Made by a program: the position numbers and the translations under genes
Shown: one piece after another, positions 1-64,000 of the stretch
How the letters are laid out: each line of letters begins with the position of its first letter
How positions within the stretch are numbered: the first letter of the stretch is position 1
Assembly (NCBI RefSeq): GCF_965363235.1
Contig: NC_134847.1
Span: 70,038,935 to 70,102,934 of the forward strand
From: Mytilus galloprovincialis
Lineage: Eukaryota
Reading direction: 5' to 3'
Length of the DNA: 64,000 bases
The notes under the pieces: model-generated
The model's database searches: none
Seen by the model: the letters and a program-made list of their open reading frames with translations, nothing else
What the model was told of the DNA's origin: nothing

Positions 1-299
1 GCAATATGGTTTCTTATGTGCAAAGAAGCCTACACCAAGCACCACTGTATTGTTATTTGCAAGGGTTTCAGTGCACTATATGATACTATAGTGTCAGCTG
101 TTGCAAATTATATAATTTATCTTTTTACAATGCACAGCTCTATATTTTGACAATGACCCCCAATGCAATCATTTATACGATCCTTCGAACCCCAAAAAAA
201 AAAAACTTGCAATACAGTGAACTCCCAAATACATGTTTGCATGTGGGGTAGATAGTTTAATGATCTTTGATGTACTCGTACCTGATAATTTATTCTTTG

Positions 300-420
300 T
301 AGCTGTCAGGAGACTGATTTAGAAGGGGGCCAGGGGGCATGCAATCCTTTTTTGGGAAATTTGGTGGGCCTGCACTCATGAAAATTTCTGGATCCGCCAC
401 TGGTTGTTGGACCATAATAG
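300..420 (-). repeat. Fragment of the GC-homopolymer MITE-like family, in inverted orientation relative to the copies at 7696-7841 and 51033-51177
   Basis: Carries ...catgaaaatttctggatccgccactg, the reverse complement of the cagtggcggatcc terminus of the full elements. A related inverted fragment lies at 2285-2425. 984-1010 and 2342-2370 form a 26-bp inverted pair (gggaatcactgaagcatgactggag). Confidence 0.4.
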
Positions 421-3400
421 TCCCAGTATGATCAGTGGTGATCAGCAGTCATTATAAAAAAAGAAGATGTGGTATGATTGCCCATGAGACAACTGTCTAC
501 AAGAGACCAAAATGACACAGACATGAACAACTATAGGTCAATGATGATCAAAATCTATACAACATAGTCAGCTATAAAGGCCCTGATATGACATGTAAAA
601 CAATTCAAACCAGAAAACCAACAGCCTTATTTATATAAAAAAATGAATGAAAACAAATATGTAACACATAAACAAACAACAACCACTGAGTTATAGGCTC
701 CTGACTTGGGACAGACACATACATAAATAATGTGGCGTGGTAAACATGTTAGCGGGATTCTGATCCTCCCCCAAACCTTGGACAGTGGTACATGTATAAC
801 AGTACAACATAAGAACGAACTATAAAAATCAGTCAAAAAAGTCTTAACTCATCAGATTGCCCATTGATATATCAAAAGCACTGAAAATTTCATTTGATAT
901 GTCTGATTTCAATTTATTCACATCATCAGGTCTTACACTTAGTATATTTTTTCGTAACAAACATTACTATTTGGTTGATTATCTAGGGAATCACTGAAGC
1001 ATGACTGGAGAAGTCGCCCCTTCCCCCTTATTGTCCCACCTGACCTAAGAATCTGTCCGTTCTTAAACCATTAACGTCATACATGTACAACAATTACTTT
1101 TCCATTGTGGCATCATATATTTTGTATTAAAACATCAAAATTTTACATGGAATATTTGTGATGTACATGTACAGTTTGTAATGGTGGACATATTCATATT
1201 GTAGCAATAAGGTGTATTCAAAGCAAAATAATTAATAACAAATCAACTCAATGGATAGAAGCATACTGTTTAGTCAAATTTTTTTTCACACAGCATCTGC
1301 ATAGAGTGATGAGATATAAATCAGGAGATCAATCACAGGTTTTGGAGGATAGAATTTTCATATTTTACTTATTTGGGTAGATACATGTAACACAACATTT
1401 ATCTCGTCATAATACCTGTACGCTCAGTGTTCTTCATGAAAACTATCACACTGATTTTAAATCATTATAGGAAAGCAAAGTGTATAAGCAAACATTTCAG
1501 GAGGCTGACTGCAATAGTCTGTATATTATCTGAAAAAGCTTATTTCTTGTCAACTTTCTTATTATTTCAAACATTTTAATAGATGTCTCCCAAATTTGGT
1601 GTCTTTCTATAAGCTTTTTTCAAAGTCATTTTCATTTATTTTTCAACCCGGCCCAGAAATATGTGGTTACCTTTAATATAGCTGATTTAGGGAAAGGCGA
1701 CCTGGGTGAAACAAAGGCTATATTTATTGTCAATGCAAACATTTTACCTGTTCAACACCAAATGCTGTCAAGTTTGGGGTCTCTGGCCATGGCTTTTTTT
1801 TAATAATAATAATTCATGTTACATGTACTTGTATATCTCCTTTGAATTTGTTTGCTTATTTGTTCTATGGTCTCTTTATGCATATCTATCTATATACCCC
1901 ATTTTCATGGTCCTACAAAAATGTTTAAAATGTATACATTTTACTTTTTTCTAGCTTCTCTCATGTGATAGCTGTACCTTTTTGGTCACTATTTATGTGT
2001 TGCGTTTAAATAGGAATTGTAACACTTTACAGTGACTGAACAGGTAAAAGAAATACTTCTCAAGAAACAGAAAAAAGAAAACTACTTGGAACAGCACCAG
2101 ACTACATGTATGTATGAATAGAAACTAAGATTGGAATAGCATGGAGGATATTATACGTCCTTGTGAATAAGCAAGGAAAGCTTTTAATAATAGTGCCTAT
2201 TTTTTAATTTACTCTATTTTTCATTCATTATCTGTGCAAATTTCAACATAATATGTCATAAATTCTTATCTAACTATACTCAAACTTTTAGTGGTGGATC
2301 CAGAAATTTTCATAAGCGAGAGCCCACTGACTGCCTAAGAAGGAGCCAACTCCAGTCATGCTTCAGTGATTCCCTATAAAAAAAACAATTTTTTCCTACA
2401 AAAGGGATGGCCCAGGCCCCTGAAAAACCCTCTTAATTCCACCCCTGACTTTAATTTAATATGACAAGTGTTTCATTTACCAAAATTCTGGGGCATTTCT
2501 GTGATAGATATCATGCACAATTTTAAAAATGAGAGGGGAAAGAAGATCCACATGTGGTGTACCTGCACATGACAATTGCAAACTGCCCCATTTTTTCTAT
2601 CACAACCAATCAACTGATCATGCTGAAACTGACATTATCAGATTATCAGAGAGTACACATCAAATGAAAAATCACAAATAACTGATACATATTATCAGAT
2701 ATTATAGAAATAATTATGTTTTAAATTTATTACAAAAAAAATGTGTGCTCAATCTTGTAGATAGATACAACTGGATCTCATATACATGTATGTAAGTACC
2801 AAAGACAACTGTCTATCCAAGTCACAATTTATAAAAGTAAATTATTAAAGGTTGGAGTTTAGTCTTCAACGCAAAGCAGCACTTTTATATATTCAATCAA
2901 TCATGACAATGGCATTTGGATTAAACATGTTCTCGTAGGTAAATAATATTGCCTCAGAATTTTTTCATGAGAGTGTTATAGTCTATAGAGTATTACTTCC
3001 TGTTCGGTGGAATAGTTAAATAGAAGTCAATACGTTCTTGCTCAATCCTATGTCGCTTTGAAGGTGTCATGATTGTCATCCTCAGACTTAGCAATGTGTT
3101 ACTGTAATTTGAATTTCAAAACAACTGAGTGACGTTTTTCGAAGCACTGGTCAACTCTACCATAGCGAATCACATTACTTTGACAATCAGTAAATTCCAG
3201 CCAAAAATATCTTTATAAGTAAAGAATTGTCACATAAATATAAAAAAATAGAGTACACAGGAAATCGCAAAGTTCACATAGTCTAGTATGATTAATCATT
3301 TAAAAAAAAAAATGAGCAAAAAGGGGGGGGGGGGGATGGGGTGTACGCCTTATACATCCCCCTCTGGATCCGCCTCTTCCTTCTGTTGTTGTCCATTTTG

Positions 3401-3954
3401 TCAAGTAGTAATCCTCAAAAGTACTTGTAGGTTATATGCTATTTTTATCAAGTTGATTATAGACACAGAATACATTTTATTATAATATCATTCCCCATTT
3501 CCATTCTCAATTTTATAAAATCTCCTTCCATTATAACACGGGTAGACCAATAATACACCAAAAATGACAAATTAGTAGACAAATTAGTAGAAAAAGCGCA
3601 TGTTTTCATATTGCTTGAAGTGCAATATTCCAATAAAAATAAACTACTCACAAACCACTGATCTCAATATAATCAGCTAAAATACGGCAAGCTTTTTAGA
3701 AAAGCTATTACTTGTTTTTGTTACACAATCATACACATTCAAGTTTTGAAATCGATAGTTGTCATCGTAGAAAAGACAGCTGTTCATATGTGTATGTTAT
3801 CAGAAAATTGATGTGATTCTTATTGTTCTAAAGAAATGTTTGTAAACAAACAGAACGTATAAAAGTAATCGTTAAAACGTCATTGGAATGCGACTGCAAT
3901 ACACATTCTGAGGTCACGCAGGTTCATACAATACTCAGTCCGGCCGTGGGCGGA

Positions 3955-4215
3955 GCTTTGAAGCGATATCTGTATAGTATACAGATACAGCATAGCGATA
4001 TCTGTAGGGCTGTATCTGTATAGTAGAACACCCAATTGCAGGATAAATAGACAATAACTGTTTAGTGTCTTTAAATATCAGCTGTATTTGTACGAGGCTA
4101 GGAAACAAGGTGTATGCGAGCGTTTAGCGAGCAACTACACCTGTTTCGAGCCGAGTACAAATACAGCTGATATTTAAAGACACTAAACAGTTATTGTCTT
4201 TGTCCTGCAATTAAT
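3955..4215. repeat. Compound palindrome with ~58-bp hairpin arms (4035-4093 and 4153-4213), a ~60-nt loop holding a nested 7-bp stem (aggtgta...tacacct), and a smaller palindrome at 3961-4020
   Basis: Arm 1 is aattgcaggataaatagacaataactgtttagtgtctttaaatatcagctgtatttgtac. Arm 2 is its reverse complement with 2-3 differences. Read directly. Confidence 0.7.
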
Positions 4216-4889
4216 TCTGTATTTTATTTGTGTTTTGAAAGACACGAACACACATGTTTTGCATTTATTTTCGATTTGAAATCAATACAGTAACCACCTT
4301 CAGCTGAAGACGGGTTCGCAAAATAAGAATCTCGAATGGTCAACAATAATACATCGCTCAAGGTGAATACTTATCTATTTAACATAACAACAAATTTCAA
4401 CAGTAAAAACAAATAACCAACTTAAAATTGTCCAATTTGAAACTCGCGGCTCGAAAGTGTCAGAAACCTATGTTGTGTCAACTATTTAATCACAATCCAA
4501 ATTCAGAGATGTATCAAGATTAAATGTTGTGTCCATACTTGCCCCAACTGTTCAGGGTTCGACCTCTGCCGTCGTATAAAGCTGCGTCATCCAAGGTTGA
4601 TGAGCCAAATCTGACCGAGGCTATCTGGTTCTAAGCGCGAGTGGCTAGCCTTTGCCCCTTCTGTAGTTAGTTGAAGCAGTTCAACCAGGTTGATAGATAA
4701 TAAACCACTCGTGAAGGTTGGAGCTGTACTTTGGTTGTCAGAGACACATGCCGTAAGGAGCATTTTCATGAAGTTGAGAGTCTATTTTCCAACTCCACCA
4801 CTTGGCTTAACAACTTTTTGGAACCTTTTTTAAAAAAGTGAACAAGGTTAAGTTTTGGTGGTCAAGTCTATATCTCAGATGCTATAAGC

Positions 4890-5364
4890 AATAGGTTTTG
4901 CATATTTGGTGTATGGAAGGATTGTAATTTGAACATGTCCGACTGGCAGGTGTCATTTGACCTTGACCTAAATTTTATGGTTCAGTAGTTATGGGTAAGT
5001 TTATTTGTTTTTGTCTGTTTTCTTATACTGTATGCAGTATGTCTACTATATTTGGCGTATGGAATGATTGTAAGGTGTCCATGTCCAACTGGCAAATGTC
5101 ATCTGAAACCCCCAAATCCCCCATCTGACCCTGACCTCATTTCATGGATTAGTGGTGAAAGCTAAGTTATTGAGTCTTGGTCTTTTGTTTTAATACTATA
5201 TGCAACAGGTCAACTATATTTTGTGTATGGAGAACTTAATAACGTACATGTCAATCTCACAGGTTTTATTTGACCTTGATCTCATTTTCACAGTTCATTC
5301 CTCAGTGTTAAGTTTGTGTTTTGGTTTCTTTTTCTTAAACTATAAGCAATTGGTTAACTATATT
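4890..5364. repeat. ~175-bp tandem repeat (satellite-like), about 2.7 units. Further units lie at 6236-6400 and a diverged unit at 16440-16510.
   Basis: The motif tatatttggtgtatggaa...gtcatttgaccttgacctcattttcatggttcagtggt...gttaagtt recurs with a ~175-bp period. Confidence 0.55.
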
Positions 5365-6235
5365 CGGTCCTACTTAAAAGCGCCTGGGAAAAGAAAAAGC
5401 GCCCGGAGAAGAAAAATTAGCGCTCGGAGAAGAAAATAAGCGCCCGGGAGAAGAAAATAATAATATTTTTAACAATATTTTTTGTCCTTAAAAAATAACT
5501 AATCATTGCTTGTTTTGTCCTTAATGTAAATGGGGATATGTACGATCCTACATCTAAAGTGTGGTTGCACTTTTACATTTTAGATTTCAAAATTGTATGT
5601 AAGTAAGTAAATGGTGAACACTTTTTTATACAGATGCTGAGATAGATTTATTATATCTTTTTATAAAACTAAAACTGTTTCAATTGCTATGGTTATTAGG
5701 GTTTTAATGCTTAGACTTAAATTTAAACCAAACACCTGCTTTTTACCCCCTTGTTTTAACTACGGTACATGTATAGTACTGCTTTTTTTGCTGATTTATT
5801 ATGTGTACCTAATTTAATTAAAATTTATCTGTGAAATTTGAGTTGTCTTATACATTTTTCATTTAGATATCGTTTTTGAAAAACATGTCTTTTGATGTCT
5901 TACATGTTATAAATCTTCCGCATAAACTGATCCATTATTATCAGTCTTTCGAAATAGTATTCATATATTGTTAAAATTGAAATATTCATACTTGTTTTTG
6001 TGCTTTATTACAAATGTCTATTTTCTTAATTTGCAAATTACTTGTCTAAAATAAAAATAAATCATTGTCCACAACTTAACAAAGTTGTCTCATGTCAATA
6101 AAATATCTATATATTTTCCCCGGGCGCTTTTTCCGTTCCCTGGGCGCTATATTTTCTTCCCCGGGCGCTTTTTATGTTCCTAGGGCGCTATATTTTCTTT
6201 CCCGGGCGCTCCCGGGCGCATTTTAGTAGGACCCA
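5365..6235. mobile_element. Non-autonomous TIR element (~870 bp) inserted into a 175-bp satellite monomer. TIR is ggtcctacttaaaagcgcc.ggg, with subterminal 21-bp tandem repeats (agcgcccggagaagaaaat x4 at 5380-5460, reverse-complemented x5 at 6118-6230).
   Basis: 5363-5396 and 6208-6245 are reverse complements of each other. The satellite sequence resumes on both sides (..aactatattcgg | ..ccactatatttg), suggesting a TSD around ctatatt. The ~650-bp interior has no ORF. Confidence 0.5.
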
Positions 6236-7695
6236 CTATATTTGCTGTATGGAATGAATGTAAGCTGTACAAGTCTGCATTGCATTGTTTTTCTAACCTT
6301 CACCTCATTTTCATGGTTCATTGGTCAGTGTTAAGTTTTCTTGGTTATGTCTTTCTTTGAAATTACATGTATATGCATTGTAAGGGGAGGCAATTTATGA
6401 TCGCCGAGCGGAGCGAGGCAAAACATATTTGGACCTATTCCATGCAGAAAAGGATATTTTTTCAGGCCTTTTCCTTGTATGCAATGTACCTCCCAAGAAT
6501 ACACGACTTGTTAATTTTTTGTTACATTTCAATAAATATGCGCCTTGACTATATTAAAAATAGTTATAAACCAGAGTTAGATTACGTGTCCCGGTAGAGT
6601 AAGATTTGTTTTCGCTTTATCCTGCTTTATGACTATTTACAAGATAGTTTTACTTAAGTTTAGGGAAAATTTTGCAAAGACTTAAAATGAAAGCCCCCTG
6701 AATTTGGTCTTTTTTTTTTTTTTGGTTTATCCGGCTTATTATTAGGCTGTCCAAATCGAATTAATTTTGACTTCGTTTCAAAGACACAATTTTCAAATCT
6801 TAAAATGAAAATGCATACTCAATAACTCATAATTTTATCTATCAAGTTCAAATTATTAAAACGTAACAATGTTTGTATACACCAAAGAGTTTTATTCTGG
6901 CTTTGTCAAATGCTAAGGTGATTTTTTTCTGACTGGACGAATCCCATCTTTTTAGCACTTCTATGCATTCAATATCGCCAACATTGTCAATTCTATGTAT
7001 GCAGATGCAATAGTATTTGGTGGGAAAATTTTATGTGTGCAAAGGAGTTGAGTTGGGTCAGATCCAAATATTGAACACACCTGCATGAAATTATGATTAA
7101 CCACCTTTTTTTTAACTAACAACCAGCGCTATAAAAATTATGCATGTCTTGATCTTAACCATTTATTTTTTCTTTTCAGTGTTTTTTTTCTCCATTTTTT
7201 TCCGTGAGCCCGCAATAGGAGGCAACTGCCTTTATGCCTCTATGTAATTTACGGCCCTGGATACTTTAAGAAAAAATGGTTGATTTTACCTGGTTTTGTG
7301 GCTAGCCAAGCCTTTAATGACAATGCCAAATATAAAACTAAAATGATAACATTATGTGACAGGACTACATGTACAGTACAAATAAATGAAAGAACATTCA
7401 GGACAGAGAAATACACAAATAAACAATACAACAATACATTTCGACATGCTAATACTGTTATCAAAAGGTAACATAGTTGCAGATCAGCAGAATTATTTTA
7501 TTTAAAGGATAATTATATTAAAAGAACATTTGCACCAGTGACGCCTCTACAACATATTTTATCCACTGGATCACCAGCAGTATTATTCTTAATTGCCTCC
7601 AGGAGGAGAGTGTAAATAATATACATAATGAACAGAAATTAAACAATTGAACAAAATAGGCAAATTAAATCAGAAATGTCATGATTAGTTGCATA

Positions 7696-7841
7696 CAGTG
7701 GCGGATCCAAGGTGGGGGGGGGGGGGGAGTTCCGGGGGTTGGAACCCCCTTTTTTTTTGGCCGATCAATGCATTTGATCCCCCCCCTTTTCACTCTGTAT
7801 TGGGACCCCCCCCCCTTTTAAAATGGCTGGATCCGCCTCTG
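7696..7841 (+). mobile_element. 146-bp MITE with 13-bp TIRs (cagtggcggatcc / ggatccgcctctg) and internal G12-14 and C7-9 homopolymers
   Basis: Near-identical copy at 51033-51177. The termini are reverse complements with one mismatch. Fragments occur at 300-420, 2285-2425 and 3330-3372. Confidence 0.6.
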
Positions 7842-8564
7842 AAATGAGTAAGTGTCAGTAAAGGATTTTACAGTTATTTTGATTTCGTAGTGAAGTTTTA
7901 AGTTTATGAATAAATTGAACGCATATGGCTTGGAATGTCTCTAATTGGTCAATTTCTAATGGGAACTGGTTCGAATTCGAGGATGGTAAGTTATAACAAT
8001 GTTCTTCATCAGACATGTTTGCTAGGAAGATACTGAAAGTTATTGGATTGCTATGAATAATTTCACACCAAAAGTAACACGTATTTCGTCGAGATAGGAA
8101 CATCTAAGACTACCATAATACATGTGATAGAGTAGTTTCAGATTGTATAATCAGATAATGAATATGAGAATGTTATTTGAAGTAGCACGGCCCTTCTCTG
8201 ATGCAGTCTATAACAACAATCTTTAGATATACATTCACTTATAGAGATCGCAGATTCATCTAGGAATTCCACGGATGAACAGTCAGTAACAACAAAATAT
8301 AGTTTTTTAAAGAAAAATCTATGGAGTAGAATAAGAGCTATAATGATTTTAAGACAAATTTTAGAAGATTTTCAGCCAATTTTTTGTGCTTTTTTTACAA
8401 ATGTTCCCACAGTTTGAAAGAATTCAATCAGTAAAATTTCAAACAATGAATTAGATAAATGCATTATTTTTTCGTTTTTCAGTTGTAGATCATCGGATCA
8501 AAGTTGAAGACAAATTTTACTGAAATCTGCGACATAGCCCATTTACTATTACTTTACTTTTCCA

Positions 8565-8660
8565 TTTTCAATTGGAGCTCCACTGGTGAGTCTTTTGTAG
8601 ACGAAACGGGCTCCTGGCGCAAATATAATATTACAATCCCGGTATCTATGATGAGTTTTT
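8565..8660 (+). ncRNA. Hammerhead-ribozyme-like motif carried by a short dispersed repeat, with a mutated core (CUGGUGA instead of CUGAUGA)
   Basis: ccaCTGGTGAGTCTTTTGTAGACGAAACgggctcctggcgcaaa...tatctatgatgagtt has an intact helix II (GUCU-uuugu-AGAC) and the GAAAC box. It is homologous to the copies at 47858-47960 and 62455-62560. Confidence 0.35.
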
Positions 8661-9087
8661 TTGAAAACGACATGCTGATTTTCGACATTTTTCAAAATTT
8701 CCCGGTTTTTAAACTTAAAAATCAAAACATGACATGATAATAAACATGATACTATTATTGCAACAATATAGAATATCAATAGTAAGCAAAACACCTAATT
8801 TCTAGTATTTTTTTTTCTTTTTTTTTCAGAAATTTATTGAAAATAAGAAACTCGCAAATTTGCGAGACTATAAACAAGGAAGGTATATAATTAAATCAAG
8901 GTTTGAAATTTGTCCTCTCAATGGTTAAAAGCCTATAGCGGGCTTTTCACCGAAAGAGTAGTACTACATATTCCACAGTAAGATGTACATTTATTTAGAA
9001 ATATAATATTGCTCTATTATCTGACGAATTTTTATTTTGTTTTTCAAGATAAACTAACGCGGAAGTATTATTATGATAAATAAAAAG

Positions 9088-9226
9088 TTCTGGACCCAAA
9101 TTTTTTTACAGTGTAATTTCACCCCCCTACTTGCAATTTGAGGCATTAAACATGGAGAAATAAATTTGGAAGTGGTAAAAAAATTAATGGCAAGTAACCC
9201 ACTGTCAACACTAGGGACTATATTCG
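9088..9226 (+). repeat. 139-bp direct repeat flanking the 1289-bp satellite block. The second copy lies at 15992-16130.
   Basis: ttctggacccaaatttttttacagtgtaatttcaccccc..ctagggactatattcg occurs on both sides of the array in the same orientation. Confidence 0.75.
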
Positions 9227-9272
9227 TGGAACAACGAAAATCAAGGGACGACAATTGTGGTCTCGGACCTAA

Positions 9273-12200
9273 TAGGATAGAAAGAGTTGATAAATCTTAT
9301 AACAACTTGGTATGACCAAAGCTTAAGAAATTATAACACTGCTTACAAAGTTTCATGACAATAGGATGTATATTAAAGACAATAAGTTAAGTTCTATACT
9401 CATCTTTGCGTGTAAAATTTTGACGTTAAAATTGAAAAATTTCAACTATCAACATTTGGGGCTTTAAAAATTAAAATATTGCAAAAAAATACTTTTTAAA
9501 TGCCTTAATAAATAACTTATCATGTGCTAAAAGCAATAGAGTACTCATTTGATTCATCAGACTTGGCATAATTATTCAAAAGTCAAATTTATATGAGCCT
9601 GCGCCTAAAAATTGAGGTTTTTCAATGAAGGGGGGCCTTACATGAAGATGTAGTATTTTCCAGCAATTTTAAACTTGTGAAGCTTTTTGGTTATAAATCA
9701 TCCTTACATATGTATTGAAAGTACTTTAAATGGAAAGAAAAGTTACAAATAACATATCATATTAGTTTAAAAGGGTCTTAGGGCAAGTAAGACTGGAAAA
9801 AAATTAGGGTCAATTTAGGCCGTGCACATATTTACATTTAAAAATGCAAATTGAGGCTATAAGAAATAAAAATTTGTGTCTTTTTTATCATTTCTATACT
9901 CATGTGACATGATACAACAAATCTGAGCACAAAAAGACTCTTGCAATTAACTTTTCTTACAAACAGTATGGTCTGATACAAAGATTTTTGCCTTTTTAGG
10001 GAAAAACTTGCATGCAATTTATTCTCAACAGGCTTATATTTAAACCACTTGCTATCCTACAGAAGAAAAGAAAGATATTATGTGAAATGGAACAGGTACA
10101 ATAGACATTTTAAAGTGCTTTTGATACAAATTTAGTGAGGTCTTTATTATGGACTTCAAATTTTATGTACCAAGCTCCCCACTTTTGACTTCATCCAAAC
10201 AGGGCGTTAGACAAGGGTCATTTATACAACACATTTTGCACATATTATCTGAGATAATCTTCTTTTCTGTAGATTCAGAGTTCATAAATAAGTAAAAGAA
10301 CTAGATAAAGGCATAGAAACACAAATATTGACACATGAAAACCTGTCAGATAGAAAGTCAGGATGCCATTTATGCATTAATATTGAAAAAGCTATAAATG
10401 CCTATTTTGAACATAAAATTCCAAAATTGGTCATTTTTGCAGAAATTCTATAAAATAAAAGTTTAAATTCTTTAGTTTCATGCTATTTGACAAATTGAAA
10501 CCATCAAATCATTTAGGGAAGTTGCCAAAGTACAGATTCTATATTTACAGATTTCACATCTTAGGATAGAAAGAGTTGATAAATCTTATAACAACTTGGT
10601 ATGACTAAAGCTTAAGAAATTATAACACTGCTTACAAAGTTTCATGACAATAGGATGTATATTAAAGACAATAAGTTAAGTTCTATACTCATCTTTGCGT
10701 GTAAAATTTTGATGTTAAAATTGAAAAATTTCAACTATCAACATTTGGGGCTTTAAAAATTAAAATATTGCAAAAAAATACTTTTTAAATGCCTTAATAA
10801 ATAACTTATCATGTACTAAAAGCAATAGAGTACTCATTTGATTCATCAGACTTGGCATAATTATTCAAAAGTCAAATTTATATGAGCCTGCGCCTAAAAA
10901 TGGAGGTTTTTCAATGAAGGGGGGCCTTACATGAAGATGTAATATTTTCCAGCAATTTTAAACTTGTGAAGCTTTTTGGTTATAAATCATCCTTACATAT
11001 GTATTGAAAGTACTTTAAATGGAAAGAAAAGTTACAAATAACATATCATATTAGTTTAAAAGGGTCTTAGGCCAGGTAAGACTGGAAAAAAATTAGGGTC
11101 AATTTAGGCCATGCACATATTTACATTTAAAAATGCAAATTAAGGCTATAAGAAATAAAAATTTGTGTCTTTTTTATCATTTCTATACTCATGTGACATG
11201 ATACAACAAATCTGAGCACAAAAAGACTCTTGCAATTAACTTTTCTTACAAACAGTATGGTCTTATACAAAGATTTTTGCCTTTTTAGGGAAAAACTTGC
11301 ATGCAATTTATTCTCAACAGGCTTATATTTAAACCACTTGCTATCCTACAGAAGAAAAGAAAGATATTATGTGAAATGGAACAGGTACAATAGACATTTT
11401 AAAGTGCTTTTGATACAAATTTAGTGAGGTCTTTATTATGGACTTCAAATTTTATGTACCAAGCTCCCCACTTTTGACTTCATCCAAACAGGGCGTTAGA
11501 CAAGGGTCATTTATACAACACATTTTGCACATATTATCTGAGATAATCTTCTTTTCTGTAGATTCAGAGTTCATAAATATAAGTAAAAGAACTAGATAAA
11601 GGCATAGAAACACAAATATTGACACATGAAAACCTGTCAGATAGAAAGTCAGGATGCCATTTATGCATCAATATTGAAAAAGCTATAAATGCCTATTTTG
11701 ACCATAAAATGCCAAAATTGGTCATTTTTGCAGAAATTCTATAAAATAAAAGTTTAAATCCTTTAGTTTCATGCTATTTGACAAATTGAAACCATCAAAT
11801 CATTTAGGGAAGTTGCCAAAGTACAGATTCTATATTTACAGATTTCACCTCTTAGGATAGAAAGAGTTGACAAATCTTATAACAACTTGGTATGACCAAA
11901 GCTTAAGAAATTATAACACTGCTTACAACGTTTCATGACAATAGGATGTATATTAAAGACAATAAGTTAAGTTCTATACTCATCTTTGCGTGTAAAATTT
12001 TGACGTTAAAATTGAAAAATTTCAACTATCAACATTTGGGGCTTTAAAATTCAAAATATTGCAAAAAAATACTTTTTAAATGCCTTAATAAATAACTTAT
12101 CATGTACTAAAAGCAATAGAGTACTCATTTGATTCATCAGACTTGGCATAATTATTCAAAAGTCAAATTTATATGAGCCTACGCCTAAAAATGGAGGTTT

Positions 12201-15200
12201 TTCAATGAAGGGGGGCCTTACATGAAGATGTAGTATTTTCCAGCAATTTTAAACTTGTGAAGCTTTTTGGTTATAAATCATCCTTACATATGTATTGAAA
12301 GTACTTTAAATGGAAAGAAAAGTTACAAATAACATATCATATTAGTTTAAAAGGGTCTTAGGCCAGGTAAGACTGGAAAAAAATTAGGGTCAATTTAGGC
12401 CGTGCACATATTTACATTTAAAAATGCAAATTGAGGCTATAAGAAATAAAAATTTGTGTCTTTTTTATCATTTCTATACTCATGTGACATGATACAACAA
12501 ATCTGAGCACAAAAAGACTCTTGCAATTAACTTTTCTTACAAACAGTATGGTCTGATACAAAGATTTTTGCCTTTTTAGGGAAAAACTTGCATGCAATTT
12601 ATTCTCAACAGGCTTATATTTAAACCACTTGCTATCCTACAGAAGAAAAGAAAGATATTATGTGAAATGGAACAGGTACAATAGACATTTTAAAGTGCTT
12701 TTGATACAAATTTAGTGAGGTCTTTATTAAGGACTTCAAATTTTATGTACCAAGCTCCCCACTTTTGACTTCATCCAAACAGGGCGTTAGACAAGGGTCA
12801 TTTATTCAACACATTTTGCACATATTATCTGAGATAATCTTCTTTTCTGTAGATTCAGAGTTCATAAATAAGTAAAAGAACTAGATAAAGGCATAGAAAC
12901 ACAAATATTGACACATGAAAACCTGTCAGATAGAAAGTCAGGATGCCATTTATGCATCAATATTGAAAAAGCTATAAATGCCTATTTTGAACATAAAATG
13001 CCAAAATTGGTCATTTTTGCAGAAATTCTATAAAATAAAAGTTTAAATCCTTTAGTTTCATGCTATTTGACAAATTGAAACCATCAAATCATTTAGGGAA
13101 GTTGCCAAAGTACAGATTCTATATTTACAGATTTCACCTCTTAGGATAGAAAGAGTTGATAAATCTTATAACAACTTGGTATGACCAAAGCTTAAGAAAT
13201 TATAACACTGCTTACAACGTTTCATGACAATAGGATGTATATTAAAGACAATAAGTTAAGTTCTATACTCATCTTTGCGTGTAAAATTTTGACGTTAAAA
13301 TTGAAAAATTTCAACTATCAACATTTGGGGCTTTAAAATTCAAAATATTGCAAAAAAATACTTTTTAAATGCCTTAATAAATAACTTATCATGTACTAAA
13401 AGCAATAGAGTACTCATTTGATTCATCAGACTTGGCATAATTATTCAAAAGTCAAATTTATATGAGCCTGCGCCTAAAAATGGAGGTTTTTCAATGAAGG
13501 GGGGCCTTACATGAAGATGTAGTATTTTCCAGCAATTTTAAACTTGTGAAGCTTTTTGGTTATAAATCATCCTTACATATGTATTGAAAGTACTTTAAAT
13601 GGAAAGAAAAGTTACAAATAACATATCATATTAGTTTAAAAGGGTCTTAGGCCAGGTATGACTGGAAAAAAATTAGGGTCAATTTAGGCCGTGCACATAT
13701 TTACATTTAAAAATGCAAATTGAGGCTATAAGAAATAAAAATTTGTGTCTTTTTTATCATTTCTATACTCATGTGACATGATACAACAAATCTGAGCACA
13801 AAAAGACTCTTGCAATTAACTTTTCTTACAAACAGTATGGTCTGATACAAAGATTTTTGCCTTTTTAGGGAAAAACTTGCATGCAATTTATTCTCAACAG
13901 GCTTATATTTAAGCCACTTGCTATCCTACAGAAGAAAAGAAAGATATTATGTGAAATGGAACAGGTACAATAGACATTTTAAAGTGCTTTTGATACAAAT
14001 TTAGTGAGGTCTTTATTATGGACTTCAAATTTTATGTACCAAGCTCCCCACTTTTGACTTCATCCAAACAGGGCGTTAGACAAGGGTCATTTATTCAACA
14101 CATTTTGCACATATTATCTGAGATAATCTTCTTTTCTGTAGATTCAGAGTTCATAAATAAGTAAAAGAACTAGATAAAGGCATAGAAACACAAATATTGA
14201 CACATGAAAACCTGTCAGATAGAAAGTCAGGATGCCATTTATGCATCAATATTGAAAAAGCTATAAATGCCTATTTTGAACATAAAATGCCAAAATTGGT
14301 CATTTTTGCAGAAATTCTATAAAATAAAAGTTTAAATCCTTTAGTTTCATGCTATTTGACAAATTGAAACCATCAAATCATTTAGGGAAGTTGCCAAAGT
14401 ACAGATTCTATATTTACAGATTTCACCTCTTAGGATAGAAAGAGTTGATAAATCTTATAACAACTTGGTATGACCAAAGCTTAAGAAATTATAACACTGC
14501 TTACAACGTTTCATGACAATAGGATGTATATTAAAGACAATAAGTTAAGTTCTATACTCATCTTTGCGTGTAAAATTTTGACGTTAAAATTGAAAAATTT
14601 CAACTATCAACATTTGGGGCTTTAAAAATCAAAATATTGCAAAAAAATACTTTTTAAATGCCTTAATAAATAACTTATCATGTACTAAAAGCAATAGAGT
14701 ACTCATTTGATTCATCAGACTTGGCATAATTATTCAAAAGTCAAATTTATATGAGCCTGCGCCTAAAAATTGAGGTTTGTCAATGAAGGGGGGCCTTACA
14801 TGAAGATGTAGTATTTTCCAGCAATTTTAAACTTGTGAAGCTTTTTGGTTATAAATCATCCTTACATATGTATTGAAAGTACTTTAAATGGAAAGAAAAG
14901 TTACAAATAACATATCATATTAGTTTAAAAGGGTCTTAGGCCAGGTAAGACTGGAAAAAAATTAGGGTCAATTTAGGCCGTGCACATATCTACATTAAAA
15001 AATGCAAATTGAGGCTATAAGAAATAAAAATTTGTGTCTTTTTTATCATTTCTATACTCATGTGACATGATACAACAAATCTGAGCACAAAAAGACTCTT
15101 GCAATTAACTTTTCTTACAAACAGTATGGTCTGATACAAAGATTTTTGCCTTTTTAGGGAAAAACTTGCATGCAATTTATTCTCAACAGGCTTATATTTA

Positions 15201-15719
15201 AACCACTTGCTATTCTTCAGAAGAAAAGAAAGATATTATGTGAAATGGAACAGGTACAATAGACATTTTAAAGTGCTTTTGATACAAATTTAGTGAGGTC
15301 TTTATTATGGACTTCAAATTTTATGTACCAAGCTCCCCACTTTTGACTTCATCCAAACAGGGCGTTAGACAAGGGTGTTTTATACAACACATTTTGCACA
15401 TATTATCTGAGATAATCTTCTTTTCTGTGGAGTCAGAGTTCATGAATAAGTAAAAGAACTAGATAAAGGCATAGAAACACAAATATTGACACATGAAAAC
15501 CTGTCAGATAGAAAGTCAGGATGCCATTTATGCATCAATATTGAAAAAGCTATAAATGCCTATTTTGAACATAAAATTCCAAAATTGGTCATTTTTGCAG
15601 AAATTCTATAAAATAAAAGTTTAAATCCTTTAGTTGCATGCTATTTGACAAATTGAAACCATCAAATCATTTAGGGAAGTTGCCAAAGTACAGATTCTAT
15701 ATTTACAGATTTCACCTTA
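9273..15719. repeat. Tandem satellite, monomer 1289-1291 bp, 5.0 copies, ~97-99% identical
   Basis: The unit start taggatagaaagagttgataaatcttataacaacttggtatgac recurs at 9273, 10562, 11853, 13142 and 14431. The array ends at ..gatttcacct 15717. No ORF is conserved across monomers. The array is bounded by inverted junctions gtggtctcggacctaatagg (left) and taataggtccgagaccacaatt (right). Confidence 0.9.
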
Positions 15720-16699
15720 ATAGGTCCGAGACCACAATTATTTCGTAGTGCATTTCTTTTAGAACATAAATGAAAATAAAAAAAATCCCACCTCGCTTTC
15801 TCAAAGAAACTTTTACAGTGTGTTGTACTACTTTTGGGACAAATTGTATCAAAATTATAGAAAACTTCATCGGCTTTAACCCAAAATATGGACAATTTTA
15901 TGTTTAGGGCGTCTTGAAATCTTTTGACAGCTTCCGAAGTGCTAATTTTCAACCTATTTCACCTTGACCAAATCACTACTTTCCTTTAAAATTCTGGACC
16001 CAAATTTTTTTACAGTGTAATTTCACCCCCTACTTGCAATTTGAGGCATTAAACATGGAGAAATAAATTTGGAAGGGGTATAAAAATTAATGGCAAGTAA
16101 CCCACTGTCAACACTAGGGACTATATTCGGACCAACTGTTTAGTATGCGGCACATATGTACAAATGTTTTTTATCTCACGTTTGCTGAAGCCGGGTATCA
16201 CCTGCATGTGTTGGTTTCAGAATGTTACCTGAGATAACATACTGAATGTGCAAAAAGATTTATGCAAATAGATACCTTAAAGATTCTAAATATTTATTAA
16301 TGTGCTTTCAATTTGCTATTGCTATGTTCAATAAGTAATTTTCTTTATTCATATAAATTTCCTCAAATATGTAAAACAACGTATACGCAATAACAGGAAA
16401 ACTGTACAAAATGTCCCAATGCTACAAACAAACAAAAAATGAAAAAAATACATGTTGTCATCTGACCGTGACCTCATTTTCATGATTCAATGATCTATGT
16501 TAACTTTTGTGTTTATGAAGAAGGTCTTTGCAACCAAGAGCATAGTAACGTGTTTGATAAAGTGCATACACTACAACTAAAGCCTCACCTTCAAAAGGAG
16601 CATACCTACTTTCAGCCAGACATAATTTTCAACCATCATTAAAACAGTTGGGGGTTTACTAGAGCACTGATAGTACTTCTGAATGAAGCAGTACATAAT

Positions 16700-16900
16700 T
16701 CAGTCAACAGACCAGTCGGTAGCTGGGCATGTCATACGAACAGGGTCATAAAGACGAACACCTTCCTTCATCTCCTGAATAATGATCTCTTTGGATTGGT
16801 GAAATACTTCATCTAGGTCATTTGTCCAGCAGAAGATTATTGGTGGTTTCAATAGAGCCCGAAATGGTTTTATTTCTCTTGCCATGGCAAATGCATATGC
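16700..16900 (-). CDS. Candidate coding exon or terminal exon of unknown identity on the minus strand, ..GFINQGAYAFAMAREIKPFRALLKPPIIFCWTNDLDEVFHQSKEIIIQEMKEGVRLYDPVRMTCPATDWSVD*
   Basis: Protein-like, non-repetitive ORF of mixed composition with no low-complexity stretches. It is not part of any repeat family seen in the window. Product not recognised. Confidence 0.25.
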   Translation of the reverse strand, partial: AYAFAMAREIKPFRALLKPPIIFCWTNDLDEVFHQSKEIIIQEMKEGVRLYDPVRMTCPATDWSVD

Positions 16901-17470
16901 TCCTTGGTTGATAAACCCAGAACAAGCTCTTGCACCAGGAATTTAAGATGCTGTTGGGAAGTTGCTTATTGCATCTTGGAAATTGGTACTTTGTCGTTTA
17001 TATGTTGGGTGTTCGCGAGTCCTTCAAATTTTACATTGTCTTGAGTAAATTGAAACTTCCTCAGGTTTAATGTAATACTATTACAAGCACACACGTCAAG
17101 CCCTTAGATTTCGCTTCTTGAAATAAAAGACTTTATTTTGCAGAGTATATTAATCATGTATATTGGTTTTTAAAACTATCTTTTAAGGCAGTTTGCATAT
17201 GTCTATGGACATTCTCTTGTAAACTATTTTGCAAGGCTATTTTGCTGATTTCTGATTAAATGCATTCAACAGAATGTACAATATTATATTCTACTCTAAT
17301 AACAGTTACAGTATGCATAAGATGAGCTTAAACATTTTTACTTTTCTATTGTAGGCAAAAAGACCATGGTATCATATGTAAATAGGGGAATTGACTGTCT
17401 GATTTTCGTGATCTGTTAGGAATTGAACGAAAGAACATCCGTGGAGATACAAGATTCATACAGTTTTCAC

Positions 17471-17557
17471 CATGAATCCCCTATGCTGTCTCATTGTCGT
17501 GCTTTGTCTGTGTTTGCTGATAATGTGTAATTTGGAATTTACAAATAAAATAGGTAT
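17471..17557 (+). CDS. Candidate first exon encoding a signal peptide (MNPLCCLIVVLCLCLLIMCNLEFTNKI), ending at the donor ATAG|gtatga
   Basis: ATG is followed by a hydrophobic core and then a consensus GT donor. The exon ends with one extra base, which is phase-compatible with the candidate exons at 21944-22068 and 23689-24003. Confidence 0.25.
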
Positions 17558-18969
17558 GATAAAAGCTAGAATTTATTCCTAGAAATTACAAAAAAAAGTT
17601 AGATTAGTCAACCTTTTTAAAATCAATTGTATATCCCGCCTATACTAGTAGAGGGACAATTTGTTAAATGGTCTGTGTTTAGTCTGTCTTTCTTACAGTA
17701 CGATGAAATTTGCATTTAAATTTTCTAAGGAACTACAAATCTGAGCTTCCAGAAGTTTTGTATTTCAATGAATAATTTATTAAATTTGACAATTTGAGCT
17801 TGGTTGATAATTTTTCATAACATTTACTCCGAATCTACACCTCAGAGCTTTTTGAAACTTGTTATCAAGCTTCACATTAACATGATTTACTGTTGGTGCT
17901 ATTTTAGATTCATGCTTCATCTACTAATGGTTTATAAAATACTGACATATTCGAAAGGAAGACATAAAAGCCATGAATGAAATGACTTGGTTCACTATTA
18001 ATTTCAAAGTTAAGGCCCAAAAAATCTGAAAAAAAAATTCACTGCGTTAACGTATACGTATTGAAACTTGACTTAACATTTTTTTTAAATGTCCAATTGT
18101 TTCAGTAAAATATATGTGCTCACCAACTGTATCATTAGTGACGTGATTTAGACGTCATAATGAGTAGAAATTTCGTTGGCACTATTTTGCAAAATTAATG
18201 GCAGTTTCTGAAAAATTAACAGTCATGTGGCGACACCTTTCACAAATACAAAATCATGAAAAAAGGTGGAAAAATTGACAAATATTAGAATAAATTGACG
18301 AAAATTAAATCTATTCGTATTACAGATCAATATAAAGCAACTACACAATTTTCGTTTTATACTTTTACGTATCATTTATTTACCAATGCACATGCCGATT
18401 AAATTTACTGTACTAATTGAAGTTAAAAATAACTTTCACATGGCCGTTATTACGGATCCGGGCTCGTCTATTTTTATGGTCCTATGTTTTTTTTATATCA
18501 TAACACACCTTTTGCAGTGTTTGGAAATCTATTTATATATTACACCTTACGTCAATTTAATAGTGACGTTAAATTGTTGTAGGGTTTTCCCTATGACACT
18601 GTTTGAAGTTAATAGATTTAGTCTTTGGATTAAGCTTTCAGATCAAGAAATGGCATAATTTAGCATTAACCGATAAAAACATCAGAACTACTAACCAAGA
18701 TGAGATTTTTTACCATTTTTTAGCTTTTTAAAATAAAACTTGAAATATAAAAGATAAAGAGAATCTTTGTTGATGGTAAAAACAATGAGAACAAAAACAA
18801 CAATTTACAAAAAACTCTGACGAAAACTAAAGACTGAGCAACACAAAACCTAATACTGGGTTGAACTCTTCATTATCATGATTATACTGGAACATTTTTT
18901 AAGTGTAAAAACTATGAATATCGTTAAATTTAGACAAATATCAATATGGCACATTTGTTCTAGATGGGT

Positions 18970-20488
18970 ATGGCACGCCGTTATTATATTTATTCAATTT
19001 CGAGATATCTTATTTAGTTAAATAAGATATCTTATAAACTAATTGAGATATCTTAATAACAAAATGAGATATCTTATATATTAATTGAGATATCTGATTT
19101 ATTAAATAAGATATCTGATTTATTAAATAAGATATCTTATATATTAAATAAGATATCTTATTAAAATGTTTATAAAGATATCTTATTAAATATATAAGAT
19201 ATCTTATTTAAAATATAAGATATCTTATTAATTAATAGAGATATCTTATTAACTTATAGAGATATCTTAAAAACTAATAGAGATATCTTATAAACTTTTA
19301 GAGATATCTTATTAACTTATAGAGATATCTAATTAACTTATAGAGATATCTAATTAACTTATAGAGATATCTTATAAACTAATAGAGATATCTTATAAAC
19401 TTTTAGAGATATCTTATTAACTTATAGAGATATCTAATTAACTAATAGAGATATCTTATAAACTTTTAGAGATATCTTATTAACTTAAAGAGATATCTTT
19501 TTTAATTGGTTATACAGATATCTTATTTAATATATAAGATATCTCCATAAGTTAATAAGATATCTTTATTAGTTTATAAGATATCTCTATTAATTAATAA
19601 GATATCTCTATTAGTTTATAAGATATCTCTATTAATTAATAAGATATCTTATATACTTTATAAGATATCTTATTAATTAATAGAGATATCTTATTAACTT
19701 AAAGAGATATCTTATAAACTAATAGAGATATCTTATAAACTAATAGAGATATCTTATAAACTAAAAGAGATATCTTATTTACTTTCAAATTAAATAAGAT
19801 ATCTTATAAAGTATGTATTTAAAAGATATCTTTATAAAGAAGTAAGATATCTTATATACTTTATAAGATATCTTATTAATTAATAGAGATATCTTATTAA
19901 CTTATAGAGATATCTTATAAACTAATAGAGATATCTTATAAACTTTTAGAGATATCTTATTAACTTATAGAGATATCTAATTAACTTATAGAGATATCTT
20001 ATAAACTAATAGAGATATCGTATAAACTTTTAGAGACATCTTATTAACTTAAAAAGATATCTTATTTAATTGGTTATAAAGATATCTTATTTAATATATA
20101 AGATATCTCCATAAGTTAATAAGATATCTCTATTAGTTTATAAGATATCTCTATTAATTAATAAGATATCTTATAAAGTATGTATTTAAAAGATATCTTT
20201 ATAAAGAAGTAAGATATCTTATATACTTTATAAGATATCTTATTAATTAATAGAGATATCTTATTAACTTATAGAGATATCTTATAAACTAATAGAGATA
20301 TCTGATAAACTAATAGAGATATCTTATTCACTTTCAAATTAAATAAGATATCTTATAAAGATTAAAGATATCTTATAAAAATTAAAGATATCTTATAAAA
20401 ATTTAAGATATCTTAATACTTAATAAGATATCTTGTTAAATAAATAAGAAATCTTCAAATTTGAATAAATATAAAAACGGCGTGCCAA
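18970..20488. mobile_element. Non-autonomous DNA transposon (~1.5 kb) with ~30-bp TIRs ((a/t)tggcacgccgtt.ttatatttattc) and an 8-bp TSD AGATGGGT (18962-18969 and 20489-20496). The TSD length is hAT-like.
   Basis: The left terminus atggcacgccgttattatatttattc and right terminus gaataaatataaaaacggcgtgccaa are reverse complements. An identical 8-mer, agatgggt, immediately flanks both ends. Confidence 0.55.
18995..20460. repeat. AT-rich minisatellite of ~21-bp units built around the palindrome AGATATCT (e.g. agagatatcttattaacttat), with a ~370-bp higher-order periodicity. It fills the interior of the TIR element.
   Basis: Dozens of (a/t)agatatct(t/a) cores occur at ~21-bp spacing. Longer blocks recur at 19790/20158 and 19826/20200. 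Confidence 0.85.
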
Positions 20489-21010
20489 AGATGGGTGTAT
20501 CATTCTCACTAGATTTTCTCCACAACATGTCACTACCGTGTCTGTACTATGACTTTACAAACTGAGCCATTGTGCAGACTGTTGTTGTCAATGGCCCAAT
20601 GGCATAGCTTCGGATGAGAAAAAATAGGATGTAACTGTGCTGAACTCGTTTTGACTGTGCTGATGTAACTGTGCTGACTCGTTAAATCTCGGTCTATTTC
20701 TGAAATTTATTCTTGCATTACTTTGATTTTTTAACCCTGTATGCTAACATTGCCTATGTGAAATTTTAAAATTGTTTGTATGTACATTGAACGACAAATA
20801 TATGTGACGTGTGGAATTTTCTGACGTTAGACACGCAAATCAATGAATGTATTTGTAGATAGATGTTTTTGTGTTCTGTTAAATTGTTCCTTTTGAAATT
20901 GTTACACGATGATGACTGCTGTTCCCATATTTTGACTATTTTATTTATTGTGTCTGTTTAGTTAACGCATCATTGTAAATATAACGGAATTTGATAAGAC
21001 TGTCATCAAA

Positions 21011-21215
21011 GTGAGAGGGTTAGCCCTATAGAACCACGTTTAATCTACCATTTTCTACATTTGAAAATTCCTGTTCCAAGTCAGTAATATGACAGTTCTT
21101 GTCCATTCGTTTTTGATGCGTTTTGTATTTTAATTTTGCCATGTCATTATGGACTTTCCGAATTGATTTTCCCCTAAGTTCAATATTTTTGTGATTTTAC
21201 TTTTTGTTTATGTTG
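21011..21215 (+). repeat. Copy of a ~200-bp dispersed repeat (SINE/MITE-like). Other copies lie at 38160-38350(+), 42021-42211(+), 48806-49005(-) and 60622-60840(-).
   Basis: Shared blocks gagagggttagc.ctatagaacca..ttaatc.accattttctacatttgaaaa..gtccattcgttt.tgat...ggactttccg..ttgattttcc. The ORFs 38160-38369 and 42021-42230 lie entirely inside copies. Confidence 0.6.
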
Positions 21216-21943
21216 CATAAATCGTAATGTTATATTTCAGACATTTTCAGATGTGAATTTAAGTCTACCACTGAAAGTAAAACTAATTAACTGACCCACG
21301 TTCACAGCTTTAAATTATCCAATTATTGCTGTAGAACTTATTGCAAATACTACTAAAACAATCTTAAAGGGGTACTAGCTACGAGATACGAGATATGAAA
21401 AAAATAGAATATGATTTTGTTTGGATCAATAATTACAATACGTGAAATGACGAAATAATAATACGTTTTTAGCAACCAATAATGTTCCATTTTGTCAACA
21501 TTAGCAAAGAAACATTGCTGATGAATTATTTACTTGCAGGTGAATAATTCGACCTCACTGAATCCGTATTTGTGTGGCTTTCAATTAAATCCAATAAATT
21601 GGTTAAGCATGTATAGATCGTGGTCAGCCGTTAAAATGAAAAGAATGTCAACATTGAAGCAGAAAACAAAAGTGAACATTTATGTTTATATCGGGTTATA
21701 TTACAATCGGCAGTCTTCGATGTTCATCTCGCAAGTCAAATAAATGGCGTCTAAAGTATGATTTATATTATCGCGTACATGCAGTGTTAACTGTTTAATT
21801 CAGACTTATTGTAATTTGAATTCACATTGTAGTATGTTTTAAATCAACTATGAGAATTCAAGTCAAATCGGTGAACAGAAATTTGACAGCTAGTGCCCCT
21901 TTAACAAATACATATAACTATTTAAAACTCTTTCTTATTTTAG

Positions 21944-22068
21944 GGAACCTTGAAGGAACATTGATGTACAGCAATGTCTTCATTATAGTTGTTTCAACGT
22001 TAATGATAATATTTACATTGAAGCTACCAATTTGTGATATATTATCAAACATTTATTGTGCATTAGGT
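21944..22068 (+). CDS. Candidate symmetric phase 1-1 exon encoding a hydrophobic or transmembrane-like segment (NLEGTLMYSNVFIIVVSTLMIIFTLKLPICDILSNIYCAL)
   Basis: The acceptor is ttcttattttag|GG and the donor is GCATTAG|gtgagt, which is a perfect consensus. The frame is open throughout. Confidence 0.2.
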
Positions 22069-23688
22069 GAGTACCAAGTGTTATATTGATAGAAATATAG
22101 AAGCATCATTTACATATAGTATTACATAATTTGTGTGATTGTGATATTTGTATATTATTTCAGATGTAGAATGATATGAAAAATATCATATCGATGAAAT
22201 CTACTCATCTGAAATAAGTAAAATTTGAGGGTGGGGACAGTATACTCATCTGATATACATAGACAGTCACATGGGAGATAATACCTGCTATCTGGACCAT
22301 GTTTAAAAGTGCATTGGTAACTTTGTTTTTTCTTGATTCCTGTGAGAAATGGTCAAGTGGATTTATATATTAAACGCAAATATTTAGTTTTAAGAACTAA
22401 GACATATTATTTTTCTTTTTAAACGTTTAAAAGGGTTTTTAACTATCAACTTAATTTTTACTGAATTGACTCAAATTTTCAAATTTGATTTAAAACATAT
22501 CAAAACAAATATCCAAAATATACAATGTCTAAAAAAACAATTTACAATGCATGGGCTTGATAATATACATCATCATTTCGTGAGTATTTTAGTTAAGTTG
22601 CTATCTAATTAACATGACATACAGACCTGCGAATACTGCTGTCGTTCATATAACCCGATATAAACATAAACATGATAAGCATAGATATATAATGTAATAA
22701 GATAGCGAACATGTGCACTTGGATGTTTGAAAGTCTTTTGAATTCTGATTTCTAGTTTAGGTTAAAAATATATGTTAGTCATCGTTCTTTCCTGTATAAG
22801 AATGGGTTTTAGTGGATCGAATTAGTATATCAAATGATTTAACTTTTTTTCGCTTTCAATGTTAAAATTATGCATTTAACAATTGACAAAAAAAACCTTT
22901 GTGAACATGCTCATATAGCCAACACACCCACATTGATACTGGGCAAAGGTTCATAACTCTATATAATAAAGTCAACTGATATACATTTCTTGTGGATATG
23001 TTCTCTTTATTTACCACGTTTCATGATGACATGTTCTTGTGTGGTTTCAGAGGAGTAACGCGCTGACCATCAGTTGCAGTAGTATATGTTTAGGTCACAA
23101 TTCTTAGGTCAAAGGTTCATAACTCATTGAAAAAATAACATCATAAGTGTCTCTTTGTATACACAATTACATAATATGTCATAATTGTCTATAAATTACA
23201 TAGAAGTTGCAATTACAACTCTTGCAGTAGTATATATATATTGGGGCAACATTCTAAGTTCAAAGGGTATTACTCCAAACAAAGAAATTGAATCATAATT
23301 TTCTGTCGATATGCACATCTACATATTATGTCTTTATTGTTTACAAATGTTATGAAATTTTGCTATGTGGGCCCAGAGAAGTTACAATAACAAGACCAGC
23401 CTCATTCTGACTGACGGAAGGACGGACTGATAAGTCAATGTGATGAAATCAATGATAGCAAAATGAAGACATTATTCCAAGATTTTAACACAATTTTTAA
23501 ATGCTAACCTTTAAGTTAAAGTTTATGGAGAGAACCCATAAATTTTCATGAATTGTATGTTAATTAAATTAATTGTTAATTAAAAACTTGCTGCTATAAG
23601 GCAAGACATAAATCTAAATCTGTTTTAAAGATCCCATAATTATGTTATAATTCTGTAAAACTAAATGATGTCTTTAAATGTTTTACAG

Positions 23689-24003
23689 GAATATTGTATT
23701 TGTCAACTTTAAATTCAACATATACATCCATAAATTATCTTGGACATCTGGTGTTACACATTCTAACTATGTGGAATGTGAAGTTCAAAAAAATTAACTT
23801 AAGAATATTAAAAGAGAGATTCAATCGAAGTCTAATGCATCTTTGTCACTGTTTGGAAAAAATCTATAGAAAATCTTCCCAGATCAATGGTTTAAACAGT
23901 AGAGTTACATGCATAGATGACAACATACTGATAAAGCAAGTAAACTGTTTGAACGAGGAAGATTTTGAATTGATAAATGGATGTGGAACTGAACACTTTG
24001 AAG
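23689..24003 (+). CDS. Candidate symmetric phase 1-1 exon (315 nt, 105 aa, ILYLSTLNSTYTSINYLGHLVLHILTMWNV...EEDFELINGCGTEHFE). Product unknown.
   Basis: The acceptor is gttttacag|GA and the donor is TTTGAAG|gttagc. The open frame corresponds to the ORF 23694-24008. Confidence 0.2.
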
Positions 24004-24229
24004 GTTAGCATTTTTTCCCTTAAGGTACTGCTCTTGTGATAGAATAAACATTTGATAGTGATTTGACAAAATTTAGTCCTGGTATCTGTGATGAGTTTAT
24101 TTGATGGTGATCAGAATATTTTTGTTTCAAGGAAGATTAGGTTCTTTCCATTATCTTGGATTTCAAATACTAGAAGACAATTATCCTTATGGAAATATGC
24201 GCATTTTGAGAGTAATAATGTAATTTCTT

Positions 24230-24480
24230 TGTCAAACTTTTCTATTTTGTACATGGAGATATCGTGTCACCAAATCTCCTTGCACTATGCCCGACGCGCT
24301 AGACCACTACACTACCTGGGGTCTACAATAATAAAGGTTTCGGTAATGGGTTGTTACCTTTCCTCATCTTTTTTTTTTTATCTAGCGTCATAATACACTA
24401 CATGATATATAAGGCATGCAGATGAAATCTTTTTTATCTAGCGTCATAATACACTACATGATATATAAGGCATGCAGATG
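24230..24480 (-). repeat. tRNA-derived SINE copy (ccaggtagtgtagtggtctagcg...) whose tail carries an exact 47-bp tandem duplication (24366-24412 and 24413-24480 region). A second family member lies at 24690-24830.
   Basis: Same family as the inverted pair at 63340-63860 (gcccgacgcgctagaccac..., ccgggattc.aa..c..gctactga.a.atcgtg.cacc). The repeated block is ttttttatctagcgtcataatacactacatgatatataaggcatgcagatgaaatc. Confidence 0.55.
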
Positions 24481-25596
24481 AAATCTTTACAGACCAGCAA
24501 AATTATCTATCGTAGAGGATCTCACAAATTAAGGTAGGATGCAGTCACATAATTATAATATAAGTACGTCTGCACCAGTGACAACTCTACGCCAAATTTT
24601 ATTCATCGGATCACAAGTGATGGTGATACGAGGTTAAAAATACATTCTGTATATATAATTTGTCCAACAATGTTAGATCTTCAAATTTTCCGTTCTTCTC
24701 TGACCGGGATTCAAATTCTTGCTACTGAAAAATCGTGTCACCTATTCTCAGTGCACAGCGCCCGACACTCTAGACCACTCGACCACATAGGCTCTACAAT
24801 AGCAAAGCTTTTGAAACTTTATTGTAGAGCATATATTTATATATAATTCGTCTAAAAACAGCACAACAAGGTAAGAACTGTTAATTTGTGGAAGCAAATT
24901 TTTTTATTCTTCCCTGGCTGTATGTATAAAGAAAATGGTGTGTTTTATCATATTTTTTTTAAAATACAGAATATTTTTATTTGATTCATTTTTTTCTTCA
25001 ATTTTGCAATTCAACATGTCAAAGAGTTGATAACTTTTATATGTCTGCCATTTACTCATATTACTTATCATAATGTGGACCGCTCATTGTTATTGAATTT
25101 CCCTCCCTTTTTTGTCATGCAACACTGAATAAATATAAGTCTCAATCAAGGCAATATATTGTTGTCCAAATTCTGTTAACATCAGCTGATATTTTCAATT
25201 TTTACTCCATAGTTATCTATTTTGATTTTGTTCGGGATTGACACATTTCATAATTCTGTAATAAGTTAAATAATGTTTAATTAAGTCTTTGAGAACCAAA
25301 GTAAGATACTTTATATTAATATTCTTGTACTTATTATAAAATACATCAAAAAACATGTGTAGAAACTTGATCTTGATTAATTTGCAATGTTTAGACATTT
25401 ACCTGTGACGTTATTTTTTGTGGCGTTGATCCATTTATGTGACAGACACATAGTATGTTATTCTATTAAGCTGTTTTATGTACTGTCCTATAATAATTGT
25501 TGTTTTTCCTTGTTATTCTGTGGTTGACATGTCAAAATGTAATATTATATTATTTATTTATGTACACCTCTGTCTGTGATGTTTTTGCATTTATTT

Positions 25597-27201
25597 ATAC
25601 TCACTACAAACCATTAAAGTCTGAAATGGCCTATATCAGTACTCGACTGTATTGATTTTTACTCGACCAGTCTGAATTGGTCTGACTTTTACTTGACATT
25701 ACTCGACCCCAGTCTGAACCATACTCGACTGTACTGAATCGTACTTGACCCTTATCTTAGCCATTGAAAATAATCTGAACTATTACTCGACCAGTCTGAA
25801 ACAATCTTAACCCATTCTTGATCTGTACTCGACCTATTTATCCAGTCTAAACCATACTTAACCAAGGGTCTGAACAATACTCGACCAGTCTGAACCATAC
25901 TAGACCAAATAACCTCTACTTTTTTAACTGTTAAAATAAATTTCTTTTTAACCGACATATATAACAACAGCCAACAAAATTTACAAATTCTTTAACCTTA
26001 TATTAGAAATATATCTATTATTATATTTAGGATAAAAAATAACATATTATTTATAATTTATATCAAAAAGGGATAAATTTAAATAAATAACTAAAATTGT
26101 TTTTCTGAGTAGTGGTGAAATATAAAGTGTATTAAATTCTAAATAACATTTATTCAAAATTTCAACATCCTGTTTAACTTAAAAAAAAAAAAACAAGGCC
26201 TTTCGAATTTACAAGATAGATAAGTAATACACGAATTTAAGAAAATAGGGCTTTCTTTTTACCTACAGGTAAAACACACATGTACTGAGGCAATTAGACC
26301 ATATTAAAGTACTTAAGGAATGCCATGTCTTTAATTTGACAAAAAATACTTAAATCAGTTGAAATAAATTTTTACTGTTACTTTGGAACACATTTCCTTT
26401 TTTAAAAAGGTTATCAATGATTGATATGGAAATTCTATTATCATGATTATATTAAATTCTTGGTTTAATAAAACAAAACAATTGAGGTCTCATTATTTTT
26501 AATTTATTAAGTTGTTTTATATACTATATTTTATAAATATTAATAAAAAAAACCATTCACTGCATTATTTACTAAAGTCAACTGACACCATAAATCTATA
26601 CTTGGCTTAAGTTAATGGTGAAAATAGTCCAGTTAGCATAAAATACTTCAGAAATATTCATAAAATTTTGAATAATATTGAAAATATTAGTCACAATTCA
26701 TTGTTTAGATTATTTGATCAGCTTGTTTTATTTGTATTTCAAAAATGATATATATTATTATGTAGGTGTTGATTAATATTGTGTTGAAGTTATATATTAT
26801 GAAACATTATTGTGAAATTTTAATTTCAATACTATATTGAATACATTTTTAATATCAAGTTGTTGTTCAAATTTCATTTTTATTAAAAAAAAATTCCTAA
26901 ATTGATAAAATTCAGTTGATAGATACAAAGAATAGGTCTAGGTTGGTCAAGACTTGGTCGGGTATGGTTCAGACTAGGTCGAGTACGGTTCAGACTAGGT
27001 CGAGTATGGTTCCAACTAGGTCGAGCATGGTTCCGACTCGTATAAAATGGTTAAGAACTGGTCAAGTACAAATTCAGACGGTTAAGTATGGCTCAGACTA
27101 CAGTCGAGTATTATCAAGTAAATTTCAGACTGGTCGAGCAAAAATCAGTGCAGTCTAGTACAGATATAGGCCATTTCAGACTTTTACTGGTTTGTAGTGA
27201 C
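25597..27201. mobile_element. ~1.6-kb non-autonomous element with ~320-bp TIRs made of ~21-bp subrepeats (tactcgaccagtctgaaccata), enclosing ~1 kb of AT-rich non-coding sequence. Its right end lies ~300 bp upstream of the IAP start codon.
   Basis: 25598-25650 (ctcactacaaaccattaaagtctgaaatggcctatatcagtactcgactg) is the reverse complement of 27150-27200. The subrepeats at 25640-25920 are mirrored by ggtcgagtatggttcagact repeats at 26930-27140. Confidence 0.55.
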
Positions 27202-27505
27202 TGTATACCCGTCATTTTAGCGATATACTTAACATTGTCATAAAGCGTGGAAGTTTGGCCAGTCACAAAACTAGGTTCAACCCACCATTCTTTCTTAAAA
27301 CGTCGTGTACCACGTCAGAAATATGGCAGTTCATTTCTATGCATGTTGCATTGTTGTTCGTGTTTTATTGCACTTCAGTGCTTGGTTGTTTTCCTCTTAT
27401 AGTTGATGTGTTTCCCTCAGTTTTAGTTTGTAACTAGGATTTGTTTTCTCTCAATTGAAGTATGACTATTGGATTGGACAAGGTCAGCAGCAATAAACTA
27501 ATCAG

Positions 27506-29136
27506 ATGAATGAATTTATGTTTGCAGATGTTTTATCAGAATTACCTGATAGTCTTGTGAAAGAGATGTTGAAAAAGAAAAAAAATGATGATGTATGTCT
27601 TGATGAAGGAGTTATATCAGAAGTACCTATGTTTCCTGTAATAGATGAAAGTGAAATGGGGACTTCTACAGAAATCAATGATGATGAAAAGGAGAATGAA
27701 AAAAATGATGAAATTGTATTCGAGAGTTTGGACCTTTCGGAAATCACCAATAGTAGTTATTGTAGTTGTTCTATAAATAAACAATATGAAGACAAATATT
27801 TGTACAAAGAAGACCAAATAGTTTACTTGCCTAATACCGTAGAAGCAACAATAAACAAAGACAAAAAGACTGATATCCATAAAGAAATTTCTGTCAACAG
27901 TAGTTCTTTAAAAAGCTCTAAGGTAAATGAAATGTATGATTCTTCGGCTTTGTCCATGATTGACTTACCACCTTTGTCAATGGATGACTTTGAAGAAAAA
28001 CAAGACGGTAGTTTCACTAAGAATGGTAGTTTTTTACGGTTGTGTACTGAAACATCTATCAACAGGGTTTCAGAGGTAGACACTTATGTTTCACATGTAG
28101 GTCATTGCACAGGTCACTATGAGGATAATTCTATCAGAGAAAACAAGGTATGGTGGGTTCCTAATTATCAAATCATACCAATTACAAAGAATGATGCGGT
28201 ATACAGTTCTGATAAATTATCACAAGCTTTTGACAGTAACAAGAGTGAAAAAAGCAACATTTCAACTATAAGTTCCGGATGCTGTAGTATAATCAGTAAT
28301 AAACTGGATGTTCATATTTGTCAATATAAATGTCTATCCTCAAACGTACATTTTGAAGAGTCTGTTTTTTCAAACAAGGGCGTAGTTGATCTACAAAAAA
28401 GGCAAGCAAATAAATCAATAAATAAAAAATATTCTAATGGAGAAGAATATTTACAGAAATGTAGAAAACATCATGATATTGCTAAGATTGTAAAAACCAC
28501 TTTGAAAGAGTTAGCGATGAAAAGGGTAACTGAAATAACTTTAACATCAAAATGTAATCGAAAGAAAAAAAAGCGAAGGATATCAAGAAGAAAACTTCGA
28601 CGCATTATATTTTCTAATCGAATTAAATCATCAAGGTCTCTTCAAATACAAGTAAGACCTGTTGAACATTCACCTCAGCTAATAACAACTTCTAGTGAAG
28701 CAAACACTAGTCATCCAAATCACAATGGAACAATTTTGAGTCTACAACAACAAATTTCAGTTCAAAGTGTATTACCAGTTCACAATATGTCAAATTATAT
28801 CAGAACTGATGGGTCATCTGATTTGGTCACCGGGTCATCATTCACAACGCCATCTGTGACATCTTCAAGTTCTTGGACTAGCTACCTCAATAGTTTGTCG
28901 ATGGGATATGAATACAGTGTTGAGAAAAAGATGCAGTACGAATGGCTGAGAGTACAATCTTACCAGAATTTTCCAGCTACCTGCCATGCTAGTCCCTTAC
29001 GTTTAGCTAGAGCTGGTTTCTTCAGTACTGGTATTATTGATGAGGTTTTATGTTTCAGCTGTGGGGTCAAATACAAAAACTGGAAGAAAAAGGATAATCC
29101 TATTGAAGTTCACCATAGAATATCGCCAGATTGTCG
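27506..29136 (+). CDS. IAP-family exon 1. A 544-aa ORF with a long acidic, Ser-rich N-terminal region, a basic NLS-like stretch (KCNRKKKKRRISRRKLRRI) and a C-terminal BIR domain complete through its last zinc-ligand Cys.
   Basis: ..YEWLRVQSYQNFPATCHASPLRLARAGFFSTGIIDEVLCFSCGVKYKNWKKKDNPIEVHHRISPDC matches the BIR signature R.x.T/S-F-x-x-W/F-P...AGF.Y.G..D.V.CF.C-x16-H-x6-C. The ORF ends at the donor TGTCG|gtaaat, phase 2, and TAA follows if the donor is not used. Confidence 0.8.
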
Positions 29137-30178
29137 GTAAATATTTGTTGTAAAATTATTGAAGATGGTTTTTTTTTTAATTTCTGTATTTTACTTATAA
29201 TGAACTTTTATTTTCTACAGAAAAGTTAGGTCTATTTTTATTTAAGACTTATATATATATATATACTTCTTTATGCTCAAATCAAATGCAAAAGGACAGT
29301 ATCCAAAGCTAATTTGGGCATTTTTTGTTTTCCTCATTTTTCATATTTCTTTAAATGTGTTTTGCAATTAATTTTAATTAAGATACAGTCTGGGGTTAAT
29401 TTAGGCATTACTTCAACTTGGAATGTCGTGGAATGTTTTGAAACTTGGAAAGAAGTGGATGTGTCTGCTCACCAAAAACATCTGAATAAATAAGTTTGAT
29501 TTGATTTTCTTTGGAAGTCAGCATAAAACTTTTACATATACACTTGCATCAGCTAGAGAATGCATTCTATAGAACCCCTTATGTTTTTCTGTGTAATGGT
29601 TAACTTTCGTTTTAAATTTTGCTTAATGATCAATATAAACAGTTTCATAATTTTATCACAATCTTAGTTATTTCAATTTGAATGTCAACTAAATTTGGTC
29701 TGTTGAAAAATGTTATGGAGTACTACATTAATAGCAGGTTCTAAAGTACTTTAGATGATATGTTAACTGTATTTTCTGTAAGGCTATCTGGCAGGGCCTA
29801 TTCTTATCTTGACCTGATTTTCCTTTACCATCTCTGGGCTCTTTGACTGCTTCCTTCACCAATAAAAACTACTTGCCACGAAATAGCACAGTAGTTTTTA
29901 AAGTGGCGTTAATAAAACAAAATCAACCAATCATTTATCAGTGATGATGGTAAGTTTTTGCAATTCAAGTATTATAAGACCTTGATCTTCAACATAAAAT
30001 TGATTTATAATTAATAGAACTGCAACGTTTATTTCTTAGTGATCTCTTTAATCACCTTTTGCAGAGCTTAGTTACACAATATGATAATAAATTGGTCCTT
30101 TTGATGATATAGCTTTTTAGTCTCAAGCTTTGCTAAGCAACACATTGTATTTGAATAAAACAATTTTGTTTTTGATAG

Positions 30179-30285
30179 GATGGTAAATGGTAGAGAAACA
30201 ACGAATATCCCAATTATTTCAGTAATCAACAGAGAAGCTGCAGACAATCCTCAGCAAGAGGCAAGCCAAAGACTAGTGATTGATA
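30179..30285 (+). CDS. Candidate IAP exon 2 (107 nt) encoding the post-Cys tail of BIR1 (R-MVNGRETTNIPIISVINREAADNPQQEASQRLVID)
   Basis: Acceptor tttttgatag|G, donor GATA|gtatgt. The entry phase matches the exon 1 donor and the exit phase matches the acceptor at 35990. The peptide resembles the tail of BIR2 (FVRQNKGHRFVEIITKRQAEM) in the same relative position. Confidence 0.4.
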
Positions 30286-32739
30286 GTATGTAATCAAAAA
30301 AAGCAGCTAAGTAATATTTAAATAACAAGAAAAAAATTGTCTGTTTATCAGTTTTAGTGACATTTATGTTTTGAAAGATATCCTAAAAGTTCTTTTATTA
30401 ATAATACAAGTGTGGACACAGATGAGTGTGGATAGTATGTTTGGGTGTTTGATAGTGTCTTATGACAAATAGGAGTTCTATGTTTTCCTATATGGTGTTA
30501 TAAACTGTGTTGCACGATGACAACCAACCTGAGCATTAGGAGTATTGTTTATTTAATATTTATTTTTTATGTTCAAGACGGGCATGAAAGAGACAGTAAT
30601 TACATTAGTTACCAAATGATTATGATAGAATATGTTCCACATCTTTGATTTTGGATACATTTTGCAGCCAGGAGAGCAACGCATAATAGGTTCATTTTTT
30701 CATGTGTTTTTTTTTCTAAATGGGAGATGATATATAGATTTAATAACATGACATAAGTAGCCTGTAATTCAGTGGTTGTCGTTTGTTTGTGTGTTACATA
30801 TTCGCTTTTCGTTTATTTTTTGTACATAAATAAGGCCGTTAGTTTTCTCAATTAAATTGTTTTACATTGTCATTTTGGGGCCTTTTATAGCTGATAATAG
30901 GTATTGGCTTTGCTCATTGTTAATGGCCATATGGTGACCTGTAGTTGTTAATTTCTGTGTCATTTTGGTCTCTCGTGCAGAATTGTCTTATTGGCACTCA
31001 TACCACACCTTTTTTTATATATATTTGCTTACTATTTGTATGGTTCTATTTATATTATTTTGTGGTGGATCATCAGTATCATTAGTAAATGTTTTTGTTA
31101 AATTGTTCCTCAGATTAGAATACATTAATTGGTTTAATTTTTAGTAATGACAATGCCTGGTGCTAGATAATCTAGGAAGTAAACCTTTGTGCTGATTTTT
31201 ATCAATTCTTTGATAATATCTCTTCCAAATCTGGTTGAAGCAAAGAAAAAATTTGACCAATATGACAATGATTTCACCAAAAGAACCTTTGTGAGCATGC
31301 TTCAATGACTTTCAATGTATAACTGCTCCAAAAGTAATCTGATAGAATTTGTCAAGTTGATATTATCAACAGCTACTTAATTAGTCTTAATATGTCTAAA
31401 TATCTAAAAAGTAATAGTATTCAAAAGGTTATGCAAAATAATTCTCTTTTCATTTTTTTTATTATATGGATACAAATATAAGTGATACATGTACCAATAC
31501 AGTATTTGTTGTGGTATGAAAGTGTAGTAATTAACATTTACTGTAACAATGTTAATTCACACAAATTAAGAAATAAACAAATGAATAAAAAATGTTGAAC
31601 ATGTACAATGGAATATAGTTTAAGAAATCGATTATGCCAGATAGGCCTTATAATTTACACTCAGGACCGGGTCATCAGTAGGCAGTACAGATGTATTATA
31701 ACAATCTAGCATCATATTGCTAGTAGCGGGAGAAGCGTTGTCAGGTAAATTTGGTCTTTTTTTTAAATTTTGTCAGTGAACATATTATGTTTGGTTCAAA
31801 TCGAAACAGAATGCTTTTATCTCCTTATTACTTACAATGTACATAGAGGTGATAATTCTTTGACAAATCCTTGTACATGAGAGTTGTCTGTCAAATCTTT
31901 ATTTAACAAAGAATGAATTGCATAACAATGAACTGAGCTCAAAGCAAAATACTTTAATAGTACACTTAGACAAAGAGCTAAATCCAGTGATATACATTGT
32001 ACTACAGGTCCTTCATGAACATCCATCGACCAAAACCATATATCTCAATAACATGCCATACTACATGGTTGGATCAGAAGTCCTGAAAAAAGACATGATT
32101 TTTTTAATCGTATTTATATATATATATAGATTAAAACTTTCTTGTGGTATAATCATTCAGTATCTAGCAACTATCAATTTGCTTCATACACAAACATTCA
32201 AAACTATAAAATGTTATCTAAGATTTGTCAGTGTCTATTTACATTTGTACCATTGTCACTGAATAAGTGATATATGTACAATTATATACATGTAAGACTA
32301 CAATTTTAAAGTACATATATAAGACTAAAACTGACATTCTGTCTTTACTGACAACTTCATTCCCCAAGTCATTTTCAAATCTGACTTCAAGATAAAATAA
32401 GATTCAATATCTACATATACAACCAATGAAAATCAAATACCCCTCTAATAGACTAGCATTGAAATCCCAGTTTTCTAAAATGGTAGCTAGGTGGTGGAAC
32501 CTAAAATTAAAAAAATTGAAACAATATTTCTTAAATATTTCAAATGCATGTACATGTAATAATATAAATTTTCCTAAATTCGCTATATTTTTTTTTTGTC
32601 TTCTGTTCCAGACTGTATATTGACCTCTAGATGTCTTTCAATTACATTCAGTTTGGTGTGGGTTGATGTTTGATTGTTGTACAACCAGATGCTCCGCAGG
32701 GTCCAGCTTTATACACAGCAGAGGTCGAACACGGATCAG

Positions 32740-33260
32740 TTGGGGAACCCCAAGAATTCAATTTTTGAAGAAATCTAATAAAGTTCAGTTTTGAACCCTT
32801 TATACCTTAATGACGTAGACCAATTTAAAAATAAATAAATATCAAGATTCTAAATACACGGTTAGATTCAGCATTTCAAGGAACACCAATAATTAATTTT
32901 TTAATGAAATCAAACAAAGTTTAATTTTGAACCCTTTTGGCCTCCATTTCCTACACTGTTGGGACCAAAACTTCCAAAATCAATTCCAACCTTCCTTTTC
33001 AGGTTATTAACCTTGTGTTTAAATGTCATTGATTTCTATTCATTTGCAGTAAAGTTATTGTGCGAAAACCAAGAAAAATGCTTATTCGGGCCCTTTTTTA
33101 GCCCGTAATTCCTAAACTATTGGGATCCAGCCCCCAATATCAATACCGACCTTTCTTTTGTGGTATTGAACCTCCTGTTTTAAATTTTTAAAAATCCATT
33201 CACTAAAACTAAAGTTATTGTCTGGCAACTAAATGCGTCTTCGGACGAAGAGACGACGAC
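32740..33260. repeat. Diverged ~170-bp tandem repeats, 3-4 units
   Basis: ttgaaccc(t)tttggcc..cc...ctattgggacc..aatatcaat.ccaacctt.cttt recurs at 32925-33090 and 33095-33260, with partial units upstream. Confidence 0.5.
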
Positions 33261-35989
33261 AACATACAATGTAATACCATTATAAAAAAAATTGTTGTCT
33301 TATAAAAATTGTCACTTGACCAACAGAAAAACCTTACATTTTGTGTACGTCCAATGCATTATTGGACTTGATTTAAGCAAATGACCCTTAGATTCAAGTC
33401 CCTAATATCACTTACTATTGTCAGCGGACCAGATAATCTATCCCACTTCATACAACAATCCTGTTTCCATTGTGGCATCAGTTATTTTGTATTGTGAAGT
33501 CAAAATTTTACAGCAACCTGGGTGATGTCCAGTCATGGCAGACAAATAGCAAAAAGATGTTTAGGAAAACATGACCTAAAACCTCCTTCATATAAGACAC
33601 AAATACATGGAAACCGAATCTTGCTGCTTTAAAATAAGGGTAAAAAGATGAAGTCTTTTTAACTTAAATAAAGGGTGGGGGGTCATTACCATAAGAACAA
33701 CTTTTCTAAAAGATGATTCCACATATATTCATTGTATTTTCAATGAATTATAAATATTGAAGTGTATCTCAGGCATCTGAGAAAAGACTATTGAATTGAA
33801 TCGGTACATCTATACATTTTTGTTCAGGGTCAATCGACATCAATTTGTTGGCCTCTCTAATAGACGTCCAATTTTTAGCTTCTCGAATTGACGTCAGGTT
33901 TATGGCCATATGAAAAGATCCAAACGCCGAGATATTTGGCCTGACATGCTGCATTACATATGGAAATGTCCAAAACAAATTAACAACACTGCAAATTGGG
34001 ACTGAAAAGATTTATACATGTTATACCAACTGAAACTTCGACTGTCTGAGAGAGATGTAAAGACAGTTCTAGGTTAATATGTTCACAACAAATGAAAACT
34101 TTAAATTTGTTGAAAAATATCTAACGAAGTCCAAATTATAATACTCTCAAAAAAGTTAGCTTTACATCTTTATTTTGTCCATTGTTGAAGACTGATTGCT
34201 GCCCTCTATGTGTCCTATATGTCGTTTTGTTTTCTTTGTCATTGGGTCCTGATTGACATATACTCGCATGTAATTTATCAATGTGAATATAAATGAAATT
34301 CGTTAACGTAGAACGACCTTACCCCCTCCCCGTCCTTTTCTAGATAACAATAAGGATGGGGTGGGGGTGTACCTTCGAGTGTATCTCCTTATTTCTTGAT
34401 AGTACTACTGTGATAGTACTATCTACTGTGATAGTAGAGTTTGTTATATCTTTACAACGTCATTACTAGAATTTCAAACTTCTATGACTATACATGTACA
34501 TGTATATATTCGTTTTGTTATTGGTAAATTCGATATGGCAGTATGGTATTTGCGGAATTCCAACGTAAATGCCACGAGTCAATTGAGATATAAAGTATCA
34601 TAAAATTGAGCTGTGTTCATTAAGAAACACATACAAATATACGTTTATCATACAACTCAAAATGTAAACAACCCCTAAAATACAATGTTATATGGAATCG
34701 TCCAACATACATTTATCATACGACTCGAAATGTAAACAACCCCTAAAATACAATGTTATAGAGAATCGTCCATAGCAGATGAAAGACATAGAATTCACGA
34801 ATACACGTCCAAATAATTATGACGTCTTGGAAGGCTATTTCTTCCTGTCGAAGTAAGGCGTCAAAGAAAAAAAATATAATAGCCTTTCAAGATGTCATAA
34901 TTATTTGGACTATCAGTTGGTATGACTGACATTAGATGAAATAAAAATAGATATGTCAGCTAATAAAATATTCAATAGTTTTTTGTTGGTTGAAATGTCC
35001 TGAAATGTGATGGGTTTATGCAGCACATGTATCCCTTTACCAGTTTACTGGCTTCAGTTTGAAAAATAGACTACAGTAGAGACTAAATGGGGACTAAATG
35101 TGTACAAACCAGACATCCAACTATGTTGTAGAAAATGTGATCATCAATTTATCAAAAATATATACACAGAGAACAATATATTTCACAATACATATGCATT
35201 AATCCAAATTTACATCCATTCGTACGGTCTCAATAGAAGAATTTCCCGCGGAAATATCATGTGATATAAACATGGAATTTTCCACACCGATACAGGTGAA
35301 ATACGTAGAATAACAATTGTGGACACAGCAATGAGATCAGATATAAGACCCTCATGAGCTCGGTGTAAAGTAAAAAAAATGTAAAAATCAATTATTAAAT
35401 AAATTTGTTCGATTAACCTTGAAGTGAAGACTAATAAAAATTTGCGTGTATAGAGTGAGCCCCCTAAATTAAATAATACTGTGTTCTTGACGACTTCCCA
35501 CCGCGATGATCGATAGAAAAGATATTTTACTATATAGTATGTTAAATAATAAAAAAATGAACCTTATACTTTCAGACACGATTTTAAGAGAAAACATTCA
35601 ATTCTCTTTTATATATTTTTACATATTTCAGACTATTAATCTTTCAGATAACAAATATCGTGCAAAGTTAGTAATCTCATAGCAACAGTCATAGGAATAC
35701 ATAATCTTTTGTTTTTGCTTAATAGATAATACAAATTATAGATAATACAAATTGTCTGATAGTATTATGTTTTTGTAGTCAAAATCGAATTTAATGATTA
35801 TGTTAACAAATAATTAATTAATAATAAAATTCAAATTAAGCTTCAGACTGAAGACAGATTTAACTATTTGGTTAAATTGAATTATTTCTTTTATTTCCTG
35901 CAATTTTACCTATTATTACTTCAACAAATAAAACTAACTTCCTTGATATAATTCTTATTCTTACTTTGATTTAGATCTCCTGATATCAG

Positions 35990-36531
35990 GAATACATCAA
36001 AATGAAGATGTTAGCATTCAGACAACTGAAGGAGCCACAAACAGATCATTGACAAGAGAGGACATACAAATCTCCAATGATGCAGACACTACTTCTCAGT
36101 CAGTAAATCGAACACAGCAACCTCATATAGTTCACCATGCATTGAGACCATCAGTAGTTGACAGAAACCATTCTGTATTAGATGGAGAACAGAACAGACC
36201 TGCACACAGAGACATTGGTGAGGATTTGGGTATAACATTAGAAAGACCAATGTATCCAGCTTATGCTCAACTGAGTGTTAGGGTCCGTACATTCCAGGGC
36301 TGGCCTGGATACTTAGATCAGGCCCCTAGAGATATGGCACTGGCAGGATTCTTCTATGCTGGCTACAATGACTATTGTAGATGCTTCTTTTGTGGAGGAG
36401 GCTTACGTGACTGGGATGCTGGCGATGATCCTTGGGTAGAACATGCAAGATGGTTTTCTAAGTGTTCATTTGTTAGACAAAACAAGGGCCATAGATTTGT
36501 GGAAATAATTACAAAGAGACAGGCTGAAATG
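35990..36531 (+). CDS. IAP exon (module A, copy 1), 542 nt, with an intact BIR domain
   Basis: Acceptor ctcctgatatcag|GA, phase 1. Donor GCTGAAATG|gtaataac, phase 0. The ORF 36049-36549 lies within it. ..RVRTFQGWPGYLDQAPRDMALAGFFYAGYNDYCRCFFCGGGLRDWDAGDDPWVEHARWFSKCSFV has C-x2-C-x16-H-x6-C all present. Confidence 0.8.
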
Positions 36532-38791
36532 GTAATAACAATAAATTAAATCTAATCATAAAAGGTGATACTTTTATCCCACATTGAACATGAAATATGC
36601 ATCATGTTTTTTATTTAATTCCAAACTTGGGAATTCAGTCTTTTTCAGCAAAATTTAATAAAAACAGTACCTATTTCGTGTAATCGATTCCTCCATCAGA
36701 TTTCAACCCTATACATTGAACCTTCACACATATATTGCACAAGTTTTGAAGTTTTGTAGTTTTTATGGAATTGTTTGAGTGTTGCTATATTTTTCTGAAT
36801 GTAAGAAAATAGTCATATTTCTGCAAAGTCTACAAATCAAAATGGTACCAATTGTGTATAACAGAATGATTGCATTTATTTTATATTATTGTAGCTGTGC
36901 ATTTCTATTTTGTAATTATTTGATCAAGTAAGATGAGCTGGTTCATAGCATTCAACAGTAATGTCATTATTACATGTTTGTGTCACAAAATGACTGAATG
37001 AAATAGCTGAACAAATATCAATGTGACAACATTTACAGAAAATGAGTTCATAAAGGAAAAAAAAGAAGAAGAAAAATGATATGATTGATTTGCATTATTC
37101 ACTGTGAGGGTTAACAGTTGCTTTAACATTTAAAAAATGTTATCGGGCCTTAATATATTTCAAGTTATTTAATTTGTCATTGGTTATCTTCTTTTACAAT
37201 TTAAAGTACAAAGTTATTTCCCCTCAACTTTGCAAAATTTGTGTTGGAACAACATTATTTTTGTAGCAAAGTTAATTTTTTATTCAAATCGTGAGCTTGA
37301 AAAAAAAAATTTGTCTAAGTTTTCAACATGAACCAAAGCGCTTTGAAAATACATAAATATTTGGAATGTAACTTGCGGTCATGATGGTTTCACTGAAACT
37401 TTTATGTCTGAGAAATGCAGGCTATCATTTTGGTTAAACGAAAGACTGACTTATCTTTAAAAGAGCTTATAGTGTACTCTTATAAAGCGATTCCCATTGC
37501 CTCACATTGGGGCTTTGAAAGATATCCATTTATGATGAGATTGTGACCTTTATTTTTTAATATGTATGCTCTTTTTTCCGTTTGAATGGTTTTACACTAG
37601 TCATTTTTTGAGCCCCTTTGAAGCTTGCTGTTCGTGTGAGCCAATGCTCCATGTTGAAAACTGTACTTTGACCTATAATGGTTTACTTTTACAAATTGTG
37701 ACTTGAGCAACATGAGCAACACGACGAGCGCCACGTGTGGATCACCTGAAATCCTCCATAGTTTTTGGTAGGGTCCATGTTGTTGTTGTACCCCTATTTG
37801 TGACAGTTTGTTCACTCATCATTGTCAATTTAAGGGAAATTGATGCGACTGTCGTACAAGTGGTTTATTTAGGTGTTATACCACCATTTATTTCCCCTAT
37901 TAGTCTTTGTCTCCCCTTATTTAACTGGTGTATATGCTTTACTATCCACGTAACCTCAACTATACACAATATTCTATAGGAAACCCAAATAAAAACAATA
38001 ATGGTGTTGTGAAATACCCAAGACAAATGTTAATGAAACAGAATTGTTTTACTGCAATAAAATATAAGGATTAGTTACCTACAACTGTCAAATTAAAGGG
38101 AATATTTTTTTACCTATGTTCGTATAAAACCGGATGTGACGTACCATGCTTTAGTGGTATTACACCTTTGGCGCTATACAACCAGATTCAATCCACCATC
38201 TTCTACATTTGAAAATGTATGTCAGGTATGATAGTTGTTGTCCATTCGTTTGATATATTTTATCATTTGATTTTGAAATTTGATGAGGGACTTTCCGTTT
38301 TGAATTTTCCTCGGAGTTCAGTATTGTTGTGATTTTATATTTTGGATGGAAAGTTGTCTCATTGGACATTTTGAAAAATTAATAACATCCACCATTGTTA
38401 TAGCAAAACATAGAATTTTGGGTCTAACAAATTATAAAAGCAATTAATTTGTTTAAGCATTTATTTTTATGATGAATATGATATCTCGAAGAAATAAGTT
38501 TAAATAAACTTTTGAAAAGAGAAAAGGCCTAACCTCTCCATTTGACAAGTGACAATCCATTGAAAAATATAGTTTATGTCACTTTGATTAATACTTTTCA
38601 AATACTTAGGGAAAACACTAAAACAATATCCATCTGCTAATTATTATCTCCCATGAAACTGGTGGATGTATCGTTCCTCGTACAGTCAGAATGTTGGCAG
38701 GCGACAAGTTTTAATCATAATGTGACTACCAGAATATGAAGTCTTACAGGTTCAATATTGATATATTTAAAACTATCATTGTCAATTTCAG

Positions 38792-38918
38792 GAGGCATCT
38801 AATAATTCATCAGATATTACTGAGAATCACACAGCAGTGTCAAATTATGGCGCAATCGAAGATAGAATCTACATAAACTCAGAAGAAACAACACCAACAC
38901 CAATGACCACTCAATCAG
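38792..38918 (+). CDS. IAP linker exon (module B, copy 1), 127 nt: EASNNSSDITENHTAVSNYGAIEDRIYINSEETTPTPMTTQS
   Basis: Acceptor tgtcaatttcag|GAG, phase 0. Donor CAATCAG|gtagat, exits with 1 base. Identical copy at 42653-42779. The diverged but ORF-preserving copy at 45677-45803 supports coding status. Confidence 0.6.
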
Positions 38919-39636
38919 GTAGATTACTAAATAACCCATTTTGTTGTAACAAATAAACAATAAATGTCATGGGTAAGTTCTACAAATTAAATAAGCAAGA
39001 AGCAATCATGGGCTATTAAGAATTCCACTGTGAAATCCCTGTGTTTGATTGGTGTTGAATGGGAACGACATTTTGCCTTTCAACAGGCCACCTACAGACC
39101 ACTCAAAGTGTTCTTGGGTCAGCACATTGAAACCGACGGGAGCTGGTTGTAATTTATAAAATATTGAAAGAGAGAAGGAAAAAAAAAGTTCACATATGAA
39201 AATGAATTCATCATACAAATGAAATGACAAGCGATTTCACCCTTAGAGCAATGGTATATATTTGATCCCACAGAGGAAAGAAATGCATTGTGTTACCAAA
39301 ATATATTCTCTTGAATAAATTACACATGTGTGTCAGCACAGTAGTTTATTTGATGATATTGAACATGTTTTAATTCTTGCAATTGTTCCTTCATGTAATG
39401 TTCTTTTTTACAATCAGCATCCTAAAACGTAATTGTCTAGAGTGTTGAAATATTGTCAAACACGTGTTGCAGTGGTAACCTCTATATGTCATGCTAGTAT
39501 ATAGACGTAAATAAAGTCGGATAAAAACTAATAAAAATGTATACAACTTGTATACAAGTATAGGTTCTGTTAACAATTACTCAATTTTAACTCTAAATTT
39601 AAGATTTCCTGCAATTTACAATACATCAAAATGAAG

Positions 39637-40016
39637 ATGTAAGTATTCAGACAACTGAAGGAGCCATAAACAGATCATTCACTAGAGAAGACATACAAAT
39701 CTCCAATGATGCAGACACTACTTCTCAGTCATTAAATCGAACACAGCAACCTCATGTAGTTCACCATGCAATGAGACCATCAGTAGTTGACAGAAACCGT
39801 TCTGTTTTAGATGGAGAACAGAACAGAACTGAAGATAAAAGCAAGGCAGAGGATTTGGGTATCAGTTTAGAAACACCAAAATGTCAAGATTATGCTCAGC
39901 TGAATGACAGGGTCAGTACATTTCAATGTTGGCCTGGATATTTAGACCAGGCACCAAGGTTTTTTTTATATACAGGATACAATGATCATAAAGGCGATAC
40001 TTTTATATCATATCAA
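39637..40016 (+). pseudogene. Degenerate BIR-like exon (module A*, copy 2). It keeps RVSTFQCWPGYLDQAPR..FFLYTGYND but lacks the CxxC/His/Cys zinc ligands. An open frame runs to a GTATGT donor, so it could be a pseudo-exon or an alternative exon.
   Basis: Relative to copy 1 it has a 15-bp in-frame deletion (DMALA). After YND, ~100 bp are replaced by ~330 bp that includes atcataaaggcgatacttttat, which resembles the intron just 3' of exon A. The candidate acceptor GAAG|AT and donor TATCAA|gtatgt keep phases 1 and 0. The 3' BIR remnant at 40299-40396 is left in an incompatible phase (gctgaatg|gt). Confidence 0.5.
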
Positions 40017-42652
40017 GTATGTTGAAAGATGCCTAATGTTGTTTTTTTTAAATGACCAATATTTTGAATCAAATGAAATTACACATCAGAGTTTAAAAAA
40101 AACTTAAAAAATACATATTAACCAAATATCATTCGTACAAGGATTCTACACTTGTATGAGAGTTTTAAAAAAGCAAGGTTAAATGTCTTTGTTTAAATTA
40201 ATTCTAAAGCAGTTTCATCTGCAGCTGCTGGTAATGGAGGTTTAAGTTGTATAAAATTGACTAAAATGTCAAATGTGTCCAAGTTTCTTTCCTTGGGTAG
40301 AACATGCAAGATGGTTTTCAAAATGTCCATTTGTAAGACAAAACAGAGGTCATAGATTTGTGGAAACAATTACAAAGAGACAGGCTGAATGGTAATAACA
40401 ATAAATTAAATCTAATCATAAAAGGTGATACTTTTATCCCACATTGAGCATGAAATATGCATCATGTTTTTTTTTATTTCCAAACTTGGGAATTCAGTCT
40501 TTTTCAGCAAAATTTAATAAAAACAGTACCTATTTCGTGTAATCGATTCCTCCATCAGATTTCAACCCTATACATTGAACCTTCACACATATATTGGACA
40601 AGTTTTGAAGTTTTGTAGTTTTTTATGGAATTGTTTGAGAGTTGCTATATTTTTCTGAATGTAAGAAAATAGTCATATTTCTGCAAAGTCTATAAATCAA
40701 AATGGTACCAATTGTGTACAAAAGAATGATTGCATTTATTTTATATTATTGAAGCTGTGCATTTCTATTTTGTAATTATTTGATCAAGTAAGATGATCTG
40801 GTTCATAGCATTCAACAGTAATTTCATTATTACATGTTTGTGTCACAAAATGACTGAATGAAATAGCTGAACAAATATCAATGTGACAACATTTACAGAA
40901 AATGAGTTCATAAAGGAAAAAAAAAGAAGAAGAAAAATGATATGATTGATTTGCATTATTCACTGTGAGGGTTAACAGTTGCTTTAACATTTAAAAAATG
41001 TTATCGGGCCTTAATATATTTCAAGTTATTTAATTTGTCATTGGTTATCTTCTTTTACAATTTAAAGTACAAAGTTATTTCCCCTCAACTTTGCAAAATT
41101 TGTGTTGGAACAACATTATTTTTGTAGCAAAGTTAATTTTTTATTCAAATCGTGAGCTTGAAAAAAAAATTTTGTCTAAGTTTTCAACATGAACCAAAGC
41201 GCTTTGAAAATACATAAATATTTGGAATGTAACTTGCGGTCATGATGGTTTCACTGAAACTTTTATGTCTGAGAAATGCAGGCTATCATTTTGGTTAAAC
41301 GAAAGACTGACTTATCTTTAAAAGAGCTTATAGTGTACTCTTATAAAGCGATTCCCATTGCCTCACATTGGGGCTTTGAAAGATATCCATTTATGATGAG
41401 ATTGTGACCTTTATTTTTTAATATGTATGCTCTTTTTTCCGTTTGAATGGTTTTACACTAGTCATTTTTTGAGCCCCTTTGAAGCTTGCTGTTCGTGTGA
41501 GCCAATGCTCCATGTTGAAAACTGTACTTTGACCTATAATGGTTTACTTTTACAAATTGTGACTTGAGCAACATGAGCAACACGACGAGCGCCACGTGTG
41601 GATCACCTGAAATCCTCCATAGTTTTTGGTAGGGTCCATGTTGTTGTTGTACCCCTATTTGTGACAGTTTGTTCACTCATCATTGTCAATTTAAGGGAAA
41701 TTGATGCGACTGTCGTACAAGTGGTTTATTTAGGTGTTATACCACCATTTATTTCCCCTATTAGTCTTTGTCTCCCCTTATTTAACTGGTGTATATGCTT
41801 TACTATCCACGTAACCTCAACTATACACAATATTCTATAGGAAACCCAAATAAAAACAATAATGGTGTTGTGAAATACCCAAGACAAATGTTAATGAAAC
41901 AGAAATGTTTTACTGCAATAAAATATAAGGATTAGTTACCTACAACTGTCAAATTAAAGGGAATATTTTATTACCTATGTTCGTATAAAACCGGATGTGA
42001 CGTACCATGCTTTAGTGGTATTACACCTTTGGCGCTATACAACCAGATTCAATCCACCATCTTCTACATTTGAAAATGTATGTCAGGTATGATAGTTGTT
42101 GTCCATTCGTTTGATATATTTTATCATTTGATTTTGAAATTTGATGAGGGACTTTCCGTTTTGAATTTTCCTCGGAGTTCAGTATTGTTGTGATTTTATA
42201 TTTTGGATTGAAAGTTGTCTCATTGGACATTTTGAAAAATTAATAACATCCACCATTGTTATAGCAAAACATAGAATTTTGGGTCTAACAAATTATAAAA
42301 GCAATTAATTTGTTTAAGCATTTATTTTTATGATGAATATGATATCTCGAAGAAATAAGTTTAAATAAACTTTTGAACAGAGAAAAGGCCTAACCTCTCC
42401 ATTTGACAAGTGACAATCCATTGAAAAATAAAGTTTATGTCACTTTGATTAATACTTTTCAAATACTTAGGGAAAACACTAAAACAATATCCATCTGCTA
42501 ATTGTTATCTCCCATGAAACTGGTGGATGTATCGTTCCTCGTACAGTCAGAATGTTGGCAGGCGACAAGTTTTAATCATAATGTGACTACCAGAATATGA
42601 AGTCTTACAGGTTCAATATTGATATATTTAAAACTATCATTGTCAATTTCAG

Positions 42653-42779
42653 GAGGCATCTAATAATTCATCAGATATTACTGAGAATCACACAGCAGTG
42701 TCAAATTATAGCGCAATCGAAGATAGAATCTACATAAACTCAGAAGAAACAACACCAACACCAATGACCACTCAATCAG
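42653..42779 (+). CDS. Linker exon B, copy 2, identical to 38792-38918
   Basis: Lies at offset 3861 from copy 1 with the same splice sites. Confidence 0.4.
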
Positions 42780-43497
42780 GTAGATTACTAAATAACCCAT
42801 TTTGTTGTAACAAATAAACAATAAATGTCATGGGTAAGTTCTACAAATTAAATAAGCAAGAAGCAATCATGGGCTATTAAGAATTCCACTGTGAAATCCC
42901 TGTGTTTGATTGGTGTTGAATGGGAAACGACATTTTGCCTTTCAACAGGCCACCTACAGACCAGTTAAAGTGTTCTTGGGTCAGCACATTGAAACCGACG
43001 GGATCTGGTTGTAATTTATAAAATATTGAAAGAGAGAAGGAAAAAAAAAGTTCACATATGAAAATGAATTCATCATACAAATAAAATGACAAGCGATTTC
43101 ACCCTTAGAGCAATGGTATATATTTGATCCCACAGAGGAAAGAAATGCATTGTGTTACCAAAATATATTCTCTTGAATAAATTACACATGTGTGTCAGCA
43201 CAGTAGTTTATTTGATGATATTGAACATGTTTTAATTCTTGCAATTGTTCCTTCATGTAGTGTTCTTTTTACAATCAGCATCCTAAAACGTAATTGTCTA
43301 GAGTGTTGAATTATCGTCAAACACGTGTTGCAGTGGTAACCTCTATATGTCATGCTAGTATATAGACGTAAATAAAGTCGGATAAAAACTAATAAAAATG
43401 TATACAACTTGTACACAAGTATAGGTTCTGTTAACAATTACTCAATTTTAACTCTAAATTTAAGATTTCCTGCAATTAACAATACATCAAAATGAAG

Positions 43498-43877
43498 ATG
43501 TAAGTATTCAGACAACTGAAGGAGCCATAAACAGATCATTCACTAGAGAAGACATACAAATCTCCAATGATGCAGACACTACTTCTCAGTCATTAAATCG
43601 AACACAGCAACCTCATGTAGTTCACCATGCAATGAGACCATCAGTAGTTGACAGAAACCGTTCTGTTTTAGATGGAGAACAGAACAGAACTGAAGATAAA
43701 AGCAAGGCAGAGGATTTGGGTATCAGTTTAGAAACACCAAAATGTCAAGATTATGCTCAGCTGAATGACAGGGTCAGTACATTTCAATGTTGGCCTGGAT
43801 ATTTAGACCAGGCACCAAGGTTTTTTTTATATACAGGATACAATGATCATAAAGGCGATACTTTTATATCATGTTAA
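43498..43877 (+). pseudogene. Degenerate BIR-like exon (module A*, copy 3). It has the same lesion as copy 2, plus an in-frame TAA just before the former donor (..TFISC*).
   Basis: Copy 2 reads tat caa|gtatgt, and here it reads tgt taa gtatgt. This is the ORF 43632-43877. Confidence 0.5.
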
Positions 43878-45676
43878 GTATGTTGAAAGATGCCTAATGT
43901 TGTTTTTTTTAAATGACCAATATTTTGAATCAAATGAAATTACACATCAGAGTTTAAAAAAAACTTAAAAAATACATATTAACCAAATATCATTCGTACA
44001 AGGATTCTACACTTGTATGAGAGTTTTAAAAAAGCAAGGTTAAATGTCTTTGTTTAAATTAATTCTAAAGCAGTTTCATCTGCAGCTGATGATAATGGAG
44101 GTTTAAGTTGTATAAAATTGACTAAAATGTCAAATGTGTCCAAGTTTCTTTCCTTGCTAGCAGATGGTTTGGTGGTAAGGCAGTGGGTACTTATATTCCA
44201 TTATTCCTACAGTTTTTATCCCTGAGATTTGAAACGTTACATATGTATTGCACTTATGATGAAGTTGTGTACCTGTAATTATTATTAATTGTTTGGGGAA
44301 TTTTACTTCATATTCTCAGAATTGAGAGCTTAGTAACTTTCAGCAAAATTAACAAACAAATGGTAACCAGTTTTGTGTAATCAACTTCTCTCATAGTTTT
44401 TAATGCGGCAAAATATATTCTAAATTATTGAATATGTAATAAATTATCTTTTTTTTTACAATTTAAATTACTTAGTAATGACCTCTAAATTATGCCAATT
44501 TTTTGTTGGAACAAATTTTTTTTTTAGCAATGTAGCTAAGCTAATTGTTTATCCAATCCTTGATCTTGAAAAGGTTTTCTAAATGAACAAAAGTGCTTAC
44601 AATTATATACAAATTTGAATTGCAACTTGTGATCATAGGTTTCCTTGAGCTTTAAGGTATTTGAAATACCCACAATTGAAGTGCATTGAAGTCATCAGCC
44701 AACAAAGGCTGACTTTAGAATTTATCGTGTACTCCATAACACGTTTTCTTTTGCCTCACGTTGGGGCTGTTAAAATATATATGATCAAGATTGATAGTCT
44801 AATTATAGCAAAAATGAACATTGTCCTTTAATGATATACTTAGCTCAGGTTTTGGGATTTGTGTGGAATGTTCGGACTCCTTAGAGTTTTTTCATACGAT
44901 ACAAGGTAAAATATTTTGCCCCATAACACCGATTTATTATTTCATATAAGACTTAATAGCTCATAAAAGGTCATCTAACAAAATTTCAGCACATTCTTGA
45001 TTTTCTTTCTTTTTATTTGAGACCCAAATAATACCAATACAAATGAAAGGTAAAAGTCCAAGTCAGCCTTTTCCCGTGATATTGTATACATCACATATCT
45101 CGAAAAGGAGTTCCATGACCTATCAATATTTTTAGCTTATTTTGATCCTTAACTAATACTCTTCTAGCTTAAAGCATCAATTTTAAATTCTTAATTTATT
45201 TAATTTTACCAAACTACATCCTCAATTTTCGATAATGAAAGTTAATTGTGTTCTTTTTGTATTAAAATCATGAGTTGTCAATGTAATCATGTCATTACAC
45301 CAAACAACCTGCTGCAAACATTATATGACATAAGTAGTTTGTTTGAAGCATCATTTTGAAAAAAAAATCAATAATTACCACTATTGTAATTTAAAAGTGT
45401 AAATTTGAGTCTAACAAATTTATAACAGCAAAGAAAGTTGTTAACCATTTATTTTATGATGAATACGATAAGTGGATAACTAACCTTTAAAAAGAGAGAT
45501 GACACAACCTCTCCATTTGTTATGTGACAATCCATTCAAAATAGAAACTGGAGGATGTATTGTTCATGATACAGTCAGAATCTTGTCAGGTGCATACACA
45601 TTTTAAACACAATTGCCAACAGAAGCTATTAGCAGTTCCATATTGACATGATAAGAAATATCATTGTTTATTTCAG

Positions 45677-45803
45677 CAAGCACCTAATTACTCATCAGAT
45701 ATTTCTGAGAACCAAGCAGCAGTGTCAAGTTATAGTGAAATAGAAGAAAGAACCCAAATAAACTCACAAGAAACATCACCAACAACAATGGTCACTCAAT
45801 CAG
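45677..45803 (+). CDS. Linker exon B, copy 3: QAPNYSSDISENQAAVSSYSEIEERTQINSQETSPTTMVTQS. It is ~25% diverged, yet the same length (127 nt) with frame and both splice sites conserved.
   Basis: Acceptor ttgtttatttcag|CAA, donor CAATCAG|gtaggt. No stop codon. Confidence 0.5.
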
Positions 45804-47559
45804 GTAGGTTGTAATATCGTATCATCTTTTTGTGGTAACAAATAACAATCGGTGTCATGGGTAGGTTCTACAAATAAAGTTATCAGGAACAAATAATGGG
45901 CTATTTAGATTGACACTGTTGAATTTGGTGTGTTTGATTAATGTTGAATAGGAACAGACATTTTGCTTTCCAACATGCCTCAAACAGTGCACTCAAAGTG
46001 TTAATAAGATGACATGGGGTCACCACATTGAAATTTCCATACACGTTATAAAAAAGAAGATGTGGTAGGATTGCCAATTAGACAACTGTCCACAAGAGAC
46101 CGCTTTTAACATTAATATTTAGACGGGAGCTAGCTGCATATTTATGTGTATATTGTATTGATAAACAAACATGAAGAAAGAAAGTTCACATAAACATAAT
46201 ATAAAACATAATTCATAACACAGAAGAAATGACAAGCGATTTCACCATTAGAGCAATTGAATACATTGGATTAAACAGAGGAATGAAGTGCAGTGTTTTA
46301 CCAAATTATACTATACTATTGAATAAATTACACATATATGTGTCTGTACAGAAGTTTTATATGTTGATGATATTGAGCATGTTTTAATTCTTGACATTTT
46401 CCTTCAAGTTCAGTTTTTTTCACAATGAGCATATTAAAAAATCTGAAATAAATAAATTGCAATTCTTATGGTCTGTTGTTTTGTGGTTTAGAAGGCACTT
46501 TCAAAGGATTGTGGCTTTTTTTTTTTATCTTTCACTTAAATAGTATATAAAGGAATAATTCACAACATGTCTCTATTAACACTGCATATTAATCAAATTT
46601 AATGAGAATATTTCTATAGTTATGCTGGGGCAAAAGAAAATTTGAGATATATATCCATAGAGTAACAACATTACAAGTTCCATGAAATTTGGTGGTTGTA
46701 CTCTCCTGTATAGCAGGTTATGCAAATAGTATTTTTTAAAGTAATAAGCCTGTACGTTAATAGCTAAATGAAAGTTAAAGTAAAATAATATCTTTAAAAT
46801 TTATCTCGACAATTATGCTTTCTCAGCAACCCTTAAGTTAAACTGTATTATGACTGCGATTTTCTGTATAGGAAACCTAAAAATTGAGGCAACAGAAATT
46901 TTGTCGGTGTCGTCGGCGGCGTCCACAAATATTCACTTTGTGGTTAAAGTTTTTGAAATTTTAATAACTTTCTTGAATATCCTGGATTTCTACCAAACTT
47001 GATCAGAAGCTTGTTTATGTTCATAAGATAGTATCCAGGAGTAAATTTTGTAAAATAAAATTCTGTTTTTTCCGTATTTTACTTATAAATGGACTTAGTT
47101 CTTTTCTGCCAGGAAACATTACATTAACTCTGTGGTTAAAGTTTTTAAAATCTTAATAACTTTCTTAAACTATCCTGGAATTGTACGAAACTTGTCCAGA
47201 AGCTTGTTTATAATCAGAAGATAGTATCCAGAAGTTAATTAGGTAAAAATAAAATTCCGTTTTTCCCGTATTTTCTTACTTTCATACAGTCTGCAGTCAA
47301 AGTTTTTCAAACATTTTAAGATTCATAAACTAACCTTGATTTTTACCAAACTTGGACAGAAGCTTCTGACATTCAAAAGATAGTATTAGTATTAAGAGGA
47401 AAAAATTTATTGATTTTTTTCATAATTTTTGTTGAGTATGTGATTAGCAGCAAAAGTAAGCCAGATACTGGGTTCCGCGGAACCCTTACAAATTTTTTAA
47501 CATATTTCTCCGGTGCTTATTAAGTAGAACAAATTCACACTTAAGATATCACATGTAAA

Positions 47560-47850
47560 CAGTGAAAAATTACTTGGCATCATAATCGATGATTGTCTTT
47601 CATGGAATCAACAAATAAACAAAGTATGTACTGTTATTAGTACTAGACTAGGTTTACTAAATCGATTGAAGCATTATATTCCACAAAAAGGTTTATGTTT
47701 TTTTATAATGGATAATTATGTACTTCCTCTTTTTGATTATTGTTGTACAATATGGACTGAAACATGTAATCTAAATATGGAAAAAATGTTAAAATTGCAA
47801 AAAAAGAGCAGCCAGAATCATTCTTTATCATACTTTATTTGGCCTTTTTA
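47560..47850 (+). mobile_element. Fragment of a non-LTR (CR1/Jockey/RTE-like) ORF2 C-terminal region
   Basis: Translates to ..LGIIIDDCLSWNQQINKVCTVISTRLGLLNRLKHYIPQKGLCFFIMDNYVLPLFDYCCTIWTETCNLNMEKMLKLQKKAARII (cf. LGV.ID..L.W..HI, ..P.LEYC..VW, LE.VQRRAAR.I). A frameshift is present and the fragment stops abruptly at the hammerhead-bearing repeat. Confidence 0.55.
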
Positions 47851-47857
47851 ACTTTTT

Positions 47858-47960
47858 TGGGATTCGAGCGTCACCGATGAGTCTTTTGTAGACGAAACGC
47901 GCGTCTGGCGTATATAAAAAATTTAGTCCTGTTATCTTGATGAGTTTATTCTTAACAAAT
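47858..47960 (+). ncRNA. Minimal type-I hammerhead ribozyme motif on a short dispersed repeat, with the core U4 mutated (CCGAUGAG)
   Basis: tcgagcgtcaCCGATGAGTCTTTTGTAGACGAAACGCGCGTC|tggcg. Helix II is GUCU/AGAC, GAAAC is present, helix III ACGCGCGU is a perfect palindrome as in dimer-dependent minimal hammerheads, and GUC precedes the expected cleavage site. A second TGATGAG-like box lies ~55 nt downstream. Confidence 0.4.
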
Positions 47961-49904
47961 CATATGACACACCATCAAAACCTTTATTTAAACAATTAGG
48001 ATGGTTATCTTTTTATTTGAACAGGAATACTTTTGCAAAGAACTATACCGGAATATTGAAATGTTTTCTTCATTAAATTTGTTCTCGGACGTGGTATGAA
48101 AAGACAATTATTGTCCCAAACTTTTAGTTCTTTATTAAATAAATGTCTACGATAATCATGTGCAAGACTAATTACGCACTTATACATTAATACTCCTTTG
48201 TGATATGTGATTCTAATTTGAAAGGATAACCATCTGACATTAACAAAATATGTTTATGAACCTATTCTGTATGTTTTTCGCCTTTTGTTTTGCATAAAAG
48301 TATGTATGTAAATGTATATATATTATATTATTGAATATTTTGATTTATTCAGAGGGCATCAGAGGAGATTAGTATTGTACCAACTGATTTTACCCTCTTT
48401 AAATAAAAGTATTTACTATTATTATTACTTTTATTACTTTCTCACTGGCTCAACAGAAATAAGTAGAAATTTGGCAGCATTTTTTATACTACGTTAGAAA
48501 AGGGGTGAAATTCTTTCTGATATATGCGCTATTTCCTCTTGTCTTGATTTTATTCCCTATGTCACTCCTATATCAAGCGAAGTTTAACTCTTTTTAAAGA
48601 CACATTAACTTTTTATTCCTAAATATTTCCTGTATACAATTACCTGAGTCACACAAGAACAGTCTTAGGGTCCTTGTTTACAAAATGAGCAATCTATCCA
48701 GGGGTAATAAAAGGTCCACTTTTTACCTTGGATTTACAATTTGTGTCAAAAGTATATATATATAATGTGAGAAGCATCTAACAGTTCTAAGCCTTAGTTT
48801 AAAAAAGTAAAATCACAAAAATACTGAACTTAGTGGAAAATCAATTCGGAAAGTCCATAATCACATGGCAAAATCAAATAACAAAACGCATCAAAAACGA
48901 ATGGACAAGAACTGTCATATTCCTGACTTGGTACAGGCATTTTCAAATGTAGAAAATGGTGGATTAAACCTGGTTCTATAGCGCTAACCCTCTCACTTTA
49001 ATGACAATCTCATCAAATTCCGTTATATTTACATTGATGCGTTAACTAAACAGACACAATAAATAAAATAGTAAAAATATGGGTACATCAGTCATCATCG
49101 TATAACAATTTTAACTCTTTATAGTTCCTATGACCCGAATTCGGGTCATAAGCACTTTTTTGCGCAAAATTTTGATTCAAACCTTAAGTTCTTTGCCATT
49201 TGACTATCAACAGATATCACCAAGGGCTTAAATTAACCTGTGAGTTTCAGCTTCACGTTAAAATGCCAGTTGTGTATTTTAGGCTTGATCTTTGTGGCAA
49301 AATAAAGCAATTAAGCTATCATCGTTTTTAAAAAAATCAGTTAAAATTTAACAGAAAAAACTTTAGAATTGTGGAAATCTCGAATTATGAAAATATTGTG
49401 TTTGGTTTCTATAAACCGCAAAAATCGGTCTATTACGGATTTTTTTCTTTCAGTTTTGTGTTGAGCTTTATAAAATGTAGGTTCATAAAGTTATACTTTT
49501 ATTAATTTCTACGAAAAACGAATACAAACAGTGAACATTGTCAACATGTCAATAATTTTCAGCAACTATTTCTTAGAATTTCTGCCCATATCAGTAAAAA
49601 CGTGCATATTGTGGTTCCAGAGGTTTAAATGTAGTAATATAAATAGTATAAATGAAATGCATTTCTTACTACTTGTGTTACTTGTTTTTGAATTATTATC
49701 ATAATTACCCCCCCCCCCCTTTTTTCCCCTTTCCACTATTTTTACCTGGTTTACACACCATCTCACATTTTGTGTTCTTTTAGAGATGTTAAAAAATGCA
49801 TTTTTGACGTTTTTCTGAATATCTAATTATAATTTAATATTTGAATGTAAAAGGTCAATTTAAAAATAAATTTTACAAATAACATTGAAAATAAGTAGGA
49901 ATTT

Positions 49905-49990
49905 AATCAAATTTATCTGTCTGATTCCGTAGCTGAGGGTGATGCATTTCAGGCTAGTAATCAAGCGATCCGGGTTCGTATCCCGCAAGG
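49905..49990 (+). other. tRNA-like fragment, possibly a SINE head or tRNA pseudogene (..gcgatccgggttcgtatcccgcaaggg)
   Basis: T-arm-like GGGTTCGTATCCC with flanking stems, but no complete cloverleaf could be folded by eye. Confidence 0.2.
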
Positions 49991-51032
49991 GTGAATGTCC
50001 GGTTTAAAAAAAAACAATACCAATATGTAATAACTTGACTTGACTTTAATTTAATTCTAATTTCAAATTGAAAATGCTTTTTTTCCTTGTGACAAAGTTA
50101 ATTGTCTGTCTTGTCTATATTCGTTTATAGAATAATAGAGACATACATGTGAAGATAATCTATTACAAATCGGTAACTAAGGGATGCTGAAGCTGCAAGA
50201 CTTTTGTCTTTCTGTCCTTTAATTGATTTTAGGGATTATAGTGCTGATGCACTCCAGTTGCACAGTTTAGCTACGTTTTTTACCCAAAAGCTCGAAAATA
50301 GCAATTTTGACCCAAATCACCCACATAGCATGTTTGGCTATACAAATTGCTGTTTCTCACATAAATAGACCATACAGGGTTCTTTTTCGTTGAGATGTTA
50401 TTCCTAACATTGTATTTGAATGCTCTGTTGATACTATTTCCATAAATAACTTTCAAAAAAGGACATTTTGTATCGAAATTTTACTATTTTCCGACTATTT
50501 TGTTGTTGTCACGTGACATTGGACTGATTATCACAACATCAAATATGATATTTTTGTTTTTACAAACCTGTCATTAATATTACTGAAAAACTATTGTCTA
50601 TTAAAAGTCTTAGTTCATAAGTCTACTAAGAGTAAAACGAAAGTTATGATTGATTGAAATTTGATCGTTCCTCTGCGGCAAAATTCCACTATTTTTTTAA
50701 AGAGTTTAAAGTAAAATTTATCAGAACACAAAAACATCTATAAAATAGTGAGGAAATAAATAAGATACCCAAACTAAAGATGTGCATTTACTACAATAAA
50801 CGTAATAGGCTAACACTTTTTTATATTTTTTTTAATTTTTTATAAATTGTTAAAATCGATATTCTTATTCAATAAACCATATTAAATTTATTTTGACTCA
50901 AGTTTATACTATATTTACTGTCTAAATTTTCATTAACACTGACTCCAATTTTGTCTTATCTATGAGGTCAATACCTTTCAATAGAAGAACACATTTTAGA
51001 TATTTGTTCAAGTTGTGGTTTAACTTGATAAT

Positions 51033-51177
51033 CAGTGGCGGATCCAGGGGGAGGGGTCCGGGGGTTCGATCCCCCCTTTTTTGGACGATTGATGCATTTG
51101 AATGGGGACCTATGGTTGGAACCCCCTTTATTCTTGGTTGGGAACTCCCTCTTTTTAAAATGGCTGGATCTGCCCCT
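51033..51177 (+). mobile_element. Second full copy of the 146-bp G/C-homopolymer MITE, flanked by ATAAT on both sides (candidate TSD)
   Basis: cagtggcggatccagggggagggg...ggctggatctgcccctg, with left flank gATAAT| and right flank |ATAATg. Confidence 0.6.
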
Positions 51178-51971
51178 GATAATGTAGGTTAAAGGTAGTT
51201 TAAAGTTTACACTTAAGATATCAGTAGTCGCATCCACTTGAAACATTGTACTGTGCACATGTTCATTATAAAATCATGTGTTTAATTTCATGGTTCGCTG
51301 AACATAGAAACGTAAAATGGTAAAGTTTTGGTTTAAGATAAGTGAATGTTTTTGTTTGATTGGACACTAGATGACAAATTCATAACAACCAAATTGACTC
51401 GGCAATTTACATAAATATAGATACAAATAGGCAGACAAGCACATTGTTTGGAGCCCTTTCACTGTTTTACCGATCTGAAAATGATTTTATAAGTGCCAAA
51501 GTCAATAAATTTGTTCTTCCTGCTGGTTCCCTTGATTTTGTTTGATTATCTTTTTTTTCTTCACATTAAAAATTGTTTGCAAAAAACAATTTGATTGGTC
51601 TGCAGTTGGTTGTTTGTAATTCTTGCAGGGCCAAAGTGCTTGCTTATATTCCAAATGCCCTCCCTATTTTAGTATCATTCCAAGTTTTTGGCCCATTATT
51701 TTAGACTCTCACTTTCAAAACATTAACCTAACGTTTATTGTTAATCTTTTCCTGGATATATTCATGATGTATGACGTATATGTCTTATGCATTAAGCAAA
51801 CACCATTCTTAAGTGACTGAAGACTTAAGAATATTCCAAAATTGTAGGTATTCCAAAAACGAAGATAACTTCAATTTTTGCACAGAGGCAATACTTTCAT
51901 TTTTTAGATACCTAGATACTTATACGAAATCATTACATGTATTGAGGTTAATATCACATGTTTGTTTTACA

Positions 51972-52016
51972 GCTACAGCTAGCATATCTGGACAGGCAAG
52001 TGCAATTAATGATAAT
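51972..52016 (+). CDS. Candidate 45-nt phase 1-1 micro-exon (..TASISGQASAINDN) between the linker exons and the RING exon
   Basis: Strong acceptor atgtttgttttacag|CT and donor TAATG|gtaagt. Phases are compatible with the linker exon upstream and the RING exon downstream. Confidence 0.35.
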
Positions 52017-52860
52017 GGTAAGTTATATGTAGAAAAAGCCGCGCCAGAATATAGTTTTACTGATTTATTGAGCAGGATATATATGTATACATTATAAATA
52101 AACGAGAGTTCTTTCTAAATTTGCGTCTTATATCATATTCATTTTTTTATGTAGAAAATGGTAGATGAACTTGCTTTAATTTTATTGCTAGGAAAACCAG
52201 TCGTGTATGACAGTTGCATAAAAGTTCATTATATTGACAACGATGTGTAAACAAAACATGCAGACATTTAGTTAAAATGTCAAAAAGGGGTACAAACATA
52301 TGAATTGATGTTTATCCACCAAAATACTGTAAAGCTAAATACAAACACCATGCAAGAAATAACCTCTTTATAGTTATCAGCAACCATATGATATTCATAA
52401 TATTCATTCATTCATTGACCATATCGTACATTATGAAGCTTAAATAGTGACCAATTTCGGCGGCTCATCCCTACCATTTCGTCCATAGTAGGAAATGCAT
52501 CCATTCACATTATAAAGATTATTCAATGTATAATCCTTCTTAATACTGTGTTCTTGTTATAATAACATGTTTGGAGCATGCCATTGGTACACCTCACATT
52601 CAATTTGTTTTTAAAGAGGGCTAATTACAGTAAACTGAAATAAAAAAATACTTATTTATTTCGATAATTGACTTATTGTAGTAAATTACTGCCATGCCTT
52701 ACGCCTTCTTTGTATTCATGGTTGAAACATTTACTGGTACACGTTTACCTTTATTTTCATGATCTGATAATATACACTCATTTTGTATGTCAGTACTGAA
52801 TATTGTTGAACTCTTAGATTATGACTTTATGTTGCATAACTTTAAACTTGTGTTTTGTAG

Positions 52861-53051
52861 AAGGCAGTTCACTCAAAATGCAAAAAACGAAACAGGGCAA
52901 ATGCAGGACCTGTGATGCAAATAATGTACCTGTAGCATTTTTACCATGTGGACATATATACTGCTGTAACGACTGTACATCTGCAATGCTAAAATGTCCT
53001 ATGTGCAAAGTTGATATTAAACAAGCATTAAAAAGGTACTTCCATACTTGA
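52861..53051 (+). CDS. IAP terminal exon encoding a C3HC4 RING finger (..KCRTCDANNVPVAFLPCGHIYCCNDCTSAMLKCPMCKVDIKQALKRYFHT*)
   Basis: Acceptor cttgtgttttgtag|AA, phase 1. The spacing C-x2-C-x11-C-x-H-x3-C-x2-C-x6-C-x2-C and the short C-terminal tail match the IAP RING (cf. C.ICMD....VF.PCGHL..C..CA.....CP.CR..I...). Stop at 53049-53051. Confidence 0.8.
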
Positions 53052-54990
53052 ATTCTCTTAAAAAGTTATATCAACTCCATATAAATTAGAATGAGATTTC
53101 TCGGACATTTAGTGACTTTTTAAGGACTTGCTTCTACTGATTGGCGTCAAAGTACAGTCCACGTAGAACACATGGAAACCCTGACTTATCTCAAAATTGT
53201 TAAAGATCTATTTTCAAGATGATAAATCTTACATCATAAATGTTACTATGAACTTCATATAAAACGAGTACTGGGTGCAACAATTTATTACAAGTATCAA
53301 ATAAACACAATTACACATATAACATTAGAGCAATGAATATAAAGCATGTCTTAAAAAGCAAAAAGGCATAATATAAGCTAACTGCTATAAGTAGAATATG
53401 AAAACTACTACCCCATATGAGCTGTTATAGAGCTCTGCTTAGTAAATAATCACATGAAAACATTGCTGTTTAAAAAATACATTAAGCAATATAATATAAC
53501 TAAAAAGAAAATTGAAGCTTCCCAAATATAAAGCATGAGCTAATTCAGCTCAGAACTGGTCAAAACGCACTATTAAAGCTAAGAAGAAGCAAAGCAAGCT
53601 ACCAGCCAATAATACTATTGGTGTGGGTGGGAGGGTTATAAAAATTGCTTTGAATTTTGCCATCCAAAAAATAAGGCCTGGACGCAGCCATGCTACATTT
53701 AACAATTAAACAACAACCCAAAGCTGGAATGGACCCGACTCGATCTCCGTAAAATCGAATTTACCCAAAAATTCTACTTTGATTCCCTGTCTTGATTACT
53801 TTTTCATGTTCTTACAAATAAATTTTAACTCTTGATAAACCACCAGGATATTGCAATCCATCTTTAACATCTCACAATACTTATAACTATCAATCTTTAA
53901 CAGTTTTGTGACAATTTCAAAATTTACATTAAAATATATCTTTCAACTCACAAAATGCCCCCATATCAACCTTTTTAGATATAGGGATCAGCTATCATTG
54001 ATTCACATTTATTTCATATTATAAATTGAAAAAAGTGATTATCCTTCAAAACACCGACAAAATGCAATTGTCAGCAATAGTACTTACTGTATCAATATCA
54101 TGTTTTGTCCATATCATACCTAAATATCATTTGAAATAATTCAAACTACTCTTCGAATTTGTCTATGATTTGAAGTTAATCAACAGATACTAGCATTTGG
54201 AATTTCTGTATTTTATTAATTAATATTCAACCAAGTGTTCCAAAACATATTTAACCTTATAACCGCCATATAAATACAAATCTAAATCAGCACAAGTTCC
54301 AAACAGAATTTTAGGATATTGACTAAACTACATTTTCAAGAGAATTACCTTCTGGAGTACCTGATATCGCCCTGGTTTTTGGTGGGGTTATTGTTGCTTG
54401 GTGTATGGTTTTATATTGATACTGTGCATCTTCTGATCGTTTTCATTTTCATATGTTCGCATATAAAGACAGGATTTATTACGGTATACTGTTTCGGAAT
54501 GTATGTCTCTCATCAAACCTTTGGATTATAACTCTTAAAAGCTTTCACCGATTGTCATGAAACCTCTGTGAATTTGTTTTGTGTAGTGACATAAGCCTCC
54601 ATTTCATTTTTGTAAATTTCAGATTTTATGTTTCGAAGTTATGGGATTTTATTTATGAAAAATTGGATACTACTTGTTTATATCTAATGAAATAAGCTAT
54701 CTTCTGGGTATTTTTTTTTTATAATTTCCTGATATGATATTGCAGCAGTACGGAACTTTATTCCTTAAAAACAGTTTGACTTTGTCGATTGGTACCACCT
54801 TGTATCTTTTGTCAGAGTTGGGGTCATTCTGAGCAGTGATCGCACTATTTCTGTTTGATTATACCAAGCATAAAGAAGAGCTAAAAAGGTGACAATTGTG
54901 TGCTGTGCTCATATCGCAGTTCTTTATTTGCTTAAGTACTGTCAGATTGTGAGTTTGAATATCCCTATGGTATCTTTCTCCTCTCTTTTA

Positions 54991-55241
54991 GAAAAGTTGA
55001 AGTTTCATCACAGAGAAGTTTGCAACAAGTGGAGGAAATGCAAAATTATATTTGCCCATCTGAGGAATATACCAATGTACAGAATACACAACAAAGTGTC
55101 TTGAGCAATTCTGAGCCATCATATGAGATTCAACAGTTACTTGGGGAGTTTCATCTAGGCAACGCTCTTCCAATAACACCAGTGCATGGTCAGCTGTCAG
55201 ATGATGGTTCATCAGTTCAAAGAATGTGTGATGGTAATACA
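54991..55241 (+). CDS. Candidate exon of an unknown downstream gene (..RKVEVSSQRSLQQVEEMQNYICPSEEYTNVQNTQQSVLSNSEPSYEIQQLLGEFHLGNALPITPVHGQLSDDGSSVQRMCDG)
   Basis: Acceptor ctcttttag|A and donor GTGATG|gtaata bracket the ORF 55020-55322. It lies after the IAP stop, so it belongs to a different transcript or the UTR. Weak. Confidence 0.2.
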
Positions 55242-56214
55242 CCAATTATTAGAGCATTGTCTCAGAATCAAAATTTTGGTGGTTACAAATTATTTATTAT
55301 CCAATTAACTAGTACTTCATAATGAAACTTGTGAGATTTTTTTTATTCATTGTTATATGGGGATAAAACGGAGCAGGCAAAACAGTATCATATGAATAAA
55401 CTTACTTTTAACAAAATTTCCGAATTAATAAAATTAGAAACGTGGGTGGACTATATTCGACGTGGGATAAAATAATTAATAAAAGCCCAACCCATGGTTA
55501 ATTGAAAACAAATCTACGGCTGCCATTAATTACTTCTTAGTTATACATGGAGACAACTGTTCAAACCAGTACAACGTGTGTCAGATTATTTTTCTGGTAT
55601 CAATGTGACAAAAGAATGTATTTAGTCGAACTATAACCACAACCTCTGAATAGGAAAAATGTTTTAAAATACAAAGAAACAATGCTTGTAATTAACTGAG
55701 CAATAAGTTCTTCTAAAATTTAATTGCTTTTATATTTTTATTTTATTTCAGACTTACCACTAATCATACAAGACTCCTCTGTATCTTCCGAGTTCGACAA
55801 CACCTGTACAATAGATACACCTTTGATGATAATCTTTTATCAAATGCACACAAATCAAAACATTTATCAGCTATTTGCTAACAGTGTTTATGGCATTTTT
55901 AATTTTGTAAGTATTTTAAATCTCATATATATGTATCTTAAAATCTTGAAGTTTCTGACATGCCCATCATAATTATTCTTTCTATATAATTTTTTTTACT
56001 TTCTGATTTTTCTAAATTTATCACATCAACAAATGATTGATTATTTGTGTTTAACAGTTGCGGCACTATTTGGTTTATATCCTGTTGATTACGATAGGAA
56101 ACGAACACACCATTAAACCATTTAAACCCGCTGTAATTGTTTGCACCTGTCCTAGGTCAGAAATGATGTTCAGTAGTTGTCGTTTGTTGATGTGGTTCAT
56201 AATTGTTTCTCGTT

Positions 56215-56400
56215 TCTCGTTTTTTTAGATAAATGAGACCGTTTGTTTTCCGTTTGAATGGTTTTGTACTAGTATTTGTTTCTTGCTGTTCGGTGTCAGC
56301 CATGGCTCTGTGTTGAAGATCGTACTTTGACCTATAATGGTTTACATTTATAAATTGTGATTTGGATGGAGAGTTGACTCATTGGCACTCATACCACATC
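56215..56400 (+). repeat. Dispersed repeat (SINE-like) also present at 37561-37700 and 41422-41561, with a related tail at 30920-31010
   Basis: Shared block ..ttttccgtttgaatggttttacactagt..ttg..gctgttcg.tg..agcca.tgctc..tgttgaa.a..gtactttgacctataatggtttac.tttacaaattgtga.ttg, and the shared tail attggcactcataccaca.c. Confidence 0.5.
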
Positions 56401-56639
56401 ACCATATATCTATATTCAATCAGAGTAAATTGATAAGGTATATATTTCTGTCAGTACGAGTTGTTGTATACACTGTGACCTTATTTGAATAGTTTAGTTT
56501 TAGCGTTTCCGATTAAAGATCAGTTGAGCTTTTGTCATTACTTTGTGTCCGCTGTCTGTCATTGTTCGTTTACCTTTTACAAAATCTTCTCCTCTGAAAT
56601 TGCTAGGCTAAATTTATTCAAACTTCGCCACAATCTTTT

Positions 56640-58470
56640 TGGGGGTATTTAGCTTTAAAAATGTGTCTGATGACCCCACCTAGCAACCAAGTTGTTGAGA
56701 ATATTGCAATATTCCTACTGTTCATATATGTCAGAGGGCCTGTGGGAGATATCCCTTATATGTCAAATATATTCCAAGATTTAAATTCTCTATTGGATAC
56801 TAATAAATCAAAAATAAATCTATTAAATAACATGCTTGTTGATTTAGAAAAAGAGAACATGTCAAATGTATTAGACTATAAAGTGACTAATCAGGAAATA
56901 GTTAAAACATTTACCAATTTAAAACCTGGAAAGGCATGTGGTCTGGACCTGATACTAAATAACATGTAAATACAAGACTTTCTAAACATTTAGATGAGAG
57001 AAATATTTTGATTGATTGCCAAGCTGGCTTCAGAAATAAATTAAGGACACCAGATCACATGTTTATCCTCAAATGCTTTATTGATAAATATACTTATTGT
57101 AAAATAAGTAAATTTTATGCTTGTTTTTTTTTAGCTTTTAATTCTGTGATACACCCAGGTATCCTCAAGGCTCAAGTCAGACATTGGAGGGAAATTTTAC
57201 CAGTGAATTAAACACATGTATACACTTAATAATCAAAGAGTAAAAGTTGATAACAAACTAGGTCCATGTTTTAACTCTTATATTGGGGTTAGACATGGGG
57301 ATATTTTAAGCCCTGTTCTTTTTAATCTATTCATAAATGATCTACCTAACTGTTTACTAAATGGTCCTGATAGTGTAAAACTTAGTCGCATAGACTGTCT
57401 TATGTATGCAGATGATGTCATTGTATTTTCTGATTCTGCTGATGGACTTCAAAAGCGCTTGAAGGCATTGGAATCATTCTGTGATACCTCGTGTCTAAAT
57501 GTTAACTTAAAAAAACTAAAGTTTTACTATTTGATAAAAGTGGACGCCACATAAAAGAACCATTCTATTTTAAAGATGAATTAATTGAAACTGTTTTCAA
57601 ATATAAATACCTTGGAGTTATATTCCAGTCAAGTGGCCTATTTAATTATGCAAAAAAATACATATTTAATAAATCTTTAAAAGCTTCATATAAACGTAAT
57701 AGATGTTTATCTGGCTCAGATGCTAGTATTAAAACAAATTTACATCTGTTTGACCATACCTTTAAACCTATTATTTTGTATGGCTCAGAGATATGGGGAA
57801 TGTTTAAAACCAACTCTGCTTCTTGTATAAAAGATGTTACAAATGTACTTGAAAAAATATACCAGAATAATGTTGCTGATAAAATGAACTTAAAGTTCTG
57901 TAAGCATATTTTAGGCTTAAATAACAAAAGTACAAATGTTGCTGTACAATCAGAATAAGGCAGATTTCCTATATATTTTAATATTGTTATATCTATGATA
58001 AGCTATCTGCATAGATTACATCATTGTAACTCAAATTTGTTGAAAGAAGCGTGTTTGTGTAACAAAGATGTGCATGAAAATAACACTATGACATGGTATT
58101 CCTCTGTTAAATTTATTTTACAAAAGCTTGAATTGAAAGAAACATATAGTATTGATTATTCAATAAATAGATTAAAACAACTTATTATTAAAAAGTTAAA
58201 GACATTATTTTTAAAAGCATGGTTCAATGATAAAGATAAAGTTAATGGAAAGCTCGATATATATTTTTCTCATAAAAGTAATTTCCAAATGGAAAAATAT
58301 CTTGATATTCAAAGTTTTCAATCAAGACAAATTTTATGTAAATTTCGCTTAAGTGCCCACCAATTACGAGTAGAAAAAGAGCGACATAAGAACAAACCTA
58401 TAGAAAGGTCACAGAGGACTTGCAATTTTTGTTCTCATAATGATATATTGAAGATGAGTTTCATTTTTTA
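56640..58470 (+). mobile_element. Degenerate non-LTR retrotransposon ORF2 (reverse transcriptase) remnant with frameshifts
   Basis: Successive frames give KPGKACGLDLI (56661-56969), DCQAGFRNKLRTPDHMFIL (57008-57211), GVRHGDILSPVLFNLFINDL...LMYADDVIVFSDS (57216-57554) and a C-terminal CNFCSHND Cys motif (57995-58471). These are canonical LINE RT blocks in the correct order. Confidence 0.7.
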
Positions 58471-61079
58471 ATAAACTGTCCATTGTATAACAAATGTCGA
58501 GAATCATTGTTTGCACAAGCTCATGAGCACTGTCAAAATTTTAACAACTGAGACTGCAAATCAAATTTTTTTATGGTTAATGACCACTGAAGATAAACAT
58601 ATACTTAAAAAGTTAAGTATTTTTCTTATCCAGAGTTTTGAATTGAGATCCACAAATTATGTTAATGGCTAAATCTCTTTAAGTTTATCCATACATATAT
58701 TTTGAATTCAAAAATTAAATTTAAATACACATTTCTTTATCTATGTGTATGCATATTTCATCTATTAATATGTAAATGCTTATATATGCATTAAGAAACT
58801 GCAGTCAAATCTCTAAGGTGCTTATCATATTCTTGCAATTGTGAAAGAAATATTATTATATACATAAATATCTAGTAATTGGTTGATCTTGGTTGCTGTG
58901 TGTACATGGGAGAAAAATACCTTTATATCTAATCAGTTGCGGCTGCATTTTATTTTTATGCAGCTCAAAACACCATATCTGTTTAAAGGGGAATAATCCT
59001 TACATAAATTGATTGTCTCCCATATTTCTTTATCTTCCATGTGCATGCAATAACTGTTCAGTGTTCTTTTCATTTTATTATTTCATTGTTATAACACAAA
59101 TCATTGTAATTATTATATGAAATTTAAAACCCGCAAAGGTCCATAATTGGATTAATAAAGTAGTCTTATTCTTATACTTATAATGCATCGAACTGATTGC
59201 ATTAAGGTTTATAATAATTTTGTTTAATTTATACCTTATATAATTAATGTTGATTTTATTGTAGGAACTGCCCAATCTGCTTTCACTGTTAAGGAGGAGC
59301 GACTTTGATGATATTAGAAGAGTATGGTCAGAGATCATTGGGCATAGGGGAAGAAGAGATTTTTATGGCTCAGATGCAGATTTGGTTATGGATCCTTTCA
59401 GCAGCCTGCTTCTTAATCATTACAGATTCAACTGTACCAATTTTAATTGTCCTACAAATGAGAGATCATTTGATATGCCTGGATTGACTTTACCACAGTA
59501 AATATAAAGCTCATTTTTGTCCCAATGGTTCAACTGAACTCCTCTCATCACTTTAACGTTAACTTTTACATAAATCTTCTCCTCTGAAACTACTGGATCA
59601 ACATTAAGGTTTCTAGATTAATACATGTCCGATCACCCCGCCTGACAGCAAACATGGCCAACATTCCTGAAAATAGAATATAGGGGAAAATGCAGATTTT
59701 GGATTATATCTCTGAAAATTTGCAGACGAATCAGGCAACCCGTTGTTGGGTTTCTGTCCCTAAATTGATAATTTTATGGAAATGTTTTAAGTTTTTAGAT
59801 ACTAGTATTATTTTTAATTTTATCATAGATATTTAGGAGTAATTGCCATTTATAGTCTTTTTTAACAAATTTTCGTAAACTTTTGTAATCTTTCACAAAA
59901 ATCCTCTCTACTAGAACTACTTTTAAAATATAATTCGCCACAATCATCATTTAGGTATCTAGTTTTTAAAAAATGTGTCTGATAACCCCGCCTTCTAAGT
60001 AGCATGACTAACATTGCTGAATATGCAAGTTTTGTCCATTATTTTGTATAGCATTATAAAGAGAGAAAATTCGACAGGAGCAATATATTTAGAATGCTGT
60101 GCTCTACCAATTGTTCATACATGTCAAAACTGTCAGATGACTTTTTATAGAAATAATGGCCCTTATATGACAAATTTCATTTTTTTTTCAATTGTGCCTA
60201 CTATATTTAAAACATAATAGATAAAAGATCAGCCAGAAAAAATCTATAATCTACGAAATCGTCATTCGACTCCTGTATAGAGTTATAGCCTTTTGATAAT
60301 GATTTTGGCCATTTTTTGCGTTCTGTCTTATATCATAAAATGATTAGCAAAACAAATACTAGGAGGAAGAAAATATTGACGTTTTTGACCTTTAAAGACC
60401 TCTTTAATTTGAGATTTTGCCACATATGATTGAAAACTATAATGGATAAAGATACACTTTGATTCAAAATTATCAGCAAATCAAGATCTACTAACAAGCC
60501 TTATTTGACAATATAGTTAAGTAGACTGTCACTCTTTTAATGATTACACTTAAATGAGGATTTGTTTTATCCTCTTTTGTGATTTAAGCAAAAACTTAAG
60601 AATGCAGAGACTACACTAAAAAAAAGTCAAATCACAAAAATACTGAACTCAGAGGAAAATCAATTCGGAAAGTCCATAATCACATGGCAAAATCAAATAA
60701 CAAAACGCATCAAAAACGAATGGACAAGAACTGTCATATTCCTGACTTGGTACAGGCATTTTCAAATGTAGAAAATGGTGGATTGAACCTGGTTTTATAG
60801 CTAGCTAAACCTCTCACTTGTATGACAGTCTCATCAAATTCCATTATATAGTCACCGATGCGTGAACAAAACAAACAGACATAATAGGTAAAAATGTCAA
60901 AAATAGGGGTACAGCAGTCAACATTGTGTTATCATCTTAATCACTATAAAAACAACAAATGTAACGAAGAAGCACAAAAAGGCATACATCAAATTAACAT
61001 CCTCATTTTGATTATATAATACGATTATATTTGTCTATGTAAAATGCACCCATCAAGGAAGGAGGGTATGGGTACTGGT

Positions 61080-61530
61080 GTAAAATTGCGCGTTTGAAAT
61101 TCGCACAGGTAGACATGAAATAATTTTGTCGTTCAAAGTGTGACGGGATGCATAAATACAGTCACGCAAAATAGATATAACAAACACTGACTTAGCAGTT
61201 AAAGTAATAATAATAAATAAAATAATAGTGTGGTTCAAAGTATGACGTGATACATAAGTACAGAGTCACGTAAAATGTATATCACAAAAAAAGTTGGTTA
61301 ACAGTAAAAGTAATATTAATGAATAAAATAATTTTGTCATTCAAAGTATGACAAGATACATAGGTACAGAGTCACATCATAAAATAATTTTGTCATTCAA
61401 AGTATGACAAGATACATAGGTACAGAGTCACATCATAAAATAATTATGTCGTTCAAAGTATGATGGGATACATAAGCACAGAGTTACGTCAAAAGGATAT
61501 CTCAAAAAAACAGACAACAGTAAAAGTAAT
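61080..61530. repeat. Minisatellite of ~56-60-bp units (aataattttgtcattcaaagtatgacaagatacataggtacagagtcacatcataa), including an exact 56-bp tandem duplication at 61323-61434
   Basis: Seven or eight related units. The central two are identical. Confidence 0.7.
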
Positions 61531-62454
61531 ATTAATAAAGACAAATAAAAGAATAATATAACACGCAATTAAGATGATAAACAACGTCAGTACGCAAAAT
61601 CTATACTTCAAGACCATCGTGTATTATTTGTGAAGTTGATACGGAATATTTATCAACAAGTTCTGGGTACCTTCCGATGAACTTTTTTAGAAAAAGGACT
61701 AAAAAGGTAGAGATATTTAAAATACAAGATCAGATTTTTGTCATAAATTTTATTCCTGTCAAAAATGGTGCAGATAATGCTTTTCTTGAATATGCACAAA
61801 GATTAAGGTGAGCGACACAGGCTCTGTAGTTTTGGCTCACAAATGATAATAATTTTCTTGTTTACCTATCAACAAACTTGTAAAAAAAAGGATGTTTGAT
61901 GTATTGCAAATGACACTACTTTCTGTAATTGACTTAAGATAATAATCTGATGTCTGGGTAAAAAAATACCACTATGATGTTAAAAGCCCAAAGGTGACTA
62001 AATCTTAATTAATTTAAAGAGTAAACCAATGTCTTATTTATAAAAACAAAAATAAATAGAAAATTTAATCAGCCAAGAATCGAATTGTAAAATATCGGAC
62101 TTTTTTTCATAAAACAAGAATAAAAAAAGTAATGTGATGCTAGTGAGATAACTCTCTTCAACAGACCAAATGACACTGATATTAACAGCTATAGTTCTCA
62201 GTACATCCTTCATATTAAAGGCCAATGGGATTATCAGCAGCCAAGTAGTCAGCACTGTGTGTTCACATGAATCATCATTGATGTGGTTATATGGTTATAA
62301 TTATAAATTAACTGTTGAACACAACTTTGAATTTTTGAATTACTAAGATTTTTCTACCTCAGGAGTAGATTAACTAAGTTGCATTCGGCAAAATTTTTAC
62401 GAATTTCGGGACCTCAATGCCCTTCAACTTCGTACTTTCTTTGAACTTTTTAAC

Positions 62455-62560
62455 TTGTTTGTATTCGAGCGTCCCTGATGATTTTTTTGTAGAAGAAACG
62501 CGCCCTGGCGCAAAAATTAAATTTTAATCCTTGTATCTATGATGAGTTGATTTGCTATCT
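62455..62560 (+). ncRNA. Hammerhead-ribozyme-like motif, third copy. The core CUGAUGA is intact but helix II is decayed (GAUUUUUUUGUAGAAGAAAC).
   Basis: tcgagcgtccCTGATGAtttttttgtagaaGAAACgcgccctggcgcaaaa...tatctatgatgagtt. Shares ~100 bp of homology, including the upstream ctttttaac..attcgagcgtc, with 47858 and 8565. Confidence 0.35.
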
Positions 62561-63299
62561 TAGCTTATTTTTAACAGGTACTAAGTTCGGCAGAAAGACT
62601 GATTGATTTATCTTTACAAACAAGGTTGACCCTATCACTAGAATAGGAACACTTTTTTAAATATTTTATAGAATCAAATTGATATTTAACTTTGACGAAA
62701 TAAAATTTTTTTGAACCTCTTATTACATAATCTTAATTGTAGCAGTGTCAATTATCATAGGAATTCGGGTATGCTAACCATATCTTATACTAACTTATTA
62801 ACGGAAGGAAAATTGACAGCTTAGTCTAATGTTTAAAGCTAAATAATCTGATAAAAAGTGACTGAACACAGCCAGTAACGGCCTTCCAAATACCGTTTCG
62901 ATCCCTAACATCACTGAAGAGACATTTATTTTCGAAATCCGGATCTGGTGTACTAAAAATATATTGACACCGTATGTTTGTGGCATAATTTCGTGGCCAC
63001 AAGTTAATTTTTTTCTGTTTAGTATTAAATTTATATTAAGATCCATTTTGTTACATCTTGTGATCAATTGTATTTGGCAATCGCCAATGGCTGTCAGCAG
63101 GATTAAAGAACATCAGTTGTTCGACCTGTTAGTCAAATTCGTTTTGTTTGAATATACTTTTTTACTTTTTTGGTCTTTTGGAAAATGTTGTTTAATTGTG
63201 CTGTTTTTAGACCCTTCTACAACGAAATTTGTTTTACATGCACACGTATTAAAATTGCGGTTTTTATCCAACGCAATCATAGGTTTGAACGTAGTTTTC

Positions 63300-63860
63300 A
63301 ATTTAGACTCGATTATATATATAACTCGTCTAAACATCAACCCAACAATGTTAGATCTGTGAATTTGCTTTCGCAAATTTTTTGTTCTTCCCTCGCCGGG
63401 ATTCGAACCCATGCTACTGAGATATCGTGACACCAAATCGCCTGCACTGTAGCCGTCCCGCTAGACCACACGACCACCTGGGCATCACAAAAATTTCGGT
63501 GGCCGTGTGTTACCTTTCCTCGTCAGTTTAAATCTAGCGTCGTAATACAGTACATGATCTGTAACAATAACATCTCCATGCCTTATATATCATGTACTGT
63601 AGTACGCCGTTAGATTAAAACTGACGAGGAAAAGTAACACACGGCCACTGAAAGCTTTATTTTGTGAAGCCCAGATGGTCGTGTGTATTAGCGGGACGGC
63701 TACAGTGCAGGCGATTAGGTGCCACGATATCTCAGTAGCATGGGTTCGAATCCCGGCGAGGGAAGAACAAAAAATTTACGAAACCAAATTTACAGGTCTA
63801 ACATTGTTGGGTTGATGTTTAGACGAGTTGTATATATATATATATATGACTTTCAATGTT
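63300..63860. repeat. ~560-bp near-perfect palindrome formed by two tRNA-derived SINE copies in head-to-head inverted orientation (63300-63570 and 63590-63860), with its centre near 63575
   Basis: Each 63300-63480 stretch is mirrored by its reverse complement at 63680-63860. For example, gtctaaacatcaacccaacaatgttagatctg pairs with cagatctaacattgttgggttgatgtttagac, and ccgggattcgaacccatgctactgagatatcgtg pairs with cacgatatctcagtagcatgggttcgaatcccgg. The inner arms are ~85% matched. The ORFs 62964-63362 and 63113-63436 are artefacts of it. Confidence 0.8.
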
Positions 63861-64000
63861 TTAAACTTTTTTAGATAATAATTTCAAACTTTTAAAAACC
63901 GAATAAATAGAGTTCTAAATTTATAAACGTCTTTTACTGACAAATTGTAAATATCAAATTTAATTAGATTCAACTAATAATTTTATGTGCATCTTTAAAG

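Follow-up and report, generated by a model that had tools for sequence, protein, structure and literature searches.

A five-copy array of a 1289-bp monomer in Mytilus galloprovincialis, probably amplified in place within a dispersed composite repeat

Central satellite-DNA-like repeats are known from HINE, pearl and DTC84, the non-autonomous elements of bivalves that derive from Helentrons (PMC7492417, PMC3879986, PMC4067079). HINE and Helentron elements are marked by a 5' subTIR 2-4 nt from the 5' terminus and a 3' subTIR 38-60 nt from the 3' terminus (PMC4067079), as well as by a microsatellite in the left flank and, between 8 and 35 nt before the 3' end, a short palindrome or stem-loop (PMC7492417, PMC4067079). 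Their insertions, as empty sites reveal, fall in T-rich/TT sites and duplicate no target. Internal units that are flanked by microhomology and occur singly or in arrays within elements bounded by inverted repeats represent an established route to satellite DNA (PMC12628747). Here we compare with these systems a tandem array located upstream of an IAP/BIR gene of M. galloprovincialis, about 7.6 kb before its first coding exon, within a window of 64 kb (the whole stretch of DNA analysed).

The array (9270-15722; this and all features below are on the + strand unless stated) comprises 5.00 head-to-tail units of a 1289-bp segment that has no internal sub-repeat, with start-to-start spacings of 1289, 1291, 1289, and 1289 bp. 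The original prediction of a 1289-bp satellite in exactly five copies was thus right in its count, although one of the five monomers (1289, 1291, 1289, 1289, and 1289 bp; pairwise identity 98.06-99.61%) differs in length. Monomer 1 (9270-10558) retains the ancestral TAATAGG start that is also present at the second locus described below, and the 1291-bp monomer 2 (10559-11849) carries a private AT insertion. Monomers 3 (11850-13138) and 4 (13139-14427) differ by only 0.4% and are the youngest duplicate pair. Monomer 5 (14428-15722 together with an altered right junction, TTAATA) has 10 private derived changes. No further copy of the monomer, the direct repeat, or the arm was found in the 64-kb window outside the block formed by the array and its flanks (9084-16136).

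The array is bordered by two fragments of a 451-bp module. The left fragment (9084-9269), the homology of which begins abruptly at 9084, opens with the 143-bp direct repeat (9084-9226), separated by a 26-nt linker from the left inverted arm AATTGTGGTCTCGGACC (9253-9269), which extends to 9276 when the self-palindromic tip TAATAGG is included. The right fragment (15723-16136) consists of the right inverted arm GGTCCGAGACCACAATT (15723-15739), a 248-bp spacer, and the second direct repeat (15988-16129, 142 bp), beyond which weak homology continues for approximately 7 nt to 16136; the fragment is cut off about 35 nt short of the module's own left arm. Identical 139-bp direct repeats had been proposed to bracket the block, and the bracketing is real, but the two repeats are 143 and 142 bp long and 97.2% identical (three substitutions and one indel). 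The inverted junctions at the array edges were likewise confirmed as 22-nt arms (9253-9274 and 15718-15739) with 95% complementarity, and GTGGTCTCGGACC occurs at only two sites in the 64 kb, both of them the arms, against a chance expectation of 0.15 with up to two mismatches allowed. The array had been described as starting right after the arm. Monomer homology, however, shares ACCT with the arm and picks up again at TAGG, which makes the arm tip itself a component of the duplication junction. The core GGTCTCGGACC, taken earlier for a palindrome, folds into no more than a 3-nt loop on a 4-bp stem (-1.1 kcal/mol) and does not beat 24 of 200 shuffles.

A pattern scan of metagenomes for the arm, the monomer, and the direct repeat matched a single locus, a marine-metagenome contig hereafter called L002, so that the family comparison rests on two loci, the window and L002. 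In L002 the 451-bp module, bounded by both arms, alternates with a single monomer to form a tandem unit of 1747 or 1748 bp that has no internal repeat apart from the 17-nt arms. There, one module joins the right spacer, direct repeat, and left arm without interruption, and the two window flanks align to two halves of it, the left fragment as its 3' part (approximately module positions 267-451, 95-97% identity) and the right fragment as module positions 1-417 (95%). Both L002 units retain the left arm with its tip, and their inverted repeats span 24 nt with 88-92% complementarity; across copies the arms measure 17-24 nt, reaching 24 nt once the tips are counted, and the 17-nt arms are perfect (17/17) in the first L002 module. 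The parts occur in the same order head-to-tail at the longer period in L002, as expected of a composite tandem repeat, and the window sub-units group together; L002 holds more than two units, and the window one unit plus five sub-units.

Since the module is contiguous in L002 and tandem with the monomer, the direct repeats of the window correspond to two successive truncated module copies, in all one unit plus 143 bp. On this alignment they are neighboring module copies and not as transposon ends, LTRs, or a target duplication. An LTR or TRIM identity, which calls for TG...CA ends, a PBS behind the 5' LTR, a polypurine tract ahead of the 3' LTR, and a 4-6-bp target duplication, was rejected because the repeats have no TG start or CA end, no purine tract precedes 15988, the flanks ATAAA and GACCA do not match, and the supposed LTR is internal to the contiguous L002 module. 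A 143-bp target duplication and piggyBac or PIF target duplications were also ruled out on sequence grounds.

These observations bear on the proposal that the array is cargo of a composite or non-autonomous transposon of the HINE/pearl or MITE type, moved as a cassette by a Helitron/Helentron or TIR transposase encoded elsewhere. As had been anticipated, the direct-repeat sequence, inverted junction, and monomer do occur together at one other locus, with one monomer between modules in L002 and five in the window; this co-occurrence, the conservation of 17-24-nt inverted arms across copies, and the short arrays, of no more than five or six repeats, that bivalve HINE/pearl elements typically carry between conserved flanks all speak for such a transposon. 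However, the outer boundaries are unlike between the loci, as the window block begins and stops mid-module and L002 starts at or near an arm, and no target duplication was seen around the block when these boundaries were compared. Moreover, nothing separates the left from the right flank in L002, where the unit itself is tandem; the window direct repeats have diverged from one another (2.7%) as much as from their L002 counterparts (2.7-5.1%); and the five monomers arose locally. The claim that the direct repeats package a cassette that moved as a unit does not survive the contiguous L002 flanks, the differing outer ends, and the in-place origin of the monomers, and we consider the transposon explanation unlikely. 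Classical heterochromatic satellites form long homogeneous arrays of hundreds of copies or more. The arrays seen here comprise five monomers near a gene in the window and about two units in L002, and since the association with the flanking module recurs in L002 and is therefore real, the repeat is probably not a bare heterochromatic satellite.

The features specific to Helitrons and HINEs provide a further comparison. The inverted arms adjoin the array, unlike the subterminal repeats described above (2-4 nt from the 5' and 38-60 nt from the 3' terminus), and outside them lies conserved family sequence (26 nt plus the direct repeat on the left, the 248-nt spacer plus the direct repeat on the right) and not host flank. 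TRF reported no microsatellite within 9084-16136, no T-rich target was seen, nor a 3' palindrome or a definite 3' terminus before which one could lie, and the outer boundaries (AATAA/AAAGTT, CCAAC/TGTTT, and AGATCT/GGTCC) are not T-runs. Canonical Helitron ends (5'-TC and CTRR-3', a GC-rich hairpin approximately 10 nt before the 3' end, and insertion between A and T) are given by no phase of the unit, and the monomer of 1289 bp falls outside the 140-180 bp of HINE central repeats. No Rep/Hel or other ORF was found in the repeat block. The Helitron-like reading of the original prediction lacks both the coding capacity and those hallmarks that could be checked.

Pfam had no match in any open frame of the block, and among 5.8 billion proteins none matched the concatenated open frames of at least 45 aa taken from monomer, direct repeat, and spacer. 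Neither at the gathering threshold nor at E<=1 did Rfam return a family, and tRNAs were not detected. Scans for the arm, monomer, and direct-repeat patterns had no matches in viral contigs or prokaryotic genomes, and a full-text literature search with the arm sequence returned unrelated primer matches only. The concatenated flank ORFs matched only retrotransposon pol proteins and yielded neither an allelic contig nor an empty site; a virtual empty site was not obtained either, as a pol remnant (16518-17100, - strand) ends 380 bp to the right of the array with no continuation to its left. An exact look-up of the RefSeq IAP protein gave no record, and the Logan contig with the 544-aa IAP exon is only 3 kb long and too far from the array. 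We infer that the locus has no function; the array is most likely neutral, and no phenotype is implied.

Relative ages were obtained from monomer distances. These are 0.4-1.8% within the window and 5.9-7.5% between the window and L002, and the adjacent pair of L002 monomers differs by 8.4%. Twenty sites separate the five window monomers, which are uniform there, from the two L002 copies. The five window monomers group apart from the L002 monomers and therefore arose in place, suggesting that a single monomer was amplified locally and recently, within a composite repeat that is older. Among the 38 variable sites, 12 are common to two to four monomers and include the nested groups 3+4, 3+4+5, and 2+3+4+5, a pattern that stepwise duplication appears to fit better than a single burst. 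The shared variants 1+3+4+5, 2+3+4, and 1+5 clash with any single tree, and for this reason the order of events is not reconstructable. Each monomer also carries between 2 and 10 private variants. These private variants, together with the presence of the same junctions in an independent assembly (L002), make a mis-expanded or mis-collapsed assembly highly improbable; nothing specific favors an artifact beyond the general fact that long near-identical repeats are error-prone in assemblies.

The junction sequences connect the two loci (a slash marks the join). The left junction reads GGACC/TAATAGGATAG, the L002 right junction TTCACCTCTTA/GGTCCGAG, and the internal junction, present four times in the window, TTTCACCTCTTAGGATAG. 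The internal junction is the right type joined to the left type at T..TAGG, with a common ACCT before it; in the form CACCTCTTAGG/ATAG, it joins the right and left junctions of the family across the imperfect 10-bp direct repeat ACCTNNTAGG. The arm tips (CCTAATAGG and CCTCTTAGG) are self-palindromic, and for this reason the inverted arms also put such a repeat, ACCTAATAGG and ACCTCTTAGG, on both sides of the segment.

Based on these results, we regard the block at 9084-16136 as likely to be one locus of a dispersed non-coding Mytilus repeat, in which one segment was amplified in place via microhomology and then grew stepwise to five copies. The ancestral unit would have been approximately 1748 bp long, combining the 451-bp module with its 17-nt inverted arms (GGTCCGAGACCACAATT and AATTGTGGTCTCGGACC at its two ends) and a segment of about 1290 bp, and the locus would have started as a truncated module, one 1289-bp segment, and another truncated module. 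We infer that a microhomology-mediated event between the two 10-bp sites, either replication slippage/template switch or unequal exchange, may have duplicated the segment in tandem and left the junction CACCTCTTAGG/ATAG, and that unequal crossing-over and gene conversion among the 1289-bp copies could then have raised their number step by step to five. The position of the microhomology explains why the copy count is whole and the inverted junctions clean, two features previously read as signs of mobilization. The whole block may have come to its site by transposition or segmental duplication, either before or after the amplification.

The right junction of the window, CACC-TTAATA-GGTCC, departs from the ancestral TCTTA form, and to arrive at it the in-place model needs an additional event, a small templated change or conversion, that lies outside its predictions. 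TAATAGG stands on both sides of the array, resembling a 7-bp duplication. This odd junction would be explained by a circle-and-reinsertion origin, in which a 1289-bp circle with CACCTCTTAGG/ATAG looped out, left the arms joined as a palindrome, and re-entered the palindrome center as a multimer made by rolling-circle or break-induced synthesis. The whole copy number also agrees with such an origin, and the arms joined without the array (AATTGTGGTCTCGGACCTAATAGGTCCGAGACCACAATT) would form a hairpin with an 18-bp stem (-21.3 kcal/mol, z = -9.3). However, L002 shows the monomer between the arms as the ancestral state, so no insertion is needed, and the variants are not star-like, given the 12 of 38 sites common to monomer subsets; reinsertion would further require an extra deletion followed by re-entry at the same site, and circles have no direct evidence. 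We therefore hold this origin to be improbable. Separately, a concatemer of a CRESS or rolling-circle replicon was rejected, as the internal junctions have no hairpin.

Three independent breakpoints, namely both sides of the window junction and the start of the L002 array, all fall at arm outer ends. The L002 array starts at such an end or within 11 nt of one, for which the chance under random breakage of a 1748-bp unit is approximately 1-2.5%, a hint, unfavorable to the in-place model, that the arms are perhaps not just passive sequence. Like a TIR MITE of the Tc1/mariner-like, TA-target type, the module has inverted repeats, the 17-nt arms, at its ends. TA adjoins both outer ends in the repeated units, but these are all copies of one ancestral junction and the sole independent module boundary, the L002 left end, reads CT/GGTCC and not TA/GGTCC. 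The module could accordingly be a MITE with 17-bp TIRs, perfect in one L002 module and flanked by TA, that entered a pre-existing 1.29-kb satellite and was amplified together with it. The window array would then be either a stretch of the original satellite free of the insertion or the product of transposase cleavage where the ends of two modules face each other. Against this, removal of the module with one TA would give CACCTCTTAATAGGATAG, whereas CACCTCTTAGGATAG is observed, a discrepancy of 3 nt; no solo module was found in the window or in the viral and prokaryotic scans; and the window monomers are young and come from one copy, whereas the module-containing units are older. An inserted MITE is thus an unlikely explanation. 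A related and similarly unlikely possibility is that the 17-nt arms act as working transposase-recognition ends of a 451-bp MITE-like module, and that cleavage at the facing ends of two adjacent modules by alternative or "reversed-ends" transposition released or duplicated the 1289 bp, with a TA-microhomology end-join, CACCTCT-TA-GGATAG, as its footprint. Such ends would explain why all three breakpoints lie at arm outer ends, which chance does not readily do. If this were true, neighboring MITE pairs would directly seed new long-monomer satellites in mussels.

With amplification in place as the preferred explanation, the array illustrates a commonplace origin of a new tandem repeat, and the locus offers a clean, datable snapshot of that process. 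It also indicates that direct repeats around an array with inverted junctions may stem from a truncated higher-order repeat and do not require a mobile cassette.

Compared with the HINE, pearl, and DTC84 elements, the mussel repeat shares a bivalve host, a short array (mostly no more than five monomers in those elements) between conserved flanking modules that bear inverted repeats, palindromic motifs at the array junctions, and a copy number that varies between loci. It differs from them in its monomer length, in showing no microsatellite, 3' palindrome, T-rich or TT insertion site, or AA duplication, and in having inverted repeats that adjoin the array instead of being subterminal and flanks that are contiguous in L002. 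The bivalve pattern of short arrays with such flanking modules is thereby widened from monomers of approximately 160 bp to one of 1.3 kb. The Xenopus miDNA4 (in the model of Scalvenzi and Pollet) and Xstir MITEs (PMC12628747) are similar in their non-coding context bounded by inverted repeats, in an internal unit that is single at one locus and a short array at another, and in the short direct repeats (microhomology) around the unit that are able to drive internal duplication or deletion. In contrast to these MITEs, the mussel unit measures 1289 bp, the sequence outside its arms is also conserved and tandem with the monomer in the 1748-bp unit, and neither element termini nor a target duplication or independent insertions were found at its two loci. 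With higher-order or composite tandem repeats of the macrosatellite-like type, the mussel repeat has in common the 1748-bp head-to-tail unit of L002, a sub-segment re-amplified locally by unequal exchange, and abrupt array ends that are unlike between loci, whereas only very short arrays are seen in L002 and the window.

The repeat finder resolved the predicted five-copy satellite as monomers m1-m5 (9270-15722), with start spacings of 1289/1291/1289/1289 and pairwise identities of 98.06-99.61%. The inverted junctions at the array edges were likewise recovered as a 22-nt inverted repeat (9253-9274 and 15718-15739, 95% complementary), and GTGGTCTCGGACC is present at these two junctions only, with 0.15 matches expected by chance. 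The bracketing direct repeats are also real (9084-9226 and 15988-16129), but they measure 143/142 bp and share 97.2% identity, rather than being identical over 139 bp, and the proposed palindromic junction core folds into a mere 4-bp stem that is not significant. No further sequence like the monomer, direct repeat or arm (the inverted repeat at each array edge) was found anywhere in the 64 kb. The monomer contains no ORF above 64 aa; open frames had zero Pfam matches, no Rfam family was matched even at E<=1, and the tRNA search found none.

Using the 19-nt arm as a query against public metagenome contigs, we retrieved one contig, L002 (ENA ORXM01016273, 3646 bp). On its minus strand, L002 opens with 85 bp of unrelated flank, followed by the right arm GGTCCGAGACCACAATT, the right spacer and direct repeat of the window, a 26-nt linker, the left arm AATTGTGGTCTCGGACC, TAATAGG, a single monomer and CACCTCTTA; the arm-to-monomer series then occurs a second time and begins a third, with a period of 1747/1748 bp and 24-nt inverted repeats (88-92% complementary). 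L002 is homologous to the window over exactly the stretch 9084-16136, with 93-95% identity. The two flanking pieces of the window align to the two halves of one contiguous 451-bp module in L002, so that the family unit consists of this module and a monomer (~1297 bp including junction bases). The window has the order 3' 186 bp of the module, five monomers, and the 5' 414 bp of the following module, and its direct repeats are thus the stretch common to two truncated module copies, i.e., one unit plus 143 bp. Judged by its sequence, L002 (1-3646), although labelled marine metagenome, evidently consists of nuclear repeat DNA from a mussel-like bivalve, that is, host or larval DNA inside a metagenome assembly. 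Protein-based routes yielded no other loci of the family, and scans of viral and prokaryotic sequence collections gave no matches. The expected co-occurrence of monomer, junction and direct repeat at another locus is therefore borne out, with one monomer per module in L002; of the original prediction of packaged cargo in a composite element, the association with a flanking module stands, whereas the bracket and mobilisation as a unit find no support.

Monomers differ by 0.4-1.8% within the window and by 5.9-7.5% between the window and L002, where two neighbouring monomers are 8.4% apart; at 20 sites, m1-m5 all agree against both L002 copies. Module copies diverge by 2.7-5.1%, and the two direct repeats of the window, which differ by 2.7% and one indel, are no nearer each other than they are to the L002 copies. 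These distances indicate that the module-plus-monomer arrangement is old and that a single monomer was amplified recently and locally into the array of five. They also show that the array was not put together from old neighbouring units and that its brackets are not repeats generated by an insertion. When the window variants were polarised with L002, 12 of the 38 variable sites proved common to two to four monomers, in nested groupings (3+4, 3+4+5 and 2+3+4+5), with a few others in conflict with these. This pattern fits stepwise unequal exchange and gene conversion better than it would a single rolling-circle burst.

The left junction reads GGACC followed by TAATAGG(A/G)TAG in the window and both L002 units. 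At the right junction of L002, two monomer-to-arm copies read TTCACCTCTTA followed by GGTCCGAG, and the third arm copy, at the left end of the contig, adjoins the unrelated flank. The four internal junctions of the window array read TTTCAC(C/A)TCTTAGGATAG, and thus combine the family right junction, up to and including CTTAGG, with the left junction from ATAG onwards, the crossover lying within T..TAGG with a common ACCT before it. The junctions carry an imperfect 10-bp direct repeat (ACCTAATAGG and ACCTCTTAGG, 8/10 matching) because each arm tip is a palindrome in its own right (CCTA-A-TAGG); where inverted repeats have a self-complementary tip, they can be read as direct repeats too. Microhomology-mediated duplication between these 10-bp sites would copy in tandem precisely the segment lying between the arms, and stepwise unequal exchange and gene conversion could then enlarge the array. 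Such duplication would explain, with no need for packaging, why the copy count is a whole number and why the inverted junctions are clean, two features previously read as signs of mobilisation.

The right junction of the window reads CACC-TTAATA-GGTCC, in contrast to the ancestral TCTTA form, which indicates that CTTAGG was swapped for TAATAGG, the sequence also present after the left arm. Either a short templated repair patch or re-entry of an array into a palindrome of two joined arms, with 7 bp duplicated, would suffice for this, and the virtual arm-arm joint folds into an 18-bp stem (-21.3 kcal/mol, z = -9.3). With just two loci to compare, we keep the circle/re-insertion model as a rival, albeit an improbable one. 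The L002 array begins at, or at most 11 nt from, the outer end of an arm, so every breakpoint seen sits at arm ends, a weak hint that the arms might be recombination-prone or transposase-recognised TIRs. However, Tc1/mariner-type target duplication should leave a TA, which is missing at the sole independent boundary, and precise removal of the module leaves a 3-nt discrepancy from the observed internal junction. We concluded that the block is probably best explained by in-place, microhomology-seeded amplification inside a 1.75-kb composite repeat.

The window is eukaryotic in character, with ~31% GC and just three ORFs of at least 150 aa. A 544-aa ORF (27506-29140) contains a BIR domain and matches part of XP_076079288.1 (LOC143049571, M. 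galloprovincialis, 91-Mb chromosome) at 100% identity. When this protein is mapped onto the window, the first coding exon falls at 23769 (plus strand), so that the IAP-type gene, whose exons span 23769-59498 (+), lies ~7.6 kb downstream of the block. Within the gene, an exon pair at 38789-45823 is tandemly duplicated (period ~3861 bp; 38789/42650 and 39603/43464) with 99-100% identity at the protein level, giving repeated segments in the protein; a third copy, which has diverged, sits near 45674. To the right of the array, a decayed, frameshifted LTR-retrotransposon pol fragment (16518-17100, minus strand; end of RT plus RNase H; 60-78% identity to Mytilus pol proteins) stops 380 bp from the array with no continuation on the other side; it does not span the array and gives no empty site. 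A very AT-rich minisatellite (17% GC) with a 21-bp unit (GAGATATCTTATTAACTAATA, ~63 copies, 79% match) occupies 19002-20332, and related 20/40-bp repeats continue to 20434. To the left, two short inverted arrays of a 20-21-bp GC-containing repeat (AAGCGCCCGGAGAAGAAAAT) form a foldback-like structure (5383-5474 and 6093-6184; 92-nt arms, 74% complementary, 618 nt between) bracketed by a 41-nt direct repeat (5045-5085 and 6235-6275, 85%); 5259-5321 and 6292-6349 are similar to 16450-16517, right of the array. A ~90-bp dispersed repeat, probably a SINE/MITE fragment, has three copies (8571-8663, 47862-47950 and 62463-62554; 79-80% identity), and short tandem duplications occur at 61118-61491 (106/56-bp repeats, 2.5-3 copies), 24374-24488 (perfect 56-bp x 2.1) and 34639-34772 (68-bp x 2, 92%).

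In the HINE/pearl/DTC84 elements of bivalves, 140-180-bp repeats form short arrays, mostly of up to five copies. The flanks on either side contain inverted repeats in subterminal position, a microsatellite and a 3' palindrome, and these elements enter T-rich sites with no target duplication (PMC7492417, PMC4067079, PMC3879986). The window block shares this general theme but departs from these elements in the positional and compositional features that were testable, and, unlike theirs, its two flanks form one continuous stretch at L002. Palindromes have been recorded before at satellite DNA junctions in molluscs (PMC5139131). The window array has its nearest mechanistic analogue in the MITE-internal-satellite model (Xenopus miDNA4 and Xstir), in which an internal unit between short direct repeats exists as one monomer or an array and expands via microhomology-driven events (reviewed in PMC12628747).

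What the first reader, a model, noticed from the sequence alone, without database searches (positions are those of the whole stretch)
27506..53051. Candidate single IAP gene (BIR1-BIR2-RING) assembled from symmetric, phase-compatible modular exons spread over ~25 kb
Seven exon candidates all have GT/AG boundaries and chain without frame conflict. Exon 1 ends on 2 bases and exon 2 starts on 1. Exon 2 ends +1 and exon A starts on 2. Exon A ends in phase 0 and linker exon B starts in phase 0. B ends +1 and the micro-exon 51972-52016 runs +2/+1. The RING exon starts on +2. Every junction predicts a sense codon (R, R, E/A, E). The product would be a long disordered N-terminal region, BIR1, BIR2, an S/T-rich linker and a C3HC4 RING, which is the canonical XIAP/DIAP1-like topology. 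Alternatively, 27506-29140 could be a separate single-BIR gene ending at the TAA that immediately follows the donor.
Basis: partly seen in the sequence, partly recalled or inferred. Interest (0 to 1): 0.75.

Follow-up and report, generated by a model that had tools for sequence, protein, structure and literature searches.

The report
Mussel IAP gene with duplicated cassette

Summary
The exon chain is real. With two small corrections it reads as one open frame of 880 aa, or 885 aa with the conserved acceptor. It encodes a long N-terminal region, a type I-like BIR1, a type II BIR2, an S/T-rich linker and a C-terminal C3HC4 RING. The corrections are that the micro-exon is 51973-52017 and that the conserved BIR2 acceptor is 35975, not 35990.

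The locus is colinear with Mytilus californianus LOC127725979. It carries the same exons in the same order as single-gene IAP models in M. edulis and M. galloprovincialis.

- The BIR2+linker cassette is tandemly repeated. This gives three interchangeable linker exons and two truncated BIR pseudo-exons. It includes a 3.86-kb duplicate that is 98.8% identical.
- The UBA exons found in relatives are lost here, leaving a 45-nt vestige.
- Several other exon chains are also in frame.

The M. californianus annotation splits the locus into a BIR-only gene and a downstream RING gene, and there is no transcript evidence for this species. The join to the RING exon is therefore inferred, not shown.

The modular, phase-compatible exon design of bivalve IAPs is already published (PMC7831173). 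Interest is low.

The parts
27506..29136 (+). Exon 1. It holds the start codon, a fast-evolving N-terminal region of about 470 aa, and BIR1 (type I-like, CFSCGVKYKNWKKKDNPIEVHHRISPDC). It ends after 2 bases of a split Arg codon, with donor CG|GTAAAT.
   Evidence: The frame is open for 547 codons. Pfam BIR E=2.8e-17 over model positions 1-67 of 70. It aligns with M. californianus P0001 residues 131-695. dN/dS of the BIR1 part against M. californianus is 0.45. The closest solved domains are BIR1 of cIAP1, cIAP2 and XIAP.
30179..30285 (+). Exon 2. It encodes the C-terminal helix of BIR1 (R|MVNGRETTNIPIIS..) and a short spacer. It starts with 1 base and ends +1.
   Evidence: 80% amino-acid identity to the annotated M. 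californianus exon. dN/dS is 0.35. Alignments to NAIP, DIAP1, cIAP and XIAP BIR domains continue across the junction. Skipping this exon breaks the frame.
35975..36531 (+). BIR2 exon (type II BIR, [28 protein letters not shown]). It ends in phase 0.
   Evidence: Pfam BIR. 79-85% amino-acid identity to M. edulis P0006 BIR2 and 70-77% to M. californianus BIR2/BIR3. dN/dS is 0.26-0.34. Acceptor homology is shown. The closest solved domains are cIAP1 BIR3, DIAP1 BIR2 and ML-IAP.
38792..38918 (+). Linker exon copy B1 (S/T-rich, phase 0 to +1).
   Evidence: 62% amino-acid identity to the annotated M. californianus linker exon. Splice sites are shown.
36429..44156 (.). Recent tandem duplication of a 3.86-kb unit: 36429-40295 against 40290-44156, 98.8% identical. 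The junction shows TCCTTG microhomology.
   Evidence: Self-BLAST, repeat families D2-D9 and alignment A1. Whether it is a true duplication or a haplotype-assembly artefact could not be tested (searches found nothing).
39604..40016 (+). Truncated BIR pseudo-exon c2. It keeps the acceptor and the N-terminal half of a BIR. A deletion running into the former intron removed the CxxC..H..C half and the original donor. The new CAA|GTATGT site is in phase 0.
   Evidence: Alignment A1. No Pfam BIR hit. dN/dS against M. californianus BIR3 is 0.82. Including it remains in frame.
40290..40392 (+). Orphan 3' fragment of a BIR exon at the duplication junction. It has a 1-bp deletion before the donor.
   Evidence: (D9).
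42653..42779 (+). Linker exon copy B2, 99% identical to B1.
   Evidence: (D2).
43465..43877 (+). Truncated BIR pseudo-exon c3. It matches c2 except that its last codon is TAA.
45677..45803 (+). Linker exon copy B3, the older copy (82% identical to B1/B2 at DNA level). It is the only one of the three copies that matches the M. edulis linker exon at DNA level in the BLAST.
   Evidence: The chain through B3 is intact.
46859..46903 (+). Vestige of the second UBA / S-T-rich exon found in relatives. The acceptor and about the first 35 nt survive (..GNLKIEATEIL..), and homology ends there.
   Evidence: Low-stringency BLASTN against M. californianus L003 26469-26513. Three-way alignment A2. No UBA match from tblastn with P0006.
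51973..52017 (+). Micro-exon of 45 nt (starts with 2 bases, ends +1), encoding ..TASISGQASAINDN..
   Evidence: It is homologous to the exon immediately upstream of the RING exon in M. edulis L004 (about 16540-16587), with the donor and downstream intron conserved. 42 of 45 nt and both splice sites are conserved in L002.
52861..53051 (+). Terminal RING exon (C3HC4; CRTCDANNVPVAFLPCGHIYCCNDCTSAMLKCPMC). The stop codon is TGA at 53049-53051.
   Evidence: Pfam zf-C3HC4_3 E=1.5e-11. The nearest relatives among 1.84 billion representatives are P0126, then P0008, P0084 (an oyster IAP) and P0006; P0008 and P0006 are the same proteins that lead for BIR2. dN/dS against the M. edulis RING is 0.16.
53300..53305 (+). 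First AATAAA downstream of the stop, a candidate poly(A) signal. The evidence is weak because the genome is AT-rich.

Best explanation
The region holds one protein-coding gene of a mytilid mussel, a member of the expanded bivalve IAP family.

- A long, fast-evolving N-terminal region and a type I-like BIR1, both in a large first exon. BIR1 is finished by the short second exon.
- A type II BIR2 with the residues of a peptide-binding (IBM) groove.
- A disordered S/T-rich linker.
- A 15-residue micro-exon.
- A RING-HC finger at the very C-terminus.

Inferred function, from what is established for cIAP, XIAP and DIAP1:
- BIR2 would bind N-terminal IAP-binding motifs of caspases or Smac-like antagonists.
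- BIR1 would bind signalling adaptors.
- The dimerising C-terminal RING would recruit an E2 to ubiquitinate bound partners or itself.

Inferred history, from the colinear loci:
- The ancestor was BIR1-BIR2-linker-UBA-S/T-RING, as in the M. edulis relative.
- The phase-symmetric [BIR exon + linker exon] cassette was duplicated in tandem. M. californianus still has an intact BIR3.
- In this genome a deletion truncated the second BIR.
- A further 3.86-kb segment, running from the 3' end of the BIR2 exon to the intron after the truncated BIR, was then duplicated again.
- The UBA exons decayed.
- Two introns grew by insertion of repeats.

Because linker exons run from phase 0 to +1, only one of the three copies can be used per mRNA without a frameshift.

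Shown here: the exons, their phases, the domains, the homology, purifying selection on the BIR exons, and the duplication structure.

Inferred, not shown: the actual splicing, especially linker -> micro-exon -> RING, and the biochemical activity.
For: - The chain is intact.
- Pfam finds BIR x2 and RING.
- The zinc-ligand patterns CX2CX16HX6C and C3HC4 are present only at these places in the window.
- No other gene-sized ORF occurs in the 64 kb apart from LINE relics. The RING exon therefore has no other BIR partner.
- The locus is colinear with M. californianus, including the upstream flank and the introns.
- The annotated orthologue P0001 uses the same E1/E2/BIR/linker junctions.
- Homology to solved BIR1 domains crosses the E1/E2 junction.
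- The M. edulis gene P0006 spans 10 kb as N-term/BIR1, exon 2, BIR2, linker, UBA x2, micro-exon, RING. DNA-level matches to the window appear for E1, BIR2, the linker and the RING exon. The homologous micro-exon was found separately by local alignment.
- P0008 and P0128 show the same design.
- The nearest homologues of the BIR2 exon and of the RING exon are the same proteins.
- dN/dS is 0.26-0.45 for the BIR exons and 0.16 for the RING against M. edulis.
Against: - There is no RNA evidence. The only same-species contig found (L001) is unspliced genomic DNA.
- RefSeq splits the orthologous M. californianus locus into a 1143-aa BIR-only model that ends by reading into the intron (..RQAEMVNTIS*) and a separate 421-aa RING model starting near the third linker exon.
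- The linker -> micro-exon join skips about 6-13 kb containing decayed exons and repeats.
- The linker exons evolve neutrally (dN/dS about 1).
- The RING exon differs from the 87%-identical copy L002 mostly by non-synonymous changes (9 against 3, dN/dS 0.70). L002 also has a frameshift just before the stop. This would be compatible with relaxed constraint on the RING in this lineage.
Confidence: 0.7

Rival explanations
1. There are two transcription units, as annotated in M. californianus. One is a BIR-only gene (E1, E2, BIR2, with or without a linker) that terminates by intron read-through or polyadenylation just after the BIR2 exon. The other is a downstream unit, or a dead relic, that holds the linker, micro-exon and RING exon.
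For: The M. californianus orthologue is split this way, and its BIR model ends ..RQAEMVNTIS*, which is intron read-through. In the window the same read-through gives MVITIN* with an AATAAA at 36541-36546. BIR-only architectures are common in bivalves (PMC7831173). There are hints of relaxed constraint on the RING against L002.
Against: The AATAAA is not conserved in M. californianus or M. edulis, which read AATAAG. M. edulis, M. galloprovincialis and other models join these exons in one gene. A RING-only unit made of linker, micro-exon and RING would have no start codon context or functional precedent shown here. All zinc ligands of the RING are intact and its long-term dN/dS is 0.16. Automated models often split genes at duplicated cassettes.
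Confidence: 0.2
2. The main mRNA is longer than the reader's model. It also includes the truncated BIR exon c2 and a second linker exon (E1-E2-BIR2-B1-c2-B2 or B3-micro-RING, 1065 aa), which adds a half-BIR insert.
For: c2 keeps the conserved acceptor and has a strong phase-0 GTATGT donor, and the chain is intact. A RefSeq model in M. trossulus (P0007) contains degenerate and half BIR modules spliced to a RING.
Against: c2 has no Pfam BIR signal and lacks every zinc ligand. Its dN/dS is 0.82. Its twin c3 ends in TAA, so including c3 would truncate the protein.
Confidence: 0.07
3. 27506-29140 is a stand-alone single-BIR gene that stops at the TAA after the donor.
For: The ORF is closed by TAA at 29138-29140. 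Pfam BIR covers positions 1-67 of 70 within exon 1 alone.
Against: The TAA is part of the conserved CG|GTAA donor, and four homologues are cut at the same ..CR by ORF callers. Exon 2 continues the BIR fold in frame (CR|MVNG.. compared with C.F..G..NI in solved BIR domains). Exon 2 is annotated as spliced in M. californianus, M. edulis and P0128. Its dN/dS is 0.35.
Confidence: 0.03

Closest known systems
Mytilus californianus LOC127725979 (P0001) plus the adjacent downstream RING gene model (locus L003)
   Same: This is the orthologous locus. The upstream flank, exon 1, intron 1, exon 2, the BIR exons, the linker exons and parts of the introns are colinear at 70-89% DNA identity. The splice junctions and phases are the same.
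   Different: M. californianus keeps an intact BIR3 and a recognisable UBA/S-T exon, and it is annotated as two genes. The window has a truncated BIR3 that was duplicated again, has lost the UBA exons, and has a 5.7-kb second intron instead of about 0.6 kb.
Mussel BIRC2/3-like IAPs: M. edulis BIRC2_3 (P0006, locus L004), M. galloprovincialis P0008, and P0128
   Same: They share the same exon order and design: a long N-terminal exon with BIR1, a short exon completing BIR1, a BIR2 exon, a linker exon, a micro-exon and a terminal RING exon. They are the nearest relatives of both the BIR2 exon (79-85% aa) and the RING exon (46-52% aa).
   Different: They carry UBA and long S/T-rich exons between the linker and the micro-exon. 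The M. edulis gene is compact (10 kb) and has no internal cassette duplication. The N-terminal region is only 42-46% identical.
Bivalve IAP expansion with modular, phase-compatible exons (Song et al. 2021, PMC7831173; Witkop et al. 2022, PMC8917759)
   Same: The first BIR spans two exons. [quoted passage not shown] The RING lies in one terminal exon. The domain order is TI-TII-...-RING.
   Different: Here the BIR+linker module is seen duplicated inside one gene and then decaying, rather than compared between paralogous genes.
Human cIAP1/cIAP2/XIAP and Drosophila DIAP1
   Same: BIR1 is closest to cIAP and XIAP BIR1 (type I). BIR2 is closest to cIAP1 BIR3, DIAP1 BIR2 and ML-IAP (type II; E-H-x-x-W-x-x-x-C). 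The RING-HC sits at the extreme C-terminus.
   Different: There are two BIRs, not three. No CARD was detected by Pfam and no UBA exon by tblastn or alignment. The protein has a unique N-terminal extension of about 470 aa. Its two-BIR-plus-RING outline resembles DIAP1, but by sequence it belongs with the BIRC2/3-like mussel genes.

Membership tests
IAP (BIR-containing) family | At least one BIR domain with the zinc ligands CX2CX16HX6C | tested here: met
   There are two: 29051-29134 and 36382-36465. Pfam PF00653 E=2.9e-38 with two stretches.
IAP (BIR-containing) family | Type II BIR with peptide (IBM) groove signature (E/Q-H-x-x-W/H-x-x-x-C) | tested here: met
   BIR2 reads ..[12 protein letters not shown]. 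This fits the criterion quoted from PMC8917759. The best solved matches are cIAP1 BIR3, DIAP1 BIR2 and ML-IAP. Peptide binding itself was not tested.
RING-bearing IAPs (BIRC2/3/4/7, DIAP1) | C3HC4 RING-HC at the extreme C-terminus of the same polypeptide | tested here: inconclusive
   The RING exon is intact, terminal and in frame with the BIR exons. It is homologous to the RING exon of single-gene relatives. No transcript joins it to the BIR exons in this species, and the M. californianus annotation splits it off.
BIRC2/3- or XIAP-type IAPs | UBA domain between the BIRs and the RING | tested here: not met
   No UBA match from tblastn with P0006/P0008. Only a 45-nt vestige of the second UBA/S-T exon remains. 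Pfam finds no UBA in the model.
BIRC2/3 (cIAP) type | CARD or death-fold domain | tested here: not met
   Pfam finds no CARD or death-fold hit in the 880-aa model.
Bivalve modular IAP gene structure (PMC7831173) | [quoted passage not shown] | tested here: met
   The E1/E2 split falls after ..DCR. The linker exons run from phase 0 to +1. The RING lies in the last exon.
IAP (functional) | Caspase or antagonist binding and E3 ligase activity; expression as one mRNA | not testable with these tools
   This needs RNA data and biochemistry.

The most novel reading that the evidence does not exclude
The triplicated linker exons and the half-BIR exons are not just debris. They would form a cluster of frame-enforced, mutually exclusive or optional cassette exons. 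The gene could then produce several IAP isoforms: different linkers, with or without a zinc-less half-BIR insert, or RING-less forms through the TAA in c3. That would catch exon-cassette duplication creating isoform diversity within a single IAP gene.
Probability: 0.08. Interest if true: 0.4.

Novelty: new member of a known kind. Interest (0 to 1): 0.18.

Why it matters
It matters little beyond annotation. It is one more IAP gene in a family already known to be hugely expanded and domain-shuffled in bivalves.

Its modest value is as a clear, datable example of the published idea that a BIR exon plus its following exon moves as a phase-symmetric module. Three states of one locus can be compared:
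- M. edulis-type: BIR1-BIR2-UBA-RING.
- M. californianus: an extra intact BIR3.
- This genome: the extra BIR truncated, duplicated again, and the UBA lost.

It is also a warning for gene predictors. Duplicated cassettes and GTAA donors that read as stop codons lead to split or truncated IAP models.

Tried and rejected
- Looking for transcript evidence through exact-protein look-ups. The same-species Logan contig L001 is colinear, unspliced genomic DNA. The contig carrying the nearest RING (L002) is also genomic.
- Testing whether the 3.86-kb duplication is real or a haplotype-assembly artefact, by looking up ORFs that span or flank the junction. None is on record, so this stays unresolved.
- A third word-indexed protein search with linker+micro+RING returned only one hit, P0126. 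The exhaustive HMMER search replaced it.
- Pfam on intron ORFs (31864-32259, 32396-32620, 47528-47848, 50926-51189, 50968-51258 minus strand) found nothing. The RT-like look of 47528-47848 therefore rests only on reading the sequence.
- A conserved intronic poly(A) signal after the BIR exon, as an explanation of the M. californianus truncation, was rejected. The AATAAA is not conserved.
Shifting by one base fixes it.
- The species could not be named. It is closest to M. californianus, at only 70-89% DNA identity, and no annotated protein is identical.
Full report
**What is in the sequence.**
The window is AT-rich (about 31% G+C). Stop codons occupy 6.7% of codons, and only two open stretches of 200 codons or more exist in all six frames. 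They are 27497-29137 (547 codons) and 35947-36546 (200 codons). Both carry a BIR zinc-ligand pattern CX2CX16HX6C. The only complete C3HC4 pattern in the window is at 52902-53006 on the same strand. No other gene-sized ORF is present, apart from LINE reverse-transcriptase relics near 57-58 kb.

The exons and their boundaries are as follows:
- E1 27506-29136, donor CG|GTAAAT.
- E2 30179-30285.
- BIR2 exon 35990-36531.
- Linker exon 38792-38918.
- Micro-exon.
- RING exon 52861-53051.

All have AG/GT boundaries and the stated phases. Two corrections are needed.
- The micro-exon is 51973-52017, not 51972-52016. With the written coordinates the frame breaks. Corrected, the chain is an intact 880-aa ORF.
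- A second in-frame acceptor lies 15 nt upstream at 35975 (TTTGATTTAG|AT). It has the better pyrimidine tract and is the site homologous to the annotated M. californianus acceptor. With 35975 the product is 885 aa.

Pfam finds BIR twice (E=2.9e-38) and zf-C3HC4_3 (E=2e-9 for the whole model; 1.5e-11 for the RING exon alone).

Self-comparison shows that 36429-40295 and 40290-44156 are 98.8% identical over 3.87 kb. An older layer of duplication, at 77-86% identity, links several pairs:
- 35970-36329 with 39599-39958 and with 43460-43819.
- 38367-39427 with 45352-46439.

The repeated unit is the cassette [BIR exon + following linker exon]. This has three consequences.
- There are three linker exons with the same phases (0 to +1) and good splice sites: B1 38792-38918, B2 42653-42779 (99% identical to B1) and B3 45677-45803 (82%).
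- There are two truncated BIR pseudo-exons, c2 39604-40016 and c3 43465-43877. They keep the conserved acceptor and the N-terminal half of the domain. A deletion reaching into the former downstream intron removed the whole CxxC..H..C half and the original donor (alignment A1). c2 has no Pfam BIR signal. Its dN/dS against the intact M. californianus BIR3 is 0.82.
- A 3' fragment of a BIR exon sits at the recent duplication junction (40290-40392) and carries a 1-bp deletion. The junction shows TCCTTG microhomology.

Several chains are therefore open:
- BIR2 followed by B1, B2 or B3.
- BIR2-B1-c2-B2 or BIR2-B1-c2-B3 (1065 aa).
- A chain that skips the micro-exon.

Other chains break the frame:
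- Two linker exons in a row cause a frameshift.
- Including c3 introduces a TAA.
- Skipping E2 or skipping all linker exons also breaks the frame.

**Comparative evidence for the splices.**
The best database hit is M. californianus LOC127725979 (P0001, 1143 aa). Its locus, L003, is colinear with the window through the upstream flank, exon 1 (up to 89% DNA identity), intron 1, exon 2, and the BIR and linker exons and their introns. It is therefore the orthologue.

That RefSeq model uses the same junctions:
- ..SLDCR|MVNGRETTNIPIIS..
- ..SLLTD|DFLPSTIHQNED..
- ..RQAEM|QASNNSSD..

Independently, alignments of the predicted protein to solved BIR domains continue across the E1/E2 junction. Examples are NAIP ..PECEFLQGKDVGNIG, and the cIAP1/2 and XIAP BIR1 domains. 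Exon 2 therefore encodes the end of the BIR1 fold.

The TAA that closes the exon-1 ORF is part of the conserved CG|GTAA donor. ORF callers cut four homologues at the same ..CR residue.

**Comparative evidence for the 3' half.**
M. edulis BIRC2_3 (P0006, locus L004) is a 10-kb gene. Its exon order is N-term/BIR1, exon 2, BIR2, linker, two UBA/S-T exons, a short exon, and RING. DNA-level matches to the window appear in the same order for exon 1, BIR2, the linker (to B3) and the RING exon.

The window's micro-exon is homologous to the short exon just upstream of the M. edulis RING exon. The shared core is ..GGACAGGCAAGTG.., and the donor ATG|GTAAGTT.TATATAGAAAAA is conserved. P0008 (M. galloprovincialis) and P0128 show the same design.

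In an exhaustive HMMER search of 1.84 billion representatives, the RING/linker query hits these in order:
- first, a genomic copy (P0126);
- then P0008, the oyster IAP P0084, and P0006.

P0008 and P0006 are the same proteins that are nearest to the BIR2 exon. Both ends of the proposed gene thus trace to one ancestral gene.

**Loss of the UBA region.**
The UBA exons of the relatives are missing here. tblastn finds none. Only the acceptor and about 35 nt of the second UBA/S-T exon survive, at 46859-46903. Their joint loss keeps the frame, because the linker ends +1 and the micro-exon starts with 2 bases.

**Selection.**
dN/dS values were computed with the Nei-Gojobori method on codon alignments.

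| Comparison | dN/dS |
|---|---|
| BIR1 part vs M. californianus | 0.45 |
| Exon 2 vs M. californianus | 0.35 |
| BIR2 exon vs M. californianus or M. edulis | 0.26-0.34 |
| RING exon vs M. edulis | 0.16 |
| Whole exon 1 | 0.79 |
| Linker exons | about 1 or more |
| Pseudo-exon c2 | 0.82 |
| RING exon vs L002 (9 non-synonymous, 3 synonymous changes) | 0.70 |

L002 is an 87%-identical genomic copy from another sequencing run. It also has a 1-bp insertion just before the stop. The numbers are too small to decide whether the RING is under relaxed constraint in this lineage.

**What argues against a single gene.**
- There is no transcript evidence. The only same-species contig (L001, 99.9% identical) is unspliced genomic DNA.
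- RefSeq splits the M. californianus locus. The BIR model ends by reading into the intron after BIR3 (..RQAEMVNTIS*). A second, 421-aa RING-containing model starts about 0.8 kb upstream of the third linker exon and runs off the fetched locus.
- In the window the same read-through gives MVITIN* with an overlapping AATAAA. That hexamer is not conserved in the two other species.

I read the split as more likely an annotation effect of the duplicated cassette than biology, but I cannot show this.

**Mechanism.**
BIR1 fits the type I-like pattern (..EVHHRISPDC) and BIR2 the type II pattern (..[10 protein letters not shown]), by the criteria quoted in PMC8917759 and by the nearest solved domains. 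From established knowledge of cIAP, XIAP and DIAP1, I infer the following. None of it was tested here.
- BIR2 binds IBM peptides of caspases or antagonists.
- BIR1 binds adaptors.
- The C-terminal RING dimer acts as an E3 ligase.

**Relation to what is known.**
The massive IAP expansion in bivalves, and domain shuffling within it, are published (PMC7831173, PMC8917759, PMC13159474).
- The first BIR lies over two exons.
- The RING lies in a single terminal exon.

This locus is a member of that known kind. It lacks the UBA and CARD of cIAPs, so it should not be called BIRC2/3 sensu stricto, although its nearest relatives carry that label.

**Verdict.**
This is an ordinary gene and interest is low.

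Noticed in passing
window 36429-36528 vs 40290-40389: The first 100 nt of the recent 3.86-kb duplicate, which is the 3' end of the BIR2 exon, are only 92% identical, while the rest is about 99%. The non-functional copy keeps the family consensus (CPFVRQNRGHRFVE). The functional exon has CSFVRQNKGHRFVE. This could be gene conversion or fast change in the used exon.
   Followed up: no
window 9267-15717 and 19002-20332: Upstream of the gene there are two arrays. One is a tandem array with a period of about 1.29 kb, five copies at 98.5-99% identity. The other is a 21-bp satellite of about 63 copies.
   Followed up: no
window 4837-5368 and 6235-6358; L003 22548-23997; L004 4092-4545: A tandem repeat family of about 147 bp is shared between this window, the inside of the M. 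californianus IAP locus (between BIR3 and the third cassette) and the upstream flank of the M. edulis gene.
   Followed up: no
window 30410-35518: Intron 2 is 5.7 kb here and about 0.5-0.6 kb in M. californianus and M. edulis. The extra 5.1 kb contains a dispersed repeat (30756-31022, which also occurs at 453-702 and 56169-56400) and no Pfam-recognisable ORF.
   Followed up: partly
window 47528-47848 (+) and 57216-58471 (+); L003 27763-31482: There are LINE-like relics. One is an RT-like ORF fragment in the large intron before the micro-exon, which has no Pfham hit and rests on reading the sequence only. The other is a pair of RT-like ORFs (YADD motif) downstream of the gene. M. californianus has a near-complete LINE (endonuclease plus RT ORFs) in the corresponding intron.
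   Followed up: partly
protein hits P0011, P0055, P0101, P0118: One BIR+RING protein, 40% identical to the query, is annotated in the bacterium Endozoicomonas sp. Mp262. Several BIR proteins from ENA metagenome contigs of up to 1.7 Mb also appear. This may be host-to-symbiont gene transfer or host contamination.
   Followed up: no
protein P0007 (M. trossulus LOC134688515 isoform X2): A RefSeq model contains a degenerate BIR without its zinc ligands, and a half BIR spliced directly to a RING exon. Decayed BIR cassettes are thus being annotated as coding in other mussels.
   Followed up: no
L002 (SRR29152242) vs window 51903-53978: This is an 87%-identical genomic copy of the micro-exon, intron and RING exon region. 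It has a 1-bp insertion that removes the normal stop and extends the RING tail by about 20 residues, and it lacks window 53245-53777. It could be another species, a diverged haplotype or a paralogue.
   Followed up: partly

Follow-up and report, generated by a model that had tools for sequence, protein, structure and literature searches.

In the human XIAP and cIAP genes, BIR1, BIR2, and half of BIR3 are encoded by a single exon (PMC7831173), and in bilaterian XIAP/DIAP2-like genes the N-terminal BIRs lie on a single exon (PMC13159474). In the hard clam, BIRs are typically split into parts of about 80 bp and 120 bp (Song et al. 2021, PMC7831173). The literature and our own mapping of homologues place this usual split in phase 1 at AGFFYx/G (here and below, a slash marks the splice junction), about 27 residues into the domain and before its first zinc ligand. 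Bivalve IAPs have commonly lost introns by way of retroposed copies (PMC7831173, PMC8917759). Here, we describe an IAP gene of Mytilus galloprovincialis, LOC143049571, in which BIR1 is interrupted elsewhere. As in the usual two-exon split, a spliceosomal intron interrupts a BIR in a bivalve IAP. Unlike the usual split, this intron is in phase 2 and lies one codon past the last zinc ligand, which corresponds to position 67 of the 70 in the Pfam BIR profile. It is very probably a constitutive GT-AG intron (29137-30178) that was inserted once, in a mussel IAP subfamily, after the fourth zinc ligand of BIR1.

LOC143049571 was analyzed in a window (the whole stretch of DNA under study, 64 kb long) with the base composition of AT-rich animal DNA, about 31% G+C. 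The encoded IAP is of the XIAP/cIAP-like BIR-BIR-RING type, and the features of the gene are listed in the table. The hallmark of an IAP, at least one BIR with CX2CX16HX6C ligands, is present, and pattern searches found both zinc motifs. Pfam PF00653 matches BIR1 plus its tail with an E value of 2.5e-19 and BIR2 with an E value of 3.6e-22. The RING is of the C3HC4 type and matches PF13920 at residues 1195-1238 of the RefSeq protein (E 4.1e-09). Reading through the donor in the RING exon gives a C terminus, ...ALKRYFHT, that is usual for an IAP. The RefSeq model splices at 53035 to exons further downstream (junction 53035/54992) instead of stopping at the TGA at 53049-53051, and its RING is internal, not C-terminal. 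The model also carries partly degenerate duplicated exons and a C-terminal extension past the RING, both of which may be model artefacts.

Features of LOC143049571 in the window (positions are those of the window; a slash marks a splice junction)
Feature	Coordinates	Strand	Remarks
Upstream coding exon of LOC143049571	23769-24003		RefSeq model
Coding exon, long N-terminal region and BIR1	27528-29136	+	Residues 79-615 of RefSeq XP_076079288.1 (P0152), identical
GT-AG intron, phase 2, 1,042 nt	29137-30178	+	Donor CG/gtaaatatttg; acceptor ttttgtttttgatag/G
107-nt exon, C-terminal tail of BIR1 and start of the inter-BIR linker	30179-30285	+	Ends in phase 1, ATA/gtatgt
Phase-1 intron in the linker between the two BIR domains	30286-35974	+	Junction 30285/35975
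Exon with the remaining linker and all of BIR2, including its helical tail	35975-36531	+	Ends ATG/gtaata, phase 0
RING exon	52861-53051	+	Read-through of AAAAG/gtac gives ...ALKRYFHT, then stop at 53049-53051

The zinc motif of BIR1 is CFSC-x16-H-x6-C, i.e. C-x2-C-x16-H-x6-C, and the codon of its last Cys is TGT at 29133-29135. Position 29136 is the last of this exon, which closes in phase 2 (...TGT CG); the donor gtaaat begins with the next base, 29137, and the unspliced sequence would read CGG TAA. At the other end of the intron, a pyrimidine-rich tract precedes the acceptor tttttgatag/G, and the 107-nt exon that starts at 30179 completes the Arg codon, giving the product (R)MVNGRETTNIPIISVINREAADNPQQEASQRLVID. 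With its GT donor, AG acceptor, pyrimidine tract, and restored frame, the intron is of the U2-type GT-AG class, and the spliced product equals P0152. The Pfam BIR match to BIR1 covers about 28949-29136; it extends to position 67 of 70 without the 107-nt exon and to position 69 with it. The BIR2 exon is flanked by tttgatttag/AT and ATG/gtaata, carries the BIR2 tail FVRQNKGHRFVEIITKRQAEM, and is without the phase-1 AGFFYx/G intron known from scallop and unionid homologues. The first-pass annotation had proposed a phase-2 intron directly after the fourth zinc ligand of BIR1 (donor CG/gtaaat at 29136/29137), a 107-nt exon of its own for the BIR1 tail, and a BIR2 with no intron at the equivalent point. 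All three proposals hold, down to the coordinates, splice sites, phase, and peptide of the small exon, and the junctions in RefSeq are identical. What had been labeled exon 1 does end at 29136, but is the second coding exon of the RefSeq model.

The peptide encoded by the 107-nt exon is recognizable as the tail of a BIR1. BIR-BIR-RING proteins of bivalves, abalone, and Lingula continue past the last Cys of BIR1 with the pattern x-[FYLM]-[LIV]-N-G-x4-N-[IV]-P-[IL], and the tail in the 107-nt exon reads R-M-V-N-G-x4-N-I-P-I. BIR1 of vertebrate XIAP, cIAP, and NAIP and of lophotrochozoan XIAP-like proteins is a domain of the same type, with the tail C-x-[FYM]-[LIV]-N/Q-G-x4-N-[IV]-P/G, and NAIP BIR1 (PDB entries) aligns through this tail, ...CrmvnGrettNI. 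The BIR1 tail is conserved from brachiopods to vertebrates. A matrix of 13 columns was built from 28 intron-free homologue tails, none of them from the Mytilus subfamily, and used to scan the window in six frames. The highest score, 26.8 bits, was at 30177 (RMVNGRETTNIPI), whereas the runner-up among about 128,000 window positions reached 9.6 bits. In pairwise comparisons, the score of the tail against that of Mercenaria was reached by none of 5000 shuffles and that against Ylistrum by 5 of 5000; for the intron-free BIR1 homologue tails overall, the figure was 0 to 75 of 5000. The exon had originally been put forward for a different reason, a resemblance of its product to the BIR2 tail (FVRQNKGHRFVEIITKRQAE), and an alignment of both tails with other mollusc BIRs had been proposed beforehand as a check. 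The similarity proved non-significant, with no BLASTP alignment and with 1116 of 5000 shuffles scoring at least as high as the observed local score, and it was rejected as evidence for the exon; the real homology is to BIR1-type tails, x[FYM][LIV]NGxxxxN[IV]PI.

The reading frame also calls for the 107-nt exon. The BIR1 exon, the 107 nt, and the BIR2 exon form a single open frame, and joining the BIR1 exon straight to the BIR2 exon produces a frameshift and a stop after about 10 codons. Because the length of the 107-nt exon is 3n+2, its inclusion is required for translation of BIR2 and the RING. A HMMER search recovered the 544-residue reading frame of the window itself (P0019), which ends at the TAA, and the 90% cluster of P0019 led to XP_076079288.1 ("uncharacterized protein LOC143049571"). 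The spliced translation of 27528-29136, 30179-30285, and 35975-36531 is an exact substring of this protein, in which the junctions 29136/30179 and 30285/35975 are identical, with no difference at the feature. Word-index protein searches gave no match with the junction-to-BIR2 segment, and one match only, from a metagenome, with the spliced BIR1 plus tail.

A paralogue, 72% identical over the BIR1 region, matches M. edulis XP_071133598.1 and XP_071133600.1, which have the same intron position and 107-nt exon. In its genomic Logan contig L002, the donor CCG/gtaaatatttg, a 107-nt exon (3521-3627), and the BIR2 exon follow one another. The first ∼50 nt (the 5′ half) of the 107-nt exon are far more conserved between the two paralogues than the adjoining intron. 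Another Logan contig, L008 (1,816 nt), is without all four introns of L002 and has a continuous BIR-BIR-RING frame of 557 residues; this assembled transcript shows the paralogue junction, TGCCG/GATGGTC. No spliced transcript of LOC143049571 itself was found, its Logan contig L009 being collinear with the genome. The equivalent of junction 29136/30179 is seen in a transcript for the paralogue; for LOC143049571, the junction is seen in the RefSeq model alone. All annotated proteins found for the gene and its paralogue, including both M. edulis isoforms, contain the 107-nt exon. The intron in LOC143049571 is almost certainly used constitutively.

An intron with the same position and phase was found in three sequences, i.e. 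the window gene, the paralogue (L002), and L001, a 1.2-kb contig from a hydrothermal-vent metagenome that has TGC AG/gtaatt at the same codon position. The L001 protein is identical to the Mytilus subfamily at 67 of 97 residues, compared with 34-43 of about 90 for other bivalve homologues, and the contig probably comes from a vent mussel, judging by this similarity. Its second exon was not found in the 860 nt past the donor. For the test of intron absence, the genomic loci of seven other bivalve homologues were fetched and the proteins mapped back. In all seven, the last Cys of BIR1 and the tail are uninterrupted on one exon: Ylistrum balloti (P0100, residues 50-594 in that exon), Mercenaria mercenaria (P0113, residues 1-233), Solemya velum (P0081, residues 1-443), Potamilus streckersoni (P0086, residues 1-268), Sinanodonta woodiana (P0131, residues 1-362), Saccostrea echinata (P0174, residues 1-294), and a distant paralogue from Mytilus coruscus (P0178, residues 132-461). 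Domain and tail share one exon in these homologues and, according to the literature, in XIAP and cIAP, whereas they are split in the mussel subfamily. Ylistrum has in common with the window gene the long N-terminal region, the phase-1 linker intron (similarly placed), and the phase-0 intron after the BIR2 helix. The phase-1 AGFFYx/G split is present in BIR2 of Ylistrum and Sinanodonta, but not in BIR2 of the window gene, Saccostrea, or the M. coruscus paralogue. In a neighbor-joining tree of BIR1 plus BIR2, which is indicative only (182 columns, no support values), the intron-bearing pair falls inside a pteriomorph cluster and is flanked by intron-free genes. Orthology is not established for the intron-free homologues, which belong to a greatly expanded family.

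No copy of the intron was found elsewhere in the 64-kb window, nor any repeat or transposon signature, and the introns of the window gene, L002, and L001 show no mutual similarity past about 12 nt at the donor. A search for terminal repeats of the intron gave no convincing ones, only short, weak inverted or direct repeats. The exon flanks are close to a proto-splice site, CAG/G in L001 and NCG/G in the two Mytilus genes. A 7-nt repeat, GGTAAAT, occurs at the donor (29136) and at 30182, 4 nt inside the 107-nt exon. It was considered as the footprint of a target-site duplication and rejected, being absent in the paralogue, which has GGTCAAT; chance or Val-Asn codons would account for it. The coding length at the site is unchanged, the spacing C-x-[FM]-[LV]-N-G-x4-N-[IV]-P-I being kept.

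The in-frame TAA immediately past the donor had led the first-pass annotation to offer, as one of two readings, a choice between stopping and splicing. On this reading, intron retention or intronic polyadenylation would yield a truncated protein ending in ...HHRISPDCR, without BIR2 and RING, beside the full-length form. We consider such a product very improbable. The TAA is uninformative because any GTAA donor behind a phase-2 exon end yields xxG TAA; furthermore, read-through of the eight mapped donors leads to a stop after 1, 1, 2, 5, 12, 37, 12, and 34 codons, with five of the eight counted as stopping within 5 codons and two more within 12. The five AATAAA hexamers in the intron, which might be taken for polyadenylation signals, are no signal either because the hexamer occurs 2.1 times per kb across the window. 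Unspliced contigs with exon and intron do exist in Logan (L009 and L002, from runs that may be RNA or DNA), but they keep several successive introns, as genomic DNA would, and this collinearity with the genome led us to reject them as evidence for intron retention. The truncated product would be without the conserved BIR1 tail, every annotated protein found (for the gene, the paralogue, and both M. edulis isoforms) includes the 107-nt exon, and no truncated product or transcript was found among annotated proteins and Logan contigs. The idea of stop-or-splice isoforms is unsupported rather than disproved. A more specific version, to which we give marginally less credence still, is that a fairly recent, mussel-restricted insertion into the BIR fold is used by the cell, regulated retention giving a product that has the long N-terminal region and a BIR1 minus its tail and in which BIR2 and the RING are missing. 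If true, this product would act as a dominant-negative IAP or a decoy, the family being known to diversify in response to stress. It is hardly conceivable that the 107-nt exon is a gene-prediction artefact and that BIR1 belongs to a separate gene ending at 29140. Prokaryote-style gene callers did give the 544-residue frame ending at the TAA (P0019), but the paralogue transcript joins the equivalent exons, and the 107-nt exon both encodes the conserved BIR1 tail and restores the frame exactly.

With constitutive splicing as the preferred reading, the question of origin is one of gain or loss. We infer that the direction of change was gain, as the annotation had suggested for one BIR unit, and not repeated loss. 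The distribution, with three close mussel-type sequences carrying the intron and seven bivalve homologues without it, is that of a lineage-specific gain, although support from orthology and from the tree is weak. The change would have been a single, exact insertion that broke up a previously undivided exon in the lineage of one mussel IAP subfamily and added or removed no residues at the site; its exactness follows from the tail motif, whose spacing has not changed. The same gene lacks the usual BIR2 intron. Alternatively, the intron could be ancestral to this type of BIR1 and have been lost exactly and independently in other lineages, with no gain in mussels. Retroposition-driven intron loss is common in bivalve IAPs (PMC7831173, PMC8917759), the usual BIR2 intron has gone from the window gene and from others, and the orthology of the compared genes is not established. 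Nevertheless, an ancestral intron is unlikely. It would need at least four or five exact losses (in Solemya, unionids, Mercenaria, scallop, oyster, and the other Mytilus paralogue), and human XIAP/cIAP BIR1 and bilaterian N-terminal BIRs are also without such an intron. Moreover, Ylistrum keeps the linker and BIR2 introns yet is without the BIR1 intron, so its gene is not a retrocopy. One gain on the branch to the mussel subfamily is the most economical account, with repeated exact loss as its rival.

The intron is ordinary and already annotated, and the annotation is left unchanged since RefSeq holds its junctions already. For AT-rich genomes, the case illustrates that an in-frame stop right past a donor says nothing about isoforms. 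The only unusual aspect of this intron is its lineage-restricted, non-standard position in a BIR domain, through which it might serve as a marker of a mussel IAP subfamily and is a clean candidate case of lineage-specific intron gain among bivalves.

The real stop-or-splice question in LOC143049571, this window's gene for an inhibitor of apoptosis (IAP), lies at its RING exon. When the sequence is read unspliced past the donor AAAAG|gtacttccatacttga, the frame continues into the C terminus usual for IAPs, ...CKVDIKQALKRYFHT, followed by a stop codon, and this end can be aligned with ...CRVYIKGTVKTYLA of the paralogue. In the RefSeq model (XP_076079288.1), by contrast, a splice joins 53035 to exons lying from 54992 onward, which adds ∼365 residues, in which no Pfam domain was found. 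These downstream exons may reflect fusion of the model with a downstream gene.

At the 5' end, the RefSeq model begins with a coding exon at 23769-24003 that is joined at 27528, within the 544-residue reading frame. This makes the BIR1 exon, which the first-pass annotation had labeled exon 1, the second of the coding exons. Models of the M. edulis paralogue have 600-800 more N-terminal residues. In L001, a hydrothermal-vent metagenome contig with BIR1 and an intron at the same position, the BIR1 reading frame is directly preceded by 52 nt (1-52) that match exactly, in reverse complement, the first 52 nt past the donor (359-410). This inverted match is probably a hairpin or a chimeric assembly artefact, which makes the 5' context of the contig unreliable.

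The BIR2 exon unit is present in three tandem copies (35970-45805), with a period of ∼3,861 nt. Sampled 300-nt segments show 98-99% identity between copies 2 and 3, and the exon segments of these two copies share 87% identity with copy 1. The BIR core is broken in copies 2 and 3 (..QAPRFFLYTGYNDHKGDTF..). Because the RefSeq model includes the 5' halves of these two copies and the small exons that follow them, the predicted protein acquires an internal repeat of ∼145 residues.

Features of the BIR2 repeat and the RING exon (window positions)
Feature	Position	Remark
BIR2 unit, copy 1	starts 35970	
BIR2 unit, copy 2	starts 39599	
BIR2 unit, copy 3	starts 43460	
5' halves of BIR2 copies 2 and 3	39604-39911, 43465-43772	still spliced in by RefSeq model
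Small exons after BIR2 copies 2 and 3	42653-42779; other starts 45677	included in RefSeq model
End of RING exon	53030-53051	read-through of donor

Proteins matching the BIR-RING architecture include some annotated as bacterial (P0076 and P0240), from a bacterium found in association with deep-sea mussels, Candidatus Endonucleobacter bathymodioli, and from an Endozoicomonas. P0076 carries a BIR1 tail (AYMTGEDSGNIPIH) of the type seen in the mussel. These bacterial proteins may represent IAP genes acquired from the host.

Comparison with the loci L003 and L007 showed that the BIR2 exon (35975-36531) lacks the phase-1 AGFFYx|G intron. BIR2 carries this intron in the homologues from a scallop (Ylistrum) and a unionid (Sinanodonta), but the intron is likewise missing from the gene of an oyster (Saccostrea) and from the paralogue in M. 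coruscus. LOC143049571 has thus lost the usual BIR intron and carries a new one that is unusual.

Follow-up and report, generated by a model that had tools for sequence, protein, structure and literature searches.

The IAP locus of Mytilus galloprovincialis described here is probably a bivalve-type BIR-BIR-RING gene in which two successive intragenic tandem duplications and the death of one domain are recorded. The window, that is the whole stretch of DNA analysed, comprises 64,000 nt of NC_134847.1 (assembly GCF_965363235.1) and contains no N or gap. Within it, a BIR-carrying exon (A) and the linker exon that follows it (B) are each present three times (A1–A3 and B1–B3; Table 1). Both this threefold module and the intact BIR of A1 had been noted in a preliminary description of the region, and are borne out here. 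The decayed form of exon A, of which A2 and A3 are the two copies, is referred to as A*, and B3 as B′.

Table 1. Features of the IAP locus, in order of position within the window
Feature	Position	Strand	Basis or remarks
Exon E1, long N-terminal region and BIR1	27506–29136	+	ORF; CX2C..H..C signature at 29051–29134
Exon E2, 107 nt	30179–30285	+	Acceptor phase 2, donor GATA/gtatgt phase 1
Old unit, copy 1 (A, intron, B and part of next intron)	35957–39427	+	Homology to copy 3, from 35957/43445 to 39427/46439
Exon A1, linker and intact BIR2, 557 nt	35975–36531	+	Acceptor tttag/AT phase 1, donor ATG/gtaata phase 0
A1 segment missing from A2 and A3, ∼185 nt	36376–36560	+	Alignment offset jumps from 7490 to 7291
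U1, first copy of recent duplication, 3861 nt	36429–40289	+	Self-BLAST, 98.8 % identity to U2
TCCTTG, 6 nt microhomology, left breakpoint	36429–36434	+	Same hexamer at 40290–40295 (U1/U2 junction) and 44151–44156 (right breakpoint)
High-divergence patch, 3′ part of BIR exon	36459–36527	+	Twin at 40320–40387; eight substitutions and one 1 nt deletion
Exon B1, linker, 127 nt	38792–38918	+	Acceptor phase 0, donor CAG/gtagat phase 1
A2, exon-derived part of decayed A*	39604–39989	+	Sequence reading, no Pfam match
A2 tail, intron-derived, fused by deletion	39990–40289	+	Possible new donor CAA/GTATGT at 40016/40017
U2, second copy of recent duplication, 3861 nt	40290–44150	+	Self-BLAST, 98.8 % identity to U1
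Orphan 3′ BIR exon fragment, from recent duplication	40290–40391	+	tblastn, 91 % identity to A1 residues 153–185
Exon B2, copy of B1	42653–42779	+	One difference from B1
Old unit, copy 2 (A*, intron′, B′ and flank)	43447–46439	+	Collinear with 35957–39427
A3, second copy of decayed A*	43465–43850	+	TAA directly before the GTATGT that could be a donor in A2
Exon B3 (B′), 127 nt	45677–45803	+	Splice sites intact, frame open, 62 % protein identity to B1
Last exon, RING finger and stop codon	52861–53051	+	Acceptor tgtag/AA, phase 1

Gene model and domain content

The splice sites of the gene model were read from the sequence and from conservation across species. Exon E1 ends in a phase 2 donor (TGTCG/gtaaat), and the exon end ISPDCR/gt is also kept in the related-species locus L001. 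The small exon E2, through which E1 and A1 are brought into the same frame, is conserved with positions 8699–8803 of L001 by tblastx, with RMVNGRET as its core motif. Phase 1 is found at both the E2 donor and the RING acceptor and, with splice sites as read, exon A (phase 1 to 0) and exon B (phase 0 to 1) together make up a 684 nt module of phase 1-1 that is divisible by 3. The predicted BIR-BIR-RING ORF is 870 aa long and all of its splice phases fit when any single B is spliced in; in the model the frame shifts with two Bs or without B. As successive Bs would cause a frameshift, only one of them would be usable.

With regard to domain content, zinc-ligand signatures of the form CX2C-X16-H-X6-C are present in E1 and, at 36382–36465, in A1; both exons match the Pfam BIR profile PF00653 (63.4 and 78.6 bits, respectively; cut-off 22.9), and the RING finger corresponds to Pfam zf-C3HC4_3 (43.3 bits). 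A search of a protein collection without the source species returned 77 matches, including BIR(+RING) proteins of Mytilus, Magallana, Tegillarca and Pinctada, with identities of 53–68 % over the BIR (the best match being 53–67 % identical). Exon order and phases in L001 are the same as here, the phase of the RING acceptor included, and the halves of A1 show 81–84 % protein identity to its orthologue; no sequence homologue of exon B was found in L001. Annotated relatives have a much longer BIR–RING linker than the model, which may therefore lack exons. The phase-consistent arrangement, with its conserved small exon and RING exon mirrored in L001, supports the assignment of the BIR, linker and RING exons to one gene, such that the turnover would have taken place inside a single gene, as had previously been proposed.

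The older duplication and the lesion of the extra BIR exon

The 5′ part of exon A (35970–36329) recurs without gaps at 39599 and 43460, with 85.6–85.8 % identity. Copies 1 and 3 remain collinear through the boundary at 44157, with blocks at 43846, 44194, 44412, 45352, 45544 and 46122 corresponding to 36555, 36681, 37152, 38367, 38655 and 39135, respectively. Because collinearity extends across this junction, the ancestral order was A-B-A*-B′. This agrees with the preliminary description, in which an old array of that order was followed by a recent duplication of B-A*, and in which the flank of B in copy 3 was put at ∼25 % divergence (the flanks are 71–82 % identical). Exon B3 itself differs at 23 of 126 positions, and exon B appears to have evolved neutrally between B1 and B3 (omega 1.04). 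In the proposed first step, a segment of ∼3.6 kb with exons A and B would have been duplicated in tandem. Given the length and symmetric phase of the module, the copy would be spliceable in frame and, if used, could have yielded a three-BIR protein.

The extra BIR shows a signature that we ascribe to long purifying selection before its death: in the N-terminal part of the BIR, eight of 11 synonymous sites differ, compared with three of 40 non-synonymous sites (Fisher P=3.5e-5), and the A* exon has no indel in 355 nt, whereas the introns are full of them. Additionally, the comparison of A1 with A* revealed a mosaic, identity being ∼92 % up to a break at 36199 (17 differences in 224 nt) and 75 % beyond it (33 in 131 nt); the maximum chi-square was matched in one of 2000 permutations. 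As a second step, the extra BIR would have been long under purifying selection, and gene conversion would later have homogenised A and A* over their first ∼225 nt.

The lesion is the same in A2 and A3 because both are copies of one duplicated A*. It consists of a 15 nt in-frame deletion and a deletion of ∼185 nt, and the exon is fused to the downstream intron; with the larger deletion, the codons of the zinc ligands were lost together with the end of the exon, its splice donor and ∼29 nt at the start of the intron. The preliminary description was correct with respect to the 15 nt deletion and the loss of all ligands; its ∼330 bp replacement, however, turned out to be downstream intron of the A1 type, brought up to the exon by the ∼185 nt deletion. 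An alignment of A3 to A1 minus 36379–36559 scores 40.5, compared with 7.0 for the undeleted A1, and the sequence after the lesion matches the intron 3′ of A1 (43846–43964 to 36555–36665; 68 %, E=5e-9). The ∼330 nt in question is a diverged homologue of the intron following exon A and not foreign DNA. Neither A2 nor A3 gave a Pfam match or a zinc-ligand signature, and neither holds a complete BIR fold; A2 retains its acceptor and linker, as well as RVSTFQCWP, a motif of the BIR N-terminus, and lacks the ligands and the original donor. In the third step of the model, the two deletions would have taken out the ligand codons, exon end and donor, leaving an exon stump fused to its own intron.

The recent duplication and the patch beside its junction

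Self-BLAST aligned 36429–40295 with 40290–44156 at 98.84 % identity over 3870 columns (E=0), in keeping with the recent 3861 bp duplication reported earlier. The duplicated segment (36429–40289) extends from inside the 3′ end of A1 to the intron behind A*, and its two copies, U1 and U2, show 45 differences, comprising 39 substitutions and six 1 nt indels. Their divergence of about 1–1.2 % is spread unevenly along the unit: the first 103 nt differ at 8.7 %, the 525 nt of intron that follow at 2.5 % and the 987 nt after these at 0.1 %, with ∼1 % elsewhere. Exons B1 and B2, previously described as identical, are nearly so, with a single base distinguishing them (38849 G/A; Gly/Ser). The hexamer TCCTTG is shared by all three breakpoints, the flanks of which are otherwise unrelated, and the chance of a microhomology of at least 6 nt at a random junction is ∼0.001–0.003. 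The abrupt switches in identity that had been placed at 36438, 40299 and 44160 are real, but sit 4–9 nt earlier, at the hexamers.

These features characterize the recent duplication as head-to-tail, non-homologous and, as judged from its junction, apparently microhomology-mediated. In a fourth step, tandem duplication mediated by TCCTTG would have copied the 3861 nt unit and produced a second B, a second dead A* and the orphan 3′ BIR exon fragment, which codes for the His and the last Cys without the CX2C and carries a 1 nt deletion just before the donor. Three modules might also have arisen if the older A/A* repeats had undergone unequal crossing-over (NAHR) and concerted evolution had made copies 1 and 2, or copies 2 and 3, alike, as direct repeats of 3.6 kb were already present as a substrate and exon A is partly homogenised. 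The recent period, however, is 3861 nt and not the 3629 nt of the old unit, and the breakpoints fall at non-homologous positions of the old copies, the left in exon sequence that is deleted from A* and the right in an insertion specific to copy 3. A junction that shares only 6 nt at such positions argues against unequal crossing-over, which is already refuted by this anatomy and must be regarded as extremely improbable.

We also considered whether the 3861 nt repeat is an assembly artefact that arose when two alleles (haplotypes) of a segment present once were joined head to tail; the real gene would then have only the two modules of A-B-A*-B′. Haplotig duplications are known in bivalve assemblies and were pruned from oyster IAP sets (PMC8917759), a divergence of ∼1.2 % with so uneven a density resembles allelic differences in a heterozygous bivalve, a second kb-scale tandem array of ∼99 % identity is present in the window (9267–15717), and the recent duplication is known from one assembly. 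In disagreement with this, a window free of N or gaps speaks against a scaffolding join, and a junction of non-homologous sequence via a 6 nt microhomology is the signature of a biological rearrangement rather than of an overlap-based mis-join. Moreover, 39 of the 45 differences are substitutions, not homopolymer noise, and the junction sequence must occur on at least one read-supported molecule. We consider an artefact quite improbable, and the duplication probably genuine.

Nine of the 45 differences between U1 and U2 are concentrated in a 69 nt patch that starts 30 nt from the junction, compared with 0.8 expected, and one in 20000 random placements was as clustered. Divergence is 8.7 % in the exon part and 0.96 % elsewhere, which upholds the earlier observation that the 3′ end of the BIR exon is more diverged than the downstream intron. 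Of the seven changed codons, four are silent and a fifth is a K to R exchange, the bias towards silent sites being weak (P ∼0.03–0.07). Polarisation against L001 gave three sites that are ancestral in the A2 copy, three that are ancestral in A1 and three that are uninformative; besides the patch and its twin, the window contains no copy of the 3′ part of the BIR that could serve as donor. The proportion of silent codons is compatible with sequence from a functional paralogue, acquired by ectopic conversion or a template switch. As a fifth step, a paralogous and functional BIR exon would most likely have served as template for the patch, either through ectopic gene conversion or through a template switch while the segment was being duplicated, and the differences in the patch would be selection-filtered. 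Gene conversion and a breakpoint within the exon had both been suggested beforehand, and each finds a counterpart here: the breakpoint lies inside the exon, at 36429, and a functional BIR exon appears to be the source of the patch adjacent to it.

Replicative CNV mechanisms in humans have been reported to be mutagenic near breakpoints, and the patch could instead be a cluster of mutations, left behind when the duplication was made by error-prone replication of the MMBIR type (break-induced or template-switching), with a density that decays from the breakpoint. The proximity of the patch to the junction, the one-way fall in density over the first three stretches of the unit (8.7 to 2.5 to 0.1 %) and the microhomology at the junction are all in line with this. 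Such a cluster, however, would be expected to carry all derived states in one copy, whereas polarisation against L001 splits them 3 : 3 : 3, and a set of codon changes that is mostly silent, with one K to R, is unlike random errors. A replication-error cluster is unlikely in our view, and templating from a functional paralogue is the reading we prefer.

Extra copies and comparison with known systems

Based on the predicted splice phases, it is likely that E1-E2-A1-(one B)-RING is the only functional read-through and that the extra copies are remnants within introns, or alternative exons at most. A different view would be that the extra copies are in use, with B1, B2 and B3 as mutually exclusive linker exons and A2 exonised via its possible new donor; the resulting isoforms would either lack BIR2 or carry an insert that has no BIR, and the duplication would represent adaptive isoform diversification and not decay. 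Acceptor, donor, open frame and a length of 127 nt are preserved in all three Bs, which are incompatible in frame, so that exactly one must be used; E1-E2-A1-B1-A2-B2-RING and E1-E2-A2-B2-RING both read through, and the 5′ part of A* is free of indels and stop codons. Furthermore, splice variants of oyster IAPs differ in domain content (PMC8917759). On the other hand, the open frame past the deletion point spans only 21 codons, for which the chance is ∼0.2 by rough estimate, A3 has a stop codon at the matching spot, omega for exon B is ∼1, and the copies are too young (∼1 %) for their intactness to be informative. Use of the extra copies is, on balance, decidedly unlikely. A joint reading, in which A2 (not A3) would be an in-frame exon of 137 aa that is partly ex-intron, the Bs would be mutually exclusive and the patch would reflect a template switch to a paralogous IAP gene, is very improbable; if true, it would give an exon-level view of an immune gene family making new isoforms and exchanging sequence between paralogues. 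Decay of the extra copies is the interpretation retained below.

IAP families in bivalves are large, with 54–169 genes per species (PMC13159474), and intragenic duplication and loss of BIRs is documented for mollusc and insect IAPs (Mol Biol Evol 2026, msag078, PMC13159474; oyster, PMC8917759; hard clam, PMC7831173). The gene described here resembles published bivalve IAPs in that it contains a RING, belongs to an expanded family and has had its BIR number altered by duplication and loss inside the gene, the outcome being two BIRs and a RING. Published IAP studies infer such events from protein architectures and trees, whereas here the DNA intermediates are still visible: a duplicated exon pair, the exact deletion that killed a BIR and a very young further duplication of the dead copy. 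The term gene conversion does not occur in the two IAP papers that were searched for it (PMC13159474, PMC8917759). In a Bombus terrestris IAP cluster, a 2-BIR+RING gene became a 1-BIR+RING gene through loss of a region of ∼300 bp (PMC13159474), and, as in the present case, a BIR domain was lost from a duplicated unit by a short genomic deletion. The two differ in that whole genes were duplicated in Bombus and the shortened gene is a working variant, whereas the present unit is a pair of exons within a single gene, and the deletion also takes the splice donor, so that what is left of the exon is a remnant, with no new architecture arising.

Microhomology-mediated tandem duplications are attributed to alternative end-joining or to replication template switching of the FoSTeS/MMBIR type. 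The recent duplication shares with these its head-to-tail orientation, non-homologous breakpoints, 6 nt microhomology and changes clustered beside the junction. It differs in the look of the cluster, whose silent changes and mixed polarity suggest filtering by selection rather than random errors; the mechanisms themselves cannot be separated by sequence alone. The exon arrangement likewise has counterparts among known kinds, namely symmetric-phase exon duplication and mutually exclusive exons enforced by frame incompatibility, as the A-B module is symmetric (phase 1-1, 684 nt) and the Bs (phase 0 to 1) cannot follow one another without a frameshift. As a difference from this kind, the peptides of B1 and B2 are nearly the same, and alternative use of the Bs, regulated or not, is hypothetical.

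Taken as a whole, this is a tidy but ordinary case of the known gain and loss of IAP domains, and knowledge of IAPs is unchanged by it. What the locus preserves are the DNA-level steps of a change in BIR count that are otherwise inferred from protein architectures: domain gain by way of a phase-symmetric pair of exons, domain loss through a single deletion that fuses exon and intron, the microhomology junction of the latest duplication and patches of sequence exchange. It can serve as a worked example and as a caution to annotators, as a decayed A* and orphan B exons can yield wrong gene models.

Gene model and domain content

The window is AT-rich eukaryotic DNA (∼31 % GC) with zero Ns, in which six-frame analysis identified two intact BIR zinc signatures, at 29051–29134 and 36382–36465. 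Pfam recognised a BIR domain in each signature-bearing exon and, at ∼52.9 kb, an exon with a C3HC4 RING; it gave no match for A2 and A3, the two further copies of the downstream BIR exon, A1. The top protein matches were bivalve IAPs (Mytilus, Magallana, Tegillarca and Pinctada; 53–68 % identity), with no same-species protein in the protein collection, where the best matches reach 53–67 % identity. An orthologous gene on L001, a 20-kb ENA contig from a related animal, has the same order of BIR1 exon end (ISPDCR/gt), small exon, BIR2 exon and RING exon. Using it as a guide we built a gene model, the splice sites of which were all inferred from sequence and conservation.

Predicted exons of the IAP gene
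Exon	Position	Length and phase	Remark
E1	27506–29136	donor phase 2	
E2	30179–30285	107 nt, phase 2 to 1	conserved with L001
A1	35975–36531	557 nt, phase 1 to 0	
B	38792–38918	127 nt, phase 0 to 1	further copies at 42653 and 45677
RING exon	52861–53051	acceptor phase 1	

Direct splicing of E1 to A1 was ruled out, as their phases clash (2 versus 1), a mismatch that the conserved small exon E2 resolves. Any single one of the three copies of linker exon B gives an uninterrupted 870-aa ORF in the predicted gene model, whilst inclusion of two in a row, or of none, shifts the frame. As A and B together measure 684 nt and are in phase 1 at either side, they can be duplicated in frame as a module. The BIR–RING linker of the model is short compared with annotated relatives and further exons are therefore possible; no UBA exon and no additional or older module copies were found at E ≤ 5, either in 46.4–52.8 kb or elsewhere. 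No homologue of B was detectable by similarity in L001, although its phases call for such an exon. N-terminal to BIR1, E1 as modelled encodes ∼480 low-complexity, Lys/Ser-rich residues (27506–28950) that matched nothing in Pfam; its counterpart in L001 was called at just 284 aa.

Repeat anatomy and order of duplications

The preliminary description had proposed a triplication with uneven identity, and this proved to be real, the observation as a whole being confirmed. Self-comparison gave a head-to-tail repeat (36429–40295 versus 40290–44156) with 98.84 % identity over 3870 columns, and global alignment of its two 3861-nt units, U1 and U2, yielded 45 differences, comprising 39 substitutions and six 1-nt indels. 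The 5′ part of the exon (35970–36329) recurs without gaps at 39599 and 43460 with ∼86 % identity, and the block 38367–39427 occurs a third time at 45352–46439 with only 72–80 %. Copy 3 stays collinear with copy 1 through the boundary at 44157, and the collinear blocks continue beyond the lesion (44194 to 36681, 44412 to 37152, 45352 to 38367, 45544 to 38655 and 46122 to 39135). This collinearity bears out the suggested ancestral arrangement A-B-A*-B′, where A* is a decayed A and B′ the present third linker exon. The subsequent recent duplication was likewise upheld, with 36429–40289 as the interval copied, and A2 and A3 share their lesion by descent, as two copies of one A*.

Only TCCTTG is common to the three boundaries (36429–36434, 40290–40295 and 44151–44156), the flanks being unrelated; microhomology of at least 6 nt is expected at ∼0.1–0.3 % of random junctions. 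The recent period is 3861 nt versus an old spacing of 3629 nt, and the left breakpoint lies inside exon sequence missing from A*; this junction anatomy rules out unequal crossing-over (NAHR) between the old repeats. Judged from the junction sequence, microhomology-mediated end-joining or a template switch would be the best-fitting mechanism. The duplication also left an orphaned 3′ fragment of this BIR exon (40290–40391), which codes for the His and last Cys without the CX2C, and has a 1-nt deletion immediately 5′ of the donor. Bivalve IAP sets are known to suffer from haplotig duplications (PMC8917759), and an uneven divergence of ∼1 % is compatible with two alleles; however, the sequence is gap-free, non-homologous sequences meet at the junction through microhomology and substitutions make up most of the differences, such that we regard an assembly artefact as quite improbable.

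Several other repeats were observed in the window. Upstream of the gene, ∼5 copies of a ∼1290-nt non-coding unit (98.5–98.9 % identity; zero ORFs of ≥ 70 aa) form a second young kilobase-scale tandem array at 9267–15717, flanked by a 143-nt direct repeat (97 %; 9084–9226 and 15988–16129). This array could represent a macrosatellite or a mobile element that carries repeats. A 21-nt satellite, GAGATATCTTATTAACTAATA, is present at 19002–20332 (wider limits 18986–20472) in ∼63 copies with 79 % matches, and matches itself in either orientation. Full copies of a dispersed ∼310-nt family, probably SINE- or MITE-like, are found at 20893–21205, 48802–49114 (minus strand) and 60618–60940 (85–93 %), with partial copies at 38168–38344 and 42029–42205, one per recent duplication unit, and a weak match in L001. 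Retrotransposon fragments are represented by broken reverse-transcriptase ORFs downstream of the gene (56607–58468, plus strand; Pfam RVT_1 at 57207–57551) and a LINE-like ORF in the intron between the third B and the RING exon (47528–47848, plus strand).

Nature of the lesion shared by A2 and A3

The preliminary description had read the lesion as a loss of 15 nt together with replacement of ∼330 nt. The former was retained, whilst the latter was ruled out: in a low-stringency alignment, 43846–43964 matches 36555–36665 (68 %, E = 5e-9), which is the intron 3′ of A1. A3 aligned to A1 with a score of 40.5 when 36379–36559 was removed, versus 7.0 undeleted. As the supposed replacement is homologous to this intron, collinearity with copy 1 continues and the deletion model scores higher, the lesion is, on these alignments, two deletions: 15 nt in frame (DMALAG region) and ∼185 nt (A1 coordinates ∼36376–36560). 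The larger takes out all four zinc-ligand codons, the end of the exon with its GT donor and ∼29 intronic nt, and leaves the remaining stump fused with the intron of the same exon. Given these corrections, the preliminary interpretation is supported.

A cryptic splice from the A2 stump to the orphan fragment (AAG/GT at 39958 to GGGTAG/AA at 40305) was rejected on hand translation, as it is out of frame and meets a stop codon. Two of the few differences between A2 and A3 lie 2 nt apart, immediately 5′ of GTATGT (40012–40014 versus 43873–43875): A2 reads TAT CAA/GTATGT, open and in phase 0, and A3 reads TGT TAA/GTATGT, a stop. These differences settle whether the dead exon could splice in frame.

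In L001, the orthologous BIR2 is interrupted at FFYAG/GYND by a canonical phase-1 GT..AG intron of ∼1.1 kb (10343–11440), containing a locally repeated element with ∼6 copies in the 20 kb. Both A1 and A* lack it (window 36363–36364), and thus its presence differs between the two species. Several database proteins ending after GFFYAG (P0018, P0021, P0024 and others) initially suggested that another species shared this BIR truncation, which was ruled out; they represent read-through into a canonical GT..AG intron, with the second half of the BIR 1.1 kb further along the contig. This intron accounts for the set of 'truncated BIR' entries in the public protein collection, P0018 and P0024 among them.

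Probable past selection, probable conversion and the divergent patch

Divergence between A1 and A* in the N-terminal part of the BIR (36276–36328) is concentrated at synonymous sites (8 of 11 changed, versus 3 of 40 non-synonymous; omega 0.03, Fisher p = 3.5e-5), and the motif RV(R/S)TFQ(G/C)WPGYLDQAPR is retained. The exons show zero indels in 355 nt, and the aligned introns are gap-rich and 45–80 % identical. From these sequence patterns we infer that selection probably maintained the extra BIR as a working domain during much of the period following the old duplication, and that the BIR-killing deletion would have been late, yet earlier than the recent duplication. Exon A is additionally a mosaic, its differences numbering 17 over the first 224 nt and 33 over the 131 nt that follow (break at 36199; maximum chi-square reached in 1 of 2000 permutations). 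Near-neutral evolution of its linker (omega 0.79) makes conversion of intermediate age between A1 and A* the best explanation for the similarity of the 5′ part. For exon B, omega was ∼1.

Nine of the 45 differences between U1 and U2 fall within 36459–36527, amounting to 8.7 % of the 103-nt exon part versus 0.96 % elsewhere, a clustering that 1 in 20000 random placements matched (scan statistic). Seven codons are changed, four of them silently and the rest S→P, K→R and I→T; with the L001 orthologue as reference, A2 has the ancestral state at three sites and A1 at another three, the remaining three being uninformative. The haplotype at 40320–40367 (TCAAAATGTCCATTTGTAAGACAAAACAGAGGTCAT...ACAATT) carries eight variant sites. 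This pattern suggests sequence filtered by selection in a functional BIR exon and acquired through either ectopic conversion or template switching; no donor was found within the window. Decay of the orphan fragment fits less well. The patch adjoins the junction and the density of differences drops with distance (8.7 % to 2.5 % to 0.1 %), as would suit an error-prone replicative origin, which we consider unlikely.

In Bombus, a ∼300-bp loss is reported to have reduced a gene from two BIR domains to one (PMC13159474). The Mytilus locus is a new, unusually legible case of the already known gain and loss of domains in this gene family, and not a new kind of system.

Follow-up and report, generated by a model that had tools for sequence, protein, structure and literature searches.

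In the window, a 64,000-nt stretch of Mytilus galloprovincialis DNA, a truncated copy of a BIR-coding exon, A*, is probably (at about 0.65) a decaying relic, or pseudo-exon, of the BIR2 exon of an IAP gene, derived from an intragenic cassette duplication. The first-pass annotation had described positions 39637-40016 as a zinc-less half-BIR exon with an open frame, and the frame, its HKGDTFISYQ tail and the adjoining GTATGT are all present. It had also raised the possibility of an alternatively spliced exon rather than a dead pseudo-exon: A* is frame-compatible with the gene, but a maintained coding exon is disfavored by the relaxed constraint on A* and by a tail and donor that are former intron. 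The locus is an ordinary instance of the known turnover of IAP domains and gene families.

The AT-rich window (29-35% GC) carries a predicted Mytilus galloprovincialis BIR1-BIR2-RING IAP gene on the + strand, with exons E1, X, A, B and RING; exon B is present in three versions:

27506..29136, + strand: exon E1, long N-terminal region and BIR1; donor TCG/GTAAAT, phase 2.
30179..30285, + strand: exon X, RMVNGRETTNIPI...; acceptor tttgatag/G, phase 2; donor GATA/GTATGT, phase 1.
35975..36531, + strand: exon A, linker and intact BIR2; acceptor 35974/35975, phase 1; donor ATG/GTAATA, phase 0.
38792..38918, + strand: linker exon B1, 127 nt; acceptor phase 0; donor CAG/GTAGAT, phase 1.
42653..42779, + strand: linker exon B2, a recent copy of B1 with one replacement, G to S; acceptor phase 0.
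45677..45803, + strand: linker exon B', an old duplicate of B with 82% nucleotide identity; donor CAG/GTAGGT.
52861..53051, + strand: RING exon; acceptor phase 1; stop codon; Pfam zf-C3HC4_3, 43 bits.

The 544-codon ORF of E1 (27506-29137) has a Pfam BIR at its C-terminus (63 bits) and is identical in a gill shotgun contig of M. galloprovincialis (L003; run SRR29152236, PMC11729891), which is collinear with window positions 27427-30430 and 99.9% identical over 3 kb; the exon end CR/GTAA of E1 recurs in a contig of a related mussel (L002). Exon A matches the Pfam BIR family at 79 bits (cutoff 22.9), shares 79-85% identity with the Mytilus BIRC2_3 proteins P0034-36 and has the best polypyrimidine tract at its acceptor (16/20). 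The nearest full-length proteins are Mytilus BIRC2_3 and IAP models. Exon X, overlooked in the first pass, was found by tblastn with the BIR1-BIR2 linker of P0034 and P0036 (E=1e-5); adding it leaves every gene model open and, since its donor is in phase 1, exon A begins at a phase-1 acceptor. A vent-mussel contig (L005) displays the family-native acceptor, tgtgtacag/AC TTT, homologous to 35974/35975 in exon A and to 39603/39604 in A*. Direct splicing of E1 to A at 36014/15 (phase 2), the sole AG that fitted, is ruled out by exon X. Lying between BIR1 and BIR2, exon X is detectable only through homology to Mytilus paralogues.

The RING exon is in frame with the donor of any B copy, and E1-X-A-B-RING is open with B1, B2 or B' (859-870 aa). 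B' has the best donor and retains the paralogue-like motif SEIE.RTQ..SQETS. Exons A and B together form a cassette of 557+127 = 684 nt with symmetric phases (1-1), so that any duplication of it keeps the reading frame by construction.

A* is present in copies 2 and 3, copy 1 being exon A itself:

39604..40016, + strand: A* copy 2, a truncated duplicate of exon A; first annotated from 39637, with the homologous native acceptor at 39603/39604.
43465..43877, + strand: A* copy 3, with TAA at 43875-43877, directly before GTATGT.
39986..40022, + strand: intron-derived tail and donor-like hexamer; codons HKGDTFISYQ, then GTATGT at 40017-40022.
39909..39917, + strand: internal phase-0 donor-like site AGG/GTCAGT, within the R-V-S codons of A*.

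In copy 2, the frame from 39639 runs for 126 open codons, ending in ...RVSTFQCWPGYLDQAPRFFLYTGYNDHKGDTFISYQ, inside a stop-to-stop frame of 140 codons (39603-40022) that encodes the linker and ~26 BIR residues. A BIR-derived N-terminal stretch is thus encoded, but the earlier description of it as the N-terminal half of a BIR is too generous: only ~26 of ~70 BIR positions survive. An AG is found at 39635-39636, where the acceptor had been placed (39636/39637); the family-native acceptor revealed by L005, however, corresponds to 39603/39604, 33 nt upstream in the same phase. GTATGT occupies 40017-40022, and the donor is thus in phase 0.

Self-BLAST aligns 39599-39958 with 35970-36329 of exon A at 85% identity. 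In the pairwise alignment, A* tracks A to ...TACAATG (36370) and picks up again at 36555, 23 nt into the intron: A* lost 184 nt (A positions 36371-36554), comprising 161 nt of exon, the native donor and 23 nt of intron. All four zinc ligands fall inside this deletion, and another 15 nt, encoding DMALAG, are missing in frame. Positions 39985-40051 align with intron 36555-36618 downstream of exon A (BLAST, 75%, E=2e-6), and further collinear intron matches pair 44229-44380 with 36716-36861 and 44412-44667 with 37152-37416. As the 184-nt deletion fused A* to the intron, the HKGDTFISYQ tail and GTATGT, i.e., the last 31 nt of the exon as first drawn plus the hexamer, are former intron. At the site that corresponds to the A* GTATGT, the copy-1 intron lacks a GT. 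An alternative origin of the tail, in which a MAFFT protein alignment pairs KGDTFISYQ with the BIR end KGHRFVEII, was rejected, only the intron match being significant at the nucleotide level. A supposed BIR C-terminus remnant after 44151 (GCAGATGGTTT, resembling ARWF) was likewise dismissed as a 9-nt chance match, collinearity favoring intron.

What remains of the domain in A* is small. None of the zinc ligands (C-x2-C-x16-H-x6-C) is retained (0/4); in the N-terminal core (R-x-x-(S/T)-F-x-x-W-P, then the x-M-A-x-A-G-F helix), RVSTFQCWPGYLDQAPR is kept and DMALAG is deleted, and a C replaces the family-invariant G before WP. A Pfam search with the 126-aa translation of A* returned no family at E<=1 (intact exon A, 79 bits; cutoff 22.9), and an HMMER search over 1.84 billion representatives led to Mytilus paralogues. 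Single-sequence AlphaFold2 gives pLDDT 42 for A*; the value for the intact exon A control is also low, 33. A* is homologous to a working exon of its own gene (85%) and bears disabling deletions, one of 184 nt that took away half the domain and another of 15 nt, as expected of a pseudo-exon.

A four-step history of duplication and deletion, shown from sequence, leads from exon A to the present arrangement. In the first step, a two-exon cassette (A, linker and BIR2; B, linker) was tandemly duplicated, the unit starting ~5 nt upstream of the A acceptor; the old duplicate of B and its flanks is visible as a self-BLAST match at 45352-46439 (71-80%). The second A copy then lost 15 nt, the DMALAG helix, and, in a third step, 184 nt, after which its frame ran 10 codons into former intron and reached GTATGT. 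Lastly, a recent 3.86-kb microhomology-mediated tandem duplication (36429-40289) doubled B and A*.

Two features of exon structure bear on the older duplication. In paralogues and related mussels (L001 216; L005 ~739; L004 52316, 55895), a phase-1 intron splits the BIR at the Gly codon of FFYA-G-YND; neither exon A nor A* has this intron (its site would be window 36362/36363), which suggests that it was lost before the old duplication. Furthermore, a ~190-nt tract of A and A* (36004-36190 vs 39633-39819) is 94% identical and its flanks ~76%, probably as a result of gene conversion between the old duplicates.

The recent duplication left the following marks:

36429-40289 and 40290-44150, + strand: two units of a recent tandem duplication; 3,861-bp period, 98.8% identical, 45 differences.
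40290..40392, + strand: orphan BIR2 C-terminus fragment, PWVEHARWFSKCPFVRQNRGHRFVETITKRQAEW; marks the recent junction; a single nucleotide is deleted ahead of the old donor.

By self-BLAST, 36429-40295 matches 40290-44156 at 98.8%, and the units are joined head to tail at the microhomology TCCTTG inside exon A. The heterozygosity range of Mytilus takes in the 1.0-1.2% by which the units diverge, and copies 2 and 3 could then represent two haplotypes of one locus assembled in tandem, with CAA and TAA as alleles. Such an artifact is very improbable: a clean join at 6 nt (TCCTTG) in exon A, accompanied by an orphan BIR fragment, is what a real microhomology-mediated duplication produces, and an assembler would need long overlaps to create it. 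Look-ups of the junction ORF gave no match.

Differences between the units cluster at their start: 9 of the 45 fall in 36429-36531 vs 40290-40392, where identity is 91% vs 99% elsewhere. The 3' end of exon A and the orphan fragment differ there by four synonymous changes, three conservative replacements and one 1-nt deletion, the fragment having paralogue-like P and R (KCPFVRQNRG) and exon A having S and K. L001 as outgroup gives a mixed result for the polarity of the cluster; ectopic gene conversion from another IAP paralogue is possible.

The two A* copies are 99% identical. Copy 2 reads ...TCA TAT CAA GTATGT and copy 3 (43498-43877) ...TCA TGT TAA GTATGT; the former reading frame meets TAA at 43875 in copy 3 and is open through to GTATGT in copy 2. 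Copy 3 had been thought to have acquired its stop and to be decaying. The TAA is there, but the direction of change is unsupported: against the copy-1 intron, one alignment favors T (stop) as ancestral and an equally good second alignment is uninformative. Because the intron outgroup does not fix the direction of TAA vs CAA, decay of copy 3 in particular is not established, and it may be copy 2 that lost a stop rather than copy 3 that changed.

A* does have the sites and phases of a cassette exon, i.e., an acceptor AG with a pyrimidine tract, a donor GT and symmetric phases. Its native phase-1 acceptor AG (39603/4) is retained with a fair polypyrimidine tract (13/20), and its phase-0 donor, CAA/GTATGT, has a U1 match of 7/9. 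The proposal that this donor would splice in frame to linker exon B holds as frame arithmetic, the cassette being phase-symmetric: B1 to 39637-40016 to B2 to RING (52861-) is an uninterrupted ORF, models of the form A-B1-A*-B2 (or B')-RING are open to the RING stop (1,015-1,050 aa), and so is an all-in model in which both A* copies use the AGG/GTCAGT donor (1,160 aa). Models A-B1-B2 and A-B1-B' are frameshifted, so two B exons that are both spliced in keep the frame only with A* between them. In addition, copy 2 has neither stop nor frameshift, and the indels that precede its large deletion have lengths divisible by three.

These properties count against a relic and favor a different reading, in which A* copy 2 would be a true cassette exon, subject to alternative splicing, that adds a spacer of 100-140 residues with a zinc-less BIR stub. 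B1 would be joined to the A* acceptor at 39603/4 or 39636/7, and the A* donor at 40016/17 or 39911/12 to B2 or B'. The use of a GTATGT donor by exon X of the same gene points the same way, as do gene models of an M. trossulus paralogue discussed below. Nevertheless, such an exon, included in frame at a low level or even regularly, is unlikely. The branch-point and polypyrimidine region upstream of A* is not native, since only ~5 nt separate the AG from the duplication boundary, and the A* tail and donor are accidental intron sequence. No A*-containing protein was found among 5.8 billion clusters in a protein search; exact look-ups likewise found neither the ORFs of A* and exon A nor that of the junction fragment, nor any of ten predicted isoforms, and an exact-pattern scan of metagenome contigs gave no match.

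The first-pass annotation had treated GTATGT as a consensus donor. It is present in phase 0 and has its counterpart in exon X, but it is intron-derived and not rare, occurring in the window at chance frequency (39 vs 41 expected). Four phase-0 GTs in A* have at least 6/9 U1 complementarity (39638, 39755, 39911, 40016), and the inferred real donors of the IAP gene score only 5-8 of 9. When neutral substitution of the 321-nt A*-homologous part is simulated, the frame stays open in 29% (22 hits), 19% (30) and 9% (45) of the runs. Reading from a random intron position yields at least 10 open codons half the time (P 0.5). A phase-0 GT with at least a 7/9 U1 match precedes the first stop in 2.2% of trials, and this ~2% speaks against a relic; taken together, in what is a weak test, the open frame and donor of A* are not improbable by chance. 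A* is in frame largely because its frame is open, and the open frame itself is unremarkable. Both A* copies have, close to their 5' end, a consensus GTAAGT (39639-44 and 43500-05) that two substitutions created from the exon A sequence (GATGTTAGC to GATGTAAGT); it is in phase 0 and 35 nt past the native acceptor.

The pattern of substitution favors the pseudo-exon over the alternatively spliced exon. When replacements are polarized with seven Mytilus-family relatives, the conserved block VDRN...APR has 14 A*-derived vs 3 A-derived replacements (binomial two-sided p ~0.013) and the whole exon 18 vs 8. Six of the A*-derived changes hit residues invariant in 7/7 relatives (R to K, D to S, Y to C, P to Q, V to D, G to C). 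Identity between A and A* is uneven, 94% over 36004-36190 and 76% over the BIR part (36184-36331); introns of the same old duplication are 80-81% identical in the flanks of B and B' and 69-80% in other alignable intron. At 76% vs 69-81%, the BIR part of A* is therefore no better conserved than intron. The A* copies differ from each other at 3 of 413 nt, namely 39617 (F/L), 40012 (Y/C) and 40014 (Q/stop), with 0 synonymous differences, and this rate equals the 0.95% background. A pairwise dN/dS of 0.34 between A and A* speaks against a relic, but the value includes the constrained A lineage; on the lineage of A* itself, these comparisons appear to hold no signature of purifying selection.

Decay of the linker exons is complementary. 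Omega between B1 and B' is 1.04; B' matches the paralogue P0034 (54% identity, E=0.001), whereas B1 and B2 do not, and a hand count against P0034 assigns 8 derived changes to B1 and 2 to B'. B1 is thus the fast-evolving copy, and A and B' keep the paralogue states. Conservation of A and B' with relaxation of the internal pair B1-A* is what is expected if the mRNA joins A to B'. Most likely, the productive mRNA links E1-X-A with just one B exon, probably B', and continues to RING, which restores the ancestral architecture. The two A* copies, B1, B2 and the orphan BIR fragment would then belong, in effect, to a single long intron. Were A* included at all, this would reflect noise in splicing or a spacer that is tolerated rather than selection for a BIR-like module.

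Exon X could also splice mutually exclusively to A, with a normal BIR2 as the outcome, or to A*, in which case the product would be a BIR1-linker-RING protein that has no functional BIR2 and could act as a regulatory or dominant-negative variant. X-A*-B2 (or B')-RING is open with A* taken from 39604 or 39637 to 40016 (811-822 aa), and A and A* share acceptor and donor phases. We give this arrangement hardly any credence: the relaxed constraint on A* applies here as well, and nothing points to mutually exclusive regulation.

The closest parallel to a spliced A* comes from the same genus. M. trossulus LOC134688515 (RefSeq models XP_063405362/63, XP_063405365 and XP_063405366; L004, CM071711.1:72919013-72984808) is an IAP gene with a linker and BIR cassette whose N-half exon has 86-87% nucleotide identity to window 36156-36362. 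Three decayed linker and BIR cassettes are modelled in the coding sequence of isoforms X1-X3, all three of which hold every one of them. Copy i is cut at a cryptic AGG/GTCAGT donor, with in-frame stops of the decayed BIR just past it; the AGG/GTCAGT of A* is homologous to this annotated donor (L004 41238/41239). Copy ii is of full length, with a zinc-less C-half exon (YNDNCTSGLRIRNW...SNSSF), and copy iii is an N-half BIR only, which a NAGNAG acceptor in phase 1 joins directly to the RING exon.

Annotated coding cassettes so similar to A* favor the alternatively spliced exon and tell against a relic, but the M. trossulus models are automatic predictions, and use of A* in mRNA is putative. LOC134688515 is, moreover, a paralogue and not an orthologue, its BIR1 and BIR2 being unrelated to E1. 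Its half-BIR is a natural exon with a native donor, owing to the phase-1 intron at FFYA-G, whereas the half-BIR in the window arose by deletion in an exon lineage, A and A*, that is unsplit.

A non-zinc-binding BIR type, NZBIR, has been described in oysters; its BIR is full-length, and only the first ligand is changed, from Cys to Thr (Witkop et al., 2022; PMC8917759). A* shares with NZBIR its derivation from a BIR, its place in a bivalve IAP and a predicted inability to coordinate zinc. Unlike NZBIR, it lacks all four ligands and ~60% of the domain, being truncated after YND, and so falls outside that type. Tandem and intragenic BIR duplication followed by BIR loss is described, for molluscs and insects, as a main route by which IAPs diversify (PMC13159474; also PMC7831173), and the A* locus is a snapshot of this duplication-and-loss process. 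That work deals with annotated proteins and describes neither exon relics nor the fate of their splice sites.

Bivalve IAP families are hugely expanded, and their architectures shift by domain duplication and loss. The A* locus displays the intermediates at nucleotide resolution: cassette duplication, a BIR halving that fuses exon to intron, and a very recent microhomology-mediated duplication. The practical value of the locus lies in annotation: gene-prediction programs may string together A*, the orphan BIR fragment and the additional B exons as spurious IAP models with multiple repeats. It is distinctly unlikely, on the present comparisons, that an appreciable share of transcripts includes A* copy 2, whether flanked by two B exons or substituting for A. 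If such transcripts exist, half-decayed BIR cassettes would serve Mytilus as frame-neutral spacers or as a means of producing RING isoforms that lack BIR2, a recurrent route of IAP architecture diversification at which the gene models of the M. trossulus paralogue hint. Expression of A* would mean that zinc-less BIR stubs persist as spacers; nothing here requires that.

The window contains several other repeats. About five tandem copies of a ~1,290-bp unit, 98.5-98.9% identical, occupy 9267-15717, and a minisatellite with a 21-bp unit (GAGATATCTTATTAACTAATA), repeated ~63 times where GC content is 23%, occupies 19002-20332 and also matches itself when inverted. A ~310-bp interspersed repeat, probably a SINE- or MITE-like element, occurs in both orientations at 20893-21208, 38168-38344, 42029-42205, 48801-49114 and 60618-60940 (75-93% identical) and again in the M. 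trossulus locus L004. The frameshifted remnant of a reverse transcriptase (Pfam RVT_1, E=6e-15) at 56607-58669, downstream of the IAP gene, most likely represents a non-LTR retrotransposon that has decayed.

What the first reader, a model, noticed from the sequence alone, without database searches (positions are those of the whole stretch)
47858..47960. Family of short repeats carrying a minimal type-I hammerhead ribozyme with a palindromic helix III (PLE/retrozyme-like), all copies core-damaged
Three ~100-bp homologous copies (8565, 47858, 62455) plus a 3' fragment (24066-24110) contain a CUGAUGA box, helix II GUCU/AGAC, GAAAC, and then ACGCGCGU followed by C. That is the architecture of dimer-dependent minimal hammerheads known from Penelope-like elements and retrozymes. 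Each copy has a different inactivating change (U4 to C, A6 to G, helix II decay), so the active consensus can be reconstructed: ..CUGAUGAGUCUUUUGUAGACGAAACGCGCGUC|. A second TGATGAG-like box ~55 nt downstream in every copy hints at a tandem or dimeric arrangement.
Basis: partly seen in the sequence, partly recalled or inferred. Interest (0 to 1): 0.65.

Follow-up and report, generated by a model that had tools for sequence, protein, structure and literature searches.

The report
Decayed mussel hammerhead retrozyme copies

Summary
The window is Mytilus galloprovincialis DNA (gene LOC143049571, an IAP/BIR gene). It holds five same-strand copies of one repeat, not three and a fragment.

The repeat is the published mussel non-LTR retrozyme (Cervera & de la Peña 2020, NAR; clone Mg353 and a 393-nt circRNA consensus). 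Copy 47822-47950 is 92.8% identical to that consensus.

All window copies are shorter than one unit and carry a single ribozyme. They share one 3' end, 47 nt past the cleavage site, and have different 5' ends. They are 73-93% identical to the consensus. This fits dead, 5'-truncated retroposed relics.

Three points need correcting:
- The ribozyme is the canonical metazoan type I form, not the PLE minimal form, and the cloned monomer cleaves by itself.
- The second UGAUGAG box is only part of the 3' tail. It reads UGAUAAC in a sister subfamily.
- A fifth, divergent copy (62880-62991) keeps an intact core through compensatory changes.

Rfam's threshold is not decisive, because intact relatives also score just below it.

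Verdict: already known, low interest.

The parts
47822..47950 (+). The given copy: a 5'-truncated solo copy of the Mg retrozyme, covering unit positions 308-393 plus 1-46. It is the youngest copy in the window and lies in an intron of LOC143049571, in sense orientation.
   Evidence: BLAST to the published consensus gives 92.8% over 125 bp, E=2e-44. Alignment. Exon map.
47868..47911 (+). Type I hammerhead motif of that copy. Helix I is 47868-47873 with 47906-47911. The core CCGAUGA is 47874-47880, with U4->C at 47875. Helix II is 47881-47884 with 47890-47893. GAAA is 47894-47897. Helix III with its loop (ACGCGCGU) is 47897-47904. C17 is 47905, and the would-be cleavage site lies between 47905 and 47906.
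   Evidence: Rfam RF00163 scores 29.4 bits (gathering score 34), E=1.4e-5 locally and 0.0037 for the whole window. Sequence read.
47925..47950 (+). Conserved 3' tail (UAGUCCUGUUAUCU-UGAUGAGUUUAUU) that holds the 'second UGAUGAG box'. It is the shared 3' terminus of all solo copies, not a ribozyme.
   Evidence: In the sister subfamily it reads UUGAUAACUAU. Only weak chance C-box snoRNA hits were found.
8553..8664 (+). Older 5'-truncated solo copy, about 80% identical to the consensus. The hammerhead region is 8575-8623, with A6->G (8586), 16.2 G->U (8612), 16.1 U->C (8613) and one helix I mismatch. It lies upstream of the gene.
   Evidence: No RF00163 hit at E<=10.
24063..24102 (+). 3'-terminal fragment of about 36-40 bp (unit positions ~10-47, 97% identical). 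It is flanked by a 12/13 target-site duplication, ATTTGATAGTGAT (24050-24062) and ATTTGATGGTGAT (24099-24111). It lies about 60 nt into intron 1.
   Evidence: A match of 12 or more occurred in about 2% of 2000 random placements. Exon 1 ends at 24002.
62232..62553 (+). Longest copy, covering unit positions 98-393 plus 1-47, 73-79% identical, with the common 30-nt indel. The hammerhead region is 62467-62514. A2.1 is changed to C. Helix II is kept as UUUU/AGAA. One nucleotide is deleted in helix III and U16.1 is lost (CC at 62504-62505).
   Evidence: No RF00163 hit.
62880..62991 (+). Fifth, divergent family member (61% identical to the consensus, same 3' end). Its hammerhead at 62908-62951 reads ACAUCA-CUGAAGA-GACA-UUUAU-UUUC-GAAA-UCCGGA-UC|UGGUGU. 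The core is intact, helix I is 6 bp, helix III is the palindrome AUCCGGAU, and helix II has one C.U mismatch.
   Evidence: nhmmer E=0.19 with the small profile and E=0.0066 with the full-unit profile. It was the only hit of a hand-made descriptor in the window, against a null mean of 0.125. It shows four both-sided compensatory changes. Rfam gave no hit.

Best explanation
These are five dead solo insertions of the known Mytilus galloprovincialis non-LTR retrozyme. That element is a non-coding, non-autonomous retroelement of about 350-390 bp whose unit carries one type I hammerhead ribozyme.

[quoted passage not shown] A host tRNA ligase of the RtcB type circularises them. The circles are thought to be reverse-transcribed and inserted by the machinery of an autonomous retrotransposon, with Penelope-like elements as the favoured candidate.

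The window copies are by-products of that process. Each is shorter than one unit and has a single ribozyme. All share one 3' end, 47 nt downstream of the cleavage site, and they have different 5' ends, as expected from target-primed reverse transcription that stops early. They have since decayed neutrally by 7-39% from the consensus.

They cannot make circles, because that needs two cleavage sites. The three main copies have also lost invariant core or helix III nucleotides.

Shown here: homology, boundaries, mutations and one clear target-site duplication. Taken from the literature: self-cleavage and circRNA production. Inferred: the insertion mechanism and the present lack of function.
For: Species: the 544-aa BIR ORF and 13 exons match XP_076079288.1 of M. 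galloprovincialis at about 100%.

Identity of the repeat: the published clone Mg353 and the circRNA consensus (PMC7229834 supplement) align to 47828-47950 at 92.8%, to 62239-62553 at 74-79%, to 8553-8662 at 81% and to 24068-24102 at 97%. A full-unit profile finds five hits, all on the + strand, and four of them reach the profile's 3' end at positions 362-363. The fifth alignment stops at 350, with its envelope reaching 62994.

Fixed 3' end: independent solo copies in marine-metagenome and MAG contigs (L002, L006/L011, L008, L009, L013) end at unit positions 45-48. In L003 (a tandem array) and L012 the sequence runs on into the next unit.

Target-site duplications: 12/13 at the 24066 fragment and 10/11 at L002.

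Structure: over 11 sequences, 94.7% of cells pair in the hammerhead structure, 5 pairs carry a both-sided change, and 0 of 500 shuffles reach these values.

Published function: kobs about 0.1/min for the cloned unit, circRNAs in gonad and mantle, and RtcB circularisation.
Against: - No tandem array or full unit lies in the window, so circRNA production from these loci cannot be claimed.
- Target-site duplications are convincing for only one window copy. The others are no better than chance.
- No Rfam hit reaches the gathering score.
- The minimum-energy fold of the isolated 49-nt consensus is not the hammerhead fold: -14.1 against -6.7 kcal/mol. This says little for a ribozyme stabilised by tertiary contacts.
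- The mobilising enzyme is unknown. The only reverse-transcriptase remnant in the window is R2/LINE-like and shares no tail with the repeat.
Confidence: 0.9

Rival explanations
1. The copies are the terminal repeats (solo pLTRs) of 5'-truncated autonomous Penelope-like elements whose 3' ends share the retrozyme sequence. They would then not be insertions of the non-autonomous retrozyme itself.
For: PLE insertions are typically heavily 5'-truncated and carry their hammerhead near the 3' end (PMC8557442). A 2026 preprint finds vertebrate retrozymes to be sister to PLE pLTRs. The window copies show exactly this pattern of a common 3' end and variable 5' ends.
Against: The ribozyme has the canonical retrozyme architecture (6/4/2 bp). 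It is not the PLE minimal form with a 6-8 bp helix II, a bulged base and no loop 3, and the 2020 paper assigns the atypical variants to mussel PLEs. The longest copy matches retrozyme unit sequence for 322 bp. ORFs of 85 aa or more gave no PLE-type RT or GIY-YIG domain, and the one RT fragment is closest to R2 and LINE enzymes.
Confidence: 0.12
2. The sense-oriented intronic copies are functional ribozymes or regulatory RNA elements of the IAP gene LOC143049571.
For: All five copies are on the gene's strand, and four lie in its introns. The divergent copy at 62908-62951 keeps a complete catalytic core.
Against: Each of the three main copies has a different change at an invariant position. Identity to the consensus is 73-93%, as for neutral decay. 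Five out of five on one strand has a chance of only 1 in 16. A single ribozyme in an intron would only cut the pre-mRNA.
Confidence: 0.03
3. The resemblance is chance, or the repeat is another RNA class, for example a C/D-box snoRNA suggested by the AUGAUGA box.
For: Weak Rfam snoRNA hits of 13-24 bits overlap the second box. No family reaches its gathering score.
Against: BLAST E-values to an experimentally characterised element are 2e-44 and 8e-64. The snoRNA hits rest on the C box alone and lie far below threshold. The box is not conserved in the sister subfamily.
Confidence: 0.01

Closest known systems
Mytilus galloprovincialis non-LTR retrozyme (clone Mg353; HHR A/B families; Cervera & de la Peña 2020, NAR 48:5054, PMC7229834)
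   Same: It is the same sequence family: 73-93% identity, an identical ribozyme consensus, and the same species.
   Different: The window copies are solo, shorter than one unit, 5'-truncated and mutated. The published element is a tandem repeat of 350-390 bp that is expressed as circRNA.
Canonical metazoan type I hammerheads in tandem repeats (Schistosoma Sm-alpha, newt satellite 2; Rfam RF00163)
   Same: Same architecture: a 6-bp helix I, a 4-bp helix II and a very short helix III with a palindromic loop. The segments GAGUC...GACGAAACGCGCGUC are identical to the RF00163 consensus.
   Different: The host and the surrounding repeat differ. Amphibian motifs need dimers, whereas the cloned single-ribozyme mussel unit cleaves on its own.
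Minimal hammerheads of Penelope-like elements (Cervera & de la Peña 2014, PMC4209133)
   Same: Both are type I with palindromic helix III positions. Both sit near the 3' end of a retroelement that is often 5'-truncated. PLEs are the likely mobilising partner.
   Different: PLE motifs have a 6-8 bp helix II with a bulged base, a short helix I and usually no loop 3. They flank an RT/GIY-YIG ORF. None of these features is present here.
SINEs mobilised by target-primed reverse transcription
   Same: Non-coding, dispersed, with a common 3' end, variable 5' truncation and target-site duplications of about 9-13 bp.
   Different: No tRNA-, 7SL- or 5S-derived head and no poly(A) or microsatellite tail were seen, and the unit carries a T11 run. 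The active form is thought to be a ribozyme-made circle.

Membership tests
Hammerhead ribozyme, type I (Rfam RF00163) | Invariant catalytic core: C3 U4 G5 A6 N7 G8 A9, G12 A13 A14, the A15.1-U16.1 pair, and H17 | tested here: not met
It is met by the family consensus and by the divergent fifth copy at 62914-62945.
Hammerhead ribozyme, type I (Rfam RF00163) | Three helices around the core, with helix I open-ended | tested here: met
   In copy 47868-47911 the helices are 6, 4 and 2 bp. Over 11 sequences, 94.7% of cells pair, 5 pairs carry a both-sided change, and 0 of 500 shuffles reach this.
Hammerhead ribozyme, type I (Rfam RF00163) | Covariance-model score at or above the gathering score of 34 bits | tested here: not met
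   Copy 47868-47911 scores 29.4 bits, and the other copies give no hit. Relatives with the intact published core also fall short at 32.5-33.3 bits, so the threshold does not discriminate for this family.
Hammerhead ribozyme, type I (Rfam RF00163) | Site-specific self-cleavage | not testable with these tools
   Published for the consensus sequence in clone Mg353 (kobs about 0.1/min, PMC7229834). Not known for the mutated window copies.
Mytilus non-LTR retrozyme | Sequence homology to the published unit | tested here: met
   92.8% over 125 bp (E=2e-44), 79% over 294 bp (E=8e-64), 81% over 110 bp and 97% over 35 bp.
Mytilus non-LTR retrozyme | Head-to-tail tandem units, so that two ribozymes flank one unit | tested here: not met
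   All five window copies are shorter than one unit, with one ribozyme each. Tandem units were seen only in the external locus L003. The window copies are therefore relics of the family, not competent members.
Mytilus non-LTR retrozyme | Expression as linear and circular RNA of 350-400 nt | not testable with these tools
   Published for the family. No RNA data are available here.
PLE minimal hammerhead / PLE pLTR | Long helix II (6-8 bp) with a bulged nucleotide, a short helix I, and no or minimal loop 3 | tested here: not met
   Helix II is 4 bp with no bulge, helix I is 6 bp, and loop 3 is GCGC. Definition taken.
PLE minimal hammerhead / PLE pLTR | Repeats flank an ORF with a telomerase-like RT and a GIY-YIG endonuclease | tested here: not met
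   No such ORF was found among ORFs of 85 aa or more. The only RT fragment (57216-57554) is closest to R2 and LINE enzymes. Shorter, degraded ORFs were not searched.

The most novel reading that the evidence does not exclude
Solo copies of the mussel retrozyme share a fixed 3' end 45-48 nt downstream of the ribozyme cleavage site. This holds for 10 of 11 independent copies here. Their 5' ends vary, and some have target-site duplications of 9-13 bp.

This would mean that reverse transcription starts at one defined site, within the conserved tail UCCUGGUAUCUAUGAUGAGUUUAUUU. The template would then be either a circle entered at that site or a linear, uncleaved master RNA that ends there. It would not be the ribozyme-cleaved linear monomer.

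The 2020 review states that no conserved motif pointing to the mobilising element is known for animal retrozymes (PMC7761336). This tail would be that handle, and it could be matched to the 3' end of a specific mussel PLE or LINE.
Probability: 0.45. Interest if true: 0.35.

Novelty: already known. Interest (0 to 1): 0.15.

Why it matters
The case shows that a tool-free reader can recognise a real ribozyme family and rebuild its active sequence exactly from three damaged copies. Biologically it adds nothing to what is published for mussel retrozymes.

Two small points may be of use:
- The shared 3' end of truncated copies is a testable clue to where reverse transcription starts, and hence to which autonomous element mobilises animal retrozymes.
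- The Rfam type I hammerhead threshold misses this experimentally active mussel ribozyme by less than 2 bits, so genome annotation by Rfam alone under-reports the family.

Tried and rejected
- Rfam at gathering threshold on the window and on 11 external loci gave no hits. I rejected this as a refutation, because intact relatives score 32.5-33.3 against 34.
- A second ribozyme at the downstream UGAUGAG box was rejected. No GAAA or helix II follows it, and the box reads UGAUAAC in the sister subfamily. The snoRNA reading of that box was rejected because the hits are only 13-24 bits.
- A strict hammerhead descriptor found nothing in the window. A version relaxed to 3 of 4 helix II pairs found only 62914-62945.
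- Thermodynamic folding of monomers and homodimers did not recover the hammerhead fold and was uninformative.
- Target-site duplications for copies 8565, 47858, 62455 and 62906 were no better than random placements.
- The weak similarity upstream of the 24066 fragment (24011-24067) was judged to be chance, because the target-site duplication lies inside it.
- The search for a PLE in the window found only an R2/LINE-like RT remnant. ORFs in the external loci L002, L009 and L010 gave an Ephrin exon and nothing else.
- GC-rich hits L004, L005, L007, L014 and L015 are chance matches in bacterial DNA. The viral collection gave no hit.
- The retrozyme unit has no ORF longer than 63 aa, so I ran no further search on it.

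Full report
**1. The observation**

The four stretches align with one another. Pairwise BLAST gives about 80% identity with E-values of 1e-15 to 1e-23. Two diagnostic patterns occur three times each, against 0.13 and 0.00 expected by chance. All copies are on the + strand.

In copy 47868-47911 the parts read as follows:
- helix I: GCGUCA/UGGCGU
- core: CCGAUGA, with U4->C at 47875
- helix II: GUCU-UUUGU-AGAC
- GAAA, then helix III ACGCGCGU, then C17 at 47905

Rfam's type I hammerhead model (RF00163) matches this copy over its full length at 29.4 bits. The gathering score is 34. E is 1.4e-5 for the local search and 0.0037 for the whole window. The copies at 8565 and 62455 give no RF00163 hit even at E<=10.

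**2. Where the window comes from**

The window has 28-35% G+C. A 544-aa ORF (27506-29140) carries a BIR domain. It is 100% identical to a Logan-assembled protein whose cluster includes XP_076079288.1, 'uncharacterized protein LOC143049571 [Mytilus galloprovincialis]'.

Thirteen exons of that protein map to the + strand between 23769 and 59498 at about 100% identity. The last ~150 residues are not in the window. The window is therefore M. galloprovincialis nuclear DNA. The copies at 24066 and 47858 lie in introns of this gene in sense orientation. The copies at 62232 and 62880 lie downstream of the last mapped exon and are intronic if, as inferred, the gene's remaining exons lie beyond the window end. 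The copy at 8565 lies upstream of the gene.

**3. What the repeat is**

Cervera & de la Peña (2020, PMC7229834) reported about 5000 type I hammerheads in this species. They sit within tandem repeats of 350-390 bp, which the authors call non-LTR retrozymes. A cloned genomic unit self-cleaves co-transcriptionally at about 0.1/min. The repeats are expressed as abundant circular RNAs, most notably in gonad and mantle, and RtcB ligase circularises the cleaved monomer.

The paper's supplement gives the clone Mg353 and a 393-nt consensus of cloned circRNAs. BLAST of these against the window gives:

| Window region | Identity | Aligned length | E-value |
|---|---|---|---|
| 47828-47950 | 92.8% | 125 bp | 2e-44 |
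| 62265-62555 | 79% | 294 bp | 8e-64 |
| 8553-8662 | 81% | 110 bp | 1e-21 |
| 24068-24102 | 97% | 35 bp | 9e-11 |

The family is thus already known and experimentally characterised.

**4. Anatomy of the window copies**

Aligned to a dimer of the consensus, the copies cover these unit positions, numbered from the cleavage site:

| Copy | Window coordinates | Unit positions covered |
|---|---|---|
| 62455 | 62232-62553 | 98-393 plus 1-47 |
| 47858 | 47822-47950 | 308-393 plus 1-46 |
| 8565 | about 8553-8664 | ends at 47 |
| 24066 | fragment | about 10-47 |

A profile built from full units finds five hits, all on the + strand. Four reach the profile's 3' end and the fifth stops a few positions short.

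The fifth hit, 62880-62991 (E=0.0066), is a strongly diverged member. No copy contains unit positions 48-97, and none reaches a second ribozyme.

The pattern is one shared 3' end, 47 nt downstream of the cleavage site, with varying 5' ends. The 24066 fragment is flanked by a 12/13 direct repeat, ATTTGATAGTGAT and ATTTGATGGTGAT. A match of that quality was reached in about 2% of 2000 random placements. For the other window copies no target-site duplication stands out from chance.

**5. Copies from elsewhere**

One scan of metagenome contigs for GACGAAACGCGCGTCTGGCG returned 11 loci. Eight of them are AT-rich and homologous to the retrozyme. One of these (L002) also carries an Ephrin exon, so it is animal DNA. 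A scan of prokaryotic genomes found one more copy on a contig of a 'cyanobacterium' MAG, which is most simply explained as contaminating animal (probably bivalve) DNA.

- L003 is a tandem array of more than two units, and L012 runs on into the next unit.
- L002, L006 (the same locus as L011), L008, L009 and L013 are solo copies that end at unit positions 45-48.
- L010 ends earlier, at position 27.
- L002 has a 10/11 flanking repeat, TTATATCAA.

Counting the window, 10 of 11 independent solo copies share the 3' end.

Most external copies belong to a sister subfamily. In it the tail reads AAUCCUGGUACUUUUGAUAACUAUUA, so the 'second UGAUGAG box' is not conserved there. That box is not a second catalytic box.

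Because the search pattern fixed the 3' half of the ribozyme, only the 5' half of these copies is unbiased. In that half, CUGAUGAG is intact in four of six full motifs.

**6. State of the ribozymes**

- Copy 47858 has a single core change, U4->C.
- Copy 8565 has A6->G, 16.2 G->U, 16.1 U->C and one helix I mismatch.
- Copy 62455 has lost U16.1 through a 1-nt deletion and a change (GUC becomes CC). It also has A2.1->C. Its helix II still pairs as UUUU/AGAA, through a G10.1-C11.1 to U-A double change and a C-to-U wobble.
- The fifth copy reads ACAUCA-CUGAAGA-GACA-UUUAU-UUUC-GAAA-UCCGGA-UC|UGGUGU. All invariant core positions are kept, position 7 being free. Helix I has six pairs, helix III is again an 8-nt palindrome (AUCCGGAU), and helix II has one C.U mismatch.

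The fifth copy was the only hit of a hand-written descriptor in the window, against a null mean of 0.125 hits per shuffled window.

On an alignment of 11 motifs, 94.7% of cells pair and five pairs show both-sided changes, four of them in the fifth copy. None of 500 shuffles reaches these values, and all slid controls are far lower. The fifth copy is only 61% identical to the consensus overall. Retention of every core nucleotide and four compensatory pairs indicates that it diverged while under selection as a ribozyme. It therefore looks like a separate subfamily rather than a decayed copy of the Mg353 type. This rests on one sequence, and Rfam does not recognise it.

**7. The Rfam test**

Relatives whose core is identical to the active published ribozyme score 32.5-33.3 bits, still below 34. 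The failure of the window copy (29.4 bits) therefore says only that U4->C costs about 4 bits. The threshold cannot decide membership for this family.

**8. Which kind of hammerhead**

By the definitions in Cervera & de la Peña 2014, canonical metazoan type I motifs have a 6-bp helix I, a 4-bp helix II and a helix III of 1-2 bp capped by a 2-4-nt palindromic loop. PLE 'minimal' motifs have a 6-8-bp helix II with a bulged base, a shorter helix I and usually no loop 3. The motif here is the canonical kind.

The 2020 paper contrasts efficient monomeric cleavage in invertebrate retrozymes with dimer dependence in amphibians. 'Dimer-dependent minimal hammerhead' is therefore not the right label, although the palindromic helix III is real.

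Nearest-neighbour folding of the isolated 49-nt motif prefers another structure (-14.1 against -6.7 kcal/mol). I treat this as uninformative.

**9. Mechanism and rivals**

The best explanation (confidence 0.9) is that these are neutral relics of retrozyme retroposition, made by reverse transcription that began at a fixed site and stopped early.

The main rival is that they are solo terminal repeats of truncated autonomous PLEs that share this sequence. This view is encouraged by the usual 5' truncation of PLEs and by a 2026 preprint linking vertebrate retrozymes to PLE pLTRs. Three things count against it:
- The ribozyme architecture is the retrozyme kind.
- The longest copy matches retrozyme unit sequence for 322 bp.
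- No PLE ORF was found in the window. The only RT fragment (57216-57554, RVT_1 E=8e-15) is closest to R2 and LINE enzymes.

A present function in the host gene is unlikely, because each main copy is hit at a different invariant position.

**10. Novelty**

The element, its ribozyme, its activity and its circRNAs are all published, so the finding is already known.

The one point I could not find in the papers read is the fixed 3' end of solo copies. The 2020 review says that animal retrozymes show no conserved motif pointing to their mobilising element. I offer the shared end as a modest, testable lead only. It rests on 11 copies.

Noticed in passing
The core is intact, helix III is the palindrome AUCCGGAU, and there are four compensatory pair changes relative to the published mussel ribozyme. 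It may represent a further retrozyme subfamily.
   Followed up: partly
window 56661-58471, + strand: Degraded non-LTR retrotransposon in an intron. ORF 57216-57554 matches RVT_1 (E=8e-15) and is closest to R2 and LINE reverse transcriptases in the PDB. It shares no sequence with the retrozyme tail.
   Followed up: partly
window 35970-46310: Tandem duplication of about 3861 bp, with a third, more diverged unit, that repeats BIR-domain exons of LOC143049571. Two units are 98-100% identical.
   Followed up: no
window 9267-15745: Five or more head-to-tail copies of a 1289-1291 bp repeat at 98-99% identity, starting about 600 bp downstream of the 8565 retrozyme copy. It has no homology to the retrozyme.
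   Followed up: no
window 18941-20165: Minisatellite with a 21-bp period, in several blocks.
   Followed up: no
window 63314-63838: Near-perfect palindrome of about 525 bp, with nested arms of 179 nt (93% complementary) and 76 nt (87%). It gives weak mir-2804-like hits on both strands and is probably a foldback or MITE-like element.
   Followed up: partly
window 48801-48982 and 60620-60801: A 182-bp dispersed repeat, two copies at 97% identity, of unknown nature.
   Followed up: no
L013 214-282 (contig CALHGI010000550.1, 'uncultured cyanobacterium' MAG): A contig of a bacterial MAG carries a 5'-truncated retrozyme copy related to the mussel family. The contig, or part of it, is therefore probably contaminating animal (bivalve) DNA.
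   Followed up: partly
L002, L003, L006, L008 (Rfam scores): Hammerheads with the same core as the experimentally active mussel ribozyme score 32.5-33.3 bits, just under the RF00163 gathering score of 34. Rfam-based annotation would therefore miss this family.
   Followed up: yes
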